The notes under the pieces: generated by a model
Told to the model about the DNA's origin: nothing
Databases searched by the model: none
Seen by the model: the letters and a program-made list of their open reading frames with translations, nothing else
Made by a program: the position numbers and the translations under genes
Shown: positions 1 through 64,000 of the stretch, piece after piece
Layout: the number at the start of each line of letters is the position of its first letter
Numbering within the stretch: position 1 is the stretch's first letter
Assembly (NCBI GenBank): GCA_036012755.1
Contig: DASCPX010000016.1
Coordinates: 170,599 to 234,598, forward strand
Direction: 5' to 3'
DNA from: Myxococcota bacterium
GTDB lineage: Bacteria > Myxococcota_A > UBA796 > CAJQPC01
DNA: 64,000 nt

Positions 1-2
1 GG

Positions 3-779
3 CTCCTGGAGCTCGCCGAGGCCAACGCGCGGGATCGCTTTCGCCGAGAGGTGGACGAGGGACAGCGCCGCCACAAGACCCTGTCCGAGCTCGCGGACCT
101 CGTCGGCCTCGACGCTCCCCCGCACCGGATCGAGTGCGTCGACAACAGCAACATCCAGGGTCACGACCCTGTCGCCAGCTGTGTGGTCTTCCTCGACGGC
201 AGACCTGCCAAGAAGGAGTACCGCCACTACCGCATCAAGACGGTCATCGGGCCGGACGACTACGCCTCGATGAAGGAGGTGCTCACCCGCCGCTTCACCC
301 GAGCTGCCAGAGAGGGCCTGTTCCCCGATCTGTTGGTCGTCGACGGCGGAAGAGGACAGCTCGGAGTCGCGCTCGACGTGCTGTCCGAGCTCGGACTCGA
401 GGACCAGGCGGTGGTGGGCCTCGCCAAGCCCCGGGCCGAGCGCCTTCGAGGCGAGACCGACGCGGTCGACAAGATCCTGGTCCCCGGCGTCGACGAGCTC
501 GTCCGCCTGCCCGACAACAGCCCGGTGCTCAACCTGCTGCGCCACCTCCGCGACGAGTCCCACCGCTTCGCCATCGCGTTTCACCGTCGCTCACGGCGGG
601 TCTCTACGCTGAGGAGCAAGCTCGACGGCATCCCGGGTGTGGGCCCACGCCGCCGAAAGGCCCTGCTGACCCACTTCGGGAGCATGAAGAAGGTGGCCGC
701 CGCCAGCGCCGAGGAGATCGCCGGCTGCCCGGGCATCGGGCCCGCGCTTGCGGCGGAGATCAACAAGTCGCTGGCATGA
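3..779 (+). CDS. uvrC: Excinuclease ABC subunit C, C-terminal part (runs off the window's 5' edge)
   Basis: RIECVDNSNIQG, DDYASMKEVLTRRF, PDLLVVDGGRGQL, LRDESHRFAI and C-terminal HhH (LDGIPGVGPRRRKALL); frame is open from base 3. Confidence 0.97.
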   Translation, partial: LLELAEANARDRFRREVDEGQRRHKTLSELADLVGLDAPPHRIECVDNSNIQGHDPVASCVVFLDGRPAKKEYRHYRIKTVIGPDDYASMKEVLTRRFTRAAREGLFPDLLVVDGGRGQLGVALDVLSELGLEDQAVVGLAKPRAERLRGETDAVDKILVPGVDELVRLPDNSPVLNLLRHLRDESHRFAIAFHRRSRRVSTLRSKLDGIPGVGPRRRKALLTHFGSMKKVAAASAEEIAGCPGIGPALAAEINKSLA

Positions 780-839
780 GTCCAGATTCGGTCACCGTCC
801 GCGTTTGGTGGATCGGTGAGGCCCTTTCGGGCTCCCCGG

Positions 840-3581
840 CTAGCCGTCGCCGTCGAAGTGGTATGGGTCCTTCGCTGACAGGTCAGCGGCAGTGAGCTCC
901 CGGCAGCTGTTCAGCTCCCCCTTGTGGATGCACAGCTCGTGGCTCCCTTCGTCGTCCGGTAGCGGCACTTCGGCGGGGGCCTTGCCGTAGTCGGAACCGT
1001 CGAAGGTGATGCGAGCGTTCGCCGGGTCCGTCGTGACCATGACCCACTCGCCCTCGCGCACCACGGCGGTGCTCGACCCGTTGTCGACCGTGGCCGGAGC
1101 GTCTTCGGCGGCCTCCGGGGTGTCGTCACCGGACAAGGCCACCCAGGCGCCGCCCAGCAGCACGAGCGCGAGCACCACCGCTACGCCGAGCTTGCCCTTG
1201 GAGGGCGGGTCCTGTTCGATCGGCATCCTGCGAGCTGGGGTGCTCGGCAGGACCTTGGAGATGTCCTGGGTCGAGCGCGGCTTGGTCTGCTCAGCGCCCC
1301 ACTTTCCGCTCCCGAGCTCCTGTTCCCGCTTGCTGCTGTCCCTGCTGACGCCGACCTCGCCGAGCATCCAGTCACCACCCCGGTCGCGGCCGCCGAGGAT
1401 GCTGTTGACCTCGCCCGCTCCGAAGAGGATGTCGCTCGATGCCTCCTCCTGGAGCGGCTCCTCCGCGCGCTCCTTCGACGGCTGCTCGGGCTCGTCGACG
1501 ACCTGCCTGACGAAGGTCTTGCCGGGCTGTTGGACGATTGGCTTCTTGGGTGGAACGGCCGGCTCGATGGGGCCGTCGAAGTCCTCGGTCTCGTCGGTCG
1601 GCTCGAGCGGCCTGGTCTGCGCCGCTTTCTTCTGGGCCTTCTTGCGATCTGCCTCGACGCGGGCAGCTTCTTTCTTGCGGGCCTCGGCCTCGGCCTTCTT
1701 TCGGGCCTTCTCTCGAGCCTCTTCGGCCTTCTCTCGAGCGTCCTGGTCCGCTCTGCGGCGAGCTTCGGCCTTCGCGGCGCGGTGGGCATCCTCCTCGGCC
1801 CGCTTGCGCACGGCCTCCGCCTCCGCCTTCTTCCGGGCCTCTTCCTCCGCTCGACGCCGAGCCAGCGCTGCGGCGCGGGCGTGCGCGGCCTTCTTTCGAG
1901 CTTTCTCTTCGGCCTTCTTTCGAGCTTCGGCTTCCGTGGCGCGGCGGGCCTCCTCTGCCTTCCAGCGCTCCTCGGCCAGGCGAGCCGCTTCCTCCGCGGC
2001 ACGGCGAGCTTCTTCCGCCTTGTCCCGCTCCTCTTCGGCCTTGCGCTGGACCTCCTCGATACGGCAGGCCTCCTCTTCGGCGGCCTTGCGGGCGGCTTCG
2101 GCAGCCTGGCGCGCCTTCTTGCTGGCCTCCTTCTCCGCTGCGATGCGGGCCTCCTCCGCGCGCCCCCGGGCCTTCTCCGCCGCGCGACGTCCCTCGTCGG
2201 CCTTCCGCGCAGCTTCACCCTCGAGACGAGCGCGTTCCTCGGCCTCGCGGCGGGCCTCTTCGGCGGCGTGGCGCTCGGCCTCGCGCTGGCGCGCTTCCTC
2301 GGCGGCACGGGCCTCGTCCTCGGCCTTCCTGCGGGCGTCGACCGCGTCGCGACACATCTGCTCCAAACGCTCGCGTTCCTCGCTGAGCTCCTGCAGTTGC
2401 GCTTCGACGGCAACGTTGCGGGCTTCCTCGGTGGCCCGACGAGCATTGGCCTCCTCCTGCTCGCGACGCGCCTGCTCTTCGAGGCGCTGGCGAACCTCCT
2501 CCTCGACCCGACGGCGGGTCTCCTCCTCGACTTCCCTGCGAAGCTCGGCTTCGCGCTCGGCGGCGGCCACCTTGGCGGCGGCCTCGCGCTTCTCGGCCTC
2601 CAGACGAGCCTCGGCCTGCCGGATGGCCTCGGCGGCTTCGGCCTGAACCGCCACTTCTCGTTTGGCATCGTCTGCGCGACGGGCTTCGTCAGCGCGTCGA
2701 GCCTCCTCGAGGCGCCTTCGCTTCGACTCACGACGGGCGTCGTCCTCGTCCTGGCCCCGGGTGACCACCCGCGGGCTCCGGCCCAGCACGCTTGGCGCTG
2801 TGGTGGGGGCGGGGGGAGCGACCTCGACCACGCCGAGGCTGCGCAGCGCGCGCCCGACACCGACCTCCTCGAGCAGCTCGACGACCAAGGCGTCCGGATC
2901 CAGCTGCGAGGTGTGGAAGAGGGCGGACAGAGCCTGGACGAGCGCTCGAGCAGGGTGCAGCCGGAGGCGGGAACGCTCGCGCAGCATGCCGGTGAGCACG
3001 AGCATTGCGCGGCTGGCGTCGAGCCCCTCGAGCTCGACCGGCGCGACCATCTTGGGGGGCCACACCTCGCCCTGCAGGTAGCGCACGACGGCTCCGAGTA
3101 CTCTGCAGTCGGTCGCAGGCCCGATGTCGTCGCCGCCCGGCTCGGTCATCGCGGGGAAGTGCAACGCTGGCCGAATCCGCAGCACGCCGCCCTCGTCGAA
3201 GCCGATCCCCTCGGGGTGCAGGTGCCCGTGCCAGCTGCTCGTGTCATGGACACCGCGCAGGGCCTCGGCCACCAGGAGTACGATCGCGAAGGCAGCGGGG
3301 TCCTCGAGCGGACGCCGGAGCGCCGTGAGGGGGACCTTGAGGGCGGAACGGCTGACCACCCAGGCCTCGCCATCCTCGACTCCCCAGGTCAACTCCGCGA
3401 AGGGGCCCCCGCGGGGCAAGGACGCGGCCTCTGCCGCCAGCACTTCGGGGCCCAGGAAGATCTCTGCGGTGCCGCTGTCGCCTTCGGCGGACCAGCGCTG
3501 CACGTCGCGGCGAGAGGACTGCAGGCGGTTCGTCGGACGGAAGCCGGCGAAGGTCCGCGCCTGCGGGTTGGGAGCGGCCAT
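840..3581 (-). CDS. Membrane protein: N-terminal pseudokinase-like domain, long E/A/R/K coiled coil, single TM, C-terminal PEGA-like domain
   Basis: Degenerate catalytic loop HDTSSWHGHLHPEGIGF; about 370 aa charged helical repeat; TM LGVAVVLALVLLGGAWVAL; VTTDPANARITFDGSDYGKAP (PEGA-like). Confidence 0.7.
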   Translation of the reverse strand: MAAPNPQARTFAGFRPTNRLQSSRRDVQRWSAEGDSGTAEIFLGPEVLAAEAASLPRGGPFAELTWGVEDGEAWVVSRSALKVPLTALRRPLEDPAAFAIVLLVAEALRGVHDTSSWHGHLHPEGIGFDEGGVLRIRPALHFPAMTEPGGDDIGPATDCRVLGAVVRYLQGEVWPPKMVAPVELEGLDASRAMLVLTGMLRERSRLRLHPARALVQALSALFHTSQLDPDALVVELLEEVGVGRALRSLGVVEVAPPAPTTAPSVLGRSPRVVTRGQDEDDARRESKRRRLEEARRADEARRADDAKREVAVQAEAAEAIRQAEARLEAEKREAAAKVAAAEREAELRREVEEETRRRVEEEVRQRLEEQARREQEEANARRATEEARNVAVEAQLQELSEERERLEQMCRDAVDARRKAEDEARAAEEARQREAERHAAEEARREAEERARLEGEAARKADEGRRAAEKARGRAEEARIAAEKEASKKARQAAEAARKAAEEEACRIEEVQRKAEEERDKAEEARRAAEEAARLAEERWKAEEARRATEAEARKKAEEKARKKAAHARAAALARRRAEEEARKKAEAEAVRKRAEEDAHRAAKAEARRRADQDAREKAEEAREKARKKAEAEARKKEAARVEADRKKAQKKAAQTRPLEPTDETEDFDGPIEPAVPPKKPIVQQPGKTFVRQVVDEPEQPSKERAEEPLQEEASSDILFGAGEVNSILGGRDRGGDWMLGEVGVSRDSSKREQELGSGKWGAEQTKPRSTQDISKVLPSTPARRMPIEQDPPSKGKLGVAVVLALVLLGGAWVALSGDDTPEAAEDAPATVDNGSSTAVVREGEWVMVTTDPANARITFDGSDYGKAPAEVPLPDDEGSHELCIHKGELNSCRELTAADLSAKDPYHFDGDG

Positions 3582-3708
3582 CGGCGTCGAGCATAACCGG
3601 GCTCGAACCTCCGGTGAGCTTCCCGACGCCGAGCCTGTTGATCGGCGTCGATCCGGTGGTTAGCCCCGGAGGCCCCCGCCATGGCATTGGCGGGGCACGG
3701 AGAGAGCA

Positions 3709-6700
3709 ATGAACCGCGTCGAGGATGCCATCCAGAAGGGTCGCTGCGTCATCGCGTTTGGCGGCCGCACACTGGCTGAAGACAACGTGCTCGTGGAGCT
3801 TCGCCGGCGCAGCGGCATTCCAGCGGTCATGTTGGGCGGGGACGCCGTCCAGCCGGCTCAGGCCTTGAGCGCAGAGGCCATCGCGCCCGCGACCGCCAGC
3901 CAAGGCGGCATCCTTGTGCTGATCGAGCCGGACGCGGGCACCGACGGGCGAGCGCTCGAGAGCCTCGGCGGTCTGCTCAAGGCGGCCCCGAACAAGCCTC
4001 GCGTGCACATCGTGGCGCGCGCCTTCAACCCCTTCCTCCTTCCGATGTCGATGCGCCTGTTGAAGCTCGACCAGCACAAGGTCCGAGCGAAGGACTTCAT
4101 GGCGCGACTGCCCATGGTCGCCCCCGGGGGACCGGCCCCGGACAAGAAGAAGGCGAAGAAGCAGAAGAGCGGTCCTCGGGCGCCACGGATCGAATTCATC
4201 GGGCGTGAGGAGGAGCTGGCGGAGCTCGCCCACGTCCTCTCCGAGCCTGGCCCGGTCGCGGTCGTCGGCCACCCGGGCGTCGGTCGTACCTGGCTCGTCG
4301 AGAAGGCACTGGAGGCCTCGGAGCTCCGACGCCTGCCCGACTTCCTGGTCGAGGACGGCTCCGGCTTCGACACCCTCGCGGCTCGCATCGCCGAGGCCAG
4401 CGGGGACGACGCGGTCAAGAAGCTGGTGCGGAGCGGCGAGCGCGCACCGATGGACGTGATCGAGGGGCTCACCGCCGCCATGGAGGGCGAGGCCTTCGAG
4501 AACACGGCGATGGTCTTCCGCAACCTGCGCTACTTGCAGCACCCGGACGGCTCCATCGCGCGGCGGGACCGGCTCAGCCTGTTTGTCATGGCGCTGTTGA
4601 GCCGCCCCACGCAGTGCCGGGTGGTGTTCGTGACGGATCGCAAGCCCGCGCTCTACGGAGACGGGCAGACAGCCGCGATCCGAGTCGTCGCGCTCGGTGG
4701 TCTGCGTGGAAAGGACCTCCATGCCATCTGGGAGGCCTACGGGGCCAGCGAGGTCGATCGCGCCAAGATGGGCCAGGTGTTCTCAACTACCGGCGGTCAC
4801 GCCCTCGCCAACCGCGCCTTCGCGATCGCCTGGGCGGGGAAGAAGGACGACGGGCTCATCGACGGGAAGAAGTTCCTGAAGCTGACCGAGCGCAACGTCG
4901 AGCCGCTCTCCCGCCACCTGATGCGGCGGGTCGAGAAGCTGCCCTCCAGTCTCTCTCGCGCCCTGGCTACGGCGGCGCACGCCAGCCTCCCCGTCAGCGG
5001 ACGAGAGCTCAGCGAGCTGGGTCTGAACCGGGAACGTCGCACCGAGCTGCTCGTCGCCGGCCTGCTGGACGCCCTGCCGGTCGGTGAGCCTCGCGAGTAC
5101 CGGGTCCACCCCCTCGTCAGGCGCACGATGCATCCCCGCGCCCTGTCCGACTTCGACACGCTCGAGGTCCTTGGCCGCTTGCAGCGCCAGCGCGCGGAGG
5201 CGGCCGAGGGTGTCGACGCCCTCGCCTGGCACCAGCGGGCCAACCGCACCCTGACCGCGGCCCGCCGGCGTCGGGGACTTCGGGATGTCGGCTACCCCGA
5301 CAACGACGGGGCGCTGGATTCCGTTCGCGGCATCCTCCGCAACCAGAAGAACCCGCGCTTCGACGTCGCGCTGCAGATCATCCGGCCCGTCCGTCGGAGC
5401 GCCCCTCGGGACCCCGAGGCCGCCTGCCTCGAGGCCTGGGTGCTGCACTACAACGACAAGACCGACGAGGCCGAGGCGGTCTTCGCCGACGCCCGGACCA
5501 ACGCAGCCACTCCAGAGGTCTTCCACACAGAGGCCAGCTGGCGCCTCGAGCGCCGACAGAAGGGTGATGTGCAGAAGGCAGCGGAGGCCCTGCAAGCGGG
5601 CACGGCGGTCTTCCCCGGCGACGGCACGCTCTGGCGTCGCCTCGGGGCGATCCAGCAGGTGGAGCTCAACCGCCAGAAGGACGCCGAGGCGTCGTTCCGC
5701 AAGTCCCTGGAGGTCGAGCCCGGAGCACCAGAGGCCTGGTCCCGCTTGGGCGAGGTCCTGCTGGCGCAGGGCCCGGACAGGCACGCCGACGCCGAGCAGG
5801 CGATCCGCTACGCCCTCGGGCTGGAGCCCGAGCGCCCGACCCATGGCTACCGCCTCGCGCGCTTGCTGCGCCGTCGCGCGCTGGTGGCAGAGGACGCAGA
5901 GACCCGCGCCGCGCTCAACGCCGAGGCAAAGGCCGGCCTGGAGAAGGCCGTCCAGGCCCATCCTCGCAACCCCGGCCCCTACCTGGAGCTGGCGGAGCTG
6001 CTGCTCGAGCTCGGGGAGTCCCTCGATCGCGCCGAGTGGTGTGCGCGCAAGGCCGCGAAGATCCGCAAGACGCCAGCAGGTCAGGTCCTGAAGGCGCGCA
6101 TCCTCGCCCGGACCGGTCGCACCGCAGAGGCAGAGGCCGCCATCCAGCGCCTCGCCGGCCAGAAGGGCAGCCAGCACCAGGCGCACGCTGCGCTATCGGA
6201 GCTGTTCTTCGCCCAGCGCAAGGTCTTCGCCGCGGATCAGGAGCTGCACAAGGCCATACAGCTGTGTCCCGAGAGCAGCCCGGCGTTTTCCCGCTACAAG
6301 CTCGAGAAGGCACGCCTCGAGCTCTTGATCTCCAGCGGCCAGGCCACGGAGATCGAGCGCCAGGCGGACCAGGAGCAGACGGCCATCGCTGATGCCGCTG
6401 CGGCCGAGGTCAAGACGACCCACGACCGCGGCACCGTGGTGCGCCGAAAGGGAAAGAAGGACAAGGGCGACGTCGTCGTCGGAGATCTCGGCAGCCAGAC
6501 CGTTCCCCTGAAGCAGGCCCAGGAGACCCCGGTGGAAGCCCAGGAGATCCCGGTCGAGGAGACCCCGGTGGAGGCCCAGGAGATCCCGGTCGAGGAGACC
6601 CCGGTGGAAGCCCAGGAGCCCCCGGTGGAGGAGACCCCGGTGGAGGAGACCCCGGTGGAAGCCCAGGAGACCCCCAAGACCGCGCCAGAGGCGCAGTCCG

Positions 6701-6738
6701 CGGAGCCCTCGGCGCCAGAGCCCGTCGAAGAGGCGTGA
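3709..6738 (+). CDS. STAND/NB-ARC-like P-loop protein with TPR repeats and acidic repeat tail (NTPase motifs degenerate)
   Basis: FIGREEEL, Walker A GHPGVGRT, VVFVTDR, GGHALA, YRVHPLVR; TPR-like helices (AEASFRKSLEVEPGAPEAWSRLGEVL). Confidence 0.75.
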   Translation: MNRVEDAIQKGRCVIAFGGRTLAEDNVLVELRRRSGIPAVMLGGDAVQPAQALSAEAIAPATASQGGILVLIEPDAGTDGRALESLGGLLKAAPNKPRVHIVARAFNPFLLPMSMRLLKLDQHKVRAKDFMARLPMVAPGGPAPDKKKAKKQKSGPRAPRIEFIGREEELAELAHVLSEPGPVAVVGHPGVGRTWLVEKALEASELRRLPDFLVEDGSGFDTLAARIAEASGDDAVKKLVRSGERAPMDVIEGLTAAMEGEAFENTAMVFRNLRYLQHPDGSIARRDRLSLFVMALLSRPTQCRVVFVTDRKPALYGDGQTAAIRVVALGGLRGKDLHAIWEAYGASEVDRAKMGQVFSTTGGHALANRAFAIAWAGKKDDGLIDGKKFLKLTERNVEPLSRHLMRRVEKLPSSLSRALATAAHASLPVSGRELSELGLNRERRTELLVAGLLDALPVGEPREYRVHPLVRRTMHPRALSDFDTLEVLGRLQRQRAEAAEGVDALAWHQRANRTLTAARRRRGLRDVGYPDNDGALDSVRGILRNQKNPRFDVALQIIRPVRRSAPRDPEAACLEAWVLHYNDKTDEAEAVFADARTNAATPEVFHTEASWRLERRQKGDVQKAAEALQAGTAVFPGDGTLWRRLGAIQQVELNRQKDAEASFRKSLEVEPGAPEAWSRLGEVLLAQGPDRHADAEQAIRYALGLEPERPTHGYRLARLLRRRALVAEDAETRAALNAEAKAGLEKAVQAHPRNPGPYLELAELLLELGESLDRAEWCARKAAKIRKTPAGQVLKARILARTGRTAEAEAAIQRLAGQKGSQHQAHAALSELFFAQRKVFAADQELHKAIQLCPESSPAFSRYKLEKARLELLISSGQATEIERQADQEQTAIADAAAAEVKTTHDRGTVVRRKGKKDKGDVVVGDLGSQTVPLKQAQETPVEAQEIPVEETPVEAQEIPVEETPVEAQEPPVEETPVEETPVEAQETPKTAPEAQSAEPSAPEPVEEA
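6517..6675 (+). repeat. Coding tandem repeat (AQE[T/I/P]PVE / ETPVE units) in the STAND-TPR C-terminus
   Basis: Repeated gcccaggag...ccggt(g/c)ga(a/g) units seen directly. Confidence 0.9.
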
Positions 6739-6885
6739 AGAGAGTGCGATCGGGCTGAAAGAAAGGAACCGCTCGTACGTCTACCGGTCGGAACCAGAGG
6801 TGCACATCTGCTGCACGAAGGTTCACCCGCGTTTCAACTCGATCCCGAGCCTGTCGCGGGTAGCTTGGAAGCACTGGGGACCTTG

Positions 6886-7989
6886 ATGCATCTCGTCCAC
6901 ACCTCGTCCACCTTCCTCCTCCTCGGACTCGCTTGGGTGATGGCCCTGTCCATCATCTTCCGGCCCTCCTGGCAGCTTCGTCCCTCGCTCACCCAGGCCC
7001 TCTTCGCCGGGGCATTGGCCGTCGAAGCAGCCCTCTGCATCGGTCTCTGGGAGATCGAGGCCTCTCCCGGACTGTCGACCTGGACCCCGATGCTGGTCCT
7101 CGCCGCGGGTGGCGCGATGGCCGTCGGCGCGCTCAGGCGTGGCCGAACCCCGGCCGAAGTCCGCTCGATCCGCCACTGGCGCGGGGGCATCGCCCTGTTC
7201 GCTGTCGGCGCCCTCGTGGCCAACTGGAAGCGGCTGGAGGCCCTCGAGTACCTCGGCCGCACCAGCCTCGAGCAGGACCTCATCGCCAACGCGACCGGGA
7301 TCGCGGGCTTCGCCGCCCTCGCCCTGATCGTCGTGGCCGCTGCACCCGTGATCGCCGTCCACCGTCAGCGCTGGCTCCGGCGTGCCGCCGTGCCGCTGGC
7401 GGCCGCGCTCATCCTGGGACTTCCCTTCCTCTTTGCTCCCGCGGCGCTGGCCATCGACGCTACCTGTGAGAGCTCGGTGGGCATCGAGAAGGCCTGGTGT
7501 CGGCGAAGCAGCTCCGGTCACGTCGTCGAGAGCTACGCCCTTCGCAGTGAGCTCTGGTATCCGGACGGCGGCGTCCTCACGAGCCAGTCCGCTCGCCTGG
7601 CTGGTCGAGTCCCCATCGACGAGGACACCTGGTACGAGGGCTTCGCCAAGGGTGACGGGACAGGACTCCGCGTCGGGAGCGCCCTGGCGATCGACGGCTA
7701 CGTGACGCCGGAGCGATTCACGACCAACCTCGTCAACGGCCTCGACGACATAGAGGACTGCTTCGTCCGGGCAGAGAAGCGCGGCGCCATCGAGCCGGGC
7801 ACCCACGAGCTCATGCTCCACGCCGAGTACTCCGAGCTCACCTCGGCCTATGTCGAGTCCGGCGACGCCGACCTCGACCTCTGCGTCGCCGACACTCGCT
7901 GGCTCTCCAACCTCGGCAAATCCGGGGCGACCGACGTGGCGGTGGAGCTCGTCTACCCGGGCCAGGGCACAGAGGTCGCCCAGCGCTGA
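6886..7989 (+). CDS. Hypothetical multi-pass membrane protein with soluble C-terminal domain
   Basis: About six hydrophobic segments, GC3-rich codons; start uncertain (TTG 6865 or ATG 6886). Confidence 0.65.
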   Translation: MHLVHTSSTFLLLGLAWVMALSIIFRPSWQLRPSLTQALFAGALAVEAALCIGLWEIEASPGLSTWTPMLVLAAGGAMAVGALRRGRTPAEVRSIRHWRGGIALFAVGALVANWKRLEALEYLGRTSLEQDLIANATGIAGFAALALIVVAAAPVIAVHRQRWLRRAAVPLAAALILGLPFLFAPAALAIDATCESSVGIEKAWCRRSSSGHVVESYALRSELWYPDGGVLTSQSARLAGRVPIDEDTWYEGFAKGDGTGLRVGSALAIDGYVTPERFTTNLVNGLDDIEDCFVRAEKRGAIEPGTHELMLHAEYSELTSAYVESGDADLDLCVADTRWLSNLGKSGATDVAVELVYPGQGTEVAQR

Positions 7990-8099
7990 CCCAGAGTCAG
8001 GGTGCGCGCATGTCCGATCCAGCCGGGCTCCTGCAGCGCGTCCCCGAGTTCGCCCGGGGCTGCGGCAGCTGGCCCGACACCCTGACGTAGGATCGCTCC

Positions 8100-10001
8100 G
8101 TGCTGTTGATCCTGCTCAGTTGCCTGACGGCGCCGGCTTCCTACCGGGCCCTCGTCCGCGACGTCATCGACGCCGACGGGGATGGCTTCTACGACGAGGA
8201 ACAGTGGGCTGGAGACGAGCACCTCGACGACCTCGACCTGCTCCCAGGGGATTGCAACGACGACGACCCGTTGGTGAACCCGGACGCGGAGGAGATCTGC
8301 GACGGCGTCGACAACGACTGCGATGGTGGGACCGACGAGGACCTCGAGGAGCTCGTCGGCTGGTACATCGACGATGACCGGGACGGCTTTGGCGACCCCG
8401 ACCAGCCCCTCGGGGCCTGCCCCTTCCCGGACAACGCGGTGGAGGACGACACGGACTGCGACGACGCCGACGCCGGTGTCTTCCCCGGCGCCGCAGAGGC
8501 CTGCAACGGCGTCGACGACGACTGCGACGGCGAGCCCGACGATGGCGCGATGATCACCTGGTACGAAGACCCGGACGCCGACGGCTACGGCTCCGGGACG
8601 GCGACGGAGACCTGCGACCCCGGCGAGGGCTACGCCCAGGAGCCCGGCGACTGCGACGAGTCGGACCCCGACATCAACCCTGGCGAGACCGAGGTCTGCA
8701 ACGACGGCATCGACAACGACTGCGACGAGACCACCGACTGCCGCTGGTCTGGGGTGGTGTCCGCCGAGACCCTCGACATTGTCTACGGGGAGGTCGACGG
8801 GGACTCATTCGGCGCCCGTCTGGCATTGGGTGACATCGACGGCGCAGCCGCCAACGACCTGCTGGTGAGTGCAGCTGACGCGTGGGTAGAGGGCGAGGAG
8901 CCAGGTAAGGTCTATCTCTTCAAGGATGGCTTGGCGGCCACCGCCACGGACGCCCACAGCATCTTCATCGGCCCCGAAGACCAAAGCGGATTCGGAGTTG
9001 GCGTCGACCTCTTCGATCTTGACGGAGACTCTCGCGATGAGGTGATCGTGGGTGGAGACCGCGCTGGCGGAACTGTTCACGTGTTCACGCGGCCGTGGAA
9101 CGAGCTGAGCGAGGCCTCGACTGCGACGACGGTGTTCACGCCGTCGGGCAGCTCGGGGCGGTTCGGACACGCCGTAGCTGGCTTCGTCGACATCGACGGA
9201 GCCGGGACACCTGGAATTGGTGTGGGCGCCATCTCCGCGTCCACCACGGGCGGGATCTATGCTGTCCCGTATCAGGGCAGCGGCGAGTTCGACCCCGTGA
9301 GCACGGGCACGCTCGTCCTGGGAGAGGGCGACGGCGACGAGCTCGGTGAGGTGGTCACCCGGGGAGATCTCGACGGCGACGGAGTTCCCGAGTTGTTGGC
9401 TTCAGCTCCCGGCTCTGATCGGGTCTCGGACGAAGGGGGAGCGGCCTACGTGTTCGAGCTTCCGCTGTCCTCGACCGACATCGGCGATGCACGGTCCGTC
9501 ATCGGAGGCGCCATCGAGAACGGCCGCCTCGAGGGCATCAACATCTCCGACCTGGACGACGACGGCGTAGACGACCTCTTCCTCGGCGCGCCGGCTACAG
9601 GCTGGGATCCGGCAGGGACCTTGTATGTCTTCACCGATCTGGAGTCAGGGGCTGTTTCGACGGCGACCGCGGACTTGAGGGTCGACGGAGAGACCGCCTA
9701 CGGCGGTTTCGGCTATCGGGGCCTCGTGCTCGACCTCGACAACACGGGCGGGCCGGATCTGGCTGTCGCTGCCTCTTTGGAGGGGGCTGTCTACCTGTTC
9801 TATGACGCAGCCGCGTCGGGCGTGCTCACCGCAAGCGATGCAGACGGCCATGTCGAGCTCACCTCGACGCAGAAGCTCCCGCTCGTCGCGACGCAGGCCT
9901 GGTCCCCCGACGGACAGACGCTGGTGTTTGGATGCAAGACCTGCGTGCTCGATTCCGCCAAGACCGGGGCTTTCCTCTGGCTGGATGCGTCAGGCCCGTG
10001 A
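8100..10001 (+). CDS. Lipoprotein with repeated putative metal-binding (MopE-like DCDD) motifs and FG-GAP/integrin-alpha-like repeats
   Basis: MLLILLSC; three GDCxDxDxxVxPxAxExCxGxDxDCD-type motifs; GDLDGDGVPELLASAP-type repeats. Confidence 0.85.
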   Translation: MLLILLSCLTAPASYRALVRDVIDADGDGFYDEEQWAGDEHLDDLDLLPGDCNDDDPLVNPDAEEICDGVDNDCDGGTDEDLEELVGWYIDDDRDGFGDPDQPLGACPFPDNAVEDDTDCDDADAGVFPGAAEACNGVDDDCDGEPDDGAMITWYEDPDADGYGSGTATETCDPGEGYAQEPGDCDESDPDINPGETEVCNDGIDNDCDETTDCRWSGVVSAETLDIVYGEVDGDSFGARLALGDIDGAAANDLLVSAADAWVEGEEPGKVYLFKDGLAATATDAHSIFIGPEDQSGFGVGVDLFDLDGDSRDEVIVGGDRAGGTVHVFTRPWNELSEASTATTVFTPSGSSGRFGHAVAGFVDIDGAGTPGIGVGAISASTTGGIYAVPYQGSGEFDPVSTGTLVLGEGDGDELGEVVTRGDLDGDGVPELLASAPGSDRVSDEGGAAYVFELPLSSTDIGDARSVIGGAIENGRLEGINISDLDDDGVDDLFLGAPATGWDPAGTLYVFTDLESGAVSTATADLRVDGETAYGGFGYRGLVLDLDNTGGPDLAVAASLEGAVYLFYDAAASGVLTASDADGHVELTSTQKLPLVATQAWSPDGQTLVFGCKTCVLDSAKTGAFLWLDASGP

Positions 10002-10579
10002 GGCTACTGGCGCTGGCCTGCCACCCGACGTCCGACGCTGAGCTCATCGCAGAGTCCATCGCAGAGCTCACGGCAGGCCGTCCGAAAGCCGCCGCGGCCA
10101 TCTGCCTTCAGGTTTCGCAAACCCAGGCAGCGGCAGAGTGCGCGTGGAGCGTGGCCGCTGTCGTTGCCGAGAGCGATCCGGCAGCAGCCACAGCAATCTG
10201 CCGGACTCTCTCCGGGGCACACGCCGACGAGTGCGCATTCGTAGTGGCAGAGGCATCGCAAGACCCTGAGCTCTGCTCGGGCACCGGTGGACTCGAGGTG
10301 AAGTGCCAGCTCCACTTCTACAGGGACGGGCTGAGCGCATGGGTGCCTCCGGACGCCCGCGTCGGCCAGGTTGATGGGCTTGCGCAGGAACACATGACTG
10401 CGTTGGGGCTAGCGGTGGAGACCGAGGCCGCCTGGTTCAGGACCTACCGGTACGTCCTCGCCCACACGGCAGAAGACACCACCACCGAAGAATGTCAGAC
10501 GCTTGGACCGATTCGCGCAAGGGCGTGTGAGCGAGCTCTGGAGATGGACCAGGCGCGCCCTGGCACGCACCGCCCCTAG
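9998..10579 (+). CDS. Hypothetical Cys-rich helical lipoprotein
   Basis: GTG start overlaps the upstream stop (GTGA); MRLLALAC; periodic A..IC...ECA motifs. Confidence 0.6.
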   Translation: MRLLALACHPTSDAELIAESIAELTAGRPKAAAAICLQVSQTQAAAECAWSVAAVVAESDPAAATAICRTLSGAHADECAFVVAEASQDPELCSGTGGLEVKCQLHFYRDGLSAWVPPDARVGQVDGLAQEHMTALGLAVETEAAWFRTYRYVLAHTAEDTTTEECQTLGPIRARACERALEMDQARPGTHRP

Positions 10580-10860
10580 CCGCAGCTCTCGTACCACTCC
10601 GGGTCTTCGGGCTCCGGGAAGGGCTCGTCGGGGTCGATGCAGTTCTCTGTGTAGTCCTTCACCCACTCCTTGACCTCGGCGCGCGGCACCGGGCTCGGGT
10701 TCTCGGCGCAGGCCGCGTAGGGGCCCTCTTCGTAGAGCGCCATCCAGTCGTCCTGGCAGTCGCGCCAGGGTTGCTCCTGCTCGCACTTGCAGTGCGCCTT
10801 CGTGAGATCCGACCAGTAGTCGTCGACCGTGTAGGCGCAGGCCAGGAGGAGGAAGAGCAC
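10576..10860 (-). CDS. Small Cys-rich lipoprotein
   Basis: MLFLLLAC from GTG 10860 (alternative start 10875); several Cys; strong codon bias. Confidence 0.65.
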   Translation of the reverse strand: MLFLLLACAYTVDDYWSDLTKAHCKCEQEQPWRDCQDDWMALYEEGPYAACAENPSPVPRAEVKEWVKDYTENCIDPDEPFPEPEDPEWYESCG

Positions 10861-10938
10861 GGCGCCCACTAACACCTCGGAGCGCCTCGTCTATCGGGCA
10901 TCACCGCGAGCGCGGAGACCCCTGCCCTGTTCGAGCCC

Positions 10939-11496
10939 TCAGGTCTGGGACAGCGCCTGCAGGGCGAAGGCCGTCTCGCTCGGTGCCAGCTCACCCCTGG
11001 CGCTCAGGGCCGCGATCTCGAGCCGCCTCAGGAAGGGATGGTCCGGCATCTGCTCCAGCGCTGGTCTCAGCACGGCGAGCGAGGCAGCGGGCCGGTCGTC
11101 GCGCAGCAACCTCACGGCGGCCTCGCGGGTGGTGTCCGCTTGGACCCGATCCCAGACGGAGGGGACCGCCGCCTCCCGCACGATCCTCAGCCACTCGGCC
11201 AGGCGCTGCGGGTCATAGAGGCAGTCCAAGGCCTCCTCGACGACCTTCTGGGCTTCTGTCGACCAGGAGGTCCTGGTACGGAGGGCCTCGAGCAGTCGAC
11301 GCTGGAGCACATGGGGGCGCCACAGCGCGTGTGGATCCGCCGCCACTTCGGGCAGGAGCGCCAGCGGAGAGAACAGCAGCAAGGCCTCGCGGCGTCGATC
11401 CGGAGAGAAGAGCTCCAGCATGTTCACGTCATTCATGGCGCGGCAGGCAGTGGACCTCTCACGGGTCCGAACGAGAAGACGAGCGAATGCGGTCAT
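10939..11496 (-). CDS. Hypothetical helical protein coupled to the RAYT-like gene
   Basis: ATG overlaps the transposase stop (ATGA 11493-11496); C-terminal TPR-like helix pair; a later start is possible. Confidence 0.5.
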   Translation of the reverse strand: MTAFARLLVRTRERSTACRAMNDVNMLELFSPDRRREALLLFSPLALLPEVAADPHALWRPHVLQRRLLEALRTRTSWSTEAQKVVEEALDCLYDPQRLAEWLRIVREAAVPSVWDRVQADTTREAAVRLLRDDRPAASLAVLRPALEQMPDHPFLRRLEIAALSARGELAPSETAFALQALSQT

Positions 11497-12245
11497 GACC
11501 TGTCCTCCAGGGCGAGACGAAGTCGGGCGGCGATCAGATCGCGGGGATCGGGTCGATGTCGGCGAAGTCGAGAGAGCGCCGACCGAGAGCGCCGAAGACC
11601 ACGGCGGACTTCGGCAGAGCTGAGCCCAGCTTCGAGCGCCAACGCCAGCGCGACCGACACGGCCCGCAAGACCGGAGCGCTGCGACCGGGCAGCTCCGGC
11701 GCGACACAACAGGCGGCGGCAGAGGCCCGAGTCAGGCGCTCGATGCCATCGCTGGCGGCAGCCTCTCGAGGCTCCAGCGGACGGGGCTTCAGCCCGACCA
11801 GCGGGAAGACCTCGCGCATCCGCAGCCGAGGTAGCTCCTCGAAGATGGCGAGACGATCGAGCCCCGGCAGGCGGCGAGCTCCGACGAGATCCTGGAAGCT
11901 GGAGCCGCTCCACGTGGCGTCCGGCCCCAGCCCCTTCTCCCCAGACTGCTGGTAGACGTAGCGCACCAGGAAGCGGAGGTAGGAGCGGGAGTCGACGAGC
12001 TCGGGATGGGCTCGCTTGAGCCTGAGCTCAGGTCTCAGGCCCCCCAGCCCAAGGCCCACGGATCGGCCGAGACGACCAGGTTGTCGCGCCCTGACCACGA
12101 GGTGGAGGTGGTCGTCGACGACGTTGAAGAGGAGGAGGCTGTCCCCGGCAAGCCGAGCCAGCATTCGCACGACGGCGCGGCGCTCGGACTCGGTGCGGGC
12201 GAGGGCCTTTCGACCCCGGACGGCGATGGTGAGGTGGACGATCAT
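11493..12245 (-). mobile_element. REP-associated tyrosine transposase-like (RAYT, Y1 HUH) with C-terminal HTH-like extension
   Basis: N-terminal HLTIAVRGR, HUH motif DDHLHLVV, candidate catalytic Tyr in LVRYVYQQ, WSG after it, and tail LSSAEVRRGLRRSRSALSRL. Confidence 0.7.
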
Positions 12246-12351
12246 GGCCGCCCACAACGCAAGTCCTGCGCCACACGGGATCCCGCATACTTGTAGCGTC
12301 GGCGGTGGCGATTCCGGCGGAACGCGGTCACCCAGCCGGCGACACCTCGCC

Positions 12352-12595
12352 AGGCACTGTCACGCTTCTGCCTCGGTTCTCGAGAACCCCCGGCGATGTG
12401 CAACATCTCGTCCGCTTCTGTGAGGCCCCGGCGGTCAGGGTCGGCGAACGCCTCGTGTGAGGCCCCGGCGGTCAGGGTCGGCGAGCGCCCTGCCTCGTGC
12501 CTGACAGTGCCTCGTCCCGGCACGGAGAGGGCCCGGGCGAGGATCTCGTCGCCTCGCACGCAGGCCGCACCGCTCCTACCGGGCCGGCGATGTGC
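12352..12595. repeat. Structured repeat cluster upstream of the RAYT-like gene
   Basis: IR 12352-12365/12499-12512 (13/14 match); perfect palindrome GGTTCTCGAGAACC 12375-12388; 29-bp direct repeat at 12419 and 12456; CCGGCGATGTGC at 12390 and 12584. Confidence 0.8.
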
Positions 12596-12634
12596 GTGAC
12601 CTCGACCCAGGTCCACCAGAGACCCGGCCGCTGC

Positions 12635-14656
12635 TCAGAGTTCCCCCGAGAGCTCCAAGGCGTACTGTTCCAGGGCCCGAAGCTGGTCGCGCACGCTGGC
12701 GGCGGCTTCGTACTCCAGCTTCTGGGCGTGGGCCTTCATCTCCGCGCGGAGGGACCTGAGCTTCTTGGGGATGTCCTCCAGTTCGAGATCCTCGAAGCCC
12801 TCTGGGGCGGCTTCCGCCTGCTCCTTTCGGTCCTTCGGGATCTCCACCGTGTCCGAGAGCAGCTGGGCCAGTGGGCTCTCGATCGCGCGCTTGATGGTCG
12901 CTGGTGTGATGCCGTGCTCCGCGTTCCACTCCTCCTGGATGGCGCGCCGGCGGTCGGTCTCGTCGATGGCGAGCTTCATCGCGTCGGTGATCTTGTCCCC
13001 GTAGAGGATGCAGCGTCCTTCGACGTTTCGAGCTGCTCGGCCGATGGTCTGGATCAAGCTGCGCCCGCTGCGCAGGAAGCCCTCGCGGTCGGCGTCGAGG
13101 ATGGCGACCAGCGCCACCTCTGGCAGATCCAGGCCCTCCCGGAGCAGGTTGATGCCGACGAGCACGTCGAACTCACCAGCCCGCAGGTCTCGCAGGATGT
13201 CCATGCGCTCGAGCGTGTCGACGTCGCTGTGGAGGTAGCGGATCCGGACTCCGAGCTCCCGGTAGTAGTCGGTCAGCTCCTGGGCCATGCGCTTGGTCAA
13301 GGTCGTCACGAGCACGCGATGACCCCCCGCGACGACCTCGCGGATCTCGTCGAGGAGGTCGTCGACCTCGCCCTTGGCAGGGCGCACCTCGACCTCCGGG
13401 TCGAGCAGGCCGGTGGGTCGGATGACCTGCTCGGTCACCAGGCCCCCGGTCTTGTCCAGCTCGTAGGGGCCCGGGGTGGCCGAGACATAGATGACCTGGT
13501 TGACGCGTTGTTCGAGCTCGTCGAAGCGCAGCGGCCGGTTGTCCAGCGCCGATGGCAGGCGGAAGCCGTGGCGGACCAGGGTCTCCTTTCGGGCCCGGTC
13601 GCCTCGGTACATGCCCCCCACCTGGGGAACGGCCACGTGGGACTCGTCGACGACGAGCAGCCAGTCATCTGGGAAGTACTCGATCAGGTTCGGCGGTGGC
13701 TCGCCCGAAGGCAGCCCGGTCAGGTGCCGGCTGTAGTTCTCTATGCCCGAGCAGTAGCCGAGCTCCTCGATCATCTCGAGGTCGAAGAGGGTGCGCTGCT
13801 CCAACCGCTGGGCCTCGAGCAGCTTGTCCTCGACCCGCAGCGTGCCGAGCCGCTCCAGGAGCTCCTCGCGGATGGTCCCCACGGCCTGCTCCACTCGCGA
13901 CCGCGGCGTGACGTAGTGACTCGCCGGGAAGATGGTCGTGTACTGCATGGTCTCGGTCCGCACGCCCCGCAGCGGATCCGTCGCCGAGATGGCCTCGACC
14001 TCGTCCCCCCAGAGCTCCACGCGGATCGCCGCGTCCTGCGCATCTGCTGGGAAGATCTCGATGACGTCCCCCCGCGCCCGGAAGGTGCCCCTGCGGAAGT
14101 CCATCTCGTTCCGCGAGTACTGGATCTCCACCAGCTTGCGGAGGATGGCGTCCCGGTCGATCTGCTGGCCGACCTCGAGGCGCAGCATCATGCCGTCGTA
14201 GGCCTCTGGCGAGCCGAGGCCGTAGATGCAGCTCACCGACGCCACGATGACCACGTCCCGTCGGGTCAACAGGGCCTTCGTCGCCCGGTGACGGAGCTTG
14301 TCGATCTGGTCGTTGATCAGGCTGTCCTTCTCGATGTACGTGTCGCTCGAGGGGACGTAGGCCTCTGGCTGGTAGTAGTCGAAGTAGCTGACGAAGTACT
14401 CGACGGCGTTGTCGGGAAAGAGCCTCTTGAACTCGCCGTAGAGCTGGGCCGCGAGGGTCTTGTTGTGGGCGAGGACCAGGGTCGGGCGCTTCACACGGTC
14501 GATGACGTTCGCGATCGTCAGGGTCTTGCCCGAGCCGGTGATGCCCAAGAGCACCTGGTGCTGCCTCGGCTCGTTCAAGCCCTCGACGAGCTCCTCGATG
14601 GCTCGGGGCTGGTCCCCGGCGGGAGCGAAAGGCGACTGGAGGCGCAGCTCGGGCAT
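12635..14656 (-). CDS. uvrB: Excinuclease ABC subunit B
   Basis: [61 protein letters not shown]-terminal UVR motif. Confidence 0.99.
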
Positions 14657-14697
14657 GGTGTCGGTCTATCCCACCGAGCGACCAGGAACTGACCGGG

Positions 14698-15321
14698 TCA
14701 GTAGACGCTGTTGGGGGTGACCATCACGGTGTTGATGGACTTCGTCGCCGTGTAGATCGCGGGGTTGCCGTCTCCGTCGACGTCGATCATGCCGGTGACG
14801 ATGAAGTCACAGCAGCCGAGCGTGTCGACCTGGTAGGTGCCTCGAACCTCGCCGTCCGGCGCCCAACCGAGCTTGTCGAAGCCCTGGGAGCCGGTCCAGC
14901 GGACGGCGTTCTTCCCCAGCACGTGAGACGGTCGCGGAGCCGGCCGCGCCGGGATGAACTCGTCGAAGGCAGCGTCGTAGGTCATCTCCGCATTCTTGAT
15001 GCCGTCCACGTTGGCGGGGACCTCCGCGCGTTTGGCCCGGTACTGCATGGCGACGAAGTTCGGGATGGCGATCGCTGCCAGGATCCCGATCACCGGCAGG
15101 CCCATGCACAGCACGATGACGATGACGATCCCGATCCCGATCGTGGCGCCAGCGCCTCCACCGTCGGACTTCTTCGCCTCGGAAGCGGGCGGCGGTTTTG
15201 CTGTCGGCTTGGACAGCAAGGGCTGAGAAGCCGAGGTCGGCATCGGACCCCCGCAGCCCGGACAGGTGGGGGCTCGGTCGCTGACTTCGCGGCCACAGTC
15301 GTTACAGCGGGTCAATCCCAT
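14698..15321 (-). CDS. Zinc-ribbon / type IV pilin-like fusion protein (paralogue 1)
   Basis: RBS GGAGGGA; CNDC..CPGC; IGILAAIAIPNFVAMQYRAKRAE matches the pilin alpha1 helix. Confidence 0.8.
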   Translation of the reverse strand: MGLTRCNDCGREVSDRAPTCPGCGGPMPTSASQPLLSKPTAKPPPASEAKKSDGGGAGATIGIGIVIVIVLCMGLPVIGILAAIAIPNFVAMQYRAKRAEVPANVDGIKNAEMTYDAAFDEFIPARPAPRPSHVLGKNAVRWTGSQGFDKLGWAPDGEVRGTYQVDTLGCCDFIVTGMIDVDGDGNPAIYTATKSINTVMVTPNSVY

Positions 15322-15356
15322 CGCTCCCTCCGGAAGGCACCAGGATAGTCCAAAGC

Positions 15357-15898
15357 TCAGTAGGCGCTGGTCGGTGTCAACATCCGCGCGCTGTCCTCGC
15401 GCGTGGCGACGTAGTGCGCTGGCTCGCCGTCGGCGTCGATGTCGATCATGCCGTGGACCTCGAAGTCGTCTCCGAGATCGACCACCCAGCAGGCACCCCG
15501 GACCTGGCCATCCGGCGACCACCCGAGCTGCTCGAAGCCCCCCCATCCGGCCAGGGCACGGCCGCCCCGTCCAGCGCCGTCACGGGCCGCGGCGTCGGGT
15601 CCGGGATTCCCAGGTAGCTGTCGAAGGCGGCGGCGTAGGCCAACTCCGCGGCTCGGATGCCGTCGACGTTGGAAGGCACCTCTGCGCGCTTGGCGCGCCA
15701 GCCCATCTGGAGCATGCTCGGGATGGCGATGGCCGCCAGGAGGCCCACAACCACGATGAGCAGGACGCCCGCCCCGAGGACCCCGGCGACGATCCCCCCG
15801 ATCGAGGAGGGCCGCTCTGTCGACGACATCGAGCCACCACAGTGGGGACAGCTGGTCCTGCGCTCGCTGACGTCGCCGCCGCAGTCCCTGCAGATCAC
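15357..15898 (-). pseudogene. Zinc-ribbon / pilin-like fusion (paralogue 2), frameshifted in a G7 run
   Basis: N-half in the 15446-15985 frame, C-half in the 15357-16004 frame; both align with paralogue 1; shift at 15538-15544. Confidence 0.8.
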
Positions 15899-15940
15899 TA
15901 CGCCTATCGCGGCCTCCAGCGTCCACGATAGACCTACGGT

Positions 15941-16507
15941 GTGCTGCTCCTCTTCCTTGCATGCCAGCCAAGCGCCGATCCTCACTGGGTCGCGATGCAG
16001 ACATGCCTAGCCATGCCGGGTCTGTACATGGACGGAGCCTCTCAGGCGCTGGCCAGCCGGGCCGTGGCGCAGGAGGAGCTCGAGATCTGGCGCGGTGACG
16101 CCAGCTACGGCGTCGAGGGCTACGGGCCGGTCTACGAAGAGCTCGGGCTCGAGGGCGTCGCCGTCATCCGCAGCAACTCCCTCTGCTCGGTCGACGAGGT
16201 CAGCGACTCCACCGCTACGGTCACGCGAAAGGAGCCCGACATCGAGGCGATGGACCCCTGGAAGATCAAGGAGGTCTGGAAGCTCGAGCTCGTGGCGCGA
16301 ACCCACACCTTCGACATCGGGCCCTCTGATGAGGGCTACCGCGCCTTCCTCGGCCTGAGATCGAAGCGTGGCCTCGCCCTGTCCTCGGAGCTGCTGGTGG
16401 CCCAGGGCCGCTTCGACGAGGCCGTCGAGGAGTACCGCGCGCTCCACGCCGAGTTCCCCGACCCGCGCATCCTCTGGCGCATCCGCCAGATCGAAGCGAA
16501 GCGGTAG
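15941..16507 (+). CDS. Hypothetical lipoprotein
   Basis: MLLLFLAC; strong codon bias. Confidence 0.7.
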   Translation: MLLLFLACQPSADPHWVAMQTCLAMPGLYMDGASQALASRAVAQEELEIWRGDASYGVEGYGPVYEELGLEGVAVIRSNSLCSVDEVSDSTATVTRKEPDIEAMDPWKIKEVWKLELVARTHTFDIGPSDEGYRAFLGLRSKRGLALSSELLVAQGRFDEAVEEYRALHAEFPDPRILWRIRQIEAKR

Positions 16508-17224
16508 TCACTCCTCCAAGAGCGCGAACTCGTCGAAGTAGACCCCGCCGTTGCCATCGAAGCAGCCGGGGTCCTGGGCCTTGCACTGCCAGAAGATGAG
16601 CACGGCCTGCAGGATCGCGCTGTCTGTCGGAGCCGTGCCCTTCGCGGTCAGCTCGTGCCAGGTGCCGGTCGCCGAGTCCTTCGTGATCGGGTCGCTCTCC
16701 GCTTCGCCGAGGAGCTCGCCGTAGCCCTCCGAGTAGAACTTCAGCTCGAGCTGGGCGTAGGTGTGCGTCGCGGTCAGGGGGTCGTCTTCGTGGTGCCAGC
16801 CAGTAGCCGACAGCGTGTAGACCGAGCCCGCGGTGGCAGTCGTCTCCTGGTAGATCGCCGTGTCGTTCTCCACGCCCTCGTCCAGCCACTCCCCGTAGAG
16901 CTTCAGCGACTGCGAGCCCTCCGGCGCCGCGAAGGTGTCGGTGCTGTTGAAGAGGGTGTCGCCGGTCGCGACGATCTCGTAGTTGTCCTGGTCCGCCGTG
17001 TAGATCAACCAGTCGGCGAAGCCATCCTCGAAGCCGGGGTTCGAGAGCAGGTTGAGATCCGTGTCGGCGTCGGCGTCGGCGTCCGTGTCGCTGTCCGTGT
17101 CGCTGTCCGTGTCGCTGTCGGCGTCGCTGTCCGAGTCCGAGTCCGTGTCCGCGTCTGTCTCCGAAACGAGCCCGGAATCGAGGGCGTTCAGGCCGGTGCA
17201 GGCCCACAACAGAGCGAGTGTCAT
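16508..17224 (-). CDS. Lipoprotein with Asp-rich (DT/DS/DA) linker and carbohydrate-binding-module-like jelly-roll domain
   Basis: MTLALLWAC; DTDSDSDSDADSD repeat; NLLSNPGFEDG...VYFDEFAL. Confidence 0.8.
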   Translation of the reverse strand: MTLALLWACTGLNALDSGLVSETDADTDSDSDSDADSDTDSDTDSDTDADADADTDLNLLSNPGFEDGFADWLIYTADQDNYEIVATGDTLFNSTDTFAAPEGSQSLKLYGEWLDEGVENDTAIYQETTATAGSVYTLSATGWHHEDDPLTATHTYAQLELKFYSEGYGELLGEAESDPITKDSATGTWHELTAKGTAPTDSAILQAVLIFWQCKAQDPGCFDGNGGVYFDEFALLEE

Positions 17225-17271
17225 TCGAGCCTCCTCTTCAGCCGGATATCCTCCGACCTCTCGGAGGCTAG

Positions 17272-18432
17272 ATGCTGCTTCTCCTGATGGCCTGCAACGG
17301 CGACACGGATCCCATCTACGAGGAGCTGGACAGCGATCCCTACGTTCCCTGGCCCGACTCCGGCGACGACGGGACCGACGAGGACGGGGACGGGTGGTCT
17401 GTCGAAGAGGGCGACTGCGACGACGACGACATCTACATCCACCCTGGTTGGGAGGAGTCCGACCAGGAGGGCAACCACACCGACGGCAAGGACAACGACT
17501 GCGACGGCACCATCGACGAGACCTTCCGGGGACTCGTCGTGCTCCAGCAGGGGCGCTGGGATCTCGGTACCAGTTCCAGGATCGTGCTCGTCGACAGCTT
17601 CGGCGAGACAGAGGAGGAGGTCGAGTTCCTCGATCTGAACGTCCAGCCCATCCAGTTCCAGGACAACTCGGGCAAGTGGTACGACTTCACCTTCGAGCTG
17701 GCCCCAGGTGTCTTCGACGGCTGGGCCGTGCTCGGCGAGGATCGGACCACCCACGGACGCCTCATGGTCGAGGTCAGCGAGACCGGCGAGGTCTCCCAGC
17801 TCGTCGACTTCAGCGACGCCGAGGCCTACCCCGGCGGCGCCTGGGGGATCGACGTCCACCCCGACGGCTACTACCTCGTCGCTGGCCTGACCGTGCTCTA
17901 CAAGGTCGACCCGAGCGGGCAGGTCGAGACCGTCGCGGAGTTCCTCGACACCGACGGCGAGACCCCCCTGATGCTCGCCTTCGAGGTCGGTGTGGACAAC
18001 ATCACCGGTCAGATCGCGGTCTTCGGCTACTACGGCGGCGCGGCGCTGATCGATCCCGAGACCTTCGAGGTGACCTGGGTCATCCAGACGGACTTCGACA
18101 ACATCACCCACAACATGTGGTCAGCCTCTCACTGGGACACCCGCGGCGGCTGGTACGCCGGCGGCCAGGACTCGGAGGGGTGGAAGGTCTTCCGGCTGAA
18201 CGAGACCAACAGCGAGTGGGTCGAGAAGGCCGTCTTCGACGAGTCGTGGGAGCCTCACGCGATGACCGTCGACACGGTCTACGGCGAGTACTTCATGTCC
18301 GCCTACGGTGGCCAGTACCCCGTCGTCTGGGAGCTCGACGCCGAGACCGGCGAGCAGCCCAGCCAGTTCTTCGCGTCCCCTCACAGCGGCACCTACTTCC
18401 TGGACATGTGGGACCTCACGACCCGGTACTGA
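17272..18432 (+). CDS. Lipoprotein with DCDD metal-binding motif and probable beta-propeller
   Basis: RBS GGAGG; MLLLLMAC; DEDGDGWSVEEGDCDDDDIYIHPG...DNDCDGTIDE; beta-strand repeats. Confidence 0.8.
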   Translation: MLLLLMACNGDTDPIYEELDSDPYVPWPDSGDDGTDEDGDGWSVEEGDCDDDDIYIHPGWEESDQEGNHTDGKDNDCDGTIDETFRGLVVLQQGRWDLGTSSRIVLVDSFGETEEEVEFLDLNVQPIQFQDNSGKWYDFTFELAPGVFDGWAVLGEDRTTHGRLMVEVSETGEVSQLVDFSDAEAYPGGAWGIDVHPDGYYLVAGLTVLYKVDPSGQVETVAEFLDTDGETPLMLAFEVGVDNITGQIAVFGYYGGAALIDPETFEVTWVIQTDFDNITHNMWSASHWDTRGGWYAGGQDSEGWKVFRLNETNSEWVEKAVFDESWEPHAMTVDTVYGEYFMSAYGGQYPVVWELDAETGEQPSQFFASPHSGTYFLDMWDLTTRY

Positions 18433-18509
18433 GGCAGGGGACTTTGCCTTCCGAGATGGTCGTGGTTTCATGACCGCGGAGACAGGACGTCCTCTGGAGT
18501 CGACAAAGA

Positions 18510-19385
18510 TTGCCAACGCTGCCCGCACTCGATGACCTCCGATGCTTCGAGGCCGCAGCGGTCAGGCTGAACTTCCGGGCAGCCAGCAGCGCCGTCGGTC
18601 TGTCGCCGGCCGCCTTCAGCGAGCGCATCAAGCGCTTGGAGGACCGCCTCGGTGTCCGGCTCTTCAACCGCACCACCCGCCGCGTCCAGCTCACTCTGGA
18701 GGGCGAGCGCCTGCTCCCCCAGGCGCGCAGGACCCTGGCCGAGGCGAGGGCTTGCCTCGATCTCGGTGGCGGGCCGAGCCCCTTCGAGCTGACCCTCGGC
18801 GTCGGCTTCGAGTTGGGCCTGTCCTGGCTCGTTCCGGGCCTGGAGACCCTCCGTGAGGAGCGCCCCGAGCGCAGGCTCCACCTCACCTTCGGTGATGGCC
18901 AGGACCTCGTCCAAGCACTCGATCAGGGCCACGCCGATGCGGTGATCGGGAGCATGCAGCCGCCCTCACCCACTCTCGAGGCCGCGCTCCTGCACGAGGG
19001 ACACCACCTGCTGGTGAGCTCGCCCGAGCTGGACATCGAGTCGCCAGAGGACGCCGCGGCCCTGACGCTGGTCGACATCTCTCCGAAGCTGCCGCTCTTC
19101 CAGTCTTGGCGACAAGCCCAGCCTGCCGAGCAGGTGTGGCGCTTCGGGTCGCATGAGTACATGGGCACGATCGGCGCGATCAAGGCTCGCCTGTTGGCTG
19201 GTGCCGGAGTCGCGGTGCTGCCCGAGTACTTCGTCCGCGAGGCCCTGACGGCTGGTGACCTCGTCGAGCGCACGCCCGGTCATCGCCCTCGCAGCGACTG
19301 GCTCCGTCTCCTCTGGCGACCGGATCACCCGCGCGCTGGGGAGCTGCAGTGCCTCGCGACGTCCCTCCGGGCGCTGCCCCTCTGA
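18510..19385 (+). CDS. LysR-family transcriptional regulator
   Basis: LRCFEAAAVRLNFRAASSAVGLSPAAFSERIKRLEDRLGVRLFNRTTRRVQLTLEG. Confidence 0.95.
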   Translation: MPTLPALDDLRCFEAAAVRLNFRAASSAVGLSPAAFSERIKRLEDRLGVRLFNRTTRRVQLTLEGERLLPQARRTLAEARACLDLGGGPSPFELTLGVGFELGLSWLVPGLETLREERPERRLHLTFGDGQDLVQALDQGHADAVIGSMQPPSPTLEAALLHEGHHLLVSSPELDIESPEDAAALTLVDISPKLPLFQSWRQAQPAEQVWRFGSHEYMGTIGAIKARLLAGAGVAVLPEYFVREALTAGDLVERTPGHRPRSDWLRLLWRPDHPRAGELQCLATSLRALPL

Positions 19386-19389
19386 TCGC

Positions 19390-20835
19390 TCACCGCTCCA
19401 AGCGCCCGAGCGCCGGCGCCTCCGCGAAGGCGCGCTTGTAGTCGGCGAAGCGTCCCCCTGCTGCGACGGCGTCGTAGAGAGCGCGGCCCTCCGGGGGGCC
19501 GCCCTGGGCGAGGACCGCCTCGACCCATGCCCACCTCGCCGACGTGGCGCGCACCTCGGCGGCGCCCTTCAGCCCTCGGCGCAGACGCCGCAAGCGCCGC
19601 TCGATCTGCTTCTGGCCCGCGAAGCCCGCGTCCACCAGCGGCGTCCCGAGCTTCGGCACGAAGGGGGCGATGCCCAGGGCGACGGGGTGGATGCTGGCGA
19701 GCTGTCGGGTGAAGGCGACGAGCTCGTCGATGTCCTCGTCCTGCTCCCCGGGGACGCCGACCATCATGTAGACCTTCAGGACCCGGAACCGGTGCTCCCG
19801 GGCCAGTTCGGCGCAGCGCAGCAGGTGCCGCTCGACGGTGCCCTTCTCCAGGTCCCGACGAAGCCGCTGGCTGGCGGCGTCGCTGGCGACGGTCAGGGTG
19901 GAGTAGCCCCCCGCCCGCAACAGCCGCGCGATGTCCGGCCTGAGGGCTACGCGATCCGCGCGCAGCGAGGAGATGCCCAGACCGACCCCGGCTTCGACCA
20001 GCCTATCGAGCAAGGGAACCAGCCCCGGGTGGTCGGAGATGGCGGCGCCGACGAGCCCGACCCGAGACGCGTAGGGAGGCACGAGCTCCAGGACGCGCTC
20101 CGGGCTCACCAGCCGCATGCCGCCGGAGGTCGAGCGACGCATCACGCAGAAGGTGCACTGGCGGTGGCAACCACGTTCGCCCTCGACGAGGAACATGTTG
20201 GAGAGCTCTGCATGAGGCGTGACGATCTGCGATCTCGCCGGAAGCAGCTCGTCAGGCGCCCTCGCGACCGGAACGAGGCCCTCGCGCCGAGAGGGCACGA
20301 GCCCCCCGGGCAGTCCCTCGATCACGCTGAGCCAGTCCTCGTCCCGCAGCGCCGCGTCCATCGCGGGCACGACCTGTTCGTCGGCCTCGCCGAGCAACAG
20401 GGCGTCGACGAAAGGGCTCAGCGGGAGGGGATTGCTGAAGGTCAGCGGGCCGCCGGCGAGGATGCGGGGATGCCGGTCCCCGCGGTCCTTTGACAGCGGC
20501 GGGATCCCGGCCAGCTCGAGGCACTTGATCAGCCCGGCCAGCTCGAGCTCGTAGGCGACGCTCACCCCAACCACCGGGAAGTGCGACAGGGGCGTCTCTG
20601 TCTCGATCGTGAGGAGCGGTCCGCGCCAGGCTCCGGGGTCGTCGGGCAACACGGCCCGCTCGACGGCGAAGCCCGCGTCGGACAGCAGGCGGTGGATCCA
20701 CTGGAACCCCAGCGACGACATCGCGGCGCGGTAGGGCGAGGGGTACAGGAGCGCGACGCGCCGCGGTCCGGGCGAGAACGTCGAGCCTTGCTCTTCCGCG
20801 CGCCACGCGCGCAGCTGCCGGAGGGGATCCGCCAT
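19390..20835 (-). CDS. Radical SAM protein with N-terminal B12-binding-like domain
   Basis: EGERGCHRQCTFC (CxxxCxxC); YRAAMSSLGFQ; LKVYMMVGVPGE. Confidence 0.88.
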   Translation of the reverse strand: MADPLRQLRAWRAEEQGSTFSPGPRRVALLYPSPYRAAMSSLGFQWIHRLLSDAGFAVERAVLPDDPGAWRGPLLTIETETPLSHFPVVGVSVAYELELAGLIKCLELAGIPPLSKDRGDRHPRILAGGPLTFSNPLPLSPFVDALLLGEADEQVVPAMDAALRDEDWLSVIEGLPGGLVPSRREGLVPVARAPDELLPARSQIVTPHAELSNMFLVEGERGCHRQCTFCVMRRSTSGGMRLVSPERVLELVPPYASRVGLVGAAISDHPGLVPLLDRLVEAGVGLGISSLRADRVALRPDIARLLRAGGYSTLTVASDAASQRLRRDLEKGTVERHLLRCAELAREHRFRVLKVYMMVGVPGEQDEDIDELVAFTRQLASIHPVALGIAPFVPKLGTPLVDAGFAGQKQIERRLRRLRRGLKGAAEVRATSARWAWVEAVLAQGGPPEGRALYDAVAAGGRFADYKRAFAEAPALGRLER

Positions 20836-20907
20836 GGCCCCAGACTAACTGCGCCCGGTCCTGGCCCACCGCTTGCACTGACAGCCGGCAGGCACCCCGG
20901 GAATCCG

Positions 20908-21459
20908 ATGGCGACTTCGTTGCCCCCCATGGCGATCAACCAGGGCCTGGCTACCGCGCGCAAGATGGCAGCCAAGGGGCAGCTGGAGCAGGCGCGCGGG
21001 GTCGCCAAGGCGCTCTTCGGCGCCGCCCAGGGTCACCCGGAGCTCGCGGCCGAGGCCCTCGGGCACCTCGGCTGCATCGACCTCGAGCGCGGGGATCTCG
21101 ACGAGGCGGACCAGCGCCTTCAGACCGCCCTGCAGGGAGGCCTGGACGAGGACACGCGGGCTCGCTTCGAGGGCGCGCTCGCGGAGCTCTGGGCTCGGCT
21201 GGGGGACCCCGGAGGTCAGGCGCTCCTCGCCCAGGCCTTCCGTCGGGTGAGGTGCCCGGAACAGAGAGCCGTGCTCCTCTGCCGCGCAGGGAGCATCGCG
21301 ATGCTCAACGGCGACCCGCTGGTCGGGATGGCGGCCCTGTGGGACGCCAGAGCAGCCAGGCGCGAGCTGGGCAGTGCACCCGAGCTCGACTGGGCGGTGG
21401 GGGGCCTCGAGTACACCCTGAACCCGAGCACGGAAGACACAGACAGCTGGGTCGCCTGA
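20908..21459 (+). CDS. Hypothetical TPR-like protein
   Basis: AEALGHLGCIDLERGDLDEADQRLQTAL. Confidence 0.6.
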   Translation: MATSLPPMAINQGLATARKMAAKGQLEQARGVAKALFGAAQGHPELAAEALGHLGCIDLERGDLDEADQRLQTALQGGLDEDTRARFEGALAELWARLGDPGGQALLAQAFRRVRCPEQRAVLLCRAGSIAMLNGDPLVGMAALWDARAARRELGSAPELDWAVGGLEYTLNPSTEDTDSWVA

Positions 21460-21498
21460 TCGGGGTTTGCGCGCCTCAGGTGAGGCGCGCAGGTCGCA

Positions 21499-21900
21499 TC
21501 ACTCGCCGAGGCTCCAGAGGCCTTCGATGAGCGCGCAGTCGAGGCTGGATTCCTGGGCACCGGTGGCCCGGATCCAGTCGATCAGCTCGTCCATGGGGGC
21601 ATCGGGGAGGACATCACCCTCCTGCAGGCTCACCGCGAGGGCCTTGCCCTTGTCGGTGGTGACCTTGGCGTCGGCCAGGGCGGCGTCGGTCTCGGCGTCG
21701 GTCTCGCCAGACTCGGTGATGGCCACGCAGAGGGCCTCGACGTCAGCCTTCTCTCCGCTGGAGGCGGAGGCTGCGGGTGCGTCCACTGCTGTGGGAACGT
21801 CGATCGAGATGTCCTCGACCTCTCCACCACCACATGCAAGGGCCATTGCGACCAGGGCGGCGCCACCAATGAGGGTACGGATCTTCACTACAACTCCCAT
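21499..21900 (-). CDS. Hypothetical lipoprotein with canonical-length signal peptide
   Basis: KIRTLIGGAALVAMALAC; acidic mature part. Confidence 0.65.
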   Translation of the reverse strand: MGVVVKIRTLIGGAALVAMALACGGGEVEDISIDVPTAVDAPAASASSGEKADVEALCVAITESGETDAETDAALADAKVTTDKGKALAVSLQEGDVLPDAPMDELIDWIRATGAQESSLDCALIEGLWSLGE

Positions 21901-21957
21901 GTCAAGGCCCGGTGCGTAACCAACTTCGCACTGCGAGGCTCGACCAATCGAGCGGCT

Positions 21958-22722
21958 TCAGCCGACGAGCCCATCCGGGAGCCGACCGCGCCTGCGCTTG
22001 TGCTTGTGGGCGGACTTCGGCCACTGGAGCACGTCGAGGGCGGTCCGTGCAGAGGTGGGCATCGAGGGGTCCAGCAGGATCACGATGAGTCGCTTCACGC
22101 CTTCTGCCCGCCGCCAGCCCGCGACCGGGCGCTCGTCGAGCAGGCTGCCGAGCACCCAGGCGACCGCGGAGAGGTCGCTCGCTGCGTCGCCGTCTCCCGC
22201 CATGGCAGCGGGACGCACCAGGACGGCCCGCGCCTCGTCCACGCCTACGTGCACCGTGTCCAGCGTGATGTTCCCGTGGATGAGGCCGTCGCCGTGCAGC
22301 ACGACGAGGGCCTGCAGGAGCGACACCGCGACGCCGCGCACGAGGTCTTCGGACAGCGCGCCGCCAGCGGTGATCGCGCGGGCCGTCGGCTCCTCGGGAG
22401 TTCGACAGATCCGGTAGGACAGGCCGTCCTCATCTCCGACCACATCGATCCCGCCGAGGGCCTCGTGCTCCAGGCCCTGGAGGAGTCGGCTCCGGTCGAT
22501 GAAGGACCGGGGCTCCCAGCGCTCGCCGAGCGCATCGGCGACGCCTCGCGCGACGATGCGCCCCTCCGTGTCGACTCCCAGCGCCTCACAGCTCGAGAAC
22601 TGTCCGTCCCGGGCCAACATGCGACCGAGCAACCAGCGCTCGATGGCTGGAGGCTCGCAGACGAGGCACGCGCAGGAGGCGCAGGAGATGCCGCAGCGCG
22701 CGCAGCGCGGGAGTCGCTCCAT
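21958..22722 (-). CDS. Small degenerate Ser/Thr kinase-like protein with N-terminal Cys cluster
   Basis: CARCGISCASCACLVC; LLQGLEHEAL; LLQALVVLHGDGLIHGNI; ASDLSAVA. Confidence 0.6.
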   Translation of the reverse strand: MERLPRCARCGISCASCACLVCEPPAIERWLLGRMLARDGQFSSCEALGVDTEGRIVARGVADALGERWEPRSFIDRSRLLQGLEHEALGGIDVVGDEDGLSYRICRTPEEPTARAITAGGALSEDLVRGVAVSLLQALVVLHGDGLIHGNITLDTVHVGVDEARAVLVRPAAMAGDGDAASDLSAVAWVLGSLLDERPVAGWRRAEGVKRLIVILLDPSMPTSARTALDVLQWPKSAHKHKRRRGRLPDGLVG

Positions 22723-22841
22723 TCGATGCCCTGGCAGGAGTGCGCCCCCAGAATCGCAGTGTCTCGAACAATCGAGGTTTCCCTGCGATTTCGATCGCGC
22801 CTCGTCGGTCACGTTAGGATCTCCGCACTCTCGGAGTCCAT

Positions 22842-23408
22842 GTGCCGCTGCTGCTCGCACTCTTCGCCTGCCAGACCCGCTCTGGCGACCTCATGACGAT
22901 GTTCACGCCCAAGGCCGTCGAGACCTCGGCCGAAGCGGTGGTCTCGGGCGCGGAGCCGATCATCGACGAGGCCTTCGCGGCGCGTCGTAGCCAGGAGTGC
23001 ATCGACAATCCGCTCGACTGTCCCGAGGCCACGGAGACGGACGAGACGGCCCCTGTTGTGGAGGCCGTCGAGGCCGTGGTCCTGGACGCGGTCGATGCCG
23101 TGTTCGAGGGTGTCCAGCTGGATACGGAGGAGCCCCCGGCGGCGCTGCCGACTCCCACGGGTCTCCCGAGCGAGCCTGCCTGGGGTGTTCGGCTGCTCCA
23201 GACCCTGCCGAGCGCCCAGCCTCCGCGCGCGGCGCTGGGCTTGTCCAACGGCGACGAGATCATCGTCGCTCCGGGCTCGATGATCGAGGCCGCCGGCCTT
23301 GTGGTGATCGCGGTCGGCGACCAGACCGTGCAGCTGGCGAAGGTCGAGCCGGTCGGAGACCACGCCGAGATCGAGACCGTCACCCTCCACGCCCTCTATC
23401 CGCGCTAG
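22842..23408 (+). CDS. Lipoprotein with PilP/GspC-HR-like C-terminal domain
   Basis: MPLLLALFAC; VRLLQTL..PRAALGLSNGDEIIVAPGSMI..LVVIAVGDQTVQL resembles the PilP beta domain. Confidence 0.55.
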   Translation: MPLLLALFACQTRSGDLMTMFTPKAVETSAEAVVSGAEPIIDEAFAARRSQECIDNPLDCPEATETDETAPVVEAVEAVVLDAVDAVFEGVQLDTEEPPAALPTPTGLPSEPAWGVRLLQTLPSAQPPRAALGLSNGDEIIVAPGSMIEAAGLVVIAVGDQTVQLAKVEPVGDHAEIETVTLHALYPR

Positions 23409-23431
23409 TCATCGGCGGTTAGCTGGCGCGC

Positions 23432-25111
23432 ATGCGCCTCTCAGAGCTCCCAGCCGACCAGCCAGAACTCGCTGACCTTCGGGGCGCAGCGACGGCGCTG
23501 ATCACGGACTTCGACGCCGCGCCCGACGCCGACGCCAAGGTCTCGGTCATGAGACGCTGGGACGCCTGGAAGGCCGAGTACGAGGCCGCGATGTTCCTCG
23601 CGAGCATCCGCTTCTCCCAGGACACGACAGACGCGAGCCGCAAGGCGCTCAAACAGCACTTCGACAGGGTCGACCCGGACGTGAAGGAGCTCGACACCAA
23701 GCTCCTCCGCCGAGTGGTCGAGTCCCCGGAGCGGGCCCTGCTGGAGGAGCGCCTGGGCAGCCAGGCCCTGGCCCTGTGGCGCTGCACGCTGGACTCCTTC
23801 GACCCGGCCATCGCCGACGAGCTTCGGGCCGAGTCCGACCTCGTGAATCGCTACGACGAGCTGCGAGCCTCGCTCCGGGTCGACTTCCGGGGTGAGTCCC
23901 ACGGGCTGTCCTCGATGCGCGGGTTCTACGGCGACGCCGATCGCTCCACCAGACACGCGGCGCGCAAGGCCCAGAACCAGCTCCTGTCGGGCGCCGTCGA
24001 TGAGCTCGACTCGCTCTTCGCGGAGCTCGTCGCCGTGCGCCACCGGATGGCACGGAAGCTCGGCGAGGCCACCTACACTCCCCTGGGCTATCGCATGTTG
24101 GGCCGCACGGACTACGACGGAGGGGACGTCGCGGCGTTCCGCGGCGCCATAGAGGCCCGCATCGTGCCGCTGTGCACCGCGATTCGTGCGCGCCACGCAG
24201 AGCAGCTCGGGCTCGACGACTACGCCTTCCACGACACGAGCGTGAGCGACACCTTGGGCGTGCCTCGGCCCAACGGAGACCACGACTGGATGCTGGCGCA
24301 GGCCACCACGATGTTCGAGCGGATGGGCGCCGACTTCAGCGCCTTCTTCGAGCAGATGAAGGCCGGGGAGCTGCTGGACCTGAAGGTGCGCGACGGGAAG
24401 ATGGGCGGTGGATACTGCGAGGCGCTCATTCACTACGGACTGCCCTTCATCTTCGCGAACTTCAACGGGACCCAGGACGACGTCAACGTCTTCACACACG
24501 AGTGCGGCCACGCCTTCCAGTGCTGGACCACCATGCAGCGAAACGTGCTGCGGGACTACGTCTGGCCGACCTACGAGGCCTGCGAGATCCACTCGATGGG
24601 CCTCGAGATGCTGACCTACCCGCACATGGAGCTCTTCTTCGGCGATGACGCCGAGCGCTTCCGCCGGGGCCACGTGGAGGGCGGTCTCCTCTTCCTGCCC
24701 TACGGCGCCGCCGTCGACGCCTTCCAGCACGAGGTCTACGACGACCCCACACAGACTCCGGACCAGCGGAACGCCACCTGGAGCGACCTCGAGTCCCGCC
24801 TGTTGCCCGAGTGGCGCTACGACGGTCTCCCCCACTTCGAGAGCGGTCGCTTCTGGCAGCGCCAGGGCCATCTCTACTCGAACCCCTTCTATTACATCGA
24901 CTACTGCCTCGCACAGACCTGCGCCTTCCAGCTCTGGCGAAACAGCCGCCGCGACCACGCCGGGACCATGTCCCAGTACCGTCATCTGTGTCGACTCGGC
25001 GGCGAGCTCCCCTTCCGCGCCCTGGTGGCGGAGGTCGGCCTGAAGGACCCCTTCGATCCCGACACCCTGGCCGAGGTCGCCGACGATCTCGCCGAGCAGC
25101 TGGATCTCTGA
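23432..25111 (+). CDS. M3-family oligoendopeptidase
   Basis: GKMGGGYC, FANFNGT..DV..FTHECGHAFQ (HExxH), EIHSMGLE, HLYSNPFYYIDY. Confidence 0.95.
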   Translation: MRLSELPADQPELADLRGAATALITDFDAAPDADAKVSVMRRWDAWKAEYEAAMFLASIRFSQDTTDASRKALKQHFDRVDPDVKELDTKLLRRVVESPERALLEERLGSQALALWRCTLDSFDPAIADELRAESDLVNRYDELRASLRVDFRGESHGLSSMRGFYGDADRSTRHAARKAQNQLLSGAVDELDSLFAELVAVRHRMARKLGEATYTPLGYRMLGRTDYDGGDVAAFRGAIEARIVPLCTAIRARHAEQLGLDDYAFHDTSVSDTLGVPRPNGDHDWMLAQATTMFERMGADFSAFFEQMKAGELLDLKVRDGKMGGGYCEALIHYGLPFIFANFNGTQDDVNVFTHECGHAFQCWTTMQRNVLRDYVWPTYEACEIHSMGLEMLTYPHMELFFGDDAERFRRGHVEGGLLFLPYGAAVDAFQHEVYDDPTQTPDQRNATWSDLESRLLPEWRYDGLPHFESGRFWQRQGHLYSNPFYYIDYCLAQTCAFQLWRNSRRDHAGTMSQYRHLCRLGGELPFRALVAEVGLKDPFDPDTLAEVADDLAEQLDL

Positions 25112-26791
25112 TCAGAACGGAAAGGCCAGCGCGAGCGAGGCCTGGGGTTCGCGGGGACCTCTGACCTCCGCCTCGACCCACACCCACTCCCTGACGAGGA
25201 CACGGGTGCCGGCGGCGAGCTCGTACTCGGCGATGCCGTCGAGGCGGACCCAGCGGGTCCCTCCCATGAGCCAGAGGTCCCGCCACACCCTCGCCTCTGC
25301 GCCCGCGAAGGCCTCGAGCTGGCGGAAGTCGCCGCGGGAGCCGAACTCGACGTTCAGCAGGTCACGTTCGACCCACTGGAGGCTCCAGGAGCCGCCCGAG
25401 GCCGCAGCCCCGATCCCCAGGGCGTAGCGGTCGCCCTCGACCACCGCTCGCGCCGAGACGTGGTGGCGCTCTTCTGCCCACTCATCGTCGAAGATCGGCG
25501 GCGCGTCATCCAGCAGCCCGCCGCCGTTCCAGCGGCCACGCCAGGTGGCCTCGACGTACCCACCGTCAAGCTGCAGGCGCGGGGTCGCCCGGAGCTGGAC
25601 CAGCTGGCCGATGACCTCGAGATCGTCGATGTCCTGGCGGATGCCGCCGATGCCTGCCTCGCCCACGACCGAGAATCTCTGGCCCATCCTCAAGGAGACG
25701 TTGGCGCCGCCCTCGCTGATCGGGGCCGCCGTGTAGCCCCATGCGGTGGCGCCGACCGCCGTCCCGGGGATGGTGATGATGCCCGTGATCGTCCGCCCGA
25801 CGGAGCCCCGACCGCCGAGCAACAATGGGGTCGTGCCGCTGTCGTCCTGGAAGGTCGGGCCGCCGTCGAGGGCGACCCCGTCGACGTCACTCCGGCCAGG
25901 CACCACCTGGCTGTAGAGGCCCTCTACGACGAAGCCCGAGTCGTCCCTGGCTTCACCCATCGCCAAGCTGGTGGTGGTGCCCTCGAAGGTCCAGCTGCTG
26001 CGGGCCTCCAGCACGCGCAGCTCGGTGCCCGGGAGCTCTGCCCCCATGCGGTCCATCGCCGCCGGGAGCGCTCCAGTGGTGGCCACCGAGCGAGTGCGGC
26101 CTCCGTCGAAGCGACGAGGCACGCGCTCGACCACCCAGGCCTCACGGACCATCGGCATCATCGGCTCGACGCCCTCGAGCTCGTCGTAGCCCCCCCGCGG
26201 TCTGGGGCCGCCGAGGTAGCCCTGGTCCAGGGCCACGTCGACGGCCTCGGCGAAGGTCAACAGCTCGGCCCCCTGCACGCGGTCGGGCACGAAGGACACC
26301 AGCGTGAAGATGCCCTCGCGGTTCCAGCCCTCCTCGGTCAGTCGCTCGAAGGCCGCCAGGTCCGCCTCCAGCGCCGGGTCCGGAGCGCGCCTGCCGCTGC
26401 CTTCGTAGAAGAGGACGAGCAGCGCCTCGACCTCGGCCGGTCCCGGAGCGTAGCCGAGGGGCTCGTCAGAGACCTCGCCGAGCACCTCGTTCGGATCGTA
26501 GCCCTCCGGCAGGACGAGATCCTCCTCGTAGTCCAGGGCCGCCGCGAGGTGACTCTCGAGGATGCCGGAGAGCGTGTAGGCATCAGCACCCTCCACGTAG
26601 GCGACGATGTAGCGCACGGCTTTTTCGAGCTCGGCCGCGCTGTGGTCGCTCTCGAGCAGCGCCTCGATGTCGTCGTCGAGGAAGGCGGTCGGCACGGGCT
26701 TGCCGAGCTGCTGGTAGTAGAGGCGGGCGATGCGCTCGGCGTCGGCCTCGGAGAGCTCGGCGGCGAAGGCGCTGGCGACCAGCAGGATCAC
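25112..26791 (-). CDS. Exported protein: duplicated N-terminal helical domain plus probable outer-membrane beta-barrel
   Basis: MILLVASAFA signal; two similar ~65-aa helical units; amphipathic strands ending in terminal Phe. Confidence 0.55.
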   Translation of the reverse strand: MILLVASAFAAELSEADAERIARLYYQQLGKPVPTAFLDDDIEALLESDHSAAELEKAVRYIVAYVEGADAYTLSGILESHLAAALDYEEDLVLPEGYDPNEVLGEVSDEPLGYAPGPAEVEALLVLFYEGSGRRAPDPALEADLAAFERLTEEGWNREGIFTLVSFVPDRVQGAELLTFAEAVDVALDQGYLGGPRPRGGYDELEGVEPMMPMVREAWVVERVPRRFDGGRTRSVATTGALPAAMDRMGAELPGTELRVLEARSSWTFEGTTTSLAMGEARDDSGFVVEGLYSQVVPGRSDVDGVALDGGPTFQDDSGTTPLLLGGRGSVGRTITGIITIPGTAVGATAWGYTAAPISEGGANVSLRMGQRFSVVGEAGIGGIRQDIDDLEVIGQLVQLRATPRLQLDGGYVEATWRGRWNGGGLLDDAPPIFDDEWAEERHHVSARAVVEGDRYALGIGAAASGGSWSLQWVERDLLNVEFGSRGDFRQLEAFAGAEARVWRDLWLMGGTRWVRLDGIAEYELAAGTRVLVREWVWVEAEVRGPREPQASLALAFPF

Positions 26792-28158
26792 TGGAGGTAC
26801 CCCAGGGCTTCGAGTCGCTTCTTCTCTTCGGCTCCCAAGGTGACGGCGCGCTCGGCGAAGCCCAGCGGACGTGCGCCCTCGACCTCGGCGTCCGGGGGCA
26901 GCAGCGCGAAGGAAGCACCCTCAGAGGGACTCGCCGGATGGGTCCACGCCGAGGTCCGCACCTCGCCCGTGGCCAGGTGAGTGCGCGGCAGCCTGTCGCG
27001 AAGCTCGGCCTCGAGGCGCGCCGCGGTCTCCGGATCGTCGAGCTCGACCAGCTCGGCGGGGTCCCCATACAGGGTCCTCTTCGAGCTCGACAGGTCCCAG
27101 TCCAGGCGGGCCCCCTCTCGGTAGATTCCCAGCCTGTTCGTGTCGAAGCGCGAGGTGTCGGAGAGGAAGGAGCGCGCAGGGATGTCCTCGCCGATGAGGA
27201 CCTGGCCTTGTCGCTCCAGCCCCGCCAGCGAGGCGAGGGTCGCCGCGATGTCCTGGGTGCCGACGACGTCCTCTACGACGGCGACGCCCACTCCGGGGCC
27301 GTGGATGACCAGCGGAACGTGGAGCTGCTCGGGGTGGAGCGTGTGGGCATGGCCCCAGCTGCCGCGCTCGCCGAACTCCTCGCCGTGGTCGGAGGTGACG
27401 ACGAAGATCACGGGGCGACCGGCGGCGGAGAAGCTCTCGTGGAGCCGCCTGAGCTGGTCGTCGACGTAGCGGATCTCCTCGTCGTACTGGGCGACCTGGT
27501 GAGCCATCTGATCGGCCTCGACCGGGTGCTCGAGGTAGTGGTGGTACTGCTTGTAGGCGAGGTCCCCGTCGGTGGCCGCCCGATCGAACAGCGTGTCGTA
27601 GCCCCCCGGCGCCGCGTAGGGGTAGTGGGCGTCGTAGAGGTGCAGGAAGACGAAGGCCTCCTGCCCCGCCGGCAAGCTGCGCATCAGGGCATCGACGACG
27701 TCCTCTGCATCCACCGTGCTCTGTCGGTTCGTCTTCTTGTCGTGCACCTCGAAGTCCTCCCACACATCGAAGCCCCTGTCGAAGCCGAAGCGGGCCGACA
27801 CGAAGAAGGTGCTGACGACGCCCACGGTCGTGAAGCCTCCCGAGCGGAAGGTCTCCTGGATGAGCGCGAGCTCGTCGGGGATCGCGCGGCCGTCGTCGAC
27901 CACCCCGTGCTCCAGCGGAGTCGATCCGCTCAGCAGCGTCGCGTGCGAGGGCAGCGTCCACGGCGAAGGGCTGCGCGCGTGGGCGAAGCGCGTCCCGGTC
28001 GCCGCCAGGCCATCGATGAAGGGCGAGGTGTCGCGGGAGTGGCCGTAGCAGCCGAGGTGGTCGGCCCGCAGGGTGTCGATGCTGACCAGCACCACGTCGG
28101 GGCGCTCTCCGCCGGGGGGGATCGCGCGTGGGGTGCAGGCCAGCGAGGCGAGGATCAT
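26788..28158 (-). CDS. Sulfatase-family lipoprotein (Ser-type motif)
   Basis: VVLVSIDTLRADHL, SPSPWTLPSHA, HLYDAHYPY, TSDHGEEF, LEALGYL. Confidence 0.92.
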   Translation of the reverse strand: MILASLACTPRAIPPGGERPDVVLVSIDTLRADHLGCYGHSRDTSPFIDGLAATGTRFAHARSPSPWTLPSHATLLSGSTPLEHGVVDDGRAIPDELALIQETFRSGGFTTVGVVSTFFVSARFGFDRGFDVWEDFEVHDKKTNRQSTVDAEDVVDALMRSLPAGQEAFVFLHLYDAHYPYAAPGGYDTLFDRAATDGDLAYKQYHHYLEHPVEADQMAHQVAQYDEEIRYVDDQLRRLHESFSAAGRPVIFVVTSDHGEEFGERGSWGHAHTLHPEQLHVPLVIHGPGVGVAVVEDVVGTQDIAATLASLAGLERQGQVLIGEDIPARSFLSDTSRFDTNRLGIYREGARLDWDLSSSKRTLYGDPAELVELDDPETAARLEAELRDRLPRTHLATGEVRTSAWTHPASPSEGASFALLPPDAEVEGARPLGFAERAVTLGAEEKKRLEALGYLQ

Positions 28159-29453
28159 TGCAGTCCGACCGGGAGGTACCAGAGCGTGAGCGGGATCGCG
28201 AGGGCCAGGGTGACCAACAGCGCCGCCAGGCGCCAGCCGCGGATCGCAGACCCGGGCGCCGCGAGGAAGCCAGCGGTCCAGATCAGCCAGAGCCCGTCGA
28301 GCGGGACGCGGAAGCGGGTCGTGCCCAGGAGCACCGCGACCACGGCGCAGTGGTAGAGCACGATCAAGAGCGTGATGGGGAAGAGCCAGCTCCGACCCCG
28401 AGCGAAGGCGCCGACGCTGCCTCCCCAGACGGTGAGCAGGGAGAACCCGATCGTGCCGAGGCAGAGGAACTCGGCGACAGGCGCGGGCAGACCCTTGTAG
28501 CGCCCGGCTCGGACCTTGCGCGTGAGGAAGCTGTTGGGGTTGAAGAGGAAGGCCTCGCGCTGGGGGATCCGGCGCAGGAACTCCGCTGGGTTGTCCCGGA
28601 TCCAGCCCAGCGCCGTGTCACGCTGGCAGTCCGCCCACTCGGTCCTGGGGAGCTCGATGTCGCACATCGGTCGGCCGGTGGCGGTGATTCGCCTGAACTC
28701 GGCGGTGCTCTGGCTGAGCCCGTGGTCCCAGGTGATCAGCGGGAAGTCGTTGTTGCTCAGCCACAGGTTGTGACCGAGGGTGGTGTCCGTGATGACCACG
28801 CCGCCGAACTTCTTGCTGGCGTAGATCGAGTAGGGCGCGACGGTGAGGATCGCGACGAGCGCCATGGCGCCGGCTTGTCGCCATTGCCTTCGTGGCACGA
28901 AGGCCAGCATGAAGATCGGGAGCAGGTATGTGGCGACCCCCCGCAGGAGCACCGACAGGCCGATGAGCAGGCCCGCCAACAGTGCCCACCGCCAGGATCG
29001 ATCCCGGGCCAGGCCGATGGTGTAGAGCGTTCCCAAGAGCAGCGTCAGGTAGATGGACTCGGTCCAGAGGTGACCGGCGAAGAAGGCCAGGGTGGGGCTC
29101 AGCGCGTAGAGCCACGCGGCGATGCGTCCGGCGCGCAGATCCAGGTGGTCCCGGGCCAACAGGTAGACGAGGACCTGCGCGACGCCGAAGCCGACGACCT
29201 GTGTGACGAGGCCCACGTCTGCCCAGCCGGAGAGCACCTCGTGGGCCGCGAGGAAGGTCACGTAGCCCGGGGCCCAGACGTAGGGGATGAAGGTGTCGGC
29301 GGTCATGCCCTCGCCTGCCGCCATGCGGTGGGCGAGCTGCAGGTAGGAGCACTCGTCCCTGGTGCAGGGCACGTCCCACCAGAAGATGAAGGGGAAGGCA
29401 CGGAGCACCAGCCCGACCACCAGCGAGGCCAGGAGCCAGCGGTCGCGCCTCAC
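28155..29453 (-). CDS. ArnT/PMT-like (GT-C) membrane glycosyltransferase
   Basis: Early loop RDECSY; LWTESIY; about 11 TM segments; RFRVP near C-terminus. Confidence 0.8.
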   Translation of the reverse strand: MRRDRWLLASLVVGLVLRAFPFIFWWDVPCTRDECSYLQLAHRMAAGEGMTADTFIPYVWAPGYVTFLAAHEVLSGWADVGLVTQVVGFGVAQVLVYLLARDHLDLRAGRIAAWLYALSPTLAFFAGHLWTESIYLTLLLGTLYTIGLARDRSWRWALLAGLLIGLSVLLRGVATYLLPIFMLAFVPRRQWRQAGAMALVAILTVAPYSIYASKKFGGVVITDTTLGHNLWLSNNDFPLITWDHGLSQSTAEFRRITATGRPMCDIELPRTEWADCQRDTALGWIRDNPAEFLRRIPQREAFLFNPNSFLTRKVRAGRYKGLPAPVAEFLCLGTIGFSLLTVWGGSVGAFARGRSWLFPITLLIVLYHCAVVAVLLGTTRFRVPLDGLWLIWTAGFLAAPGSAIRGWRLAALLVTLALAIPLTLWYLPVGLQ

Positions 29454-29923
29454 TTCTCGAGGCGTTCCTCGAGCTCGGCCAGGCGAGCACGGAGCGCGTC
29501 CAGCTCGTCATCCGAGGCGCGGAGTGGCGGCTCGGGATCGGGCTCCGGGGCGTCGGGGGCGCGGGGGGCCTGCTGTCCGGGCCTGAGCATCGCCTCGACC
29601 TGGTCCATCTGGGCGGAGACCAGGGCCAGGCCTGTCGTGAGCTGCTCGCGCAGCATCGCCTGCCAGGGATCGTCGCCGGTGGACCGGATCATGCGGTGGA
29701 GCATCGAGGTCGGGATCAGCTCGGCGCCGCCAAGGGACTTCAGCACCACCTCGCCGAGGACCTGGGGCGTCAGGTCCTCTTCGGTCTTTGCGTCCACCAC
29801 CTGCACCGTCGTCCCCTCGCGGATCATCGCCGCGAGCTCCTCGAGGTTCAGGTACCTCGAGGCCGAGGTGTCATAGAGGCGCCTGTTGCCATATTTCTTG
29901 ATGGTGACCACGATCGACGACAT
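29450..29923 (-). CDS. phaR: Polyhydroxyalkanoate synthesis repressor PhaR
   Basis: IKKYGNRRLYDTSASRYLNLEELAAMIREG..VQVVDAKTEEDLT; adjacent pha genes. Confidence 0.92.
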   Translation of the reverse strand: MSSIVVTIKKYGNRRLYDTSASRYLNLEELAAMIREGTTVQVVDAKTEEDLTPQVLGEVVLKSLGGAELIPTSMLHRMIRSTGDDPWQAMLREQLTTGLALVSAQMDQVEAMLRPGQQAPRAPDAPEPDPEPPLRASDDELDALRARLAELEERLEK

Positions 29924-29933
29924 ATCCCGCCAG

Positions 29934-30017
29934 GGGGTCAGACCCTGACATGTGACGGGCGCGTGACATGGTTTCGTGTGTAATCCCAACCCCCTACACG
30001 GGGTCAGACCGTGACAT
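29934..30017. repeat. 18-bp direct repeat GGGGTCAGACC(C/G)TGACAT upstream of phaR
   Basis: Copies at 29934-29951 and 30000-30017 (1 mismatch), with an extra GTGACATG between them. Confidence 0.7.
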
Positions 30018-30173
30018 CGGCGCCAGGTGGAGGCCGACTGAGCCCTGGCACGGGACTTGAATCACAGCTCGGCATGCTCGCGTTCACGCTCCTGGCCTGC
30101 ACCGACGCCCTCATCGACGGCCTGCGAATCGACCTCGAGGGTGACCTCGCACCGACAACCCCGGAGGCTTGAG

Positions 30174-30839
30174 ATGCCCTTCGCGCTCAGCGGCGACTGC
30201 CACATCTACTGGACCGCCATCGGTCGCGGCCCGCCCATCGTGCTGGTCCGCGGACTCGCCCGCTCCCACCGCTACTTCGAGCCGATCGTCCCGTACCTGG
30301 CCCGCTACTTCCGGGTGATCCTCTTCGACAACCGCGGCTCGGGGCGCTCCGATCGCCCTGCGGGTCCCTACTCCTCGGACCAGATGGCGGATGACGTCGT
30401 GGCGGTCATGGACGCTGCTGGCGCTCGAAGTGCCTGGATCCTCGGCATGTCACTCGGCGGCATGATCGCGCTGGATACGGCTCGGCGCCATCCCCGTCGG
30501 GTGAGCGGGCTCGTGCTCGGATCGTGCACGGCGCGGGGCCGTGGCTACCCGACTCGCGTCCCGCTCTGGCCGAAGCTCCTGCTGGCGATCAGCGCGCTCT
30601 TGCCTCGCTCGATGGGGCGCCGCGTCCAGGCCTTCGTGACCCTGAGCGATGCCTTCATGGACCGCGCCGAGCTCGAGATCGTCGCCGACTGTGGCCACAA
30701 CATCGAGACCGAGCAGCTTGGCTGGATGGCCCGCCGCGTCCTGGTCTTCGTGGACACCCACGCGTCCGAGGCGCCCTACGCCAACCAGGCCCCAGCGAGG
30801 ACGACAGGTACGCTCAAGACTGCGCCGATCGCCAGGTAG
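30174..30839 (+). pseudogene. Alpha/beta hydrolase with apparent in-frame internal deletion
   Basis: GMSLGG nucleophile elbow and CGH His present, but the strand carrying the catalytic acid is absent (junction near 30657). Confidence 0.6.
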
Positions 30840-31183
30840 AGCGGCTTGTCGTGGCGCTGCCTCCCCATGACGAGGGCGGCCAGGGGGCCGAGCACCGCGA
30901 AAGCTGCGCCAGCGACGGCCAGGTCAGCTCCCTGGGGGAGCATCGTGCCTGCGTAGAAGGTGCCCGCCCAGCTCAGCGCCAGTGCCGCCACCGAGGTCAC
31001 GAGGCAGCGCAGGGTCGGCCCCAGCGGGAAGAAGGCTGGCACCATGCCCACGACGAGTCCGCCGGCGAGTCCGAAGAAGAAGCCCGCGAACAAGAGCCAG
31101 GGCGAGACGGCGGCGAGTCCGAGGGCTCCGACGATGGAGCCGATGGCCGCCATCCAGGCCGCTGTTCGTTCGGGGGTGCGCAT
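30776..31183 (-). CDS. Small multi-pass membrane protein
   Basis: Hydrophobic ORF starting MRTPERTAAWMAAIGSIVG. Confidence 0.6.
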   Translation of the reverse strand: MRTPERTAAWMAAIGSIVGALGLAAVSPWLLFAGFFFGLAGGLVVGMVPAFFPLGPTLRCLVTSVAALALSWAGTFYAGTMLPQGADLAVAGAAFAVLGPLAALVMGRQRHDKPLYLAIGAVLSVPVVLAGAWLA

Positions 31184-31247
31184 CGCGAGCGCATGGTCCC
31201 ACGCGGATGTGCAGGAGCTGTGCAACTCGATCACGCGGCCAGTTTTT

Positions 31248-31284
31248 TGCGTTGCAACAAGAAAGTCCTTGTTGCAACGCAGCA
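31248..31284. promoter_or_regulatory. Putative PhaR operator (perfect 14-bp inverted repeat containing TGC-N3-GCA)
   Basis: TGCGTTGCAACAAG-aaagtc-CTTGTTGCAACGCA in an AT-rich patch about 40 bp before the phasin-like ORF. Confidence 0.75.
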
Positions 31285-31321
31285 TCCTTCTTATGTTGTG
31301 GACGTCAAACAAGGAGACGGC

Positions 31322-31492
31322 ATGTTCGAGACCGAGCAGTACCAGGATGCGGCGGAGCGCTACTTCGCCCTTCAGAACGAGTCCATCAAGGTGGCGATGA
31401 AGCAGTGGGAGACCACTATGGAGGCGCAGAAGGCCATGACGAAGGCCCTGCTCGCTGCCTCCTGGGCTTCCAAGCCCGAGGCGACGTCCTGA
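31322..31492 (+). CDS. 56-aa phasin-like amphipathic helical protein
   Basis: RBS AAGGAG; MFETEQYQDAAERYFALQNESIKVAMKQWETTMEAQKAMTKALLAASW; flanked by operator and hairpin; precedes phaE. Confidence 0.65.
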   Translation: MFETEQYQDAAERYFALQNESIKVAMKQWETTMEAQKAMTKALLAASWASKPEATS

Positions 31493-31500
31493 GTCCGCTG

Positions 31501-31530
31501 ACGCAGCAGGGGATCGTCCCTGCTGCGTTT
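31501..31530 (+). terminator. Hairpin after the phasin-like gene (terminator or mRNA-stabilising stem)
   Basis: ACGCAGCAGGG-gatcgt-CCCTGCTGCGT, 11-bp stem with short T tail. Confidence 0.6.
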
Positions 31531-31576
31531 GCACATCCGATTTGACGCATTGCGGCATCTGGAGTAGAGAGAGACC

Positions 31577-32041
31577 ATGAGCGACACCGAGATGTACAAG
31601 GCCTGGGAGAAGGCCATGACCCAGTGGTGGGACACCGTGCTGGACTCCCCTGCCTTCGTGAAGGGCATGGGGCAGGGTCTCGCCGGCCACAGCAGGACCC
31701 GGAAGGCCTACGAGGATCACCTCGACCGGAACATGGAGGCCATGCACCTCCCCACGCGAAAGGACCTCGTCCGCGTCGCGAAGATCTGCAGCCTCCTCGA
31801 AGATCGGCTGCTCGGGTTGGAGGACCGCCTGCTGGAGCTCGAGGATCAGCGCGTCGAGGCCGAGAAGCTCTCCCTCCAGGCGCGCATCGACGCCGCCGAG
31901 GCTCGGCTGGAGCTGAAGGGCCGCCTCTCGTCGATCGAGGCGAAGCTCGACGCGGCGCTCGCTACAAAGGCCGCCCCGAAGGCCAAGGCTGCGCCGAAGG
32001 CCGCCTCCACGAAGCGCAAGGCTCCGGCGAAGAAGAAGTGA
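31577..32041 (+). CDS. phaE: PhaE-like PHA synthase accessory subunit with Lys/Ala-rich tail
   Basis: LDSPAFVK and MHLPTRKDL motifs, coiled coil, directly upstream of phaC. Confidence 0.72.
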   Translation: MSDTEMYKAWEKAMTQWWDTVLDSPAFVKGMGQGLAGHSRTRKAYEDHLDRNMEAMHLPTRKDLVRVAKICSLLEDRLLGLEDRLLELEDQRVEAEKLSLQARIDAAEARLELKGRLSSIEAKLDAALATKAAPKAKAAPKAASTKRKAPAKKK

Positions 32042-32973
32042 TGTTGCAGCGCGCCATCGACGCGGCCGCTTTCCTCGCTACGGATCCGATCGGCCAGGCG
32101 CGACCAGGCGCCTCGCCACACACCGTGATCCACTCTCAGGCCTCCGCGAAGCTGCGCTTCTTCGCCTCCACCGGCCGGCGCGCCCTCTTCGTGTGCATGC
32201 CGCTGATCAACACGTGGACGATCTGGGACCTGCTCCCTGGACACAGCGTGGTCGCGGCCCTGGTCGATGCGGGCATCGACGTCTACGTGCTCGACTGGGG
32301 CAAGCCCGGCCCGGAGGCCGAGGATCGTCCCCTGGACCACTACGTCGACGAGATCCTCGGGCGGGCGCTGGACAGGGCTCGCCGCCACGCTGGCACCACC
32401 CTCGACGTTGCTGGTTACTGCGTCGGGGGCACCTTCCTGGCCTGGCACCTGGCGCGGAATCGGCCCGAGGTGCGCTCCGCTGCCTTCGTGGCGACCCCGA
32501 TCGACTTCCACGCCTCCGGGCGCCTTTCACGCTGGGCCGACCCGGCCCACTTCCCGCTGGATGCCCTCCACGGCAACTTCCCAGCGGAGCGCCTGCGCGC
32601 GAGCTTCGCCTGGCTGAAGCCGATGGGTCAGGCTCGGAAGTGGAGGTCGCTCTTGGAGCGACCGCAGGCCCGCGAGCTCTGGGCGCACCTCGAGTCCTGG
32701 TCCCGTGACGGCGTGGACTTCCCGGGGCGCGCCTACCGCGAGTACGTGCGTGCCTGCTACTTCGACAACCGCCTCCGCGAGGAGCTCGGTGGTGTCGACG
32801 TGCCTGCTCTGAGCGTCGCCGCGAGCCGGGACCACATCGTGCCTCCGCCGGCCGCGCACGACCTCTCGGCGGTCTGGGACGGCCCGGTCACCGAGAGGAC
32901 GCTGCGTGGTGGCCACGTCGGCATCTGCCTCGAGAAGGCGCTGCCAGCGGCGCTGTCGGAGTGGCTCTCGTGA
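32041..32973 (+). CDS. phaC: Class III-type PHA synthase catalytic subunit, copy 1
   Basis: PLINTWTIWDLLPGHSVV, VYVLDWG, GYCVGG, RDHIVPP, GGHVG; TGATG overlap with phaE. Confidence 0.85.
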   Translation: MLQRAIDAAAFLATDPIGQARPGASPHTVIHSQASAKLRFFASTGRRALFVCMPLINTWTIWDLLPGHSVVAALVDAGIDVYVLDWGKPGPEAEDRPLDHYVDEILGRALDRARRHAGTTLDVAGYCVGGTFLAWHLARNRPEVRSAAFVATPIDFHASGRLSRWADPAHFPLDALHGNFPAERLRASFAWLKPMGQARKWRSLLERPQARELWAHLESWSRDGVDFPGRAYREYVRACYFDNRLREELGGVDVPALSVAASRDHIVPPPAAHDLSAVWDGPVTERTLRGGHVGICLEKALPAALSEWLS

Positions 32974-33941
32974 TCGCGGAGATGTCTCGCGGTGCCTGGC
33001 TCCTCGCGAGCCACCCACGGCCGCCCGTCGGGCAGAGCGCCCACAGGGTGATCCACGTCCACGACAAGCTGCGGGTCCGCTTCTACGCCGGCGCCGGGGC
33101 CTGCCCCATCGTCATCGTCCCGAGCCTCATCAACCGAGCGTGGATCGTCGACCTCGAAGAAGATCGGAGCCTCGTGCGGGCCCTGACCGAAGAGGGCCAC
33201 CCGGTCTACCTCGTCGACTGGGGCGTGCCCGGCCCGGAAGACGCTGACGAGGACGTCGCCTACGTGCTCGACTCACTGCTCGCGCGGGCCCTGCGTCGCA
33301 TCCGCCGACACGCGAGGGCTCCGGTGTGCCTGCTCGGCTACTGCATGGGCGGCACCCTGGCGGCGATGTGCTTGGCCCGGCATCCAGGCCTCGCGGAGCG
33401 GCTCGTCCTGCTGAACGCCCCCTTCCGCTTTTGCGAGGGTGGGCGCTTCTTCGACCTCTGTCGCGATCTCGACGTCGAGGCGCTGATCGACAGCGACGGC
33501 CTCGTGCCGGTCGAGCTCATGAAGCCCGCCTTCTCGATGCTCGACCCAGCCGGCAACTTCACGAAGCTCGTCGCGATCGAAGAGGCCAGCCGGGACCCTC
33601 GCCGCATGCTCCGCACGATGGCTCGCGAGCGCTGGCTCGAAGAGAACGTGCCCATGCCAGGGGCCTTCGCGCGGGAGTGGATCCGCCACACCTACCAGGA
33701 CGACGATCTGCTCGATGGCGCCTGGGTGATCGGGGACTCCGCTGTCGACCTGGCCGCGCTGGACCACCCCACCTTGGTGCTCGCCGCCGAGCGCGACTTC
33801 ATCGCGCCTGTCGCCAGCGTGCTCCCCGTCGCGGAGGTCATCCCGGGGGCCACCGTAGAGGTCCTCCCGACCGGTCACATCGGCGCGGTGGTCGGGCGCT
33901 ACCTCCCGCGGCTGGTCCAGAGGATCCACTCGTGGCTCTGA
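32970..33941 (+). CDS. phaC: Class III-type PHA synthase catalytic subunit, copy 2
   Basis: PSLINRAWIVDLEEDRSLV, VYLVDWG, GYCMGG, RDFIAP, TGHIG; GTGA overlap. Confidence 0.88.
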   Translation: MIAEMSRGAWLLASHPRPPVGQSAHRVIHVHDKLRVRFYAGAGACPIVIVPSLINRAWIVDLEEDRSLVRALTEEGHPVYLVDWGVPGPEDADEDVAYVLDSLLARALRRIRRHARAPVCLLGYCMGGTLAAMCLARHPGLAERLVLLNAPFRFCEGGRFFDLCRDLDVEALIDSDGLVPVELMKPAFSMLDPAGNFTKLVAIEEASRDPRRMLRTMARERWLEENVPMPGAFAREWIRHTYQDDDLLDGAWVIGDSAVDLAALDHPTLVLAAERDFIAPVASVLPVAEVIPGATVEVLPTGHIGAVVGRYLPRLVQRIHSWL

Positions 33942-35305
33942 GCTGGGCGCTGTTCCTCGTCTACGCGGTGCTGACGGCGCTGTTGGCCTGGAGAGGTGGG
34001 CGGCAGTCGTCCACCGGCGCGGGCTTCGCCATCGGCAGCGGGCGCATGTCCTGGTGGGTCGCCGGCATCACCCTGGGTGCTTGCCTGGCGTCCTCTGCCA
34101 CCTTCGTCATCGTGCCCGGCTTCGTGTACTCGGAGGGGCTCCCGGCGCTCGTCGGCTTCACCGCCCCCTTCATCGCCGGCATCGCGCTCGGGCTCTTCGT
34201 CTTCACGGGCCCCTTCAAGGAGCGCACGCGAGGTGCCCTCACGGTGCCCCACTGGCTCGGCGAGCGCTACGACAGCCCCGCCCTGCGCAAGCTCTTCGCC
34301 GGGCTCAACGTGCTCAACGTCGCCTACCTCGTGCTCATCACGGTCGGCTGTGGCTACGTGATGCAAGCGGCGCTGGGGGTGCCCTACCCCGTGGCCGTGG
34401 TCGGCATCGTGGCCTTCGTCTTCGGCTACACGGGCTTCGGCGGCGCCGGGGCTCATGCCCTGACCAACACCCTGCAGGGCATCGTGATGCTCGTGGTCGC
34501 CGTGGTCATCGCCTCGGCGGGCCTCGATCAGCTCGGCGTCACCTGGCAGAGCCTGGCCTCGACCGGCTGGACGGCACCGGACAGCCTGCTCTTCTCCACC
34601 CCCGGCGAGGTCTGGCTCGTGCCCTTCTTCATGGGCATCGCGCTGACCACCCAGCCCCACCTGCTGTGCAAGGCGCTCTACGTCGCCGACCGGGCTGCGG
34701 TGCGCAAGATGGTGGTCGTCGCGATCCTGTGCTTCGCGGTCTTCAGCCTCGTGCTGCTCGCTGGCGCCCACGCCCGCGTGGTGCTCCCAGAGGGCATCGC
34801 CCAGGACCAGGTCATGGCCACCTACCTCGTCGAGGCCTTCCCCTGGAAGCCCCTGTCCGCCCTGGTCAGCGTGGCGATCCTCGCCGCCAGCATGAGCACC
34901 CTGGACGGTCTCCTCGTCGCCATCGCCGCCAGCGTCGGCGGTGACCTCTTCGAGCGCCCCTCGGTCTCCCGCAACCGGCTCGTGCTCGCCGGGCTCGCGG
35001 TCGTGACGGTCGCCATCGCCCTGTCACCTCCGCAGCTCGTGCTGATCCTCGGTCAGCTCGGTGTCTATGGCCTCGTCGCGGCCTCCGCGGGCCCCTTGCT
35101 CGCCGGACTCTTCAGGGATGGCCGCCTCCACGCCGTCCCGGCGCTGTGCTCGGCCATCGTGGCCTTGATCGTGCACTTCGGTCTCGCGCTCACGGTCTTC
35201 GACAACCCGGGCCTGGCAGCCTGCGCCGCGGTGGCGGTCGGAATACCGATCGCGCTGTTGCCCGTGCCTGCGCTGTCGGCGGCACCCAAGAGGGAGAAGG
35301 CGTGA
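33932..35305 (+). CDS. Sodium:solute symporter (SSS; PanF/MctP-like)
   Basis: About 13 TM; SSATFVIVPGFVY, LGERYDS, ILAASMSTLDGLL. Confidence 0.9.
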   Translation: MALSWALFLVYAVLTALLAWRGGRQSSTGAGFAIGSGRMSWWVAGITLGACLASSATFVIVPGFVYSEGLPALVGFTAPFIAGIALGLFVFTGPFKERTRGALTVPHWLGERYDSPALRKLFAGLNVLNVAYLVLITVGCGYVMQAALGVPYPVAVVGIVAFVFGYTGFGGAGAHALTNTLQGIVMLVVAVVIASAGLDQLGVTWQSLASTGWTAPDSLLFSTPGEVWLVPFFMGIALTTQPHLLCKALYVADRAAVRKMVVVAILCFAVFSLVLLAGAHARVVLPEGIAQDQVMATYLVEAFPWKPLSALVSVAILAASMSTLDGLLVAIAASVGGDLFERPSVSRNRLVLAGLAVVTVAIALSPPQLVLILGQLGVYGLVAASAGPLLAGLFRDGRLHAVPALCSAIVALIVHFGLALTVFDNPGLAACAAVAVGIPIALLPVPALSAAPKREKA

Positions 35306-36627
35306 GCTGGACCGGAGACCACCAGGGACTCGCGCTCTCGGATCAGCGGCGGAGCTGGACCTATTCCCAGCTCCGGGACGAGGCCGCGCGCTGGGCCGGC
35401 ACCCTCGCGGCCCGCGGCGTCGAGGCAGGAGACCGCGTGGCGCTGCTCGCCAGGAACCGCGGCGAGTTCATCGTCCTGCTGCTTTCCTGCGAGCACCTCG
35501 GCGCGATCTTCCAGCCGATGAACTGGAGGCTGTCCGAGGCAGAGCTCGACTGGCAGATCGCGGACTCGACCCCCCGAGTCGTGCTGCGCGACGCGGACCT
35601 CGACGAGGGCCCCGGCGACGCGGCGATCCGCGGTGACGAGCGCGCCGAGACCGAGCCCTGGATGCTGCTCTACACCTCTGGCACGACCGGCAAGCCGAAG
35701 GGAGCCCTGATCACTCACGGGCAGGTCCGGGCCAACGCCGCGGTCACCCTCGGGGCCTGCGAGCTGACCGCCGAGGACAGCACGCTGACCTTCACGCCCC
35801 TGTTCCACACCGGCGGCCTGAACTGCCTCACGACGCCGCTGTTGCGCGTCGGTGGTCACGTGGTCCTGCGCCCCTCTCTGGAGGACGCGCTTGATGTCAT
35901 CCGGGACGAGGGCATCACGCTGTTGACCGGCGTGCCGACGATCTACCAGTTCCTCTCCGAGCGTCCCGGCTTCTCCGAGGCGATGGGTTCTGTTCGGGAC
36001 GCCCTCTGCGGCGGGGCCCCGCTGTCGCTGACGCTGCTCCAGACCTACCTCGAGCTCGGCATCCCGCTGCGGCAGGGCTTCGGCCTCACGGAGGTGGGGC
36101 CCAACTGCTTCTCCACGCCACCGCAGCGCGTGCGCGAGAAGCTCGGGACCGTCGGTCGACTCGTGCCCGGGCTGGAGGCCCGCCTCGTCGACGGCGAGCT
36201 TCAGCTGCGCGGCCCGATGGTCTTCGGCGGCTACTGGGGCCACCCTCCCCACGAGGGCTGGTTTCACACCGGCGACGTCCTGCAGGTCGACGACGAGGGC
36301 TTCTGGTCCGTCACAGGGCGCAAGAAGGAGATGTTCATCTCCGGCGGAGAGAACGTCTACCCGGCCGAGGTCGAGGCAGCGCTCTATGCCTGCGGCGGCA
36401 TCGCCCAGTGCGCGGTCATCGGCGTGGAGGACGAGCGCTGGGGCGAGGTCGGACGAGCCTTCGTCGAGCCCAGTCCGGGGGCGACGCTCTCGCCAGAGGC
36501 TCTCCACGGTGCCCTCCAAGGACGCCTGGCCCGCTACAAGCAGCCCAAGCGCATCGAGGTGCTGGCTTCGCTGCCCCGCACTCCCAGCGGCAAGATCGAC
36601 AAGCAGCGACTCGGAGAGATGCCGTGA
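35302..36627 (+). CDS. AMP-forming acyl-CoA synthetase
   Basis: YTSGTTGKPKG, GFGLTE, WFHTGD, GRKKEMFISGGENVYPAEVE, PRTPSGKIDK. Confidence 0.93.
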   Translation: MSWTGDHQGLALSDQRRSWTYSQLRDEAARWAGTLAARGVEAGDRVALLARNRGEFIVLLLSCEHLGAIFQPMNWRLSEAELDWQIADSTPRVVLRDADLDEGPGDAAIRGDERAETEPWMLLYTSGTTGKPKGALITHGQVRANAAVTLGACELTAEDSTLTFTPLFHTGGLNCLTTPLLRVGGHVVLRPSLEDALDVIRDEGITLLTGVPTIYQFLSERPGFSEAMGSVRDALCGGAPLSLTLLQTYLELGIPLRQGFGLTEVGPNCFSTPPQRVREKLGTVGRLVPGLEARLVDGELQLRGPMVFGGYWGHPPHEGWFHTGDVLQVDDEGFWSVTGRKKEMFISGGENVYPAEVEAALYACGGIAQCAVIGVEDERWGEVGRAFVEPSPGATLSPEALHGALQGRLARYKQPKRIEVLASLPRTPSGKIDKQRLGEMP

Positions 36628-37106
36628 TCCTGCTCCTTCTGGCCTGCCTTCCAGAGGATGTCGCGCTCGACGACTCCGTCCCGGTCCTCGACGACACCGC
36701 CGCCGCGAGCACCGAGCCCCTCTACGGCCAGTGGATCTCCGACGGAGCGGACATCAGCCCGCTGTTTTCCGGCGCACCCTTCGAGTACCTGAGCATCGAC
36801 GCTGTCTTCGGGGACGAGGGCTACGAGGTGGTCGGCCACACGGCAGACGACGACTACACCTTCGCCGGGACCTTCACGATCGACACCTCGAGCACTCCAG
36901 CCTCGATCGAGCTCATCCAGACCCAGCCCGGAAACGCCGTGGCCCGGGGCATCTACCTCGTCGAGGACGAGGTGCTCACCTACGAGGTCGTCCAGGTCGA
37001 GCCGGACTATGGCTACGCGCCCCCGACCCCGGAGGAGGGCTTCGGCTCCACCACCGGCCCCAACCTCTCAGAGGGCGACAACGTGCAGGTCTACCGCAGA
37101 CCGTGA
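36624..37106 (+). CDS. Hypothetical beta-rich (lipocalin-like) lipoprotein
   Basis: GTGA-coupled; MILLLLAC; LYGQWIS strand followed by further beta strands. Confidence 0.7.
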   Translation: MILLLLACLPEDVALDDSVPVLDDTAAASTEPLYGQWISDGADISPLFSGAPFEYLSIDAVFGDEGYEVVGHTADDDYTFAGTFTIDTSSTPASIELIQTQPGNAVARGIYLVEDEVLTYEVVQVEPDYGYAPPTPEEGFGSTTGPNLSEGDNVQVYRRP

Positions 37107-38521
37107 TCTGGATCTGTGCCGCATTCGCGCGAGAGCCGGTCGAGGCCCTGAGGCCCGTCGAGGAGCCCCCGGATGTGGGCCTCGACTTCGTGGGGCTCGC
37201 CCAGGTCAAGACCTCGGGCACGAACGTGGCCACCACGAACGCCTTCCTCGATGGGCAGGTCATCGGCGTGATCGACGGGGACTCGGGCGCAGACGCCGGG
37301 GACTCCCTGAGCCACTTCAGCGAACAGCGCGTGGCGGCTTTTCTGGGCTACCGTCCGCCGCTGTTGGATGGCCACGCGGCCCTTCACGGCGGCTTCGAGA
37401 TCGACTTCGCCTTTGGAGACGCCGCCTACGGCATCGGGGGCAACACCGGCGGCGGCTTCGGCGGCGACCAGGTGAACCTCCAGACCCGCCGCCTCTACGT
37501 CGAGGTCGACAGCCAGCTCTTGCGACACGAGCAGGACTGGAGGGTGGGCCTGCACTTCGTGAGCGACGGCGTCGGACTCCCGGAGGAGGGCCTCGACGCC
37601 ATCTTCCGCAGCGGAGCACGCGGCACGGTCTTTGCCAGCGAGGCAGCCGGCGCCTCGCTCCACGGGCAGCTCCCCGAGCGCTTGCGATACAGGCTCGGGG
37701 TCTACAAGCTCGTCGAGAACGCCAGCTCGCAGCCGGACGACGTCACCCTGGGCATGGGGGATGTCGAGCTGCAACCCGGCTGGCGCACGCGGGTGGGCCT
37801 GCACGCCTGGTACCTGCGAGATCGCTCGGATGGCCAGGGCGGCGCCCTGGGCGTGGGGCCTTCATCCTCGACCTCGGCGCTCCAGGGGGGCCCCTCTCTG
37901 GACGTCGATGGGGACGTAGACGTCACCTGGCTGGGGGCCGACGCCGGCTGGAACGCGGACCTGCGCCGCGGTGACCTCGGAGCCCACGGCGTCGCCTTGG
38001 CTCACCTCGGCTCCCTCGGCGACGTCGACGCCCAGGGCTTCAGCGCCAACGGCGAGGCCCGCTGGCGTTGGACCGCGGGCAAGGGCAGCGTGCTCCGGGC
38101 AGAGGTCCTCTATGCCACTGGCGATTCCGTGTCTGATGTCGGCTACACCGGCGTCCTCACCGGAAACACCTGGGGCATCGCGGGGGCCAACCACACCACC
38201 CACGGCACCCTGTTGCTGCACCCGGATCTCTTCTCTATCAACCGCCAGGTGAGCCACACCGGCGACCTGGCGGCCTCTGGGCGGGGCCAGCTCAGCTTCA
38301 CCGGGTCACTGGGCTACGACCCCGTCCCAGACCGCCTGACCGTCCAGTTCGGCGGTGGTCACGCGAGCTATGGCGGCGGGACCTCGGCCCAGGAGATCAA
38401 CCTCCGGGTGCTCGGCGAGCCCTACCTGTTCATGCGGACCGGTCTCTCCGGCGCCTACCTCGCGAGGCCGGGCACGGACGCCTGGATCGTCTACGCCTCC
38501 TTCGACTGGCTGGTGATCTGA
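37103..38521 (+). CDS. Probable outer-membrane beta-barrel/porin
   Basis: GTGA-coupled; short signal MIWICAAFA; GFEIDFAFGD, NLQTRRLYVEV, amphipathic strands to the C-terminus. Confidence 0.65.
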   Translation: MIWICAAFAREPVEALRPVEEPPDVGLDFVGLAQVKTSGTNVATTNAFLDGQVIGVIDGDSGADAGDSLSHFSEQRVAAFLGYRPPLLDGHAALHGGFEIDFAFGDAAYGIGGNTGGGFGGDQVNLQTRRLYVEVDSQLLRHEQDWRVGLHFVSDGVGLPEEGLDAIFRSGARGTVFASEAAGASLHGQLPERLRYRLGVYKLVENASSQPDDVTLGMGDVELQPGWRTRVGLHAWYLRDRSDGQGGALGVGPSSSTSALQGGPSLDVDGDVDVTWLGADAGWNADLRRGDLGAHGVALAHLGSLGDVDAQGFSANGEARWRWTAGKGSVLRAEVLYATGDSVSDVGYTGVLTGNTWGIAGANHTTHGTLLLHPDLFSINRQVSHTGDLAASGRGQLSFTGSLGYDPVPDRLTVQFGGGHASYGGGTSAQEINLRVLGEPYLFMRTGLSGAYLARPGTDAWIVYASFDWLVI

Positions 38522-39450
38522 TGCCCCTGAACGCCTTGTTCTTCGGCCTGGCCTGCGCGCCCCGGTATGGCTCCGCGCCACCGCTGGCGCCATCCGAGCT
38601 CCACGCGCCCCTCCCCGTGTCCCACGTCGATCTCGACGGTGTCCGTGTCGCCTACGCGAGCGCAGGGGAAGGCACGGCCCTGGTCTTCCTGCACGGCCTG
38701 TCCTCCTACATGGGCTACTGGGAGCACCAGCTCCCACACTTCGCACAGTCCCACCAGGTCTTCGCGCTCGACCTCCCGGGCTACGGGATGTCGTCACGCC
38801 CGGACGCGCCCTACACGCCTCCCTGGTTCGCCCAGACGGTGGTGGACTGGATGGACGAGGTGGGCTTGTCCTCAGCGGTCTTCGTGGGCCACTCGATGGG
38901 CGGACAGGTCGCCCTGACCCTCGCGCTCGAGCACCCAGAGCGTGTAGACGCCCTCGTGCTCGCTGCCCCCGCCGGAATCGAGACCTTCTCTCCGGGCGCC
39001 GCTGACTGGATGAAGGGCTGGTGGACCGAGTCCAGGGCCATGGAGTCCACGGAAGAGGACATCCGCGCCACGATGACCACCATGGTGTTCAACGTCCACG
39101 ACGAGGGCGTCGAGCGGCTCATCGAGGAGCGGGTTCGGCTGGGTCGTCACGAGGACTTCGGCGGCACCTCGGTGGCCGTCTCCCGCAGCATCGCGGGCAT
39201 GCTCGACCACCCGGTCGCCGGGCGCCTGTCCGAGGTCTCCGCCCCGACGCTCATCGTCTTCGGCGAGGACGATCGCATGATCCCGAACCCGGTCTTCACC
39301 GGCGGCCGCACCTCGGCCATCGCGAAGCAGGGGCAGCGGTCCATTCCGGGCTCCTCGCTGGTCCTGGTCCCGAGGGCCGGCCACACCGTGCACCACGACG
39401 ACCCCGGCGCATTCAACGACGCAGTCGAGCGCTTCCTGGAGGGCCTGTGA
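38521..39450 (+). CDS. Lipoprotein alpha/beta hydrolase
   Basis: GLAC lipobox; FLHGLSS, GHSMGG, GEDDRMIP, AGHTVH. Confidence 0.92.
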   Translation: MPLNALFFGLACAPRYGSAPPLAPSELHAPLPVSHVDLDGVRVAYASAGEGTALVFLHGLSSYMGYWEHQLPHFAQSHQVFALDLPGYGMSSRPDAPYTPPWFAQTVVDWMDEVGLSSAVFVGHSMGGQVALTLALEHPERVDALVLAAPAGIETFSPGAADWMKGWWTESRAMESTEEDIRATMTTMVFNVHDEGVERLIEERVRLGRHEDFGGTSVAVSRSIAGMLDHPVAGRLSEVSAPTLIVFGEDDRMIPNPVFTGGRTSAIAKQGQRSIPGSSLVLVPRAGHTVHHDDPGAFNDAVERFLEGL

Positions 39451-41123
39451 TCTGGATCGCGACCGCGCTGGCGACCACCGACTTCACCGGTACGCCCGTC
39501 ACCACCTACACCGGCGAGGAGACCTTCCTCCAGGACGGCTCCGTGCAGCTGTGGGGGCAGATCGAGCTCCACGAAGACGGAGACCGCCTGCTGTTTGTGC
39601 AAGAGGACTTCAACGACTCGCTGGAGTGGCCAGCGGACAGCGACTGGGCTCCGTGGATCCACCAGATGTTCGGCACGGGGGACCCTCACTCCTCGAACTT
39701 CCTGCTGCACTCGGCCCCGCTGGAGCCCATCTCGGAGGGCACGCCCATCCTGCTCGTCCCCGGGGCCGGAGACAACGGCAGCCGTGGCTTCATCGTGATG
39801 GCCTCGCGCCTGGACGGCAGCGGGCGGCCCGTGTTCGTCCTGACCTTCGCCCACCCCCACGGCGATGTCTTCATGCAGGCCGAGATCGTAGCGGATGCCA
39901 TCGAGCGCATCAGACAGCGGCGAGGCGTCTCCCAGGTCGACGTGGTAGGCCACAGCAAGGGAGCCATCGCCGCCGCCGTCTACGCCAGCAACCACTCTTC
40001 GGCCTCCTGGCCGAGCAGCGCCTATGAGCAGGTCGGGACCGAATATGCGAACGATATTCGCCGGTTCGTTGCGATCGGTGCTCCCCTGGACGGCATCGAC
40101 ACCGCCTACCGGTGGCCGGCCCAGAACTGGCTCTCTCTGGAGAGCGACGAGGCCTTCTCGCCCTCGTCCTGGAGCACCTACTACCCCTACACGACTGCCA
40201 ACCTGTACGTGACGCAGGACCTCTCCGAGCAGGACCACCTCTCTGATGGGGGCGACCTCTTTCCAGGCCACCGCCAGCTGCTTCGGCGCCAGGCGCACGC
40301 CCTGCCGGGTGAGTCCTTCCTCGGTCCGTACTCGGTCCAGCAGGACTGGTACACGACCTACGAGGGCGGCCTTGGCTACGTCAGCTGGAGCGAGGGCATC
40401 GACGCGGCCATCGACGACGCCGGCGACTTGCTGGCGGCGCTCGAGGAAAACGGCGTCGATCCAGAGGTCGAGCTCTTCGTGCTCGCCGGAGAGAACCCGC
40501 TCTTGCACAACGGCGCTGAGTACCAGTGGATCGCAGCCTTTGGAGAGAGCTGGGTGGACGTGGCCACCGCTGGCCTCGACGCGTGGGCCGAGCTGCTGGC
40601 AGAGGCCGCGGAGGAGGCTGGAGTCGTGGACATCGACCCGGACGAGCTCCGTGGGCTGGTGCAGGGCAAGCTCGTGCTCGGCGAGATCAGCGGGCCCTCC
40701 GACGGCCTGGTGTTCCTCTCCAGCGCGACGCGGGTCGAGACCCTCACCGGCCGAGGAGCGAGCGTCGGAGAGCTCCGCGTGGTCGACCTGGCCCACCTCG
40801 ATCTGCTCTATGCCTCTGAGATCACCGGACAGATCCTCATCGACGCCGGCGAGGCCGATCCAACGGAGGACGGCTGGATGCGGGCCGTCGGCGAGCGGTA
40901 TGTCGAGGCGGACACCCTCGGCTGGGTCGAGACGGTCCTCGCCGATCCCGACACCGACGAACCCGACATCGACGACACGGGGTTCGTCGAGGACGACGAC
41001 CCTGGCGATCCGGACGGCTCCGGGCGCCTTGCCCGCAACTGTGATGGATGCGCCAGCGGCACCGGGGCCCTCGGCGCGGCCTGGCTGGGGCTCCTGGTGC
41101 TGCGGAGGAGACGATGGAGTTGA
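39447..41123 (+). CDS. Exported lipase/esterase-like hydrolase with MYXO-CTERM-like C-terminal anchor
   Basis: PILLVPG, GHSKG, SDGLV, HLDL; tail GCASGTGALGAAWLGLLVLRRRR. Confidence 0.8.
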   Translation: MIWIATALATTDFTGTPVTTYTGEETFLQDGSVQLWGQIELHEDGDRLLFVQEDFNDSLEWPADSDWAPWIHQMFGTGDPHSSNFLLHSAPLEPISEGTPILLVPGAGDNGSRGFIVMASRLDGSGRPVFVLTFAHPHGDVFMQAEIVADAIERIRQRRGVSQVDVVGHSKGAIAAAVYASNHSSASWPSSAYEQVGTEYANDIRRFVAIGAPLDGIDTAYRWPAQNWLSLESDEAFSPSSWSTYYPYTTANLYVTQDLSEQDHLSDGGDLFPGHRQLLRRQAHALPGESFLGPYSVQQDWYTTYEGGLGYVSWSEGIDAAIDDAGDLLAALEENGVDPEVELFVLAGENPLLHNGAEYQWIAAFGESWVDVATAGLDAWAELLAEAAEEAGVVDIDPDELRGLVQGKLVLGEISGPSDGLVFLSSATRVETLTGRGASVGELRVVDLAHLDLLYASEITGQILIDAGEADPTEDGWMRAVGERYVEADTLGWVETVLADPDTDEPDIDDTGFVEDDDPGDPDGSGRLARNCDGCASGTGALGAAWLGLLVLRRRRWS

Positions 41124-41839
41124 GGGACGTCCGAGCGCTGGTGACCGGCGGCGCCAGCGGCATGGGGGCGCACTTCGTCGAGCGGCTCGGGGACGAAGGA
41201 GCCGGAGTCTTCTCCTGCGATATCCAGCCCTTGGACGGCGGGACCGTGGCGGACGTCTCCAGCGAGGAAGACGTGACCCGCTTGTTCCTGGAGGCCGAAG
41301 CGGCTCTGGGCGGGCCGGTGAACCTGCTCGTCAACAACGCCGGGATCATCCGGGACGGCCTGCTCGTCAAGCGCGATCGCGACACGGGAGAGCTCTCGAC
41401 CATGTCGACGACGAAGTGGCAGCAGGTCCTCGACGTGAACCTCACTGGCCCCTTCCTGTGCATGCGGGAGTTCGCTCGGCGGGCCATCGAGAGCGAGACG
41501 AAGCCGGGCCTCGCCGTCAACATGTCCTCCATCAGCCGGGCGGGGAACCCTGGCCAGAGCAACTACGCCGCCGCGAAGGCTGGCCTCGTCGCCGACACCG
41601 TGCTGTGGGCCAGGGAGTTGGCTCGGTACGGACTGCGGGTCGTCGCCATCGCCCCCGGCTTCGTGCGCACGCCGATGGTCGAGTCGATGCCGCCCCAGGC
41701 CCTCGAGCGCGCCCTGAAGCCCGTACCGATGCGTCGCCTCGGCGAGCCGGAGGAGATCTGGACTGCTCTTCGCTTCTGCATCGAGTGCAGCTACTTCACG
41801 GGCCGCGTGGTCGAAGTCGACGGCGGACTTCGCCTATAA
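41114..41839 (+). CDS. SDR oxidoreductase, FabG/PhaB-like ketoacyl reductase
   Basis: TGGASGMG, NNAGI, NYAAAKAG, APGFV; last gene of the pha operon. Confidence 0.9.
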   Translation: MELRDVRALVTGGASGMGAHFVERLGDEGAGVFSCDIQPLDGGTVADVSSEEDVTRLFLEAEAALGGPVNLLVNNAGIIRDGLLVKRDRDTGELSTMSTTKWQQVLDVNLTGPFLCMREFARRAIESETKPGLAVNMSSISRAGNPGQSNYAAAKAGLVADTVLWARELARYGLRVVAIAPGFVRTPMVESMPPQALERALKPVPMRRLGEPEEIWTALRFCIECSYFTGRVVEVDGGLRL

Positions 41840-41843
41840 CAGG

Positions 41844-43076
41844 TCAATATTGCTCGATGTTTTCATCGATCCAGGCCAGGCGCGCGGGGATCCACTCCCG
41901 GATCTTCTCAACCTCTGCGTCGTAGTCTTCGACCACGGGCAGGTAGCCTCCGAGGAAGTCGATGTCGTCCCAGACCCAGACCTCGAAGTTCTCGTAGGCG
42001 GCGTCACCGAGGAGCTCGCGCTGGGCCTCGAAGCGCGCCAGGGCTGCCTCGTCGGACAGCGTGCCCTCGCGGAGCTCGAACCAGCGCGCCGCCAGGGCCT
42101 CTGAGAAGCCCTCTGCGCTGGTCATCCTCGCCACCCACGTCGGTCTGTACAGGATCCAGCCGGTCGGCACGACGTTGTCGTTGTAGGTCGGCTGGCCGAA
42201 GGTGAGGTCGAGGTCCCAGGGGGTGAAGGCCATCAGGCCGGAGGCGTCCCGCCACAGGTGCACGCTCAGGTAGTAGGCGTCGTTGTTCTTCATGAACTCC
42301 TGCAAGAGCACGAAGTCGATCGCCGAGTCCCGATCGAGCACGTCGAAGATGGCGTCGGGATCGTCCAGGATCGCCGCCTGCCAGGAGGCGAGGATCTGTT
42401 GGATGGCGCTGATCTCCTCGGTGGTCGGCGCCTCTGGGTGGACGGGCGCCCAGGTGCCGAAGCCGACAGCGTCGTTCGGGTAGATCCCGCCCTGGTCGTC
42501 GAGCTTCAGCACGAAGCCCTCTTCGTCGATGTCGATGCGGGCGGCGTCCCGCTTGACCCGCTCGACCAGGAAGTAGATGCCCCAGTCGGCTCCGTCCAGG
42601 CGCAGCTGGCAGGTGCGGCTCTCTGGCCCGTAGTGCTCGGGGCTCCAGTCCTGGTACAGATCGTAGCCGTACTTGTTCCGCGTCAGGGCCCGGTCGATCC
42701 AGGCACCGTTGAGCACCCAGTCGCTCTCTGCGCCCATGCCGAAGAGATCGACCTCGAGGGCCTCTCCGTCCCTGCGCAGCTCGACGGCGTACTGCTTCTT
42801 CGGGAAGCCAGAAGAGCTCCGCCCGCGGATCTCGACCCCTGCCTCCCCGTCGAAGAGCACGAGCCCCTCGGCGTCGGCGATCTCGAGATCACAGTCGATC
42901 TTCGGCTCGTCGGGGATCGCCTGTCCGCAGTCCAGCTCGATGCGGCAGATGCCCTCCGCGACGCCCGGGACGTCCTCGACTCCGCTGTCGTCCGGGTCCT
43001 CGATGGGGATGGAGTCGGAGTCCACCGGCAGCGAGGGCACGCTCGGGTCGGTGCAGGACAACAAGGCGAGGACCAT
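41844..43076 (-). CDS. CotH kinase-family lipoprotein
   Basis: MVLALLSC; IRGRSS..FPKKQY, DRALTRN, YFLVE, NNDAY, PWDLDLTFG. Confidence 0.9.
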   Translation of the reverse strand: MVLALLSCTDPSVPSLPVDSDSIPIEDPDDSGVEDVPGVAEGICRIELDCGQAIPDEPKIDCDLEIADAEGLVLFDGEAGVEIRGRSSSGFPKKQYAVELRRDGEALEVDLFGMGAESDWVLNGAWIDRALTRNKYGYDLYQDWSPEHYGPESRTCQLRLDGADWGIYFLVERVKRDAARIDIDEEGFVLKLDDQGGIYPNDAVGFGTWAPVHPEAPTTEEISAIQQILASWQAAILDDPDAIFDVLDRDSAIDFVLLQEFMKNNDAYYLSVHLWRDASGLMAFTPWDLDLTFGQPTYNDNVVPTGWILYRPTWVARMTSAEGFSEALAARWFELREGTLSDEAALARFEAQRELLGDAAYENFEVWVWDDIDFLGGYLPVVEDYDAEVEKIREWIPARLAWIDENIEQY

Positions 43077-43643
43077 GCCGCATTGTCACCCGTTTCGCGC
43101 CGATCACTCCGGTTGATCCGCCCTCGCTGGCCCTGCGCACGCCTGGCGGCGGCAACGAGGCTCGCCGACCTTCGGGTTTGGCAACGCGTCGCCCCGTTGG
43201 CCCTCCTCGAAGTGTCCAGACACGCCTTCGTCGGGCCGTCTACCCAGCCGCACGCATTGCGGCGCGATCATCGAATCAACCTATGTGATCGGCGCGATAT
43301 CCTCGCCCCATGTTGGTTCTGTACATGCTGATGGCTCCCACCTGTGCGGGCTTCGGCGACGCGGGCTTCGGCGACGGACTCCGCCAAGAAAGAGTGGCGC
43401 GAGGAGGTCACGGAGCTCCTGTCGGTCCGGGACTGCAGCACCCCGGGCACGGTCGACTTCTACGCCTTCATCGGCGCGAACCACGTCTCGACGACCGTGG
43501 AGTACTCCCAGTGAGTGGGGCTCGGCGGTAGCATCGCCGCCTGGACGGCCACATGATCCTCCTCGCGCTCGCGCAGAGCCTGGACTCGTGAAGGCCGCGG
43601 CCGGCAGACGTACAGCTGAGCGCCGGGGCCTTCAGCTTCTGAG

Positions 43644-44318
43644 TCAGTCTTCGGCCGGGCTCGCGAAGTAGGCGTCGAGCCCCGCGTCCACCGCCCGGGC
43701 GAAGCGGTCCATCGTCTCCTCCTGCTGCCAGGCCTCGACCTCGGCGGGATCCCAGGCGTGGTGGGTCTCGATGATCACGCTCGGCATGGTCGGGCGGCGC
43801 AGCATGCGAAGCCCTCGCCGATCGAGGAAGACGCCGGGGGTCCCTTCCGCGTCGTAGGCGGCCTTGTAGTCGCGGCCGTCGTAGGCCACGAAGTCCTCGG
43901 CGAGCATCCCGTCTGCCAGCGAGCGTGCGAGGCGCAGACGCCCGTCCCGATCCTCTGGCTCGTCGGAGACCAGGATGGTGAAGCCGGGGTGGCCCAGGTT
44001 GCGCATGCACCCATCGACCTCGACGCCCTCCGACGTGGCCCGGGCGTCGGAGTGGAGCGACAGGAAGACCTCTGCGTCCCCTGCTGACGCCACCCGCTCG
44101 GCGTAGCCCGTCTGGTCCTCGCCCTCGCGGGTGAGGCGGACCTCGTACTCGGGCTCCAGGCGCTCCTCGAGCTCCAGGGCCACCCGGAGCATCTCGTCCT
44201 GCTCGGAGAGGCAGGTGGCGCCTGTGTTCCCGGGGTTGTCGGGCTCGCCGTGGCCGGGGTCGATGAGCACGCGGTGGGGACTGGCGAGAGCGACGGGGAT
44301 CAGCAGGAGCATGGACAC
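43644..44318 (-). CDS. N-acetylmuramoyl-L-alanine amidase (Amidase_3)
   Basis: VLIDPGHG, EQD, VRLTR, FLSLHSD, MPSVIIE. Confidence 0.9.
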   Translation of the reverse strand: MSMLLLIPVALASPHRVLIDPGHGEPDNPGNTGATCLSEQDEMLRVALELEERLEPEYEVRLTREGEDQTGYAERVASAGDAEVFLSLHSDARATSEGVEVDGCMRNLGHPGFTILVSDEPEDRDGRLRLARSLADGMLAEDFVAYDGRDYKAAYDAEGTPGVFLDRRGLRMLRRPTMPSVIIETHHAWDPAEVEAWQQEETMDRFARAVDAGLDAYFASPAED

Positions 44319-44394
44319 GTCGACAGCCTACGGAGCGCTGCGGTTCCATGCTTGCCATCACCACGCCGGTGGAGTGAGCTACGAGCGTGCTTGC

Positions 44395-45148
44395 TCAGTG
44401 ACGGGCAAAGGGCGCTTGCGGCCCGTCGATCGGGTTCCATCGCCAGCCCTCTGGGCTGGGGGCGCCGATCGGGAAGTCGACAGCGGGCTGCGGCGACTCG
44501 GGCCGAGCCTCTGATGGAAGGAAGACGACCATCACCAGCTCACCCTCGAAGGCCAGGTGCTCATCGCCACTGGGCTCGATCGAGTACGAGCGCCAGTACA
44601 GGGCGCGAGACGTGACGGCGAGCTGGTCGAAGAGCATGCCGATGCGGTTCCAGTCGCCGTCGAAGCCCACGCTCATCGCAGGTTCTGTGTGGAATGCGAA
44701 CTCGGGACCTTCCAGGTCTTCCGTGGCGACGATCTCCAGCGCAAGGTCGTTCCCGATACCCTCGAGCCGCTCTCGGAGTTTGTCCGCGTAGGGCTCGTCG
44801 GGCACCCGGCGCAGGCGCTCTTTCGCTTCGGCGACCGCGGTCCCCAAGGCCTCTGTGGCGGCGTCTCTGCCCGCGGGGTCCCGCTGGGCTGGCAGCGCGA
44901 GCTCGGCCTTGATGACGACGGCGACATCCCCGTCGAGGTCCTCGGTCGAGATCTCGGGGTTCGACGACGTAGCCGAAGCCCTTGTAGGCAGAGCCGGCTG
45001 CCAGGCATGCCTCGAGGTCACCTCCAGTGCAGGCCTGGGCCAGCTCCTCGGCGAGCGCCCGGTGATCCTCGACTCCGGTGATGGACATGGGAGGACACTT
45101 CGCGCAGTGGGCCGCGAGGAGAGTCGCCAGGAAGACGTGTCTCTTCGT
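44395..45148 (-). pseudogene. Degraded gene with PilO-like C-terminal domain
   Basis: N-part in the 44561-45088 frame, C-part in the 44395-45021 frame (shift near 44955); VPDEP...MSVGFDGDWNRIGMLFDQLA..SRAL is PilO-like; ACG follows the RBS. Confidence 0.45.
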
Positions 45149-45298
45149 CGGGTCCTATCTCCTGCAACACGGGCACGCAGTCACCTCGAGACGGCGCGGG
45201 GGTCGAGCTGGAGCTCACCCACCTCTACTGGCACTACTGACGCGCAACATTGCGGGATTCGATCGGCTAATGGTTCGCGCCCCCGGACGCAGGACCCC

Positions 45299-46549
45299 AT
45301 GGCCTTCGGAAAGATCCCCCGCTTCTCTCCCTCCTTCTCCGCGCGCGAGGCCCTCGTGGCCGCCCGCTACCTGAGCAGGAGTGGAGACGACACCCCCGTC
45401 GTCCGGAAGTTCGAGCAGGCCTTCTCGGAGTACATCGGCGCCGAGCACGCCGTCATGGTGCCCAGCGCCCGGTACGGCTTCCACCTCCTGTTGGCCGGCT
45501 GGGGCATCGGAGAGGGCGACGAGGTCATCCTGCCCGCCCTGACCTACTTCGCGATCCCGAGCCTGGCGATCGCCACCGGGGCGACCCCGGTCTTCGCGGA
45601 CATCGGGCTGACGACCCACGTGCTGGACCCGGGCGCCTTCGAGGCCGCCATCACGCCAAGGACCAAGGCGGTCGTGCCGACCCACCTCTTCGGCACCCCC
45701 TGCGACATGGAGCCGATCCGCAAGATCGCCGAGCTCCACGGGATCAAGGTCATCGAGGACGTCGCCCAGGCCACAGGCGCCCGCTACCAGGGTGCGCGCG
45801 TCGGCTCATTTGGCGACGCCAGCTACTTCACCTTCGGCCTGACGAAGAACATCACGACGCTCTCGGGCGCGATGATCACGACCAACGACGCCGAGCTCGC
45901 CGCGAACGTCCGGTCCAAGATGGAGGCCAGCGAGTGGGCCCCGCTCTCCGGCAGCGCGAAGGAGACCCTGACCGGGCTCGCGATGATGGTCGCCACCCAC
46001 CCCCTGGTCTACCCCTTCACGGTCCATCCGGCGGTGGTGCTCGGGAACCGCCTCGGCAAGGACCCGATCCACGAGCGCTTCGGCGAGGCGGAGAAGCGCT
46101 ACGACAGCGTGCCCGAGTACTACACGAAGGCCCGCCCCCGGGCGGTCCAGGCTGCCGTCGGGCTCAAGCAGCTCACCCGCATCGAGGCGCTCAACGGTGC
46201 CCGCATCCGCAACGGCCGCTTCCTCGATGACAACCTGGGCAGCGTGCAGGGCCTCACCGTGCCGAGCTACCCGGAGACCGCCGAGCCCATCTACATGAGC
46301 TTCGTCGTTCACCACGCCGACCGGGACGGCCTCGCCGCGGGCCTCCGCGACCGCGGAGTGGACACGACCATCGGCTACATGTCGAACTGCGCGAACAACC
46401 CGCTGTTCTCTGAGTTCTCTGCCCGCTGCCCCAACGCCGAGCGCGCCTTCACGGACCTTCTCCACATCCCGGTCCACCCCAATCTTTCGAACTCCGATCT
46501 TCGGCACATGTGCGAAGCTGTTCGCCAGGCGGCCCTAGGTCTCACGTGA
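45299..46549 (+). CDS. DegT/DnrJ/EryC1/StrS-family PLP aminotransferase
   Basis: GEGDEVILPALTY, TKAVVPTHLFG, IEDVAQA, FTFGLTKNI. Confidence 0.93.
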   Translation: MAFGKIPRFSPSFSAREALVAARYLSRSGDDTPVVRKFEQAFSEYIGAEHAVMVPSARYGFHLLLAGWGIGEGDEVILPALTYFAIPSLAIATGATPVFADIGLTTHVLDPGAFEAAITPRTKAVVPTHLFGTPCDMEPIRKIAELHGIKVIEDVAQATGARYQGARVGSFGDASYFTFGLTKNITTLSGAMITTNDAELAANVRSKMEASEWAPLSGSAKETLTGLAMMVATHPLVYPFTVHPAVVLGNRLGKDPIHERFGEAEKRYDSVPEYYTKARPRAVQAAVGLKQLTRIEALNGARIRNGRFLDDNLGSVQGLTVPSYPETAEPIYMSFVVHHADRDGLAAGLRDRGVDTTIGYMSNCANNPLFSEFSARCPNAERAFTDLLHIPVHPNLSNSDLRHMCEAVRQAALGLT

Positions 46550-47724
46550 AGCTGAACCTCCGGAACTACGCGCGCATCGCCCGGGCCGCAGCGACCCGGA
46601 AGGTCCCGGTCTACGCCCACTTCGGCATCACCCATCGCTGCGATCTGACCTGCAAGATGTGCGGCATCTGGCGCTACGGGAACAAGAAGGAAGAGCTCTC
46701 GATCGACCAGATCAAGCAAATGGCCGCGCGCATGCGGCGGCTCGGGGTGGTCCAGATCTCGATCGGCGGCGGCGAGCCCTTCGCCTGCGAGGAGATCGAG
46801 TGGGCGGCGAAGGCCTTCGTGGACGAGGGCCTCACCGTGCGGGTCCTCACCAACGGCGTGAACGTGACGACCGAGCGGCTCGACCGCGCGATCGACTTCG
46901 GCGTCAAGAACTTCAGCATCTCGCTGGACAGCCTCTACCCGGTCCGCTTCGACTACATCTGCGAGGTCGAAGGCAGCTGGGACAGGGCCGTCCGCAACAT
47001 GGTCTACCTCAGCGACAAGCTGCGCGGCTCCGGCGGCATGCTGATCCTGAACTGCGTGGTCTCGAACCTGAACCTCGAGGAGTGCCCCGACATCGTGCGC
47101 TTCGCGAAGGAGCTGGGCTTCGCGGTCAGCTTCCTCCCCATCGAGCTCCTCCCCGACGCCAAGGCCGGGGTGCGGAACTGGGAGGCCCGCTTCATCCGCT
47201 ACCGCCCGGAGATGGGCCTGGAGGCCGGACCCCAGGACGACGTCACCGGGCGCATCGACCGCGCCTACGACACGCTGATCCGGATGAAGAAGGAGGGCTG
47301 GCCGGTCCTGAACTCCACGCCGTATCTCGAGTCCAGCCGCGTCTACTTGAAGACCGGTCGCTTCCCGGCGGACGGCTGTGACGCCGGCGCGCTGTACTTC
47401 TCGATCTCGCCCAACGGCCAGTTCACCATCTGCCACCGCACCTCGCACGGCTACAAGCACTTCCTCGACCCGGACTTCGAGGAGTTCTTCCGCTCCGTCG
47501 AGTACGACTACAAGCGCAAGATGGAAGCCGGCGCTTGCGAGGGCTGCATGCGGGCCTGCTGGATCGACACGAGCTCCATGTTCCGCACCCTCGAGGGCTT
47601 CTTCGAGACCGCCCAGCTCAACCTGAGACCGCAGCTGGGGACTCCCTGCACCCTCGACGAGGCGATGGCCTGGGCGAGGTACGACGGCGTCGACATCGTC
47701 CCCGGAAAGGTCTCCGCCAAGTAG
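46546..47724 (+). CDS. Radical SAM protein with SPASM/twitch domain
   Basis: CDLTCKMC, GGGEP, CDAG..ISPNGQFTIC, CEGCMRAC; GTGA-coupled. Confidence 0.9.
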   Translation: MKLNLRNYARIARAAATRKVPVYAHFGITHRCDLTCKMCGIWRYGNKKEELSIDQIKQMAARMRRLGVVQISIGGGEPFACEEIEWAAKAFVDEGLTVRVLTNGVNVTTERLDRAIDFGVKNFSISLDSLYPVRFDYICEVEGSWDRAVRNMVYLSDKLRGSGGMLILNCVVSNLNLEECPDIVRFAKELGFAVSFLPIELLPDAKAGVRNWEARFIRYRPEMGLEAGPQDDVTGRIDRAYDTLIRMKKEGWPVLNSTPYLESSRVYLKTGRFPADGCDAGALYFSISPNGQFTICHRTSHGYKHFLDPDFEEFFRSVEYDYKRKMEAGACEGCMRACWIDTSSMFRTLEGFFETAQLNLRPQLGTPCTLDEAMAWARYDGVDIVPGKVSAK

Positions 47725-47728
47725 GTCC

Positions 47729-48415
47729 TCAGAAGAGCTCGCCGCGAACGCCCGCCGAGACGAGGAACCCGCGGTACGTCGCCCAGTCGGTCTCTGGCGC
47801 GTAGCCGCCCATCGCCCGGACGAACCACGAGCCGTGGTCGTAGGTGTAGCCAGCGACCGGCGTCAGCCCGAGCAGTCCGAGGCGGGCCCGATGCCCGCCG
47901 TAGATGACCGACAAACCGAGCTCCTGGAACTCGCCGCGGGCGGGATCCCAGTAGCGCTCGCCGTCCCAGTCGGACTCCCAGCTGTGGGCGGCGAAGGGCG
48001 TTCGGGTCGCATCGACAACGACGCGCTCGCCCCCCGCTTCGAGGGCCCAGCCGATGCCGATGCCGGTGCGATCGTCGTACTCGTCGCTCTCGGAGAGCTT
48101 CAGCCAGGCGCCGCTCTGGAGGTGGAAGCCGAAGCGGATGTGCTCCTGGTCCACGATCAGGGTGCGCACTCCGAAGTGTGGGAGGACGCCCATGTCGTAG
48201 TCGTCGTAGGCGAGCCCGATCGTCAGCGTCGCGCGATCGTGGAGGTCGACGTGGGTCTCCAGCAGCCCCCCCTCGAAGCGCGCGCGGGTGGAAGAGTCGG
48301 TCACCTGGAAGCCGGTCACCGAGGCTGTGACCTCGCCGTCGCTACCGGGCGCGGCGCCTACGAGGAAGGCGCCGGAAGGCACGGCGGCACCTGCAAGAGA
48401 GACCCACAACAACAT
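47729..48415 (-). CDS. Hypothetical exported beta-strand protein
   Basis: MLLWVSLAGA signal; amphipathic strands; terminal Phe. Confidence 0.6.
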   Translation of the reverse strand: MLLWVSLAGAAVPSGAFLVGAAPGSDGEVTASVTGFQVTDSSTRARFEGGLLETHVDLHDRATLTIGLAYDDYDMGVLPHFGVRTLIVDQEHIRFGFHLQSGAWLKLSESDEYDDRTGIGIGWALEAGGERVVVDATRTPFAAHSWESDWDGERYWDPARGEFQELGLSVIYGGHRARLGLLGLTPVAGYTYDHGSWFVRAMGGYAPETDWATYRGFLVSAGVRGELF

Positions 48416-48546
48416 CGCTACTCCCGAGCCCTGCACCTGGAGTGTACCGGCGTCTCTCCGGAGGCGTCAGGCCCCTGTCGCAAAGCAGTCGTTGACCTCG
48501 CCTGCTGTTTTGAGAAAAATTAGTCACCAGGAAGGAAAAAAAATAA

Positions 48547-49140
48547 GCAGGACCGCTCCCCGTCCTCTATGTGGACGACGAGGAGGGAAACCTCTTCGTC
48601 TTCGAGGAGGCCATGGAGGGCCTCTTCCCGGTCCACCTCGTGTCCTCAGCCAGCGAGGCCCTGCGCTTCATGGAGGAGCACGAGGTCGCCATCCTGGTGA
48701 CCGACCAGCGCATGCCGCAGATGACCGGCATCGAGCTCTGCGAGATCGCCCGGCGGCGCCATCCGGGCGTGCGCCGCGTCCACGCGCTGCGCGAGGCCCT
48801 CGACGAGAGCGGCTCGATCCTCCCGACCGCCGCGATGGAGACGCTGGCCGGCGAGATGGACTGCCTCGACGAGGCGGTCAACTACCTCTTGGGGCTTCAC
48901 CAGCGCACCCGCCGCCTGTCCCTCAGGAACACGAGCCAGAAGGGCCGCGTGCTCCTGGCCGAGATCAGGGAGCGGCTCTTCGAGCCCTTCCGGACGACCC
49001 GTCATGACAGCGGCGGGACGGGGCTCGGCCTCAGCATCTGCCGCTCGCTCGCCAAGAGCAACGACGGGAGCATCGCCCTGTTGCCCAGCCCGACGGGCAC
49101 GACCTTCGAGGTGCGCCTGCCCAGGGCGACGGCCACCTGA
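48547..49140 (+). pseudogene. Remnant hybrid receiver/histidine kinase
   Basis: PVLYVDDE..TDQRMP receiver has no start (TAA at 48544) and lacks its C-half; joined to F/G2 boxes LFEPFRTT..GTGLGLSI. Confidence 0.7.
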
Positions 49141-50279
49141 TGGGCCCGGCCCCTCGGCGGTACAAGTGGGTGCTGGCCCTCGTCGGGCTCGGACTGGGCG
49201 GTGGCGCCGCGGCTCTGGCGGGCCTCGAGGTCTGGCAAGTCTTGGTCTTCTCCGGACTCACAGCGGCGATCGGCTTCCTCCTCGGCGTCACGTTGGACCT
49301 TCGCGGACAGCTCGTCCGACACCGCGGGGACCTCGCCAGGCTGGACGAGGCGCTCCAGAGCGCCGCCGTGGCCAACGAGCGCCGCACCGCGGAGCTCTCG
49401 CAGACCCGGGACGAGCTCGGCGAGACACTGGCGAGGGTCCAGGCGCTCTCGGAGTCGCAGAGCCGCTTCTTCGCGAACCTGAGCCACGACCTCCGCACGC
49501 CGCTGACGCTGATCATGGGCCCGCTCGAGGACCTCTCCCAGGGCCGGGAGCCCCCCGGCGGTCGAGACCGCGCGCTGCTCCAGATGCGTAGGAACGGCCT
49601 GCGCGTGCAGCAGCTCATCGACCAGATCCTGTTGCTCGCCCGCTTCGACGCCGGCGCGATCAAGATGGTGAAGCGAAGGACGGACCCGGTCCTGCTCGGG
49701 CACACCTCCACCGACGCTGAGGCTCCGCTGGCTCTCGTGGTGGACGACGCCGCCGAGCTGCACAACCCGCTCAACGCGCTGCTCTCTGCGGTGGAGCTGC
49801 TGCCCAGGCGCCTGCCCGATGATCGCCACGAGCGGATCGACGGGCTGCTCGAGGTCATGGAAGAAGCCAGCCGCCGCATCCACACCCTCACAGAAGACCT
49901 CCTCGGACTCTCCGGTGTCCAGAAGGGTGACTACGAGCCCTTCAAGCCGGCCGCACCCCTCGAGGCTGCCTTGCGCCTCTTCGAGAACGCGGTCCGCGCT
50001 GTCGAAGGCGGCGGCACGATCCGCGTGCGCAGCGGAAAGAGCCAGGGTGACTACCTCTTCTGCGTCGAGGACGACGGCCCTGGCGTCGACACAGAGGTCG
50101 AGGAGCGCATCTTCGCGCCCTTCTTCACGACCCGCGCCGCAGGCGAGGGCACCGGGCTCGGCCTGAGCATCGCCCGCCGCGTCGTGCAGGAACACGACGG
50201 TCGCATCGAGGTCGGCCGATCCTCGCTGGGCGGGGCCCGCTTCACAGTCCGTGTGCCACTGAGCGCCCAACCCGGTTAG
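49140..50279 (+). pseudogene. Membrane histidine kinase, apparently internally deleted
   Basis: TM, H-box SHDLRTPL, receiver relic LALVVDD, second His-less H-box AELHNPL, HATPase VEDDGPG..GTGLGLSI. Confidence 0.6.
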
Positions 50280-50288
50280 CCGCCGCAT

Positions 50289-51005
50289 GTGCGGACGGTC
50301 CTGGCCATCTATCGTCGGGAACTGGCGAGCAGCTTCAACTCGCCGCTGGCCTACATCGTCGTGCCCGTCTACCTCGTCCTCGTCGGGCTCTTCGCGCTCT
50401 ACTTGAACGACATCTTCGACACCGGGCTGGCGACCATGCGCGTCGTCTTCTTCTGGTGCGCGATGTTCCTGCTGCTCTTGGTGCCAGCGGTGACGATGCG
50501 CCTCTTCGCAGAGGAGAAGCGGACCGGCAGCCTCGAACTCCTCGTCACGATGCCGGTCACAGAGGGCGAGGTCGTGCTGGGCAAGTACCTCGCCGCGCTC
50601 ACCCTGATCCTCGTCTCCCTGGGCCTGACCATCGGCTACCCGCTGGTGCTGAGCTCGATGGCGGACATGGACTGGGGGCCGGTGATGGGCGGCTACCTCG
50701 GGCTGGTGCTGCTGGCCGCCGCCTACACCGCCATCGGGACGGCTGCCTCCAGCATCACGAACAACCAGATCATCGCCTTCCTCATCGCCGTGTCCTTCTG
50801 CATCATTCCCTACGTCGTGGGCTTCTTCCTCACGGCGGTCCCGGCGACGTTCCTGCCGTTGGTGCAGTACCTGTCCTTCGACTACCACTTCAGCTCGCTG
50901 GCGCGCGGCGTCGTCGACACCCGCAACATCGTCTTCAACCTCAGCGTGGCCGCGCTCTTCCTCCACGTAGCGGTCTGTGCCCTCGAGCAGCGGAGGCTCT
51001 CGTGA
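50289..51005 (+). CDS. ABC-2 type permease, GldF-like
   Basis: RRELASSFNSPLAY, TMRLFAEEKRTGSLELL, VLGKY. Confidence 0.9.
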   Translation: MRTVLAIYRRELASSFNSPLAYIVVPVYLVLVGLFALYLNDIFDTGLATMRVVFFWCAMFLLLLVPAVTMRLFAEEKRTGSLELLVTMPVTEGEVVLGKYLAALTLILVSLGLTIGYPLVLSSMADMDWGPVMGGYLGLVLLAAAYTAIGTAASSITNNQIIAFLIAVSFCIIPYVVGFFLTAVPATFLPLVQYLSFDYHFSSLARGVVDTRNIVFNLSVAALFLHVAVCALEQRRLS

Positions 51006-52555
51006 GGCGCAAGCTCCGAGGCAACTCCCTGTTCCAGATGGGGATGGTGGTGCTCATCGTCGTGCTGGCGAACGTGCTCGCCACCAGGCACTTCTCTCGC
51101 CTGGACCTGACAGAGGACCGCGTCCACAGCCTCTCCCACGCTGCTCGCGTGCTGATGGCGCGCCTGGAGAAGCCGCTGGTCGTGAAGGTCTACTTCACCT
51201 CTGGCCTCGAGGCGCCCTACAACAACCACCAGCAGATCCTCGTCGACAAGCTGGACGAGTTCCGGGCCTGGTCTGGCGGAAGGCTGGAGCTCACGGTCGT
51301 CGATCCCACCCTGGACGAGGACCTCCAGGAGGAGGCCAAGCGCCTCGGCATCTCGCCGATCCCCTACAGCTTCCGGAGCAAGAGCCGCTCGGAGCTGCGG
51401 CAGGTCTACATGGGCGCCGCCTTCATCTACGGCGACCGCCAGAAGACCCTCCGCGCGATCACCCAGGTCGAGACCATCGAGTACGACGTGGCCCGCACCA
51501 TCAAGACGCTGCTCGACGCCGACGACGTGAAGACCATCGGGCTGCTGACCGGCCACGGCGAACCGGACGTGCTCGCTGGCAAGGGGCCCATCAAGCAGCT
51601 CCGCGACAACCTCGCCCAGTCCTACCGGCTCCGGGTCGTCCAGCTCGGCGGCGAGACCGGCGTCCCGGACGACGTCGACGCCCTCTGGGTGATCGGGCCC
51701 CAGTCCACCGTGGGCCTGCGCGAGCAGTACCAGATCGACCAGTTCCTCATGCAGGGCAAGCCGGTCGCCTTCTTCCTGTCCAACTACAAGCCGGACATGC
51801 GCACCCTGCGCGCGACCCGGGTCGACCACGGGCTCGAGGCCCTCGTCGGCCACTTCGGTGTCGAGCTGAACAAGGACGTCGTCGTCGACCGGGTGAACAA
51901 CGGCAAGATGCGCTTCCCGGTCCGGCAGGGCGACTACGTCAAGTACCTGCCGATCAACTACCCCCTGATCCCGCTGGTCCTGGACCTCGCAGAGGACAAC
52001 GTCGTGGTGAAGGACCTCGACGCCATGACCTTCCCCTTCGCCTCGTCACTGGATCTGCCCGAGAGCCCGAACCCGACGGTCGAGGTCGATGTGCTCGCCC
52101 GCTCGGACGAGGACAGCGGCCGCATCAAGGCACCCCAGCTCATCGACCCGCGGGTCTACCAGCGGCGCGATCCGAGCGAGGAGATCGGCGCCTGGCCCCT
52201 CATCGTCACGGTCAGCGGCGAGTACCGCAGCTTCTTCGCGACAGAGGACATCCCCGACTCACCAGCCTCCGGCGAGCTCGTCCCCTTCATCGAGGACAGC
52301 GCACCGACGAGGCTGGTGGTCGCTGGCAGCGCGGACTTCATCGCCAACAACCTCGCCTTCATGTCGAACCTGGCGGACTGGATGGTCCAGGACGAGGATC
52401 TCATCGGCATCCGCAGCAAGACGGTCCAGGTGCCGGCGCTGGAGTCGGTCGAGGACGGCAAGCTGGCGGGCCTGAAGCTCGGCATGCTGCTCGGTCCCAT
52501 CGGCCTGTTGCTGCTCTTCGGCGGGGCTCGTGCCGGCTGGCGGAGTCGCCGCTGA
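51002..52555 (+). CDS. GldG-like ABC transporter auxiliary protein
   Basis: RLDLTEDRVHSLS, IEYDVARTI, GLLTGHGE, NLADWMVQDEDLIGIRSK. Confidence 0.9.
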   Translation: MRRKLRGNSLFQMGMVVLIVVLANVLATRHFSRLDLTEDRVHSLSHAARVLMARLEKPLVVKVYFTSGLEAPYNNHQQILVDKLDEFRAWSGGRLELTVVDPTLDEDLQEEAKRLGISPIPYSFRSKSRSELRQVYMGAAFIYGDRQKTLRAITQVETIEYDVARTIKTLLDADDVKTIGLLTGHGEPDVLAGKGPIKQLRDNLAQSYRLRVVQLGGETGVPDDVDALWVIGPQSTVGLREQYQIDQFLMQGKPVAFFLSNYKPDMRTLRATRVDHGLEALVGHFGVELNKDVVVDRVNNGKMRFPVRQGDYVKYLPINYPLIPLVLDLAEDNVVVKDLDAMTFPFASSLDLPESPNPTVEVDVLARSDEDSGRIKAPQLIDPRVYQRRDPSEEIGAWPLIVTVSGEYRSFFATEDIPDSPASGELVPFIEDSAPTRLVVAGSADFIANNLAFMSNLADWMVQDEDLIGIRSKTVQVPALESVEDGKLAGLKLGMLLGPIGLLLLFGGARAGWRSRR

Positions 52556-53898
52556 TGCTCACGAAGAAGAGCCTGGTCCTGGCCGGAGTCGCCGTCGTGC
52601 TCGCCGGACTGTCGCTGATGGAGCCCAGCGGTCCGGTGGCGGATGTCCTCCCGACCCTCGACGGTGTCGCCCGCGAAGAGGTCACCCGCGTCGAGATCAC
52701 GAAGGGTCAAATCCAGAAGGTCGTCATCGAGGGCACCTGGGACGATGGCTACGAGGTCCTCCAGCCCTTCGAGGGCTCCGCGGACTTCATGTCTCTCCGA
52801 CCGGTGCTCAACGCCTTCGTCGACCCCATCGAGATGGACCTGCGGGTAGACGAGGGCGACCTCGAGTCCTACGGCGTGGACGACCAGACCGGCGTGCTCG
52901 TCGAGCTCTTCACCGTCGGCGACAGACCCGCGATGAGCGTCGTCGTCGGCTACGACGTGCCAGGCGGCTCCAGCTTCGTGCGAATCCCCGGCTCCGACGA
53001 GGTCTACCGGGCCAAGGTCGGTGGTCGCGCCCGCTACGAGCACCAGCCCATCCACTGGAAGGACCGCATGGTCGCCGAGTGGAGCCACGAGGAGATGGTC
53101 TCCATCGCAGTAGACGCCAGCGCCCATGGCAGCTGGGCCTTCCGCCGCGAGGCCACCGGCGATCTCGATCCGGGCGGCCGACCGGAGCTGGGAGACTGGT
53201 ACGCCGTGGGCGGCCCCCCCGACCTGGTGCCCGACGAGGCCGCCATCAGCGCCCTGGTGCGCTCGACGTGCGTCCTGCGCAGCGGGCGCATCCTCTCGGA
53301 CGACTACGACGGCGGCTGGGAACCTCCAGGCGCGGTGGTGACGCTGCTCGACATCGAGGGCCAGCAGCACGTGCTCACCTTCGGCTCCCGGGTCTTCGAC
53401 GGGGCTGCCTACGTGAAGGCATCCGACCGCAGCGAGGTCTTCCAGGTCGGGAGCGCCGATCGCGCCCGCGTCATGAAGGACTGGGACGACTTCCGGGATC
53501 TCACGGTCTTCTCGTTCTCTGCGGGCCTGATCGACACGATCCACCTCGAGGATGGCGGCATGCCGGTGCTCGTCCAGCACACCGACGACGGCATGTGGAC
53601 CATCCTCGAGCCGCCCAACGTGGACGCCGACGTGAAGCAGATCGTCTTCACGGCGAACACGCTGGCGAACCTCCGAGGACAGGCGCTGCTCGATCCCGAC
53701 GAGGTCCCCTTCGGCGAGCTCAGCAACCGCTTCACAATCACCTTCGTCGGCGGCAGCGAGGAGGTGCTCGAGTTCGGCACCCCCTTCATCGACAACGGCC
53801 GCCGCTGGTTCCCGATGCGGGTGAAGGGCCGCGAGACGCTCTGGGTCTACGCCGAGAGCAGCCTGGATCACCTGCGAAAGGGTATCGGCAGGGGCTGA
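52555..53898 (+). CDS. DUF4340-like membrane-anchored protein (three repeats)
   Basis: N-terminal TM; repeated unit (SFVRIPGSDEVY / AYVKASDRSEVF); usual position after gldF/gldG homologues. Confidence 0.75.
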   Translation: MLTKKSLVLAGVAVVLAGLSLMEPSGPVADVLPTLDGVAREEVTRVEITKGQIQKVVIEGTWDDGYEVLQPFEGSADFMSLRPVLNAFVDPIEMDLRVDEGDLESYGVDDQTGVLVELFTVGDRPAMSVVVGYDVPGGSSFVRIPGSDEVYRAKVGGRARYEHQPIHWKDRMVAEWSHEEMVSIAVDASAHGSWAFRREATGDLDPGGRPELGDWYAVGGPPDLVPDEAAISALVRSTCVLRSGRILSDDYDGGWEPPGAVVTLLDIEGQQHVLTFGSRVFDGAAYVKASDRSEVFQVGSADRARVMKDWDDFRDLTVFSFSAGLIDTIHLEDGGMPVLVQHTDDGMWTILEPPNVDADVKQIVFTANTLANLRGQALLDPDEVPFGELSNRFTITFVGGSEEVLEFGTPFIDNGRRWFPMRVKGRETLWVYAESSLDHLRKGIGRG

Positions 53899-53916
53899 GC
53901 TGGCATAGAGGAGGGC

Positions 53917-53991
53917 ATGCACGTCGATGTCCTCATCCTCGGAGCCGGAACCGCCTGCGAATCGCCGGTGTCGAACCTTGCGCGGACGTGA
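53917..53991 (+). pseudogene. N-terminal stub of an FAD-dependent oxidoreductase
   Basis: RBS then MHVDVLILGAG, followed quickly by a stop and AT-rich DNA. Confidence 0.5.
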
Positions 53992-54062
53992 TCGCCCTTG
54001 AATAAGTTGAAGAATACTGCGTCTTGGGGGTTGTCTCAGGCAAACTCCTCTTGGAGGAAGGC

Positions 54063-55718
54063 ATGACCGCGCTACTCCCCATCTCCCTGCTCCTCGTCCT
54101 CGGTGGCACCGCCGAGGCCGGCAAGGCCGGCAAGACCGACAAGAAGGAACAGACCGAGAAACAGCCGAACAACGGGAACTTGAACGCACCCGGTGGCACG
54201 CAGGGCAACCGCCCGAGCGCCAACGTGGGCAACAGCTCCAGCCCGAGCCATCAGCCTGGAAACCACGGAAACGCAGAGGCGACGCGTCCCAGCGGGTACT
54301 CCGCCGCCACTCCCGGAAACTCCGGGCGGTCCAAGCCCTCGACCTCCAGCAGCAGCTCGCACGCCCCCAGCACCTCCTCCTCGGCGCGGCCCTCCACCTC
54401 CAGCAGCTCCAGCAGCAAGCCCAGCACCTCCGAGCCCGCTCGGCCTGGCAGCTCCAGCTCTTCCAGCTCCAGCAGCGTCCGCACCCCCAAGGTCTCCAAG
54501 GGACCCGGCAGCTCGTCTTCCAGCTCCAGCAGCTCCAACAGCGTCTGGGGTGTGACCCCCGCTACGAAGCCCTCGACTGCCAACACGGGCAGCTCGGGCA
54601 GCAACGGCTCTGGCAGCAACGGCTCGGGCAGCGGCGTCAGCGCCGGCCAGACTCGACCTGGCAGCGCCAGCAACGGCTCTGGCAGCAACGGCTCTGGCAG
54701 TGGCGTCAGCGCCGGCCAGACTCGACCTGGCAGCAGCAGCAACGGCTCCGGCAGCAATGGCAGCAACGGCTCTGGCAGCAACGGCAGCAACAGCTCGGGC
54801 AGCAACGGCATCAGCTCCGGCCACACCCGGCCTGGCGGCAGCGGCTCCAGCGGAAGCGGCAGCGCGTCGAGCGGTAGCCACACCCGCCCCGGCAACAGCG
54901 GGTCCAGCACCCGCCCGAGCACGGGCCACACGAGCACCCCGAGCCGCTCGAACAGCCACACGCGCCCCAGCACCGGCCACCACAGCAGCGGCAGCAGCAG
55001 CAGCCACGCACGGCCGGGCAACCGCTACCGCGTGCACCACAGCCGCCCCTACACCCCGATGCACCGCTGGTACTACACCCACAGCCGCCCCGTGTACCAC
55101 GTCAACGTGCACCGGAGCGTGCACTGGTACCACGGCGTGTGGGTCTACGGACCCCGTCCCGTGCACCACCACTACTACGGCGGCGGCAGCTCCGGTGGCG
55201 GGACCGTGGACAAGAGCGAAGTCCCGGACCTGCCCACGCGCAAGGTCGACCGCAACGACACCTTCCGCCTCGGCGTGCAGGGTGGCACCCACTACTCGGC
55301 TTTCAACGAGGGCGCCTACAGCTTCGGCGACGCGGGCCTTGGCCTCAACGTCGGCTACCGCCCGGTGGAGAGTGTCGGCTTCGAGCTGACCCACACCTAC
55401 TTCGACCAGACCTTCGACGAGTTCACCCAGCGCCAGACCTCGACGAGCCAGGCGAGCGTGAACGTCTACGCCGTGCCCTGGAAGCGGGTGAGCCCCTACC
55501 TGAACCTCGGCGCCACGATGAGCCGCCGCAGCTACGACGGCGTCGACATCGAGTCCACCGCCTACGGTCCCCACGCTGGCCTCGGCGTCGAACTGGCCAT
55601 CGGCGAGCGCGCCGCCATCGACCTCCGCGGCCAGTACATCGGCTACGTCAACGTCGGCGACGACCAGCAGGTGCCTGGCGCCTTGCAGGGCACCGGCGGT
55701 GTGAGCTTCTACTTCTGA
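54063..55718 (+). CDS. Outer-membrane beta-barrel (OmpA/W-like) with long Ser/Gly/Asn low-complexity and His/Tyr-rich N-terminal region
   Basis: RBS GGAGGA; signal peptide; SGSNG repeats; VSPYLNLG, YGPHAGLGVE, GGVSFYF end. Confidence 0.8.
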   Translation: MTALLPISLLLVLGGTAEAGKAGKTDKKEQTEKQPNNGNLNAPGGTQGNRPSANVGNSSSPSHQPGNHGNAEATRPSGYSAATPGNSGRSKPSTSSSSSHAPSTSSSARPSTSSSSSSKPSTSEPARPGSSSSSSSSSVRTPKVSKGPGSSSSSSSSSNSVWGVTPATKPSTANTGSSGSNGSGSNGSGSGVSAGQTRPGSASNGSGSNGSGSGVSAGQTRPGSSSNGSGSNGSNGSGSNGSNSSGSNGISSGHTRPGGSGSSGSGSASSGSHTRPGNSGSSTRPSTGHTSTPSRSNSHTRPSTGHHSSGSSSSHARPGNRYRVHHSRPYTPMHRWYYTHSRPVYHVNVHRSVHWYHGVWVYGPRPVHHHYYGGGSSGGGTVDKSEVPDLPTRKVDRNDTFRLGVQGGTHYSAFNEGAYSFGDAGLGLNVGYRPVESVGFELTHTYFDQTFDEFTQRQTSTSQASVNVYAVPWKRVSPYLNLGATMSRRSYDGVDIESTAYGPHAGLGVELAIGERAAIDLRGQYIGYVNVGDDQQVPGALQGTGGVSFYF

Positions 55719-55772
55719 GTACCCTGCGGAGGTGCGAACGTGCCTCCGCAACGGACCCCTCGGTGAGCCCTC

Positions 55773-57251
55773 GTGAAGCGGGGATGGCTGCTCGTCATCC
55801 TCTTCGCCGCGCTTGCGGGGTGGACCTCGCAGGACGCAGGCTCCAGCCCCTTCGGTGACGGCCCCTATCGGCTTGGCATCGCCATGCAGGTGGCGCACGA
55901 GATGCGCGAAGGCTGGCTCGGTCCCGCGCTGAGCCACCTCGCGAGCGTGGTCGCGCCCTACCCGGCTGGCGCCCTGGCGCTGCCGACGCTGCTGTACTCG
56001 GCCCTGGGCCCCTCGCCGCTGGTGCCCATCCTCGCGAGCTGGCTGTGCCTGCTCCTGCTCTACGACGGCATGGCTCGCCTCGTCCGAGTGACGTGGCCGG
56101 ACGCCGCCTGGTGGTGGGCTCCGACGGCCTGGGCGACCCTGGCGGGCAGCGCGCTGGTCCTCCAGGCCACGGAGCGGCACGCCGTCGAGCTCCCCCTCGC
56201 CGCCCTGCTCGTCCAGGGTTGCTCGTGGATCGCTGCCAGCAGCGGACTCACGAGACGCCGGGCCTCGGTCCTCGCCGGGATCTGTTTCGGGCTCGCGCTC
56301 TTGGTGAAGTACTCGGCTCCCGTGTACCTGCTGCCGATCTTCGCGCTGGTGGTGGGCTCGGCCATTCGGCGACGTCTCAGCGGGCACCTCATCGATCTGC
56401 TGGGCCTGACGCTCGTGGTCGGGCTGCCCTTCTACCTGTGGAATCGACCCTGGATCCTGGAGACCTTCAGCCTGCCCGAGGGACTCGGCGGCGCCGAGCG
56501 CTGGTTGTTCCACCCGGCGGTGGTGATCGAGGCTGTGGGGTGGCCTGGCCTGTTGGGGGGTGTGGCGGGGCTGGTGCTGGCGTGGAGGAGTGCGGGCCGC
56601 CAGGGTCGCGACCTGCTGCTGGCTGGTGGGCTCGGTGGGCTCGTCTCGCTCGCCATCATCCCCGTCGAGGTCCAGCCCGTGAGCGCGCTGCCCTGCCTGT
56701 TCCTGCTCGCGGCCCTCGCCGTGCCCCCGCTCTTGCGTCACGTCCACGCCCGCTGGGTCGTGGTGGCCCTGGTCGCGCTGCAGGCCCTCTGCACCCTGTG
56801 GGCATATGGCCAGGTGCGAGCTGGCGAGTCGGGCCCCCCGGAGCTGTCCGCCAGCGAGCGCCTGCTCCAGTTCCACTGGCCCATGGCCGGTCCCAGCAGC
56901 CAGCCACCGGGCCCCCTGCCCGACGTCGAGACCTGGGAGGAGGTCGCCTGGAACACCTCGAGCGAGCTGCCCGAGGGCACCTTGGGCCTGGTCCTCGGAG
57001 ACGTCCAGGAGGAGACCATCGGCCGCTTGCTCTACGAGTCCGGGCGCGTGGAGGCCCGCTGGGACCTCGCGTTGCTGGGCTCCGACCCCATCGAGCTTTG
57101 CCCCTTCCCCTCCCGAGCGGAGCCCGCCGAGGAGCCGAGGTTCCGCCACGTCCTGGCCACCGAGCCCCTGGAGCTGGAGGGCCGCTGGGTCGAGATCGGC
57201 CGCTGGCCGCTGTTCTCTCCGCGAGAGGCCGTGCTGTACGAGGTTCGATAG
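55773..57251 (+). CDS. GT-C/ArnT-like integral membrane glycosyltransferase
   Basis: Many TM segments; PYPAG, VELPLAA, LAGICFGLALLVKYS. Confidence 0.6.
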   Translation: MKRGWLLVILFAALAGWTSQDAGSSPFGDGPYRLGIAMQVAHEMREGWLGPALSHLASVVAPYPAGALALPTLLYSALGPSPLVPILASWLCLLLLYDGMARLVRVTWPDAAWWWAPTAWATLAGSALVLQATERHAVELPLAALLVQGCSWIAASSGLTRRRASVLAGICFGLALLVKYSAPVYLLPIFALVVGSAIRRRLSGHLIDLLGLTLVVGLPFYLWNRPWILETFSLPEGLGGAERWLFHPAVVIEAVGWPGLLGGVAGLVLAWRSAGRQGRDLLLAGGLGGLVSLAIIPVEVQPVSALPCLFLLAALAVPPLLRHVHARWVVVALVALQALCTLWAYGQVRAGESGPPELSASERLLQFHWPMAGPSSQPPGPLPDVETWEEVAWNTSSELPEGTLGLVLGDVQEETIGRLLYESGRVEARWDLALLGSDPIELCPFPSRAEPAEEPRFRHVLATEPLELEGRWVEIGRWPLFSPREAVLYEVR

Positions 57252-57480
57252 CCCCTCCCCGCTGGATGCCGTCCCCTTCGCAACTCTCAGGGTGGTGGCA
57301 CCGCTGGACTCGTGTACTCCCCGGCGCCAATGAGGCCGAGACGCCATTGGAAGGTGTTTCCGACGTGGCACCTGAGGCAGAGCGTCAGTCCAGCGGCCAT
57401 GGGTACTCCTTGTACCAGTCACCGTCGGGCCCGCCGTGGGGGTCATGGGGGCAATATGTGGTGGAGGTGAGGAGGAAGCG

Positions 57481-59541
57481 ATGCGGAGATTGGAGTACCA
57501 CGAGGGCAGCTCTCACAAGTTCTGGGAGGTCCAGGTCGACGGGTCGGATGTGACCACCCGCTGGGGCCGCGTCGGAACCAAAGGGCAGAGCAAGACCAAA
57601 CCCCACCCCGACCCGGAAAGCGCTCGGCGCGATGCCGAAAAGCAGGCGAAGAAGAAGCTCACCAAGGGCTATGTCGAGATCCCCTCGGCGGACGCTCCTC
57701 CTGCCCCGTCCCCCGTGTCTCTGCCCCCTCCAGCCTCCCCCGATGGGGAGCCCTGGCATCGCGTCGTGTCCTGGCTTGCCCATCATGCAAGGGCCATGTT
57801 CGACGGGTTACCGAGTGGGGCCGATGATGCGGCCATTTCTGAGCTCGAGGGCGAGCTGGGTCACACGCTTCCCTCCGAGGCTCGCGCCATGCTCCAGGCC
57901 CATGACGGCTCGGATGCGGTGCGCGTGATCGAGTACTGGTCGACCCTCTCGGTTCGAGGCATTCTCGAAGACTGGAAGGGCTGGTGCGAATTCCTGGGCG
58001 ACGATGACTGCCCGGAGGAGGGCACCCCCAATGGCCCCGTGAAGCCCGCCTGGTGGAGCCCGCACTGGGTGCCCATCGCCACCAATCATGCAGGAGACTG
58101 CCTGGTGCTGGACTTCGACCCCGCTGCCGGTGGTGTCCCAGGCCAGGTGGTCGAGGTGTGGCATGACGAGGCGGAGCGGCTGGTGCTGGCGCCGTCCTGG
58201 AAGGCCTTGCTCGAGCGCTATGCCGACGACCTGGTGGCCGGTCGCTTTGCCTTCTCCGCTGAGGAAGGCTGGCTGGAAGACCAGCGGGAGGACAGTGCCC
58301 CCTATGGCATCGAGAGTCCTCCCTTGCCTCCCGTGCCACCCCAGCTTCTCGACCCGGATACGGCCCCCGAGGCACCTCGACGGGCCCCGGGTGCAGACGA
58401 CATCGTGGTGCAGGTCGGGGATTCCCTGGGAGATGTCATCCAGGCTGCTCCGGAGGGGGCCACCGTGTGGCTGGCTGCGGGTACCCACCGCCTGGATGGC
58501 GAGTGGAAGCTGGAGCGCAGTCTGACCTTCGTCGGAGAGCAGATCGGTCGAACGGTGCTGGAGGGAACGAGTACGGACGATTGGTTCCTGGTCACTGCGG
58601 GAACGGTGGTCTTCGAAGACCTGTTCTTTCGGCGGCTGGGTCCGAAGGATGCCGCTGCCGACGTGCTCGCGGCCGCGGGGGGCACCCTGGAGGTTCGCCG
58701 CTGTCGACTCGGAGGGGCCACTGCATACGACAATTCTGGTGGCTGTGGAATGCGGCTCTGGGGAGAGGCACAGGGCTCGATTCGAGACTCCCTGGTGGAG
58801 CACAACGACGGGGCCGTGACCATCAGAGACACTGCGCGTGGCGAGGTCGAGGGGATCATCGCTCGGCACCATCGGGCGGGGATCTATGTGTGGGGCGAGT
58901 CCCGGGCACGGGTCGTGGGCTGTCAGGTCGAAGCCTGCCAGGATCACGGTATCGGCGTGTTCAGCGATGCCGAGGTGGATGTCCTGGACAATGTCACGCG
59001 CAACACGAATGCGGGCATCTTTGCGTCTGGCCAGGTTCGGGTCCGCGTGGTGGGCAACCACGCCTCGAAGTGCAGGGCCCACGGATTGGCAATTGGGCCA
59101 GATAACGGAAGCGCGACGGTGGAGAACAACCGCAGTCATCTCAATGGGGAAAACGGCATCATGGTGTGGGGGAACTCGACGGTGACGGTGGCATCCAACC
59201 ACTGTGCCAGCAATGGGCGCAGCGGCCTGGCCTGGGTGGGCACCGGCAATGGGACTGTGCGCGCCAACAAGTTCGAAGAAAATGGCGAGCACGCGCTTCA
59301 TATCGAAGGTGATGCGGAGGTCGATATCGAGGGCAACCACTGTGTCGCGGGTGCGACCGGAGCCGCTGTCGTGTTGATGGGTCAGTGCGTCGCGACCGTG
59401 CGGGACAACCACTGCGTCGCGGCGGTGGGTGTGGCGCTGACCGCATCCTGTCGCGTCACCCCGGCCGACCCCGAAGGACTCCGCAAGGAAAATGATCTCG
59501 ATGGATCCGGCACGCCGGTGATGGACCAGCGGGCGAAGTGA
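57481..59541 (+). CDS. WGR + SMI1/KNR4 (SUKH) + right-handed beta-helix fusion protein
   Basis: RBS GAGGAGG; SSHKFWEV..TTRWGRVG; GADDAAISELEGELGHTLP..HDG, WVPIATNHAGDCLVLDFDPAAGGVPGQVV; Asn-ladder beta-helix repeats. Confidence 0.88.
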   Translation: MRRLEYHEGSSHKFWEVQVDGSDVTTRWGRVGTKGQSKTKPHPDPESARRDAEKQAKKKLTKGYVEIPSADAPPAPSPVSLPPPASPDGEPWHRVVSWLAHHARAMFDGLPSGADDAAISELEGELGHTLPSEARAMLQAHDGSDAVRVIEYWSTLSVRGILEDWKGWCEFLGDDDCPEEGTPNGPVKPAWWSPHWVPIATNHAGDCLVLDFDPAAGGVPGQVVEVWHDEAERLVLAPSWKALLERYADDLVAGRFAFSAEEGWLEDQREDSAPYGIESPPLPPVPPQLLDPDTAPEAPRRAPGADDIVVQVGDSLGDVIQAAPEGATVWLAAGTHRLDGEWKLERSLTFVGEQIGRTVLEGTSTDDWFLVTAGTVVFEDLFFRRLGPKDAAADVLAAAGGTLEVRRCRLGGATAYDNSGGCGMRLWGEAQGSIRDSLVEHNDGAVTIRDTARGEVEGIIARHHRAGIYVWGESRARVVGCQVEACQDHGIGVFSDAEVDVLDNVTRNTNAGIFASGQVRVRVVGNHASKCRAHGLAIGPDNGSATVENNRSHLNGENGIMVWGNSTVTVASNHCASNGRSGLAWVGTGNGTVRANKFEENGEHALHIEGDAEVDIEGNHCVAGATGAAVVLMGQCVATVRDNHCVAAVGVALTASCRVTPADPEGLRKENDLDGSGTPVMDQRAK

Positions 59542-60558
59542 TGGCCGGGAAGGTGAGAAGGTGCTGATCGCTTGTTAAGTTCATGGTATCATGTGATTTA
59601 CCAAGCGCATGGCACCTGGTCAGGTCAGGCACTTGAGTGTCTCAGCAAGGTTGTGTGGGGTCTGCTTGCTCTCTTTCTTTCGATTTTCTTAACAGCACGC
59701 GACCCACCCAAGCGACAAGCATGGGAAAAGCAATTGCCCTAGCCAGGCGCCCATTTTCTGGGCCGCACCGTTGCACGTAGCACAGACTTCGCCGCTGAGT
59801 GTTTTCTGCACAGACACCAAGGCCAGCATTGGGGATAGGAAGGACTAACAGCCCGTGAGCCGTACAAGCGGGTCCCGCGTGTACAGGCAGCCCGCCCTCA
59901 GTGGCCGTACGAGTTCGAGGGCCGCGTAGGGCGTAGCGTTTCTGGTCGTCGTGGCCGCCGTTGGCAGCGCCGAGCGGTTCGTCGCGCAACTCCCCCGCCC
60001 GCTACGTCGGCGGCTCCCTCTGGGCTCGGTGATGGTCCGTGGTGCTGCTCCTCAGGCAACCACGGCGAGTGGCTCGCGCGCGCGGAGCCACTCGGACACC
60101 AGCATGTAGATTGTAGCCATCGCACACGGCACACCGTGGTGGAAGCTCGTAGACCCGGCCCCGGTGGACCTGGATGCGCCTGGCGCGGCGGCCCGCCCGT
60201 TGGCCCAGCGCGGCACGCCCCGCTGCAGAGGCGGCCTGGAGCAGCATCTGAGCATCGTGGCGGACGATGGCGACGATGTGAACTCCGCGGATGACGGGTG
60301 GACGGCCTGCTGCTCCCTTCCCCGCTGGCCAACTTCAACTCGCCCTGCCAGGCCAGCAACGAGCTGAGTAACGGCAGCTATACGCAACCTGGGCTACTAC
60401 CCCCTGTAGGATCACTCGACGGAGTCGCCACGAGGCCTCTCGGCGGGCCTGCAGCCAGAGAGGCCTCGTGTGCACTCTGAGGAGCTACCGGTCCTGGCCC
60501 ACCAGTATCTTGAGGGTCGCTTCTGGGACTGCGCGCCAGGCTTGGATTGCGTGGAAGG

Positions 60559-62757
60559 ATGGTCGCAGTGAACGAGATCATCGATGGGATCGAGCGGGTG
60601 GCCAACCTCTTGTTCCTGGACCCCGAGGCGGTAGCTGAGGCGCTGGGCTGCAGCAAGCGCATGGTGAAGTCCAACTCCATGGTGGGCGAGGTCTACGAGC
60701 TGTTCGGTGGTTCGGACTTTCCCTTCGAGGACGCGGAGCTCAGGTGGTATCCGGACTCGGGGACGGCGAAGCTGTCCCTCGGGTTGCCAGCGAGCCCAGC
60801 GGTCCCTGTGCGGGACGTGGCCGACCGCTGGAAGGGTGTTCCGTGCCGACCGGAGCACTCGTGCGTCCTGGACGGCGAACGCCTCATGACCCACCTCATC
60901 AAGACCGAGCTGGGCGACCTGCGCTTTGCTTACGATCCGGACTCCGAGCTGAGCGCCGTCCGCGCCGTGTCCATGGATCGCTCTCCCGACCAGAGGCCGA
61001 AGCCGCCCCAGGGGCCCGCCACGGAGCAGCCCGGGCTGGACCCCCACCGGATCCGCTCGGACAAGGAGTTCGCGCGGAGCATCGAGGAAACGATCGCGGA
61101 ATGCAGGCGGCGCCTGGAGCTCCTGGCCGAGGGCAGGCTGGATGCCGCGGACCCACCCGACGACGACAGTCCGAGTCGGCCGACCAAGGTGGGCTATTTC
61201 CTGGAGTGTCTGGTCGACCTGCAGGATCGACTGCAGTCGGACCGCCTGCCTCGCTCGGGGCGCGTCTGGGGTCCGGGTCGCGTCATCGTCGACGGCTGGC
61301 CCGACGAGGACCCTCTCGGCGACGTCATCTGCCGAATCGGTAGTTACTACAAGCACGGCGCCCAGGGACGCGCGGATCCCGGGCCCCGGCAGCGGCCGCC
61401 TCTGGAAGTGGAGCGGGCGATCGTGAGAGACCTGCTGCCCCTCGATGCAGCCCCACTCGGACGACCCATCTGGCTCAGCGGCACGACCGGCTACCGACTG
61501 GACGGCCCCGACTCGTGGGAGGCCTGGAGCCTCCTGGGCGACTCGGAGCCGGACACGGACCGTGAGTCCGAGGCCCAGTCGACCGCGATTGTCACGATAG
61601 GGCGGGCGCTCGAAGCGCCTTGCAGCGACACGTTTCTCTACGAGACGCCCGATCCATTCACCTACGGGGACCTCACTCTTCCCGGCCTCTACATCGCCGC
61701 AAACGGCCCACCAGAGACGGTCTACGCCTTGCTCGGCTTCGGGCACCCGGGAGACCGTCAAGCCGGTCTGGAGGGAGTCTGCAGATCGACGTTGGTGGCG
61801 GCCTTGGTGTCCCACGGCCGATTGGAGTTGGGCGGGCGAGCAGAGCTCGGGATCGAGGACCCCGGCTCGGGCCGGAAGGCCGCGGTCCGCTTCATTGGAT
61901 CGGTCGTGCCAGACGACCTCAAGCTCCTCATTGACGCCTGTGAGGAGCTCGCTTCTCGATTCGAACAGGTCCTGGACGAGGAGCCCTGGACGTTCTTGAA
62001 GCCGGCTCTCGAACGAGACCCGGACAAGCTCCTCAAGCTCGGCATCTTGAAGTACTTGCTCACGGTCCCCCCACCCTCGGACAAGTCCCCGTCCAAGACG
62101 CCCCTGGGGAAGGCCGTCGGCATCCTCTTGTCGCAGCCGTCGCCGCGCTTTGCGGACGCCGTGGTCGAGATCCTGTTCGGCGCGGGGAGGCTCGACCTCC
62201 TCCTGGAGTCCGCACGCTCGAGGAGACAGCCCGAGCTGCAGATCAGGCTCCTCCAGGTTCTCATCGACTGGGGGGTGGCCGGTGTCGGCCCTGCCCTCGA
62301 GGCGGCACTCGGGACTGCGGACGAGGTGGAACTCCAGCGTCTGATGGGGGCGCTGTGCTGGGCCGACTCGGTGGCCGCCCGCACCGCATTTGCACAGCGG
62401 CTGGACCAGATCTCCGCGAAGCTCCTCCCCGGTTCTCCCTCCGAACTGTGCCGCTCTGTCCTGTCGTCCGCCATGAAGCTCGGCCCCGGGCTGACCGCCC
62501 AGACGCCTCGCTTCTATGTCCTTCTCGGCCACGAGGATGTCACCATTCGGGTCGAGACCGCGCGGGCACTGGGAGAGGTCGGACCGCCCGAGTGCATTCC
62601 CATGCTGGAACGCCACACGGGCTTCTTCGACGAAGGCAGCCTCAAGGCCGCCGCGAAGGCAGCCATCCGCAGGATCCGGGAGCGTCCCGACGCCGCCGTG
62701 GGCGGGCTGTCGCAGGCGTCCGGGGACGGCGACCTCTCCTTCGAGGACGAAGGCTGA
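60559..62757 (+). CDS. Multidomain hypothetical protein with C-terminal HEAT repeats
   Basis: LLGHEDVTIRVETARALGEVG..LKAAAKAAIRRI; internal helical domain resembling an immunity protein. Confidence 0.7.
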   Translation: MVAVNEIIDGIERVANLLFLDPEAVAEALGCSKRMVKSNSMVGEVYELFGGSDFPFEDAELRWYPDSGTAKLSLGLPASPAVPVRDVADRWKGVPCRPEHSCVLDGERLMTHLIKTELGDLRFAYDPDSELSAVRAVSMDRSPDQRPKPPQGPATEQPGLDPHRIRSDKEFARSIEETIAECRRRLELLAEGRLDAADPPDDDSPSRPTKVGYFLECLVDLQDRLQSDRLPRSGRVWGPGRVIVDGWPDEDPLGDVICRIGSYYKHGAQGRADPGPRQRPPLEVERAIVRDLLPLDAAPLGRPIWLSGTTGYRLDGPDSWEAWSLLGDSEPDTDRESEAQSTAIVTIGRALEAPCSDTFLYETPDPFTYGDLTLPGLYIAANGPPETVYALLGFGHPGDRQAGLEGVCRSTLVAALVSHGRLELGGRAELGIEDPGSGRKAAVRFIGSVVPDDLKLLIDACEELASRFEQVLDEEPWTFLKPALERDPDKLLKLGILKYLLTVPPPSDKSPSKTPLGKAVGILLSQPSPRFADAVVEILFGAGRLDLLLESARSRRQPELQIRLLQVLIDWGVAGVGPALEAALGTADEVELQRLMGALCWADSVAARTAFAQRLDQISAKLLPGSPSELCRSVLSSAMKLGPGLTAQTPRFYVLLGHEDVTIRVETARALGEVGPPECIPMLERHTGFFDEGSLKAAAKAAIRRIRERPDAAVGGLSQASGDGDLSFEDEG

Positions 62758-62812
62758 CCGAGCAGCCCGGGGACGACCTCTCCGGGACCCCGATTTCGGA
62801 TAGTCTCTCGCA

Positions 62813-63121
62813 GTGACCACCACCCCGACCCCCGAGCCCACCACCTGCCGCGTGGACCCCGAGGCGCTGCAGGCTCTCCTCGGTGATCCCCCCCCGCTCG
62901 GTGCAGAGGGGGCGCAAGTGGGTGAATTGGCTCATGCCTCTCGTCTATCTTCCGTTCTTCTCGTGGTGTGTCTTCTGGAGCATCTACGGGTCCCTCCACA
63001 TGACGGACTGGAGCCGGGGGGTCGAACACGCCCTCATGGTCGAAGGCATGATCGTGGTCTATGGAGTTACCGTCCTCTCCATCATCTTCTTGGTGCACGC
63101 CGTCCTGCCGCTAGCTCGCAG
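62813..63121 (+). pseudogene. Membrane protein fragment, frameshifted at C8 and cut at the dif-like site
   Basis: Frame 62813 joins frame 62883 at the C run 62888-62895; two TM segments, then reading enters the dif-like site without a stop. Confidence 0.5.
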
Positions 63122-63149
63122 AGTTAACATAAGGCCTCTTATCGGTCCT
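63122..63149 (-). other. dif: XerC/XerD recombination site (dif or dif-like)
   Basis: Minus strand AGGACCGATAA-GAGGCC-TTATGTTAACT; 11-6-11 layout; XerD arm matches E. coli TTATGTTAAAT at 10/11; XerC arm ends ATAA. Confidence 0.8.
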
Positions 63150-63171
63150 ATACGCGGACTTGCGGTTATCG

Positions 63172-63522
63172 CTAGCGGCTCGACAGCGTCGCTTCGAAGA
63201 ATGAGGTCAGCTCAGGGGGCAGCTCGCCCTCGACCATGCGGTAGGTCTCACTTCGGGTATCGATGGCCACTCGGATCGTGGGTTGGTCGCCCGGATACTT
63301 GCGCAGGGCCAACTCGACCACCCCGCTGCTCGGGAAGCTCACCGAGGCATCCCAGTCCCACGTGTCGGGGTGCCACAGGTCGAGGAGCGGAGCGTCGCGA
63401 CCGGCGACCAGCACCCGGGGATTCCCGATCCAGTGGGACATGCGCATTGCCGTCATGCAGAGCTGGACGGTGATGCCGCCGTCGGGCGATGTCTTCTCAT
63501 TCTGGTAGGTGGCGGCGGCCAT
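63172..63522 (-). CDS. Hypothetical protein
   Basis: 116-aa globular-looking ORF (MRMSHWI, LRKYPG) with good codon bias. Confidence 0.7.
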   Translation of the reverse strand: MAAATYQNEKTSPDGGITVQLCMTAMRMSHWIGNPRVLVAGRDAPLLDLWHPDTWDWDASVSFPSSGVVELALRKYPGDQPTIRVAIDTRSETYRMVEGELPPELTSFFEATLSSR

Positions 63523-63704
63523 GGTGAGGGTCCAGGGGGATCGGGGGCCAGGCCAGGGGGATGCGCTCCGTCGCGAGAAACCCTCGCGATGGGGGGCGCT
63601 CCCTCCGGTCGGGGGAGGATAGGATGGACGCGCCGCGGTTCGCCAGCGCCGTCTTCGCTGGGCCAGCCGAGAAGTAGCTGAATCTGTTCCGCAGGAGCCC
63701 GGAC

Positions 63705-63908
63705 TTGGATCGAGCAGACCCCCCGAAGAGGCGCTTCCGATGGCGGATCCTGCTGGGCATGGCCTTGGTGGGGGCGCTCGTGCTCGCGTTGACCGTGGAT
63801 TTCGGGAAGCTCCGTCGGACCCTGACCATGCTCACCAGCATCGAGCTGGGGCAGGACCACAATATCGCGCCGATCATGATGCTTGAGGGACATAGCCGCA
63901 GTGCCTGA
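63705..63908 (+). CDS. Small membrane protein or gene fragment
   Basis: Basic N-terminus plus one TM segment; short. Confidence 0.3.
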   Translation: MDRADPPKRRFRWRILLGMALVGALVLALTVDFGKLRRTLTMLTSIELGQDHNIAPIMMLEGHSRSA

Positions 63909-64000
63909 ACCAGGCCTCACAGTTCTTCGCTGTGATCTCTCGGAGGACAGTCCCGACGTCGGCCTCGAGGCGCTTGATGGTTCGCGGCGCCAGCGCGCGA

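Follow-up and report, generated by a model that had tools for sequence, protein, structure and literature searches.

Ultrashort, uncharged leaders as probable Sec-type signal peptides in a family of Myxococcota

Described signal types and the leaders of this locus

In lipoproteins, the Cys lies about 15–35 residues from Met1 (PROSITE-style rule). A canonical description gives signal peptides a tripartite n-h-c structure whose n-region bears positive charge, and treats the leaders of type IV prepilins (class III) as a separate signal class (PMC9360617). In 10 of the 52 complete genes of the window, the whole 64,000-nucleotide stretch of DNA analysed here, the initial Met is followed by four to ten Leu-rich residues without charge and then by [AGS]-Cys; leaders of 9–12 residues ending in AxA are found in at least four others. 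The short h-region, four to eight residues before the Cys, is below the range given in canonical descriptions (PMC9360617).

The lipobox leaders resemble SPase II signals of the E. coli Lpp type in having an N-terminal hydrophobic stretch, a lipobox and an invariant Cys, and the genome encodes Lgt, LspA and Lnt. Unlike the Lpp type, they have no positive n-region, the Cys is at position 7–10, the h-region comprises four to eight residues and Leu is the prevailing residue at −2; they are also far richer in Leu than the canonical leaders of the same genome. The AxA leaders, such as MIWIATALA/T, MLFALVLPALAA/Q and MIHLLLAFWIALA/Q, share with SPase I signals a core followed by small residues at −3 and −1, and belong to periplasmic or outer-membrane proteins, but they total 9–15 residues without Lys or Arg, whereas SPase I signals have about 18–30.

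In E. coli, signal mutants that lack n-region charge can be rescued by making the h-region more hydrophobic, and prl suppressors are known as well. Such mutants illustrate that positive charge can be dispensed with once hydrophobicity is raised, and the short leaders here are more Leu-rich than canonical ones. However, the E. coli cases are laboratory mutants in which the h-region is at least as long as normal and export is usually slowed, while here the h-region is shorter and the leaders are a natural majority form present in hundreds of genes. Prepilin leaders are likewise naturally very short, with few residues before the cleavage site, but they are charged, and a dedicated peptidase removes them at the cytoplasmic face, leaving in the protein the long hydrophobic helix that follows the cut; here, the leader is the hydrophobic part itself, followed by an acidic, Pro-rich mature region. 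To our knowledge, acceptance of such leaders has been demonstrated for no Sec, Lgt or LspA system, and our literature search yielded no description of ultrashort uncharged signal peptides.

Leaders and start sites in the window

The initial annotation listed 11 lipobox leaders and five SPI-like ones, all of which are present at the coordinates given there (Table 1; genes are named below by the coordinate of their short start).

Table 1. Genes with short leaders in the window, with two canonical leaders for contrast. A slash separates the leader from the residues that follow.
Feature	Position	Strand	Leader	Start	Pfam match and remarks
MopE metal-binding motifs + FG-GAP, lipoprotein-type	8100..10001	+	MLLILLSC	GTG	PF11617, PF01839
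Doubtful ORF	9998..10579	+	MRLLALAC		overlaps upstream stop (GTGA)
Small lipoprotein-type	10576..10875	−	MLFLLLAC	GTG 10860	
Lipoprotein-type	15941..16507	+	MLLLFLAC	GTG	TPR_14
Lipoprotein-type	16508..17224	−	MTLALLWAC	ATG	
Lipoprotein-type	17272..18432	+	MLLLLMAC	ATG	
Canonical lipoprotein leader (contrast)	21499..21900	−	MGVVVKIRTLIGGAALVAMALAC		
Lipoprotein-type	22842..23408	+	MPLLLALFAC	GTG	
SPI-like	25112..26791	−	MILLVASAFA/AE	GTG	
Sulfatase	26788..28158	−	MILASLAC	ATG	PF00884 from residue 20, E 1.2e-41
Lipoprotein-type, first of conserved four-gene operon	36624..37106	+	MILLLLAC	GTG	
SPI-like	37103..38521	+	MIWICAAFA/RE	GTG	overlaps upstream stop
Alpha/beta hydrolase lipoprotein	38521..39450	+	MPLNALFFGLAC/APRY		PF00561; overlaps upstream stop (TGATG)
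SPI-like	39447..41123	+	MIWIATALA/TTDF	GTG	
CotH family	41844..43076	−	MVLALLSC	ATG	PF08757, E 3.7e-42
N-acetylmuramoyl-L-alanine amidase	43644..44318	−	MSMLLLIPVALA/SPH	GTG	PF01520 (Amidase_3) from residue 17
SPI-like	47729..48415	−	MLLWVSLAGA/AV	ATG	
Canonical SPI-type leader (contrast)	55773..57251	+	MKRGWLLVILFAALAGW...		

The earlier claim that most of these leaders cannot be extended is confirmed. Six starts have an in-frame stop 0–30 nt upstream: a TAG abuts the ATG of 17272 (0 nt), stops lie 9 nt upstream of 8100 and 15941 (both TAG) and of 43076 (TGA), a TAG without any start in between lies 24 nt upstream of 22842, and the stop of 10860 is 30 nt away. The short starts of 17224, 28158, 38521 and 26791 are not preceded by any other ATG, GTG or TTG after the upstream stop (in 154, 153 and 128 open codons for the first three). 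The codon-usage onset coincides with the start at 22842, 26791 and 28158 and is four codons off at 17224; the starts of the operon genes 36624, 37103 and 39447 lie at most two codons from it (one codon for 36624, none for 39447). Several starts have initiation-type motifs. TAGGAT at −12 of 8100 is a leaderless-type −10 element; TAGACC and TGACAAT are found at −12 of 15941 and 43076, and the amidase gene has TAGGCT at −12 and a TAG 9 nt upstream. GAGGAGG precedes 17224, GGAG precedes 36624 and GGAGG lies 5 nt upstream of 17272.

Three genes call for corrections. From GTG 10875, the 10860 gene can be extended to MLVGAVLFLLLAC at most, adding up to five uncharged residues; its stop-to-stop frame begins at 10890 and all three possible starts give uncharged leaders of 8–13 residues. 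The 48415 gene can be extended by seven residues to MQGSGVAMLLWVSLAGA from GTG 48436, both forms being uncharged. The 9998 ORF, with the only Arg-bearing leader of the earlier list, is weak and doubtful, since its codon score of 5.3 over 193 codons is below the calling threshold of 15 and an in-frame ATG is present at 9932; a Pfam search with it gave no match.

Genome-wide class, carriers and lineage

Short-leader starts open 435 of 5564 longest-possible ORFs (7.8%) against 117 of 74,430 internal start-like codons (0.16%), an approximately 50-fold difference; the observation is genuine and greatly exceeds what chance would give. In these 435, selected by a pattern that limits the Cys to residue 14 or earlier, the Cys is residue 7 in 73, 8 in 159, 9 in 99, 10 in 69 and 11–14 in 35. 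With a lipobox pattern devoid of any charge rule, 326 of 331 leaders with the Cys at 7–10 have no Lys, Arg, Asp or Glu, as against 74 of 141 at internal control positions. The histogram of first-Cys positions is bimodal, with an uncharged mode at Cys 8 and a second mode with Lys or Arg at Cys 15–21 (58 genes). Because canonical leaders with Lys or Arg coexist in this genome, on TolB and on around 60–110 lipoproteins, the short leaders are a second, predominant class and not a replaced code. A few of the canonical leaders show an RRxF-type motif (e.g., MKRRDFFKM...); the twin-arginine motif of Tat is absent from the short leaders, which contain no Arg at all.

In 809 short leaders, the lipobox has Ala (74%), Gly (15%) or Ser (11%) at −1 and Leu at −3 in 63%, values partly imposed by the pattern; at −2, where Leu is atypical, it occurs in 62%. 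Over positions −6 to −2, 757 short leaders contain 55% Leu and 126 canonical ones 33%, with mean Kyte-Doolittle values of 3.0 and 2.2, in a comparison for which the short pattern is partly defined by hydrophobicity. The gene caller behind all these counts is crude. The mature region after the short leaders is acidic and Pro-rich, with a net charge over its first 20 residues of −3.2, compared to −2.8 in the canonical class; being shared by both classes, the acidity cannot be taken for a special compensation. Inspection without a scoring model gave 178 + 43 SPI-type candidates genome-wide, with leaders of 9–15 residues without Lys or Arg and small residues at −3 and −1 after a hydrophobic core; in the 178, the first charged residue is mostly at positions 10–16.

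Carriers of exported type in the window include the Amidase_3, sulfatase, CotH and MopE/FG-GAP proteins. Elsewhere in the genome, the leader of BamA, MIHLLLAFWIALA/QSG, runs from the first start codon of the ORF to directly before POTRA1, and two other Omp85 proteins have uncharged 15-residue leaders. The short leaders thus sit on exported-type proteins. They cannot be canonical. By alignment, they are homologous to canonical leaders with Lys or Arg at the same position in orthologues and in one paralogue. The BamA leaders of other genera bear Arg and have 21–28 residues, the amidase orthologue in genome G040 has the canonical leader MQRLNTVLVCLTALALAPFAQA, and a paralogue of the 8100 gene, on C70, has a 16-residue leader, MRLAVAASLTLLLSAC, residue 9 of which aligns with residue 1 of the MLLILLSC protein.

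The leaders of all four operon genes stay uncharged, at 8–17 residues, in orthologues from three genera. Those of 36624 are MMFLILAC (G002) and MSTLLFSLALTIGC (G012); those of 37103, MSLLLLALGSAWA/E, MLPLLLAAAAASA/Q and MTLLLLAALAQA/S; those of 38521, MLHLLLGMGC/APRY, MISALMMGILGC/APRY and MLTLFPLLPLLLALVAC/VPRY; and those of 39447, MIWSTLLASTALA/TIDF, MILSLIGLAHA/TSAF and MPLLALIPLALA/TAEY. The Cys or AxA site keeps a fixed aligned place while the leader sequence diverges, a pattern from which the operon leaders appear to be under selection. As the initial annotation had proposed, the trait is lineage-specific; it dominates in the family of the window, whereas a second family in this order has almost none of it: a 400-kb sample of G012 contains 23 short-only and 10 canonical-only leaders, against 2 and 27 among 315 genes in a 400-kb sample of G040, which belongs to the same order and was run through the same pipeline.

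Alternative explanations, proposed mechanism and meaning

If the true starts were upstream, reached through non-standard start codons, read-through, frameshifts or another code, the proteins would have normal signal peptides and the short leaders would be artefacts. Five of the 11 lipobox genes in the window indeed have a frame that stays open for 129–729 nt upstream, high-GC DNA often contains long open frames, and some first-start calls are clearly short false extensions (e.g., MEVxM...). Against this stand the close stops of six genes in the window and, genome-wide, a stop exactly three codons upstream in 93 of the 435 cases. Where 30 or more codons are open upstream (403 short starts), the 30 codons before the start have a negative coding score in 97% and the downstream codons a positive one in 99%, and 271 of these starts are within five codons of the coding onset; the upstream translations are rich in Arg, Pro and Gly and have no hydrophobic core. 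The initiation signals are located at the short starts, TANNNT at −13 to −11 or an SD-like motif being present at 59.4% of 722; among the 3336 remaining gene starts the proportion is 45.7%, and among 17,282 start-like codons inside genes it is 14.6%. TGA, TAG and TAA all end normal genes (3965, 1581 and 162, respectively, of the 5708 called), so TAG, with its 1581 genes, is an ordinary stop; an alternative code with TAG or TGA as sense codons was rejected, and no internal stops interrupt the family matches of SecY, SecA, Ffh, Lgt and LspA. Public gene calls concur for six of eight window proteins, which are found in public collections with identical N-termini, exact proteins having been found for 8100, 17272, 28158 and 43076. 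The short-leader starts are genuine N-termini, and the artefact explanation is largely refuted, with hardly any probability left to it.

Genuine N-termini need not be cleavable Sec signals: they could be membrane tags at the cytoplasmic face, with the Cys perhaps acylated, or belong to an undescribed export or lipidation route that reads Met and a Leu-rich stretch. In favour of this, the leaders fall short of a membrane-spanning length and have no counterpart of the presumed orienting feature in the canonical description (PMC9360617); the genome has five Lgt paralogues and a tandem lspA-lspA-lgt-lgt operon, and two classes of leader side by side would fit two routes. We nevertheless consider it unlikely, as BamA, a peptidoglycan amidase and the other Omp85 proteins must be past the inner membrane to function, the leaders finish with a normal lipobox or AxA where orthologues and the paralogue have canonical cleavage sites, and the copy numbers of Lgt (three to six in all 41 genomes of the order searched) and LspA (one or two, with the trait also present in single-copy genera) do not follow the trait. 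A changed component, either prl-like proofreading by SecY or SecA or a specialised Lgt, LspA or LepB paralogue, might instead be what allows such Sec signals to work; proteins whose signals are defective are indeed exported by prl alleles of E. coli SecY, the trait is confined to a lineage and shows gradation inside a single order, and all 28 SecYs examined from this order have Ala or Ser at the position aligned with the E. coli pore-ring residue I187. However, Ala or Ser is also found there in the canonical-leader families f3, f5 and f6, 25 of 80 unrelated SecYs likewise have no Ile at this position, and the remaining plug and pore positions are conserved, being the same in canonical- and short-leader families. 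The genome has just one SecY, one SecA and one Ffh, besides one Lnt, two LspA and three S26 peptidases, and paralogue numbers do not follow the trait. This dependence on one changed component seems improbable, and the alterations of SecA, SecY, Lgt, LspA or LepB suggested by the initial annotation are not borne out by what looks like an ordinary gene set: among Lgt and LspA copy numbers and SecY plug and pore residues, we found no change explaining the tolerance.

The short leaders are probably real Sec-type signals of the SPI and SPII kinds, from which the n-region and half of the h-region have been lost. Those ending in L-L-[AGS]-C would be SPase II signals and those ending in AxA SPase I signals, the positive n-region being gone and the h-region cut to 4–10 very Leu-rich residues right after Met1. 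A single SecYEG/SecA/SRP set most likely handles them together with the minority of canonical leaders, after which Lgt, LspA and Lnt, or an S26 peptidase, would process them. Since 7–10 residues are too few for a leader to span the bilayer, the uncharged (formyl-)Met end would have to enter the membrane with the h-region, which may bring the Cys or AxA site to the outer leaflet; shortness and lack of charge would go together because the N-terminal end must enter the membrane. The extra hydrophobicity may compensate for the missing parts. Truncation would have occurred repeatedly, gene by gene, in a lineage with tolerant machinery, and frequent leaderless transcription, with the start codon at the 5' end of the mRNA, may have helped. 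We thus infer export, lipidation, cleavage, a buried N-terminus and the role of leaderless starts from sequence.

A more specific version of this, which we put forward tentatively, is that the Sec and lipoprotein pathways accept formyl-Met plus five to eight mostly Leu residues as a full signal. Such a leader could not both span the membrane and be held at its cytoplasmic face; either its N-terminus would go into the bilayer first, or the whole leader would lie within the lateral gate, so that signal engagement and presentation to Lgt and LspA would differ from the textbook hairpin. The permissive state would then be order-wide, with gene-by-gene truncation aided by leaderless transcription, in which the start codon is tied to a drifting promoter.

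At about half the textbook length of a signal peptide, these ultrashort leaders test how little export needs. If they are signals, a positive n-region and a membrane-spanning h-region would not be general requirements of Sec export or lipoprotein maturation, and the smallest signal peptides in nature would have around seven residues. With hundreds of substrates, and canonical and truncated leaders in one cell, this is a natural system for measuring the minimum of information that SecA/SecY, SRP, Lgt, LspA and LepB read. Roughly 700–800 lipoprotein-type and about 200 SPI-type genes, of some 5700, are affected by our counts, and most of the family's envelope proteome would escape rules that demand Lys or Arg together with a Cys after residue 14.

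Short leaders in the window and their start codons

Ultrashort lipobox leaders, in which Met is followed by a few uncharged, Leu-rich residues ending in [AGS]-Cys, begin 10 of the 52 complete genes of the window. Four more genes were flagged as having short, uncharged leaders of the AxA type, and the gene at 48415, judged by eye, is a fifth. Every leader listed in the initial annotation was found where it had been placed. Its proposal that most of them cannot be extended holds for most starts, which are bounded upstream, but 10860 and 48415 can be lengthened, by five and seven residues, respectively, the extra residues being uncharged too. The sole leader with an arginine, at 9998, is present but belongs to a doubtful gene (score of 5.3 over 193 codons, no Pfam match and an in-frame ATG at 9932).

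Upstream context of short-leader starts in the window.
Start	Strand	Upstream context
8100	+	in-frame stop 9 nt upstream
10860	-	in-frame stop 30 nt upstream
15941	+	in-frame stop 9 nt upstream
17224	-	first ATG/GTG/TTG past upstream stop; open stretch within 43-154 codons
17272	+	ATG; in-frame TAG 0 nt upstream; GGAGG 5 nt upstream
22842	+	in-frame stop 24 nt upstream
26791	-	first ATG/GTG/TTG past upstream stop; open stretch within 43-154 codons
28158	-	first ATG/GTG/TTG past upstream stop; open stretch within 43-154 codons
36624		at most 2 codons from onset of coding-type codon usage
37103		at most 2 codons from onset of coding-type codon usage
38521		first ATG/GTG/TTG past upstream stop; open stretch within 43-154 codons
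39447		at most 2 codons from onset of coding-type codon usage
43076	-	in-frame stop 9 nt upstream

By Pfam, the carriers in the window include an N-acetylmuramoyl-L-alanine amidase and a sulfatase, with domains from residues 17 and 20, respectively, a CotH protein, a MopE/FG-GAP protein and two alpha/beta hydrolases. At 36624-41123 (+) lies a four-gene operon with stop/start overlaps GTGA and TGATG. Its first and third genes would encode lipoproteins, a small one and an alpha/beta hydrolase, and its second and fourth would encode exported proteins, one of unknown function and one that, like the third product, is hydrolase-like.

Enrichment at gene starts and evidence that the starts are genuine

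The genome assembly measures 6.73 Mb in 250 contigs, with 68.4% G+C and an estimated completeness of 96%. Spurious open frames are abundant in such high-GC DNA (the window has 289 open reading frames of at least 80 amino acids), so a simple gene caller was built on codon log-odds trained on long open reading frames; its calls, 5708 in number, cover 92% of the genome. For the enrichment tests, each gene was taken at its longest possible extent, from the first ATG, GTG or TTG after the upstream stop (n = 5564). At 435 of these first starts (7.8%), Met precedes 4-11 residues that are uncharged and for the most part hydrophobic, then [AGS]-Cys, the Cys lying no later than residue 14; within genes, 117 of 74,430 start-like codons (0.16%) fit this pattern. 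The Cys is residue 8 in 159 cases, 9 in 99, 7 in 73, 10 in 69 and 11-14 in 35. As this pattern forbade charge, the count was repeated with a lipobox pattern that left the preceding residues unconstrained: with the Cys at residues 7-10, 326 leaders are uncharged, five contain Lys or Arg and none contains Asp or Glu, versus 74, 19 and 48 at internal control positions. The distribution of Cys positions is bimodal, the second mode lying at residues 15-21 with Lys or Arg (58 genes); members of this class, such as MKRLFPLVLVPLLTAC, look like ordinary lipoproteins. When any start near the onset of coding was permitted, about 800 genes could bear the short form and 110-180 the canonical form only. A broader test, requiring residues 2-7 to be uncharged with at least five hydrophobic, selected 655 of the 5564 first starts (11.8%) versus 3.6% of internal positions; these comprise 379 lipobox leaders and 221 short leaders without a lipobox, many with an AxA end at residues 9-15. 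A degenerate DNA pattern was also calibrated as an inexpensive way to gauge the trait in each genome, and dropped, as patterns of this kind can match inside canonical leaders too.

The short starts are genuine, as four independent lines of evidence agree: upstream stops, codon usage, initiation signals and public gene calls. An in-frame stop lies exactly three codons upstream in 93 of the 435 short-leader genes. Where the frame is open for 30 codons or more upstream of a short start (403 cases), codon usage over those 30 codons scores as non-coding in 97%, and that of the codons downstream scores as coding in 99%; the coding onset is no more than five codons away from 271 of these starts and coincides with 102. 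Of the 435, 73 have a TANNNT hexamer whose first base is at -12, with 18 at -13 and between 0 and 8 at the remaining offsets, and a motif resembling a Shine-Dalgarno sequence precedes 191. One or other signal accompanies 59.4% of 722 short starts and 45.7% of 3336 other gene starts, versus 14.6% of 17,282 internal start-like codons used as control. Finally, six of eight short-start proteins from the window are present in public collections with identical first and last residues; other gene callers therefore agree. Several apparent leaders across the genome, of the form MEVxM..., arise from an ATG overlapping a GGAGG Shine-Dalgarno sequence (ATGGAGGT...) just 5' of the true ATG, and longest-frame calls lengthen these genes by four residues.

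Since TAG accounts for five of the six stops found a short way upstream in the window, its reading as a sense codon was considered. It was rejected, TAG terminating 28% of the called genes; with 3965 TGA, 1581 TAG and 162 TAA among the 5708, all three are ordinary stops. The upstream TAGs are better explained as the opening bases of TANNNT -10 boxes at -12, which is the spacing that a -10 box would have if the mRNA were leaderless. Boxes of this type occur at 125 of 722 short-lipobox starts versus 6 of 111 canonical and 231 of 3336 other starts, making them 2.5-3 times commoner at the short ones. In the relative G024, a SecY match (G024:C16:161670-162986, -) is reported with one in-frame TAG, which may be an assembly error.

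Over all genes, 559 of 5564 have an in-frame stop at a distance of exactly three codons from the first start, versus 198-228 at neighbouring offsets, and this stop is usually a TAG or TAA belonging to a TANNNT box at -12; the peak is probably a signature of frequent leaderless mRNAs. A search of RNA datasets for positions 8001-18000 of the window gave no match. Within the window this arrangement is seen at 8100, 14656 (-), 15941, 20835 (-), 23432, 43076 (-), 44318 (-) and 50289. It also occurs on cytoplasmic genes, for instance the UvrB-like gene at 14656 (-), named by eye from its N-terminal sequence.

Homologues and distribution in the order

The protein encoded at 8100 has a paralogue on contig C70 (33% identity over 581 residues) with the leader MRLAVAASLTLLLSAC, residue 9 of which aligns with Met1 of MLLILLSC. 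The short leader equals the C-terminal half of a canonical leader. Orthologues of the amidase have uncharged leaders of 12-14 residues in the genus of the window and MLSLLLLLAC or MLLVLVALAAC in family f4, while that of G040, from family f3 of the same order, starts MQRLNTVLVCLTALALAPFAQA. The BamA homologue, encoded elsewhere in the genome, starts MIHLLLAFWIALA|QSG at the first start codon of its frame, immediately ahead of POTRA1. Among resolved relatives, its leader is ultrashort and uncharged only in the genus of the window and in G030 (f4); those of g2, g3, g8, f2, f3 and f5 (G036) have Arg-bearing BamA leaders of 21-28 residues, the leader lying outside the inspected stretch in several genomes (g4-g7, G031 and f7). 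Two other Omp85 proteins have uncharged 15-residue leaders, and TolB has the textbook leader MKRFAALLLGLLAVAVLPARA. The BamD (YfiO) homologue (G000:C149:39926-40537, -) carries the uncharged leader MFALLLTLSLPAVAA|KNQ without a lipobox Cys, and therefore would not be a lipoprotein, unlike BamD of E. coli, which is one.

The operon at 36624-41123 also occurs in G002, G012 and G003, and its conservation extends over three genera. Its leaders are uncharged in all these relatives, vary from 8 to 17 residues and have divergent sequences, with the C|APRY or AxA|T.DF ends at one shared aligned position. Divergence with retention of neutrality and a fixed end is the behaviour of functional signal peptides, and argues for selection acting on the leader as such.

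A 400-kb sample of G012, from another genus of the same family, analysed by the pipeline used for the genome of the window, contains 23 short-only versus 10 canonical-only lipobox leaders in 265 genes. The equivalent sample of G040, which doubles as a negative control for the method, contains two short-only leaders, both doubtful, versus 27 canonical-only in 315 genes. Samples of 16-100 kb, with small counts and crude gene calls, suggest that the trait is dominant in f1, that f4 and f7 have a mixture, and that it is rare in f3, f5 and f6. The three-codon stop peak is seen in the f1, f4 and f7 samples and absent from those of f3 and f5; given small numbers and related genomes, this family pattern is only a lead.

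A large paralogous set of short-leader lipoproteins shares the mature N-terminus C-R-N-K-D-(Y/P)...D-S-G (C63:61203, C137:137259, C14:117733 and C190:75854, for example); repeats of the DGDG type, which bind calcium or metal, often come next.

Export machinery and a possible mechanism

The initial annotation had suggested altered export or lipidation machinery; the copy numbers of LspA and Lgt and the pore residues of SecY do not track the trait. The genome has single copies of SecY, SecA, Ffh and a full Lnt, five Lgt, two LspA and three S26 peptidases. A tandem lspA-lspA-lgt-lgt operon (G000:C59:100000-102591; 2944-5646, +, in L047, a stretch of that contig), with three more Lgt paralogues elsewhere, raised the idea of a specialised LspA. 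Double or tandem LspA is also found in families with canonical leaders, and genera g5 and g7, with a single copy, show the trait. Nor does the number of Lgt copies follow it, all 41 genomes of the order having 3-6 Lgt matches. In SecY, the residue aligned with the E. coli pore-ring residue I187 is Ala in this genome, but it is Ala or Ser in all 28 SecYs examined in the order, canonical families included, and 25 of 80 unrelated SecYs have no Ile there. A search with the SecY of this genome gave one near relative, followed by distant lineages sharing no more than 58% identity. The remaining plug and pore positions, F67, I82, I86, I191, I278, F286 and I408 in E. coli, are conserved, apart from one F286 exception in the canonical G040. 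The comparison covered copy numbers and the SecY plug and pore. On the strand opposite to the lspA-lgt operon, some 1.7 kb upstream of it, is a further short-leader gene (L047 478-1215, -; ...MLLLLAC APGVP...), and one large opposite-strand gene separates the two.

Canonical signals, as described in the review PMC9360617, start with a positively charged n-region, continue with an h-region that is hydrophobic, and have either a lipobox or small residues at -3/-1. Short leaders belong to this kind, yet fail two of its defining features as usually stated; a full-text literature search, in the excerpts it returned, gave no account of bacterial signal peptides that are ultrashort and uncharged by nature. 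At positions -6 to -2 they contain 55% Leu versus 33% in canonical leaders of the same genome, with a mean Kyte-Doolittle hydropathy of 3.0 versus 2.2, and their predominant lipobox is L-L-A-C. The first 20 mature residues are rich in Pro and Asp/Glu, with a net charge of -3.18, negative in 91%; compensation by this acidic region was dismissed, the canonical class being much alike (-2.82).

The simplest account takes short leaders to be SPase II and SPase I signals of the Sec type from which the n-region and roughly half the h-region have been lost, and which the ordinary machinery would handle alongside the canonical minority; export, lipidation and cleavage of these proteins are predictions. 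A leader of 7-10 residues is too short to cross the bilayer, so its N-terminus would have to be capable of entering the membrane, and a charged n-region would prevent this. Such entry would account for shortness and lack of charge together, and for the unusual hydrophobicity. The short form is scattered from gene to gene (BamA, the amidase and the two paralogues), which suggests that truncation occurred repeatedly in a lineage with tolerant machinery; it may have been helped by leaderless transcription, which links the start codon to the promoter.

Follow-up and report, generated by a model that had tools for sequence, protein, structure and literature searches.

The locus studied here raises the question of why genes that make a storage polyester should share an operon with genes for exported hydrolases, an outer-membrane barrel and a solute carrier. 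It lies in a 64,000-nucleotide stretch of DNA (the window) from a marine Myxococcota bacterium that is likely related to the myxobacteria, in which a first-pass annotation had described a chain of ten genes, from phaE to an SDR, overlapping by 1–10 bp, and had read the chain as a candidate scavenging and re-storage system. ORF coordinates bear out the chain: ten ORFs, all on the plus strand, overlap successively by 4, 4, 10, 4, 4, 4, 1, 4 and 10 bp at nine junctions. We consider it probable that this cluster joins PHA storage genes to an envelope uptake module that scavenges external PHB-type polyester, to be stored again or oxidised; we infer the substrates, the direction of transport and the source of the polymer from the genes.

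Gene order and regulation

Family scans agree with the gene labels first assigned, and the lipoprotein and the barrel are without a Pfam or NCBIfam match. Three elements had been overlooked: a divergent phaR, two PhaR-type boxes and a phasin-like ORF. The last of these, an unnamed eleventh ORF of 56 aa, opens the span and ends 84 bp before phaE. Near-identical contigs from four sequencing runs not flagged as possible sources map to the region; pieces from run X6 tile most of it, none singly spanning it. The features are as follows.

29450..29923, minus strand: phaR, PHA-responsive transcription regulator, divergent (PF07879)
31247..31284, no strand: two inverted PhaR-type boxes, predicted operator (15-pair palindrome)
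31322..31492, plus strand: 56-aa ORF, likely phasin-like granule protein (by position)
31577..32041, plus strand: short PhaE-like synthase subunit, 154 aa (PF09712/TIGR01834/TIGR02132, all sub-cut-off)
32038 (or 32041)..32973, plus strand: PhaC1, class III-like PHA synthase (TIGR01836, triad)
32970..33941, plus strand: PhaC2, class III-like PHA synthase (TIGR01836, triad)
33932..35305, plus strand: sodium:solute symporter (SSS), accessory, predicted inner-membrane importer (PF00474)
35302..36627, plus strand: acyl-CoA ligase, predicted activator of imported hydroxy acid (PF00501 and PF13193)
36624..37106, plus strand: lipoprotein of no named family, core gene (lipobox-like N-terminus)
37103..38521, plus strand: predicted 18-stranded outer-membrane beta-barrel, AlgE/Occ-like, predicted uptake channel (AlphaFold2, Foldseek)
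38521..39450, plus strand: hydrolase1, lipoprotein alpha/beta hydrolase, predicted periplasmic oligomer hydrolase (Ser/Asp/His, lipobox-like motif)
39447..41123, plus strand: hydrolase2, secreted alpha/beta hydrolase with a MYXO-CTERM-type tail, predicted surface PHA depolymerase (triad)
41114..41839, plus strand: SDR (PRK08217-like), accessory paralogue, predicted NAD-dependent 3-hydroxyacyl-CoA dehydrogenase (NF006072)

The product of phaR matches PF07879 at 84 bits against a cut-off of 25 (E 6e-24), and the gene adjoins the cluster in 15 of 20 relative loci; it is located within the operon in L042, L049, L051, L052 and L054. The motif TGCRNYGCA occurs at 31248 and 31273, two of its three matches in the whole window, and the second box matches the Bradyrhizobium consensus TGCRNYGCASMA (PMC6201568). 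Of 18 relatives, 13 have the same motif in the 700 bp preceding phaE, with a density there of 1.35 per kb versus 0.14 per kb in the rest of those loci. A sigma-70 scan found no promoter. PhaR likely controls the operon via the two predicted boxes. The 56-aa ORF has no match in Pfam and NCBIfam scans; many relatives have a small Q/M/A-rich ORF of 75–100 aa at the equivalent position, which suggests that it likely encodes a phasin-like granule protein.

The PhaE-like protein matches PF09712 (E 3e-4), TIGR01834 (E 3e-4) and TIGR02132 (E 1e-4), each below cut-off; its 154 residues align to just the C-terminal part of the first two models and to the third, the class IV PhaR model. Its gene is kept in 18 of 20 relative loci. 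TIGR01836 is the best model for both PhaC1 (147 bits) and PhaC2 (182 bits), and its cut-off of 365 is reached in none of 73 genomes. The two proteins are 33% identical and are the sole PHA synthases found in the genome. Both have the G-x-C-x-G-G box, and C127, D264 and H292 are invariant across 23 aligned PhaC sequences from both paralogue clades. phaC1 is missing from 4 of the 18 phaC-bearing loci.

Conservation of the cluster and replacement of hydrolase2

The first-pass annotation had proposed a cluster-conservation search, naming downstream genes unlinked to phaEC as one outcome that would count against its reading. Linkage was found: the order phaE-phaC-ligase-lipoprotein-barrel-hydrolase1-hydrolase2 is present in 18 of 20 relative loci, the synteny spans five families of the order, and the genes recur in a different arrangement at five loci outside the class. 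The conserved part of the ten-gene unit is phaE, phaC, the ligase, the lipoprotein, the barrel and the hydrolases; the symporter (2 of 20 relative loci) and the SDR (4 of 20) are accessory, and we reject them as core genes.

Among 78 barrel loci, 51 have enough flanking sequence; both counts exclude L054 (for which the ORF caller gave no genes), L070 and L119–L123 (no barrel ORF) and barrel fragments below 300 aa. A lipoprotein-barrel-hydrolase1 core is present in all 51, the lipoprotein belonging either to the family seen here or to a second family, lipoB (hhalign probability between the two, 28%). Exactly one of hydrolase2 (29 loci), a type-1 depolymerase family member (11) or a PhaZ7-like enzyme (4) is found in 44 of the 51 and none of them in the remaining 7, and no two co-occur in any of the 78. 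Against an NF050058 cut-off of 150 bits, two of the type-1 neighbours reach 260 and 274. The PhaZ7-like neighbours, which are convergent in orientation and limited to one clade, match PhaZ7 structures at E 4e-24.

At the genome level, 44 of the 49 barrel-positive genomes have hydrolase2 and 48 have phaC, compared with 2 and 4, respectively, of the 24 that lack the barrel, counts that ignore kinship among genomes that are not independent and that set against the barrel-positive genomes a group of mostly smaller ones. The five barrel genomes that lack hydrolase2 (three genera, two families) have an NF050058 match that shares the barrel's strand at a distance of 1.8–4.8 kb, over cut-off in three and below it in two; NF050058-like genes are common, occurring in 60 of 73 genomes at 1–8 copies each. 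Where hydrolase2 is separated from the barrel, its gene has remained beside phaC (G040, G104, G108, G126, G247). The replacement of hydrolase2 by genes of PHB-depolymerase families is the strongest evidence that the module may act on polyester and, together with the synteny, supports the proposed scavenging and re-storage at the level of sequence.

Envelope proteins, hydrolases and monomer supply

The AlphaFold2 model of the barrel (pLDDT 87) has 18 strands, and Foldseek matches it to AlgE (E 1e-14, TM 0.57) and OccK/OccAB (E 1e-10), with no FadL among the matches listed. It has no Pfam match at E 0.01, PF13372 included, and no match in plasmids. We predict from this model that it is an outer-membrane uptake channel. 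It is single copy in the source genome, and of 301 genomes from the phylum 40 have it; homologues exist in myxobacteria available in culture, namely Stigmatella aurantiaca DW4/3-1 (ADO68091.1), Melittangium boletus DSM 14713 (ATB30160.1) and Archangium violaceum, so that the idea is testable. A contig search with the lone barrel protein gave one weak match (E 3e-4, L021), which was left unused. The lipoprotein directly before the barrel has a lipobox-like N-terminus; its lipocalin-like look-alikes (TM 0.5–0.6) serve as leads only, and a prediction of its complex with the barrel scored 0.00 with no model, which counts neither way.

In hydrolase1, S125 and D251 are invariant and H288 is 99% conserved among 68 sequences, of which 55 have a lipobox-like motif. 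It scores 81 bits with the intracellular PHA depolymerase model NF050089 (cut-off 300), which is not its best match. A search for the oligomer hydrolase family PF10605 found no match even in control genomes and is hence uninformative.

Hydrolase2 (558 aa, with large insertions) has an invariant S170 (HSKG), D419 and H450; its nucleophile motif is GHSKG, SHSKG or AHSKG, versus AHSMG in PhaZ7. It scores 20 bits with the PhaZ7 model NF050060 (cut-off 450), which matches 9 of 14 family members weakly (best E 7e-7). Its tail combines a MYXO-CTERM-type Cys motif, a hydrophobic helix and an Arg cluster, with C535 and R554 invariant in 17 sequences; TIGR03901 matches 4 of 14 members, the window's own protein not among them. 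Its structural model is mediocre (pLDDT 64), and fold searches gave generic alpha/beta hydrolases only, tied at Z 13.4–15.6, PhaZ7 not being among the matches listed. We predict that hydrolase2 represents a new family of PHA depolymerases acting at the cell surface. A 918-aa depolymerase-lipoprotein ORF in L046 was rejected as a true domain fusion because it has a MYXO-CTERM-like segment inside it and, after this, a lipoprotein-like signal; comparable long ORFs are present in L065, L067, L068 and L072.

Ordinary scavenging of acylglycerols or hydroxy-fatty-acid esters, with fatty acyl-CoA from the ligase reaching PHA via beta-oxidation only, would account for some of these features. The nearest solved sequences to hydrolase2 are Bacillus-type lipases (E 1e-10, versus 3e-3 for PhaZ7), and some sources annotate its homologues as triacylglycerol lipase. 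The top NCBIfam match of the acyl-CoA ligase (PF00501 and PF13193) is a long-chain fatty-acid CoA ligase, and part of a report on Arctic Myxococcota MAGs describes many fadL genes and TAG synthesis (bioRxiv 10.64898/2026.07.24.740503). However, thiolase is absent from all 119 loci scanned. The barrel's 18 strands and its listed matches, which include AlgE and Occ channels and no FadL, and the replacement of hydrolase2 by PHB-depolymerase-family genes, also argue against this explanation, which we regard as unlikely.

The annotated absence of a phaA thiolase from the window was confirmed by a scan with a control, and none was found in 41 phaC loci. As to phaA elsewhere, the genome has four thiolases above the TIGR01930 cut-off, all outside the window. 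No BdhA, acetoacetyl-CoA synthetase or PhaB over cut-off was found in the source genome; among the 73 genomes, canonical BdhA is above cut-off in one, in a search that scored no more than 30 candidates in any genome, out of as many as 71. The SDR scores 268 bits with NF006072, below cut-off, and 128–142 bits with PhaB models (cut-offs 302–436). Its family has members in 68 of 73 genomes, and the source genome encodes a second copy. D36, present in 17 of 18 aligned sequences, presumably confers a preference for NAD, as is the rule among SDRs. Thiolases, a CoA transferase and FabG-like reductases encoded outside the cluster might also supply monomer de novo.

These outlying thiolases and reductases would also fit a scheme in which the same uptake module scavenges PHB and the acid is burned via SDR and thiolase, PhaEC being fed de novo and merely sharing a regulon. 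In 10 of 51 loci the core lies beside KAS III, ligase and TetR genes with no phaC nearby, and G141 has TetR-symporter-ligase-hydrolase1-SDR without phaC. We therefore consider re-storage one of two outputs. As a full account, separate burning is quite improbable: in 45 of 47 genomes no more than 3 kb separates the ligase from phaC, the ligase remains with phaC where the barrel module has moved off (G136, G140, G145, G126), and no PhaB over cut-off is present in the source genome.

Export of a polyester or oligomer made by PhaC1 and PhaC2, with the hydrolases trimming the product, would suit a barrel whose best fold match is the exporter AlgE, look-alike Atlas clusters in which 17% of members have PF13372, and two divergent synthases with intact triads. 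We judge it very improbable, since synthase-free barrel loci carry secreted depolymerase-family genes and importers, and PhaR, its boxes and the phasin-like ORF indicate intracellular granules. The barrel's neighbours are hydrolases, ligase and pha genes, not those of an exopolysaccharide operon. Uptake of aromatic acids released from esters such as feruloyl esters is likewise very improbable: the ligase is nearest to 8weu/8wev (fatty-acyl/feruloyl-CoA synthetase, 288 bits; FadD13, 211 bits), an MFS transporter present in other barrel loci has aromatic acid/H+ as its best-matching family, at 102 bits against a cut-off of 419, OccK channels are among the barrel's fold matches and the PF10503 family also includes feruloyl and acetylxylan esterases, but phaR, phaE and phaC are tightly linked, PhaZ7-like genes are neighbours, and no ring-cleavage or ferulate genes were recognised in the gene maps, in which part of the neighbours are annotated.

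The symporter (PF00474) is present in 7 of 51 barrel loci and also adjoins phaC in G001, G174, G201, G265 and G039. Its identification as the pantothenate symporter PanF was rejected (TIGR02119, 84 bits; cut-off 328).

A proposed route and its relation to known systems

In the polyester-scavenging route that we favour, surface-anchored hydrolase2 would cleave PHB from lysed or prey cells to 3-hydroxybutyrate oligomers, which the barrel and lipoprotein would admit to the periplasm. Lipoprotein hydrolase1 would cut the oligomers to monomer, and the acid would be imported by the Na+ symporter, or by the MFS carrier in other lineages. The ligase could then form 3-hydroxyacyl-CoA without BdhA, to be polymerised directly by PhaE-PhaC1/C2, bypassing PhaA and PhaB, or oxidised by the SDR to acetoacetyl-CoA for the genome's thiolases. 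We advance more tentatively, as somewhat short of an even chance, the full proposal that this is a locus dedicated to polyester utilisation. It would then comprise the first outer-membrane channel specific for PHA oligomers, a surface-anchored PHA depolymerase founding a new family, and a ligase that feeds prey-derived 3-hydroxybutyrate intact to PhaEC without PhaA, PhaB or BdhA.

If this is true, Myxococcota rob their prey of its stored carbon and lay it down intact as their own reserve, which would make for a predator-driven storage-carbon loop in sea, soil and sludge; current surveys of PHA degraders would miss a new depolymerase family; and a route from free 3HB to PHA would be useful in bioplastic recycling. 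The cluster also offers candidates for the channel, the lipoprotein, the periplasmic hydrolase and the carrier by which PHA breakdown products would cross the Gram-negative envelope. The cited portion of a 2026 Burkholderia genetic screen reports no uptake element for such products and proposes passive diffusion (PMC13101487).

Our literature search found no description of such a cluster. A Bacillus cluster of ligase, KAS III and phaZ is reportedly a parallel; the portions of PMC7236355 and PMC4908106 cited here do not give its gene context. The known systems nearest to the locus each share part of it. In polysaccharide utilisation loci, a surface hydrolase, a lipoprotein with a channel, a periplasmic hydrolase, an inner-membrane carrier and a regulator follow the same logic; here, by contrast, the probable substrate is polyester rather than glycan, the channel is not TonB-dependent, and a polymerase is among the outputs. 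Bdellovibrio bacteriovorus breaks down prey PHA with the secreted depolymerases Bd3709 and Bd2637, and the cited part of that study reports no PHA formation under its conditions and describes no uptake channel (PMC4834554). The likeness is a predator hydrolysing prey-stored polyester, as the genes suggest here; the difference is that synthase and predicted uptake genes share one operon.

Like PhaZ7 of Paucimonas lemoignei (PDB 2vtv) and the type 1 extracellular depolymerases (NF050058), both of whose families take its place in related loci, hydrolase2 is a predicted secreted Ser-Asp-His hydrolase, but it passes neither model and differs in its HSKG motif, length, insertions and tail. The barrel resembles AlgE and the OprD/Occ carboxylate channels in its predicted 18 strands (TM about 0.5–0.6), but it is 9–15% identical to them, has no alginate genes nearby and always lies beside genes for a lipoprotein and a lipoprotein hydrolase. 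Class III PHA synthase loci (phaE-phaC with phaA/phaB, phaP and phaR) share the PhaC of ~35 kDa with G-Y-C-x-G-G and Cys-Asp-His, the PhaE-like partner, PhaR and the phasin-like ORF; this locus differs in its tandem, divergent PhaC pair, its 154-aa PhaE and its scores far under the cut-offs and, in place of the linked thiolase of a canonical pha operon, it has a CoA ligase together with a module for uptake across the envelope.

Operon layout and conservation

We confirmed the overlapping ten-gene run described in the first-pass annotation: phaE, phaC1, phaC2, a symporter (SSS), a ligase, a lipoprotein, a predicted outer-membrane beta-barrel, hydrolase1, hydrolase2 and an SDR, with overlaps of 4, 4, 10, 4, 4, 4, 1, 4 and 10 bp. 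The ten genes stood but the unit proved bigger, also comprising a divergent phaR, a 56-aa ORF in the position of small phasin-like ORFs in relatives, and two inverted boxes that fit the PhaR consensus of PMC6201568. Thirteen of 18 relatives have a PhaR-type box 5' of phaE, ~10 times the local rate; the whole window has three matches against a chance mean of 5.5, i.e. not above chance, and hence only position and conservation carry weight for these boxes. The source genome (G000) is a 6.7-Mb assembly, 96% complete; the window spans positions 170599-234598 of its contig C16. Named homologues come for the most part from Myxococcota MAGs, and DNA matching the region is present in marine metagenomes. 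Other features of the window are:

30174-30839, + strand: an alpha/beta hydrolase of 221 aa, encoded between phaR and the operon, with family matches confined to its first 120-170 residues; no counterpart found in relatives' loci
41844-43076, - strand: a lipoprotein of the CotH-kinase family whose gene converges on the end of the operon; no counterpart found in relatives' loci
23432-26791, - strand: two successive 559-aa ORFs, located upstream of genes resembling a sulfatase and a membrane glycosyltransferase (labels reflect sequence appearance only)

The barrel was detected in 23 of 41 close genomes and, phylum-wide, in 40 of 301. We fetched 20 loci from the 22 relatives with a barrel among the close genomes. 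The linkage of downstream genes to phaE and phaC, central to the earlier proposal of polyester or lipid scavenging and re-storage, held: phaE-phaC-ligase-lipoprotein-barrel-hydrolase1-hydrolase2 is kept in 18 of the 20, the others being truncated by a contig end or limited to the three core genes (lipoprotein-barrel-hydrolase1). Two phaC genes occur in 14 of these 18 loci; across all 20, the symporter is found in two and an adjoining SDR in four. Five loci outside the class retain the genes, with phaR relocated between the hydrolases. A second barrel clade was found in cultured myxobacteria and yielded 59 metagenome loci.

In that clade, a FabH-like KAS III recurs beside the ligase and TetR (loci L043, L044, L050, L073, L074, L076, L079, L080, L083, L094-L096, L100, L103 and L104).

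Encoded proteins and replacements of hydrolase2

PhaC1 and PhaC2 share 33% identity and retain Cys-Asp-His; class III PhaC is the best match for each, below cut-off, and a search of the genome found no further PHA synthase. The barrel gave no family match; its predicted structure (18 strands, pLDDT 87) matches AlgE first and Occ channels next. Hydrolase1 is a lipoprotein with conserved Ser-Asp-His. S170, D419 and H450 are invariant in hydrolase2, which also has an acidic linker and ends in a MYXO-CTERM-type tail, a tag that reportedly sorts proteins to the cell surface (PMC11980579); among solved sequences it is closest to Bacillus-type lipases (E 1e-10), followed by the extracellular PHA depolymerase PhaZ7 (E 3e-3). 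The ligase is closest to feruloyl/fatty-acyl-CoA synthetases. The SDR family is present in 68 of 73 genomes, and the cluster SDR is a second paralogue in its genome.

A barrel ORF of at least 300 aa is present in 78 loci. Of these, 31 have hydrolase2, 15 a type-1 depolymerase family member and 7 a PhaZ7-like gene, and none has two of the three; the 25 with none are mostly short. Restricting the set to the 51 loci with no less than 3 kb of upstream and 2.5 kb of downstream flank gives counts of 29, 11 and 4, with 7 lacking all three. The lipoprotein and hydrolase1 are present in all 51, the ligase in 40, phaC in 31 and KAS III in 11. Type-1 neighbours are spread over several separate clades of the barrel tree, and PhaZ7-like neighbours occupy one clade, on the opposite strand. 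Three type-1 neighbours were scanned: two exceed the cut-off of the catalytic type 1 PHB-depolymerase model NF050058 (260 and 274 bits against 150); the third scores 142 bits, below cut-off, and passes TIGR01840. The PhaZ7-like family matches PhaZ7 structures (E 4e-24) and retains AHSMG, scoring 100 bits against a PhaZ7 model cut-off of 450; its region around the nucleophile can be aligned to that of hydrolase2 (probability 77%).

At L046:10772-13528, L065, L067, L068 and L072, long ORFs carry a PHB-depolymerase-family domain and continue from it towards the lipoprotein. The L046 ORF has a MYXO-CTERM-like segment and a lipoprotein signal in its interior, pointing to either loss of a stop codon or a polyprotein that myxosortase cleaves.

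Genome-level associations and related modules

We compared 49 barrel-positive genomes with 24 barrel-negative genomes from the same order, barrel absence in seven of the latter being tested with a single protein only. phaC is present in 48/49 versus 4/24, and hydrolase2 in 44/49 versus 2/24; these are raw counts without p-values, tallied by hand from tables, across non-independent kin in which the negatives are mostly smaller genomes. The five barrel-positive genomes without hydrolase2 (G136, G140, G145, G232 and G286), representing three genera only, all carry a gene matching NF050058 on the same strand as the barrel and 1.8-4.8 kb away from it. Among the 44 with hydrolase2, only G104 and G108 have a match within 10 kb, a weak one, and in both hydrolase2 lies away from the barrel, together with phaC. 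NF050058-type genes occur in 60/73 genomes at 1-8 copies in 3-10 Mb; hence, a chance neighbour within 10 kb would be expected in ~1-2% of genomes. The source genome has a separate gene of this type (contig C169:303-1106; 153 bits, barely above cut-off).

In 45 of 47 genomes the ligase is no more than 3 kb from phaC; of the other two, one has a contig break and one lacks phaC. With a control run, no thiolase was found in 119 loci (41 with phaC). BdhA exceeded its cut-off in one of 73 genomes; since it is also rare in barrel-negatives, its rarity is a lineage property.

In two genomes without this barrel, G039 (L139:6696-14089) and G034 (L143:2612-8473), a 521-aa PhaC is adjoined by a parallel module: a lipoprotein, a hydrolase1-like enzyme, a 537-aa protein, a second lipoprotein and, in G039 only, a symporter. 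The 537-aa protein is possibly another barrel (hhalign probability to the window barrel family, 2.6%). The TetR-symporter-ligase-hydrolase1-SDR operon of G141 (L134:4393-9550) is a minimal catabolic version of the module; searches of that genome detected no phaC and no barrel.

Proposed function and known systems

The cluster is real, widely conserved and built from known superfamilies. It is quite likely that its substrate is PHA at all, an assignment that draws on the genes replacing hydrolase2 and the association with phaR-phaE-phaC rather than on the sequence of hydrolase2 itself. We favour, with moderate confidence, a role in PHA utilisation and re-storage. Material would pass from outside to inside: from a surface hydrolase through the lipoprotein and channel to a periplasmic hydrolase, a carrier, the CoA ligase and finally synthase or dehydrogenase. 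Direct re-polymerisation is suggested by the ligase adjoining phaC, with no linked phaAB and no BdhA. In a catabolic form, composed of TetR-KAS III-ligase-MFS or symporter, phaC is not nearby, indicating that the module can work without storage.

The cluster is apparently new to the literature: full-text searches, with subscription journals mostly outside coverage, returned no account of it. Most Myxococcota bins have PHA genes according to passages of PMC11821767, which do not mention the module, though the paper's supplementary tables may list its genes. Bdellovibrio degrades the PHA of its prey (PMC4834554, which has a correction concerning strain identity), an uptake element for mcl-PHA products was not found (PMC13101487), the three usual downstream enzymes are given, with Myxococcota unmentioned in that excerpt (PMC13642032), and Arctic Myxococcota are tied to fadL and TAG (bioRxiv 10.64898/2026.07.24.740503). 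Set against known systems, the cluster does not qualify as a canonical pha operon, hydrolase2 does not qualify as PhaZ7, and the barrel does not qualify as AlgE.
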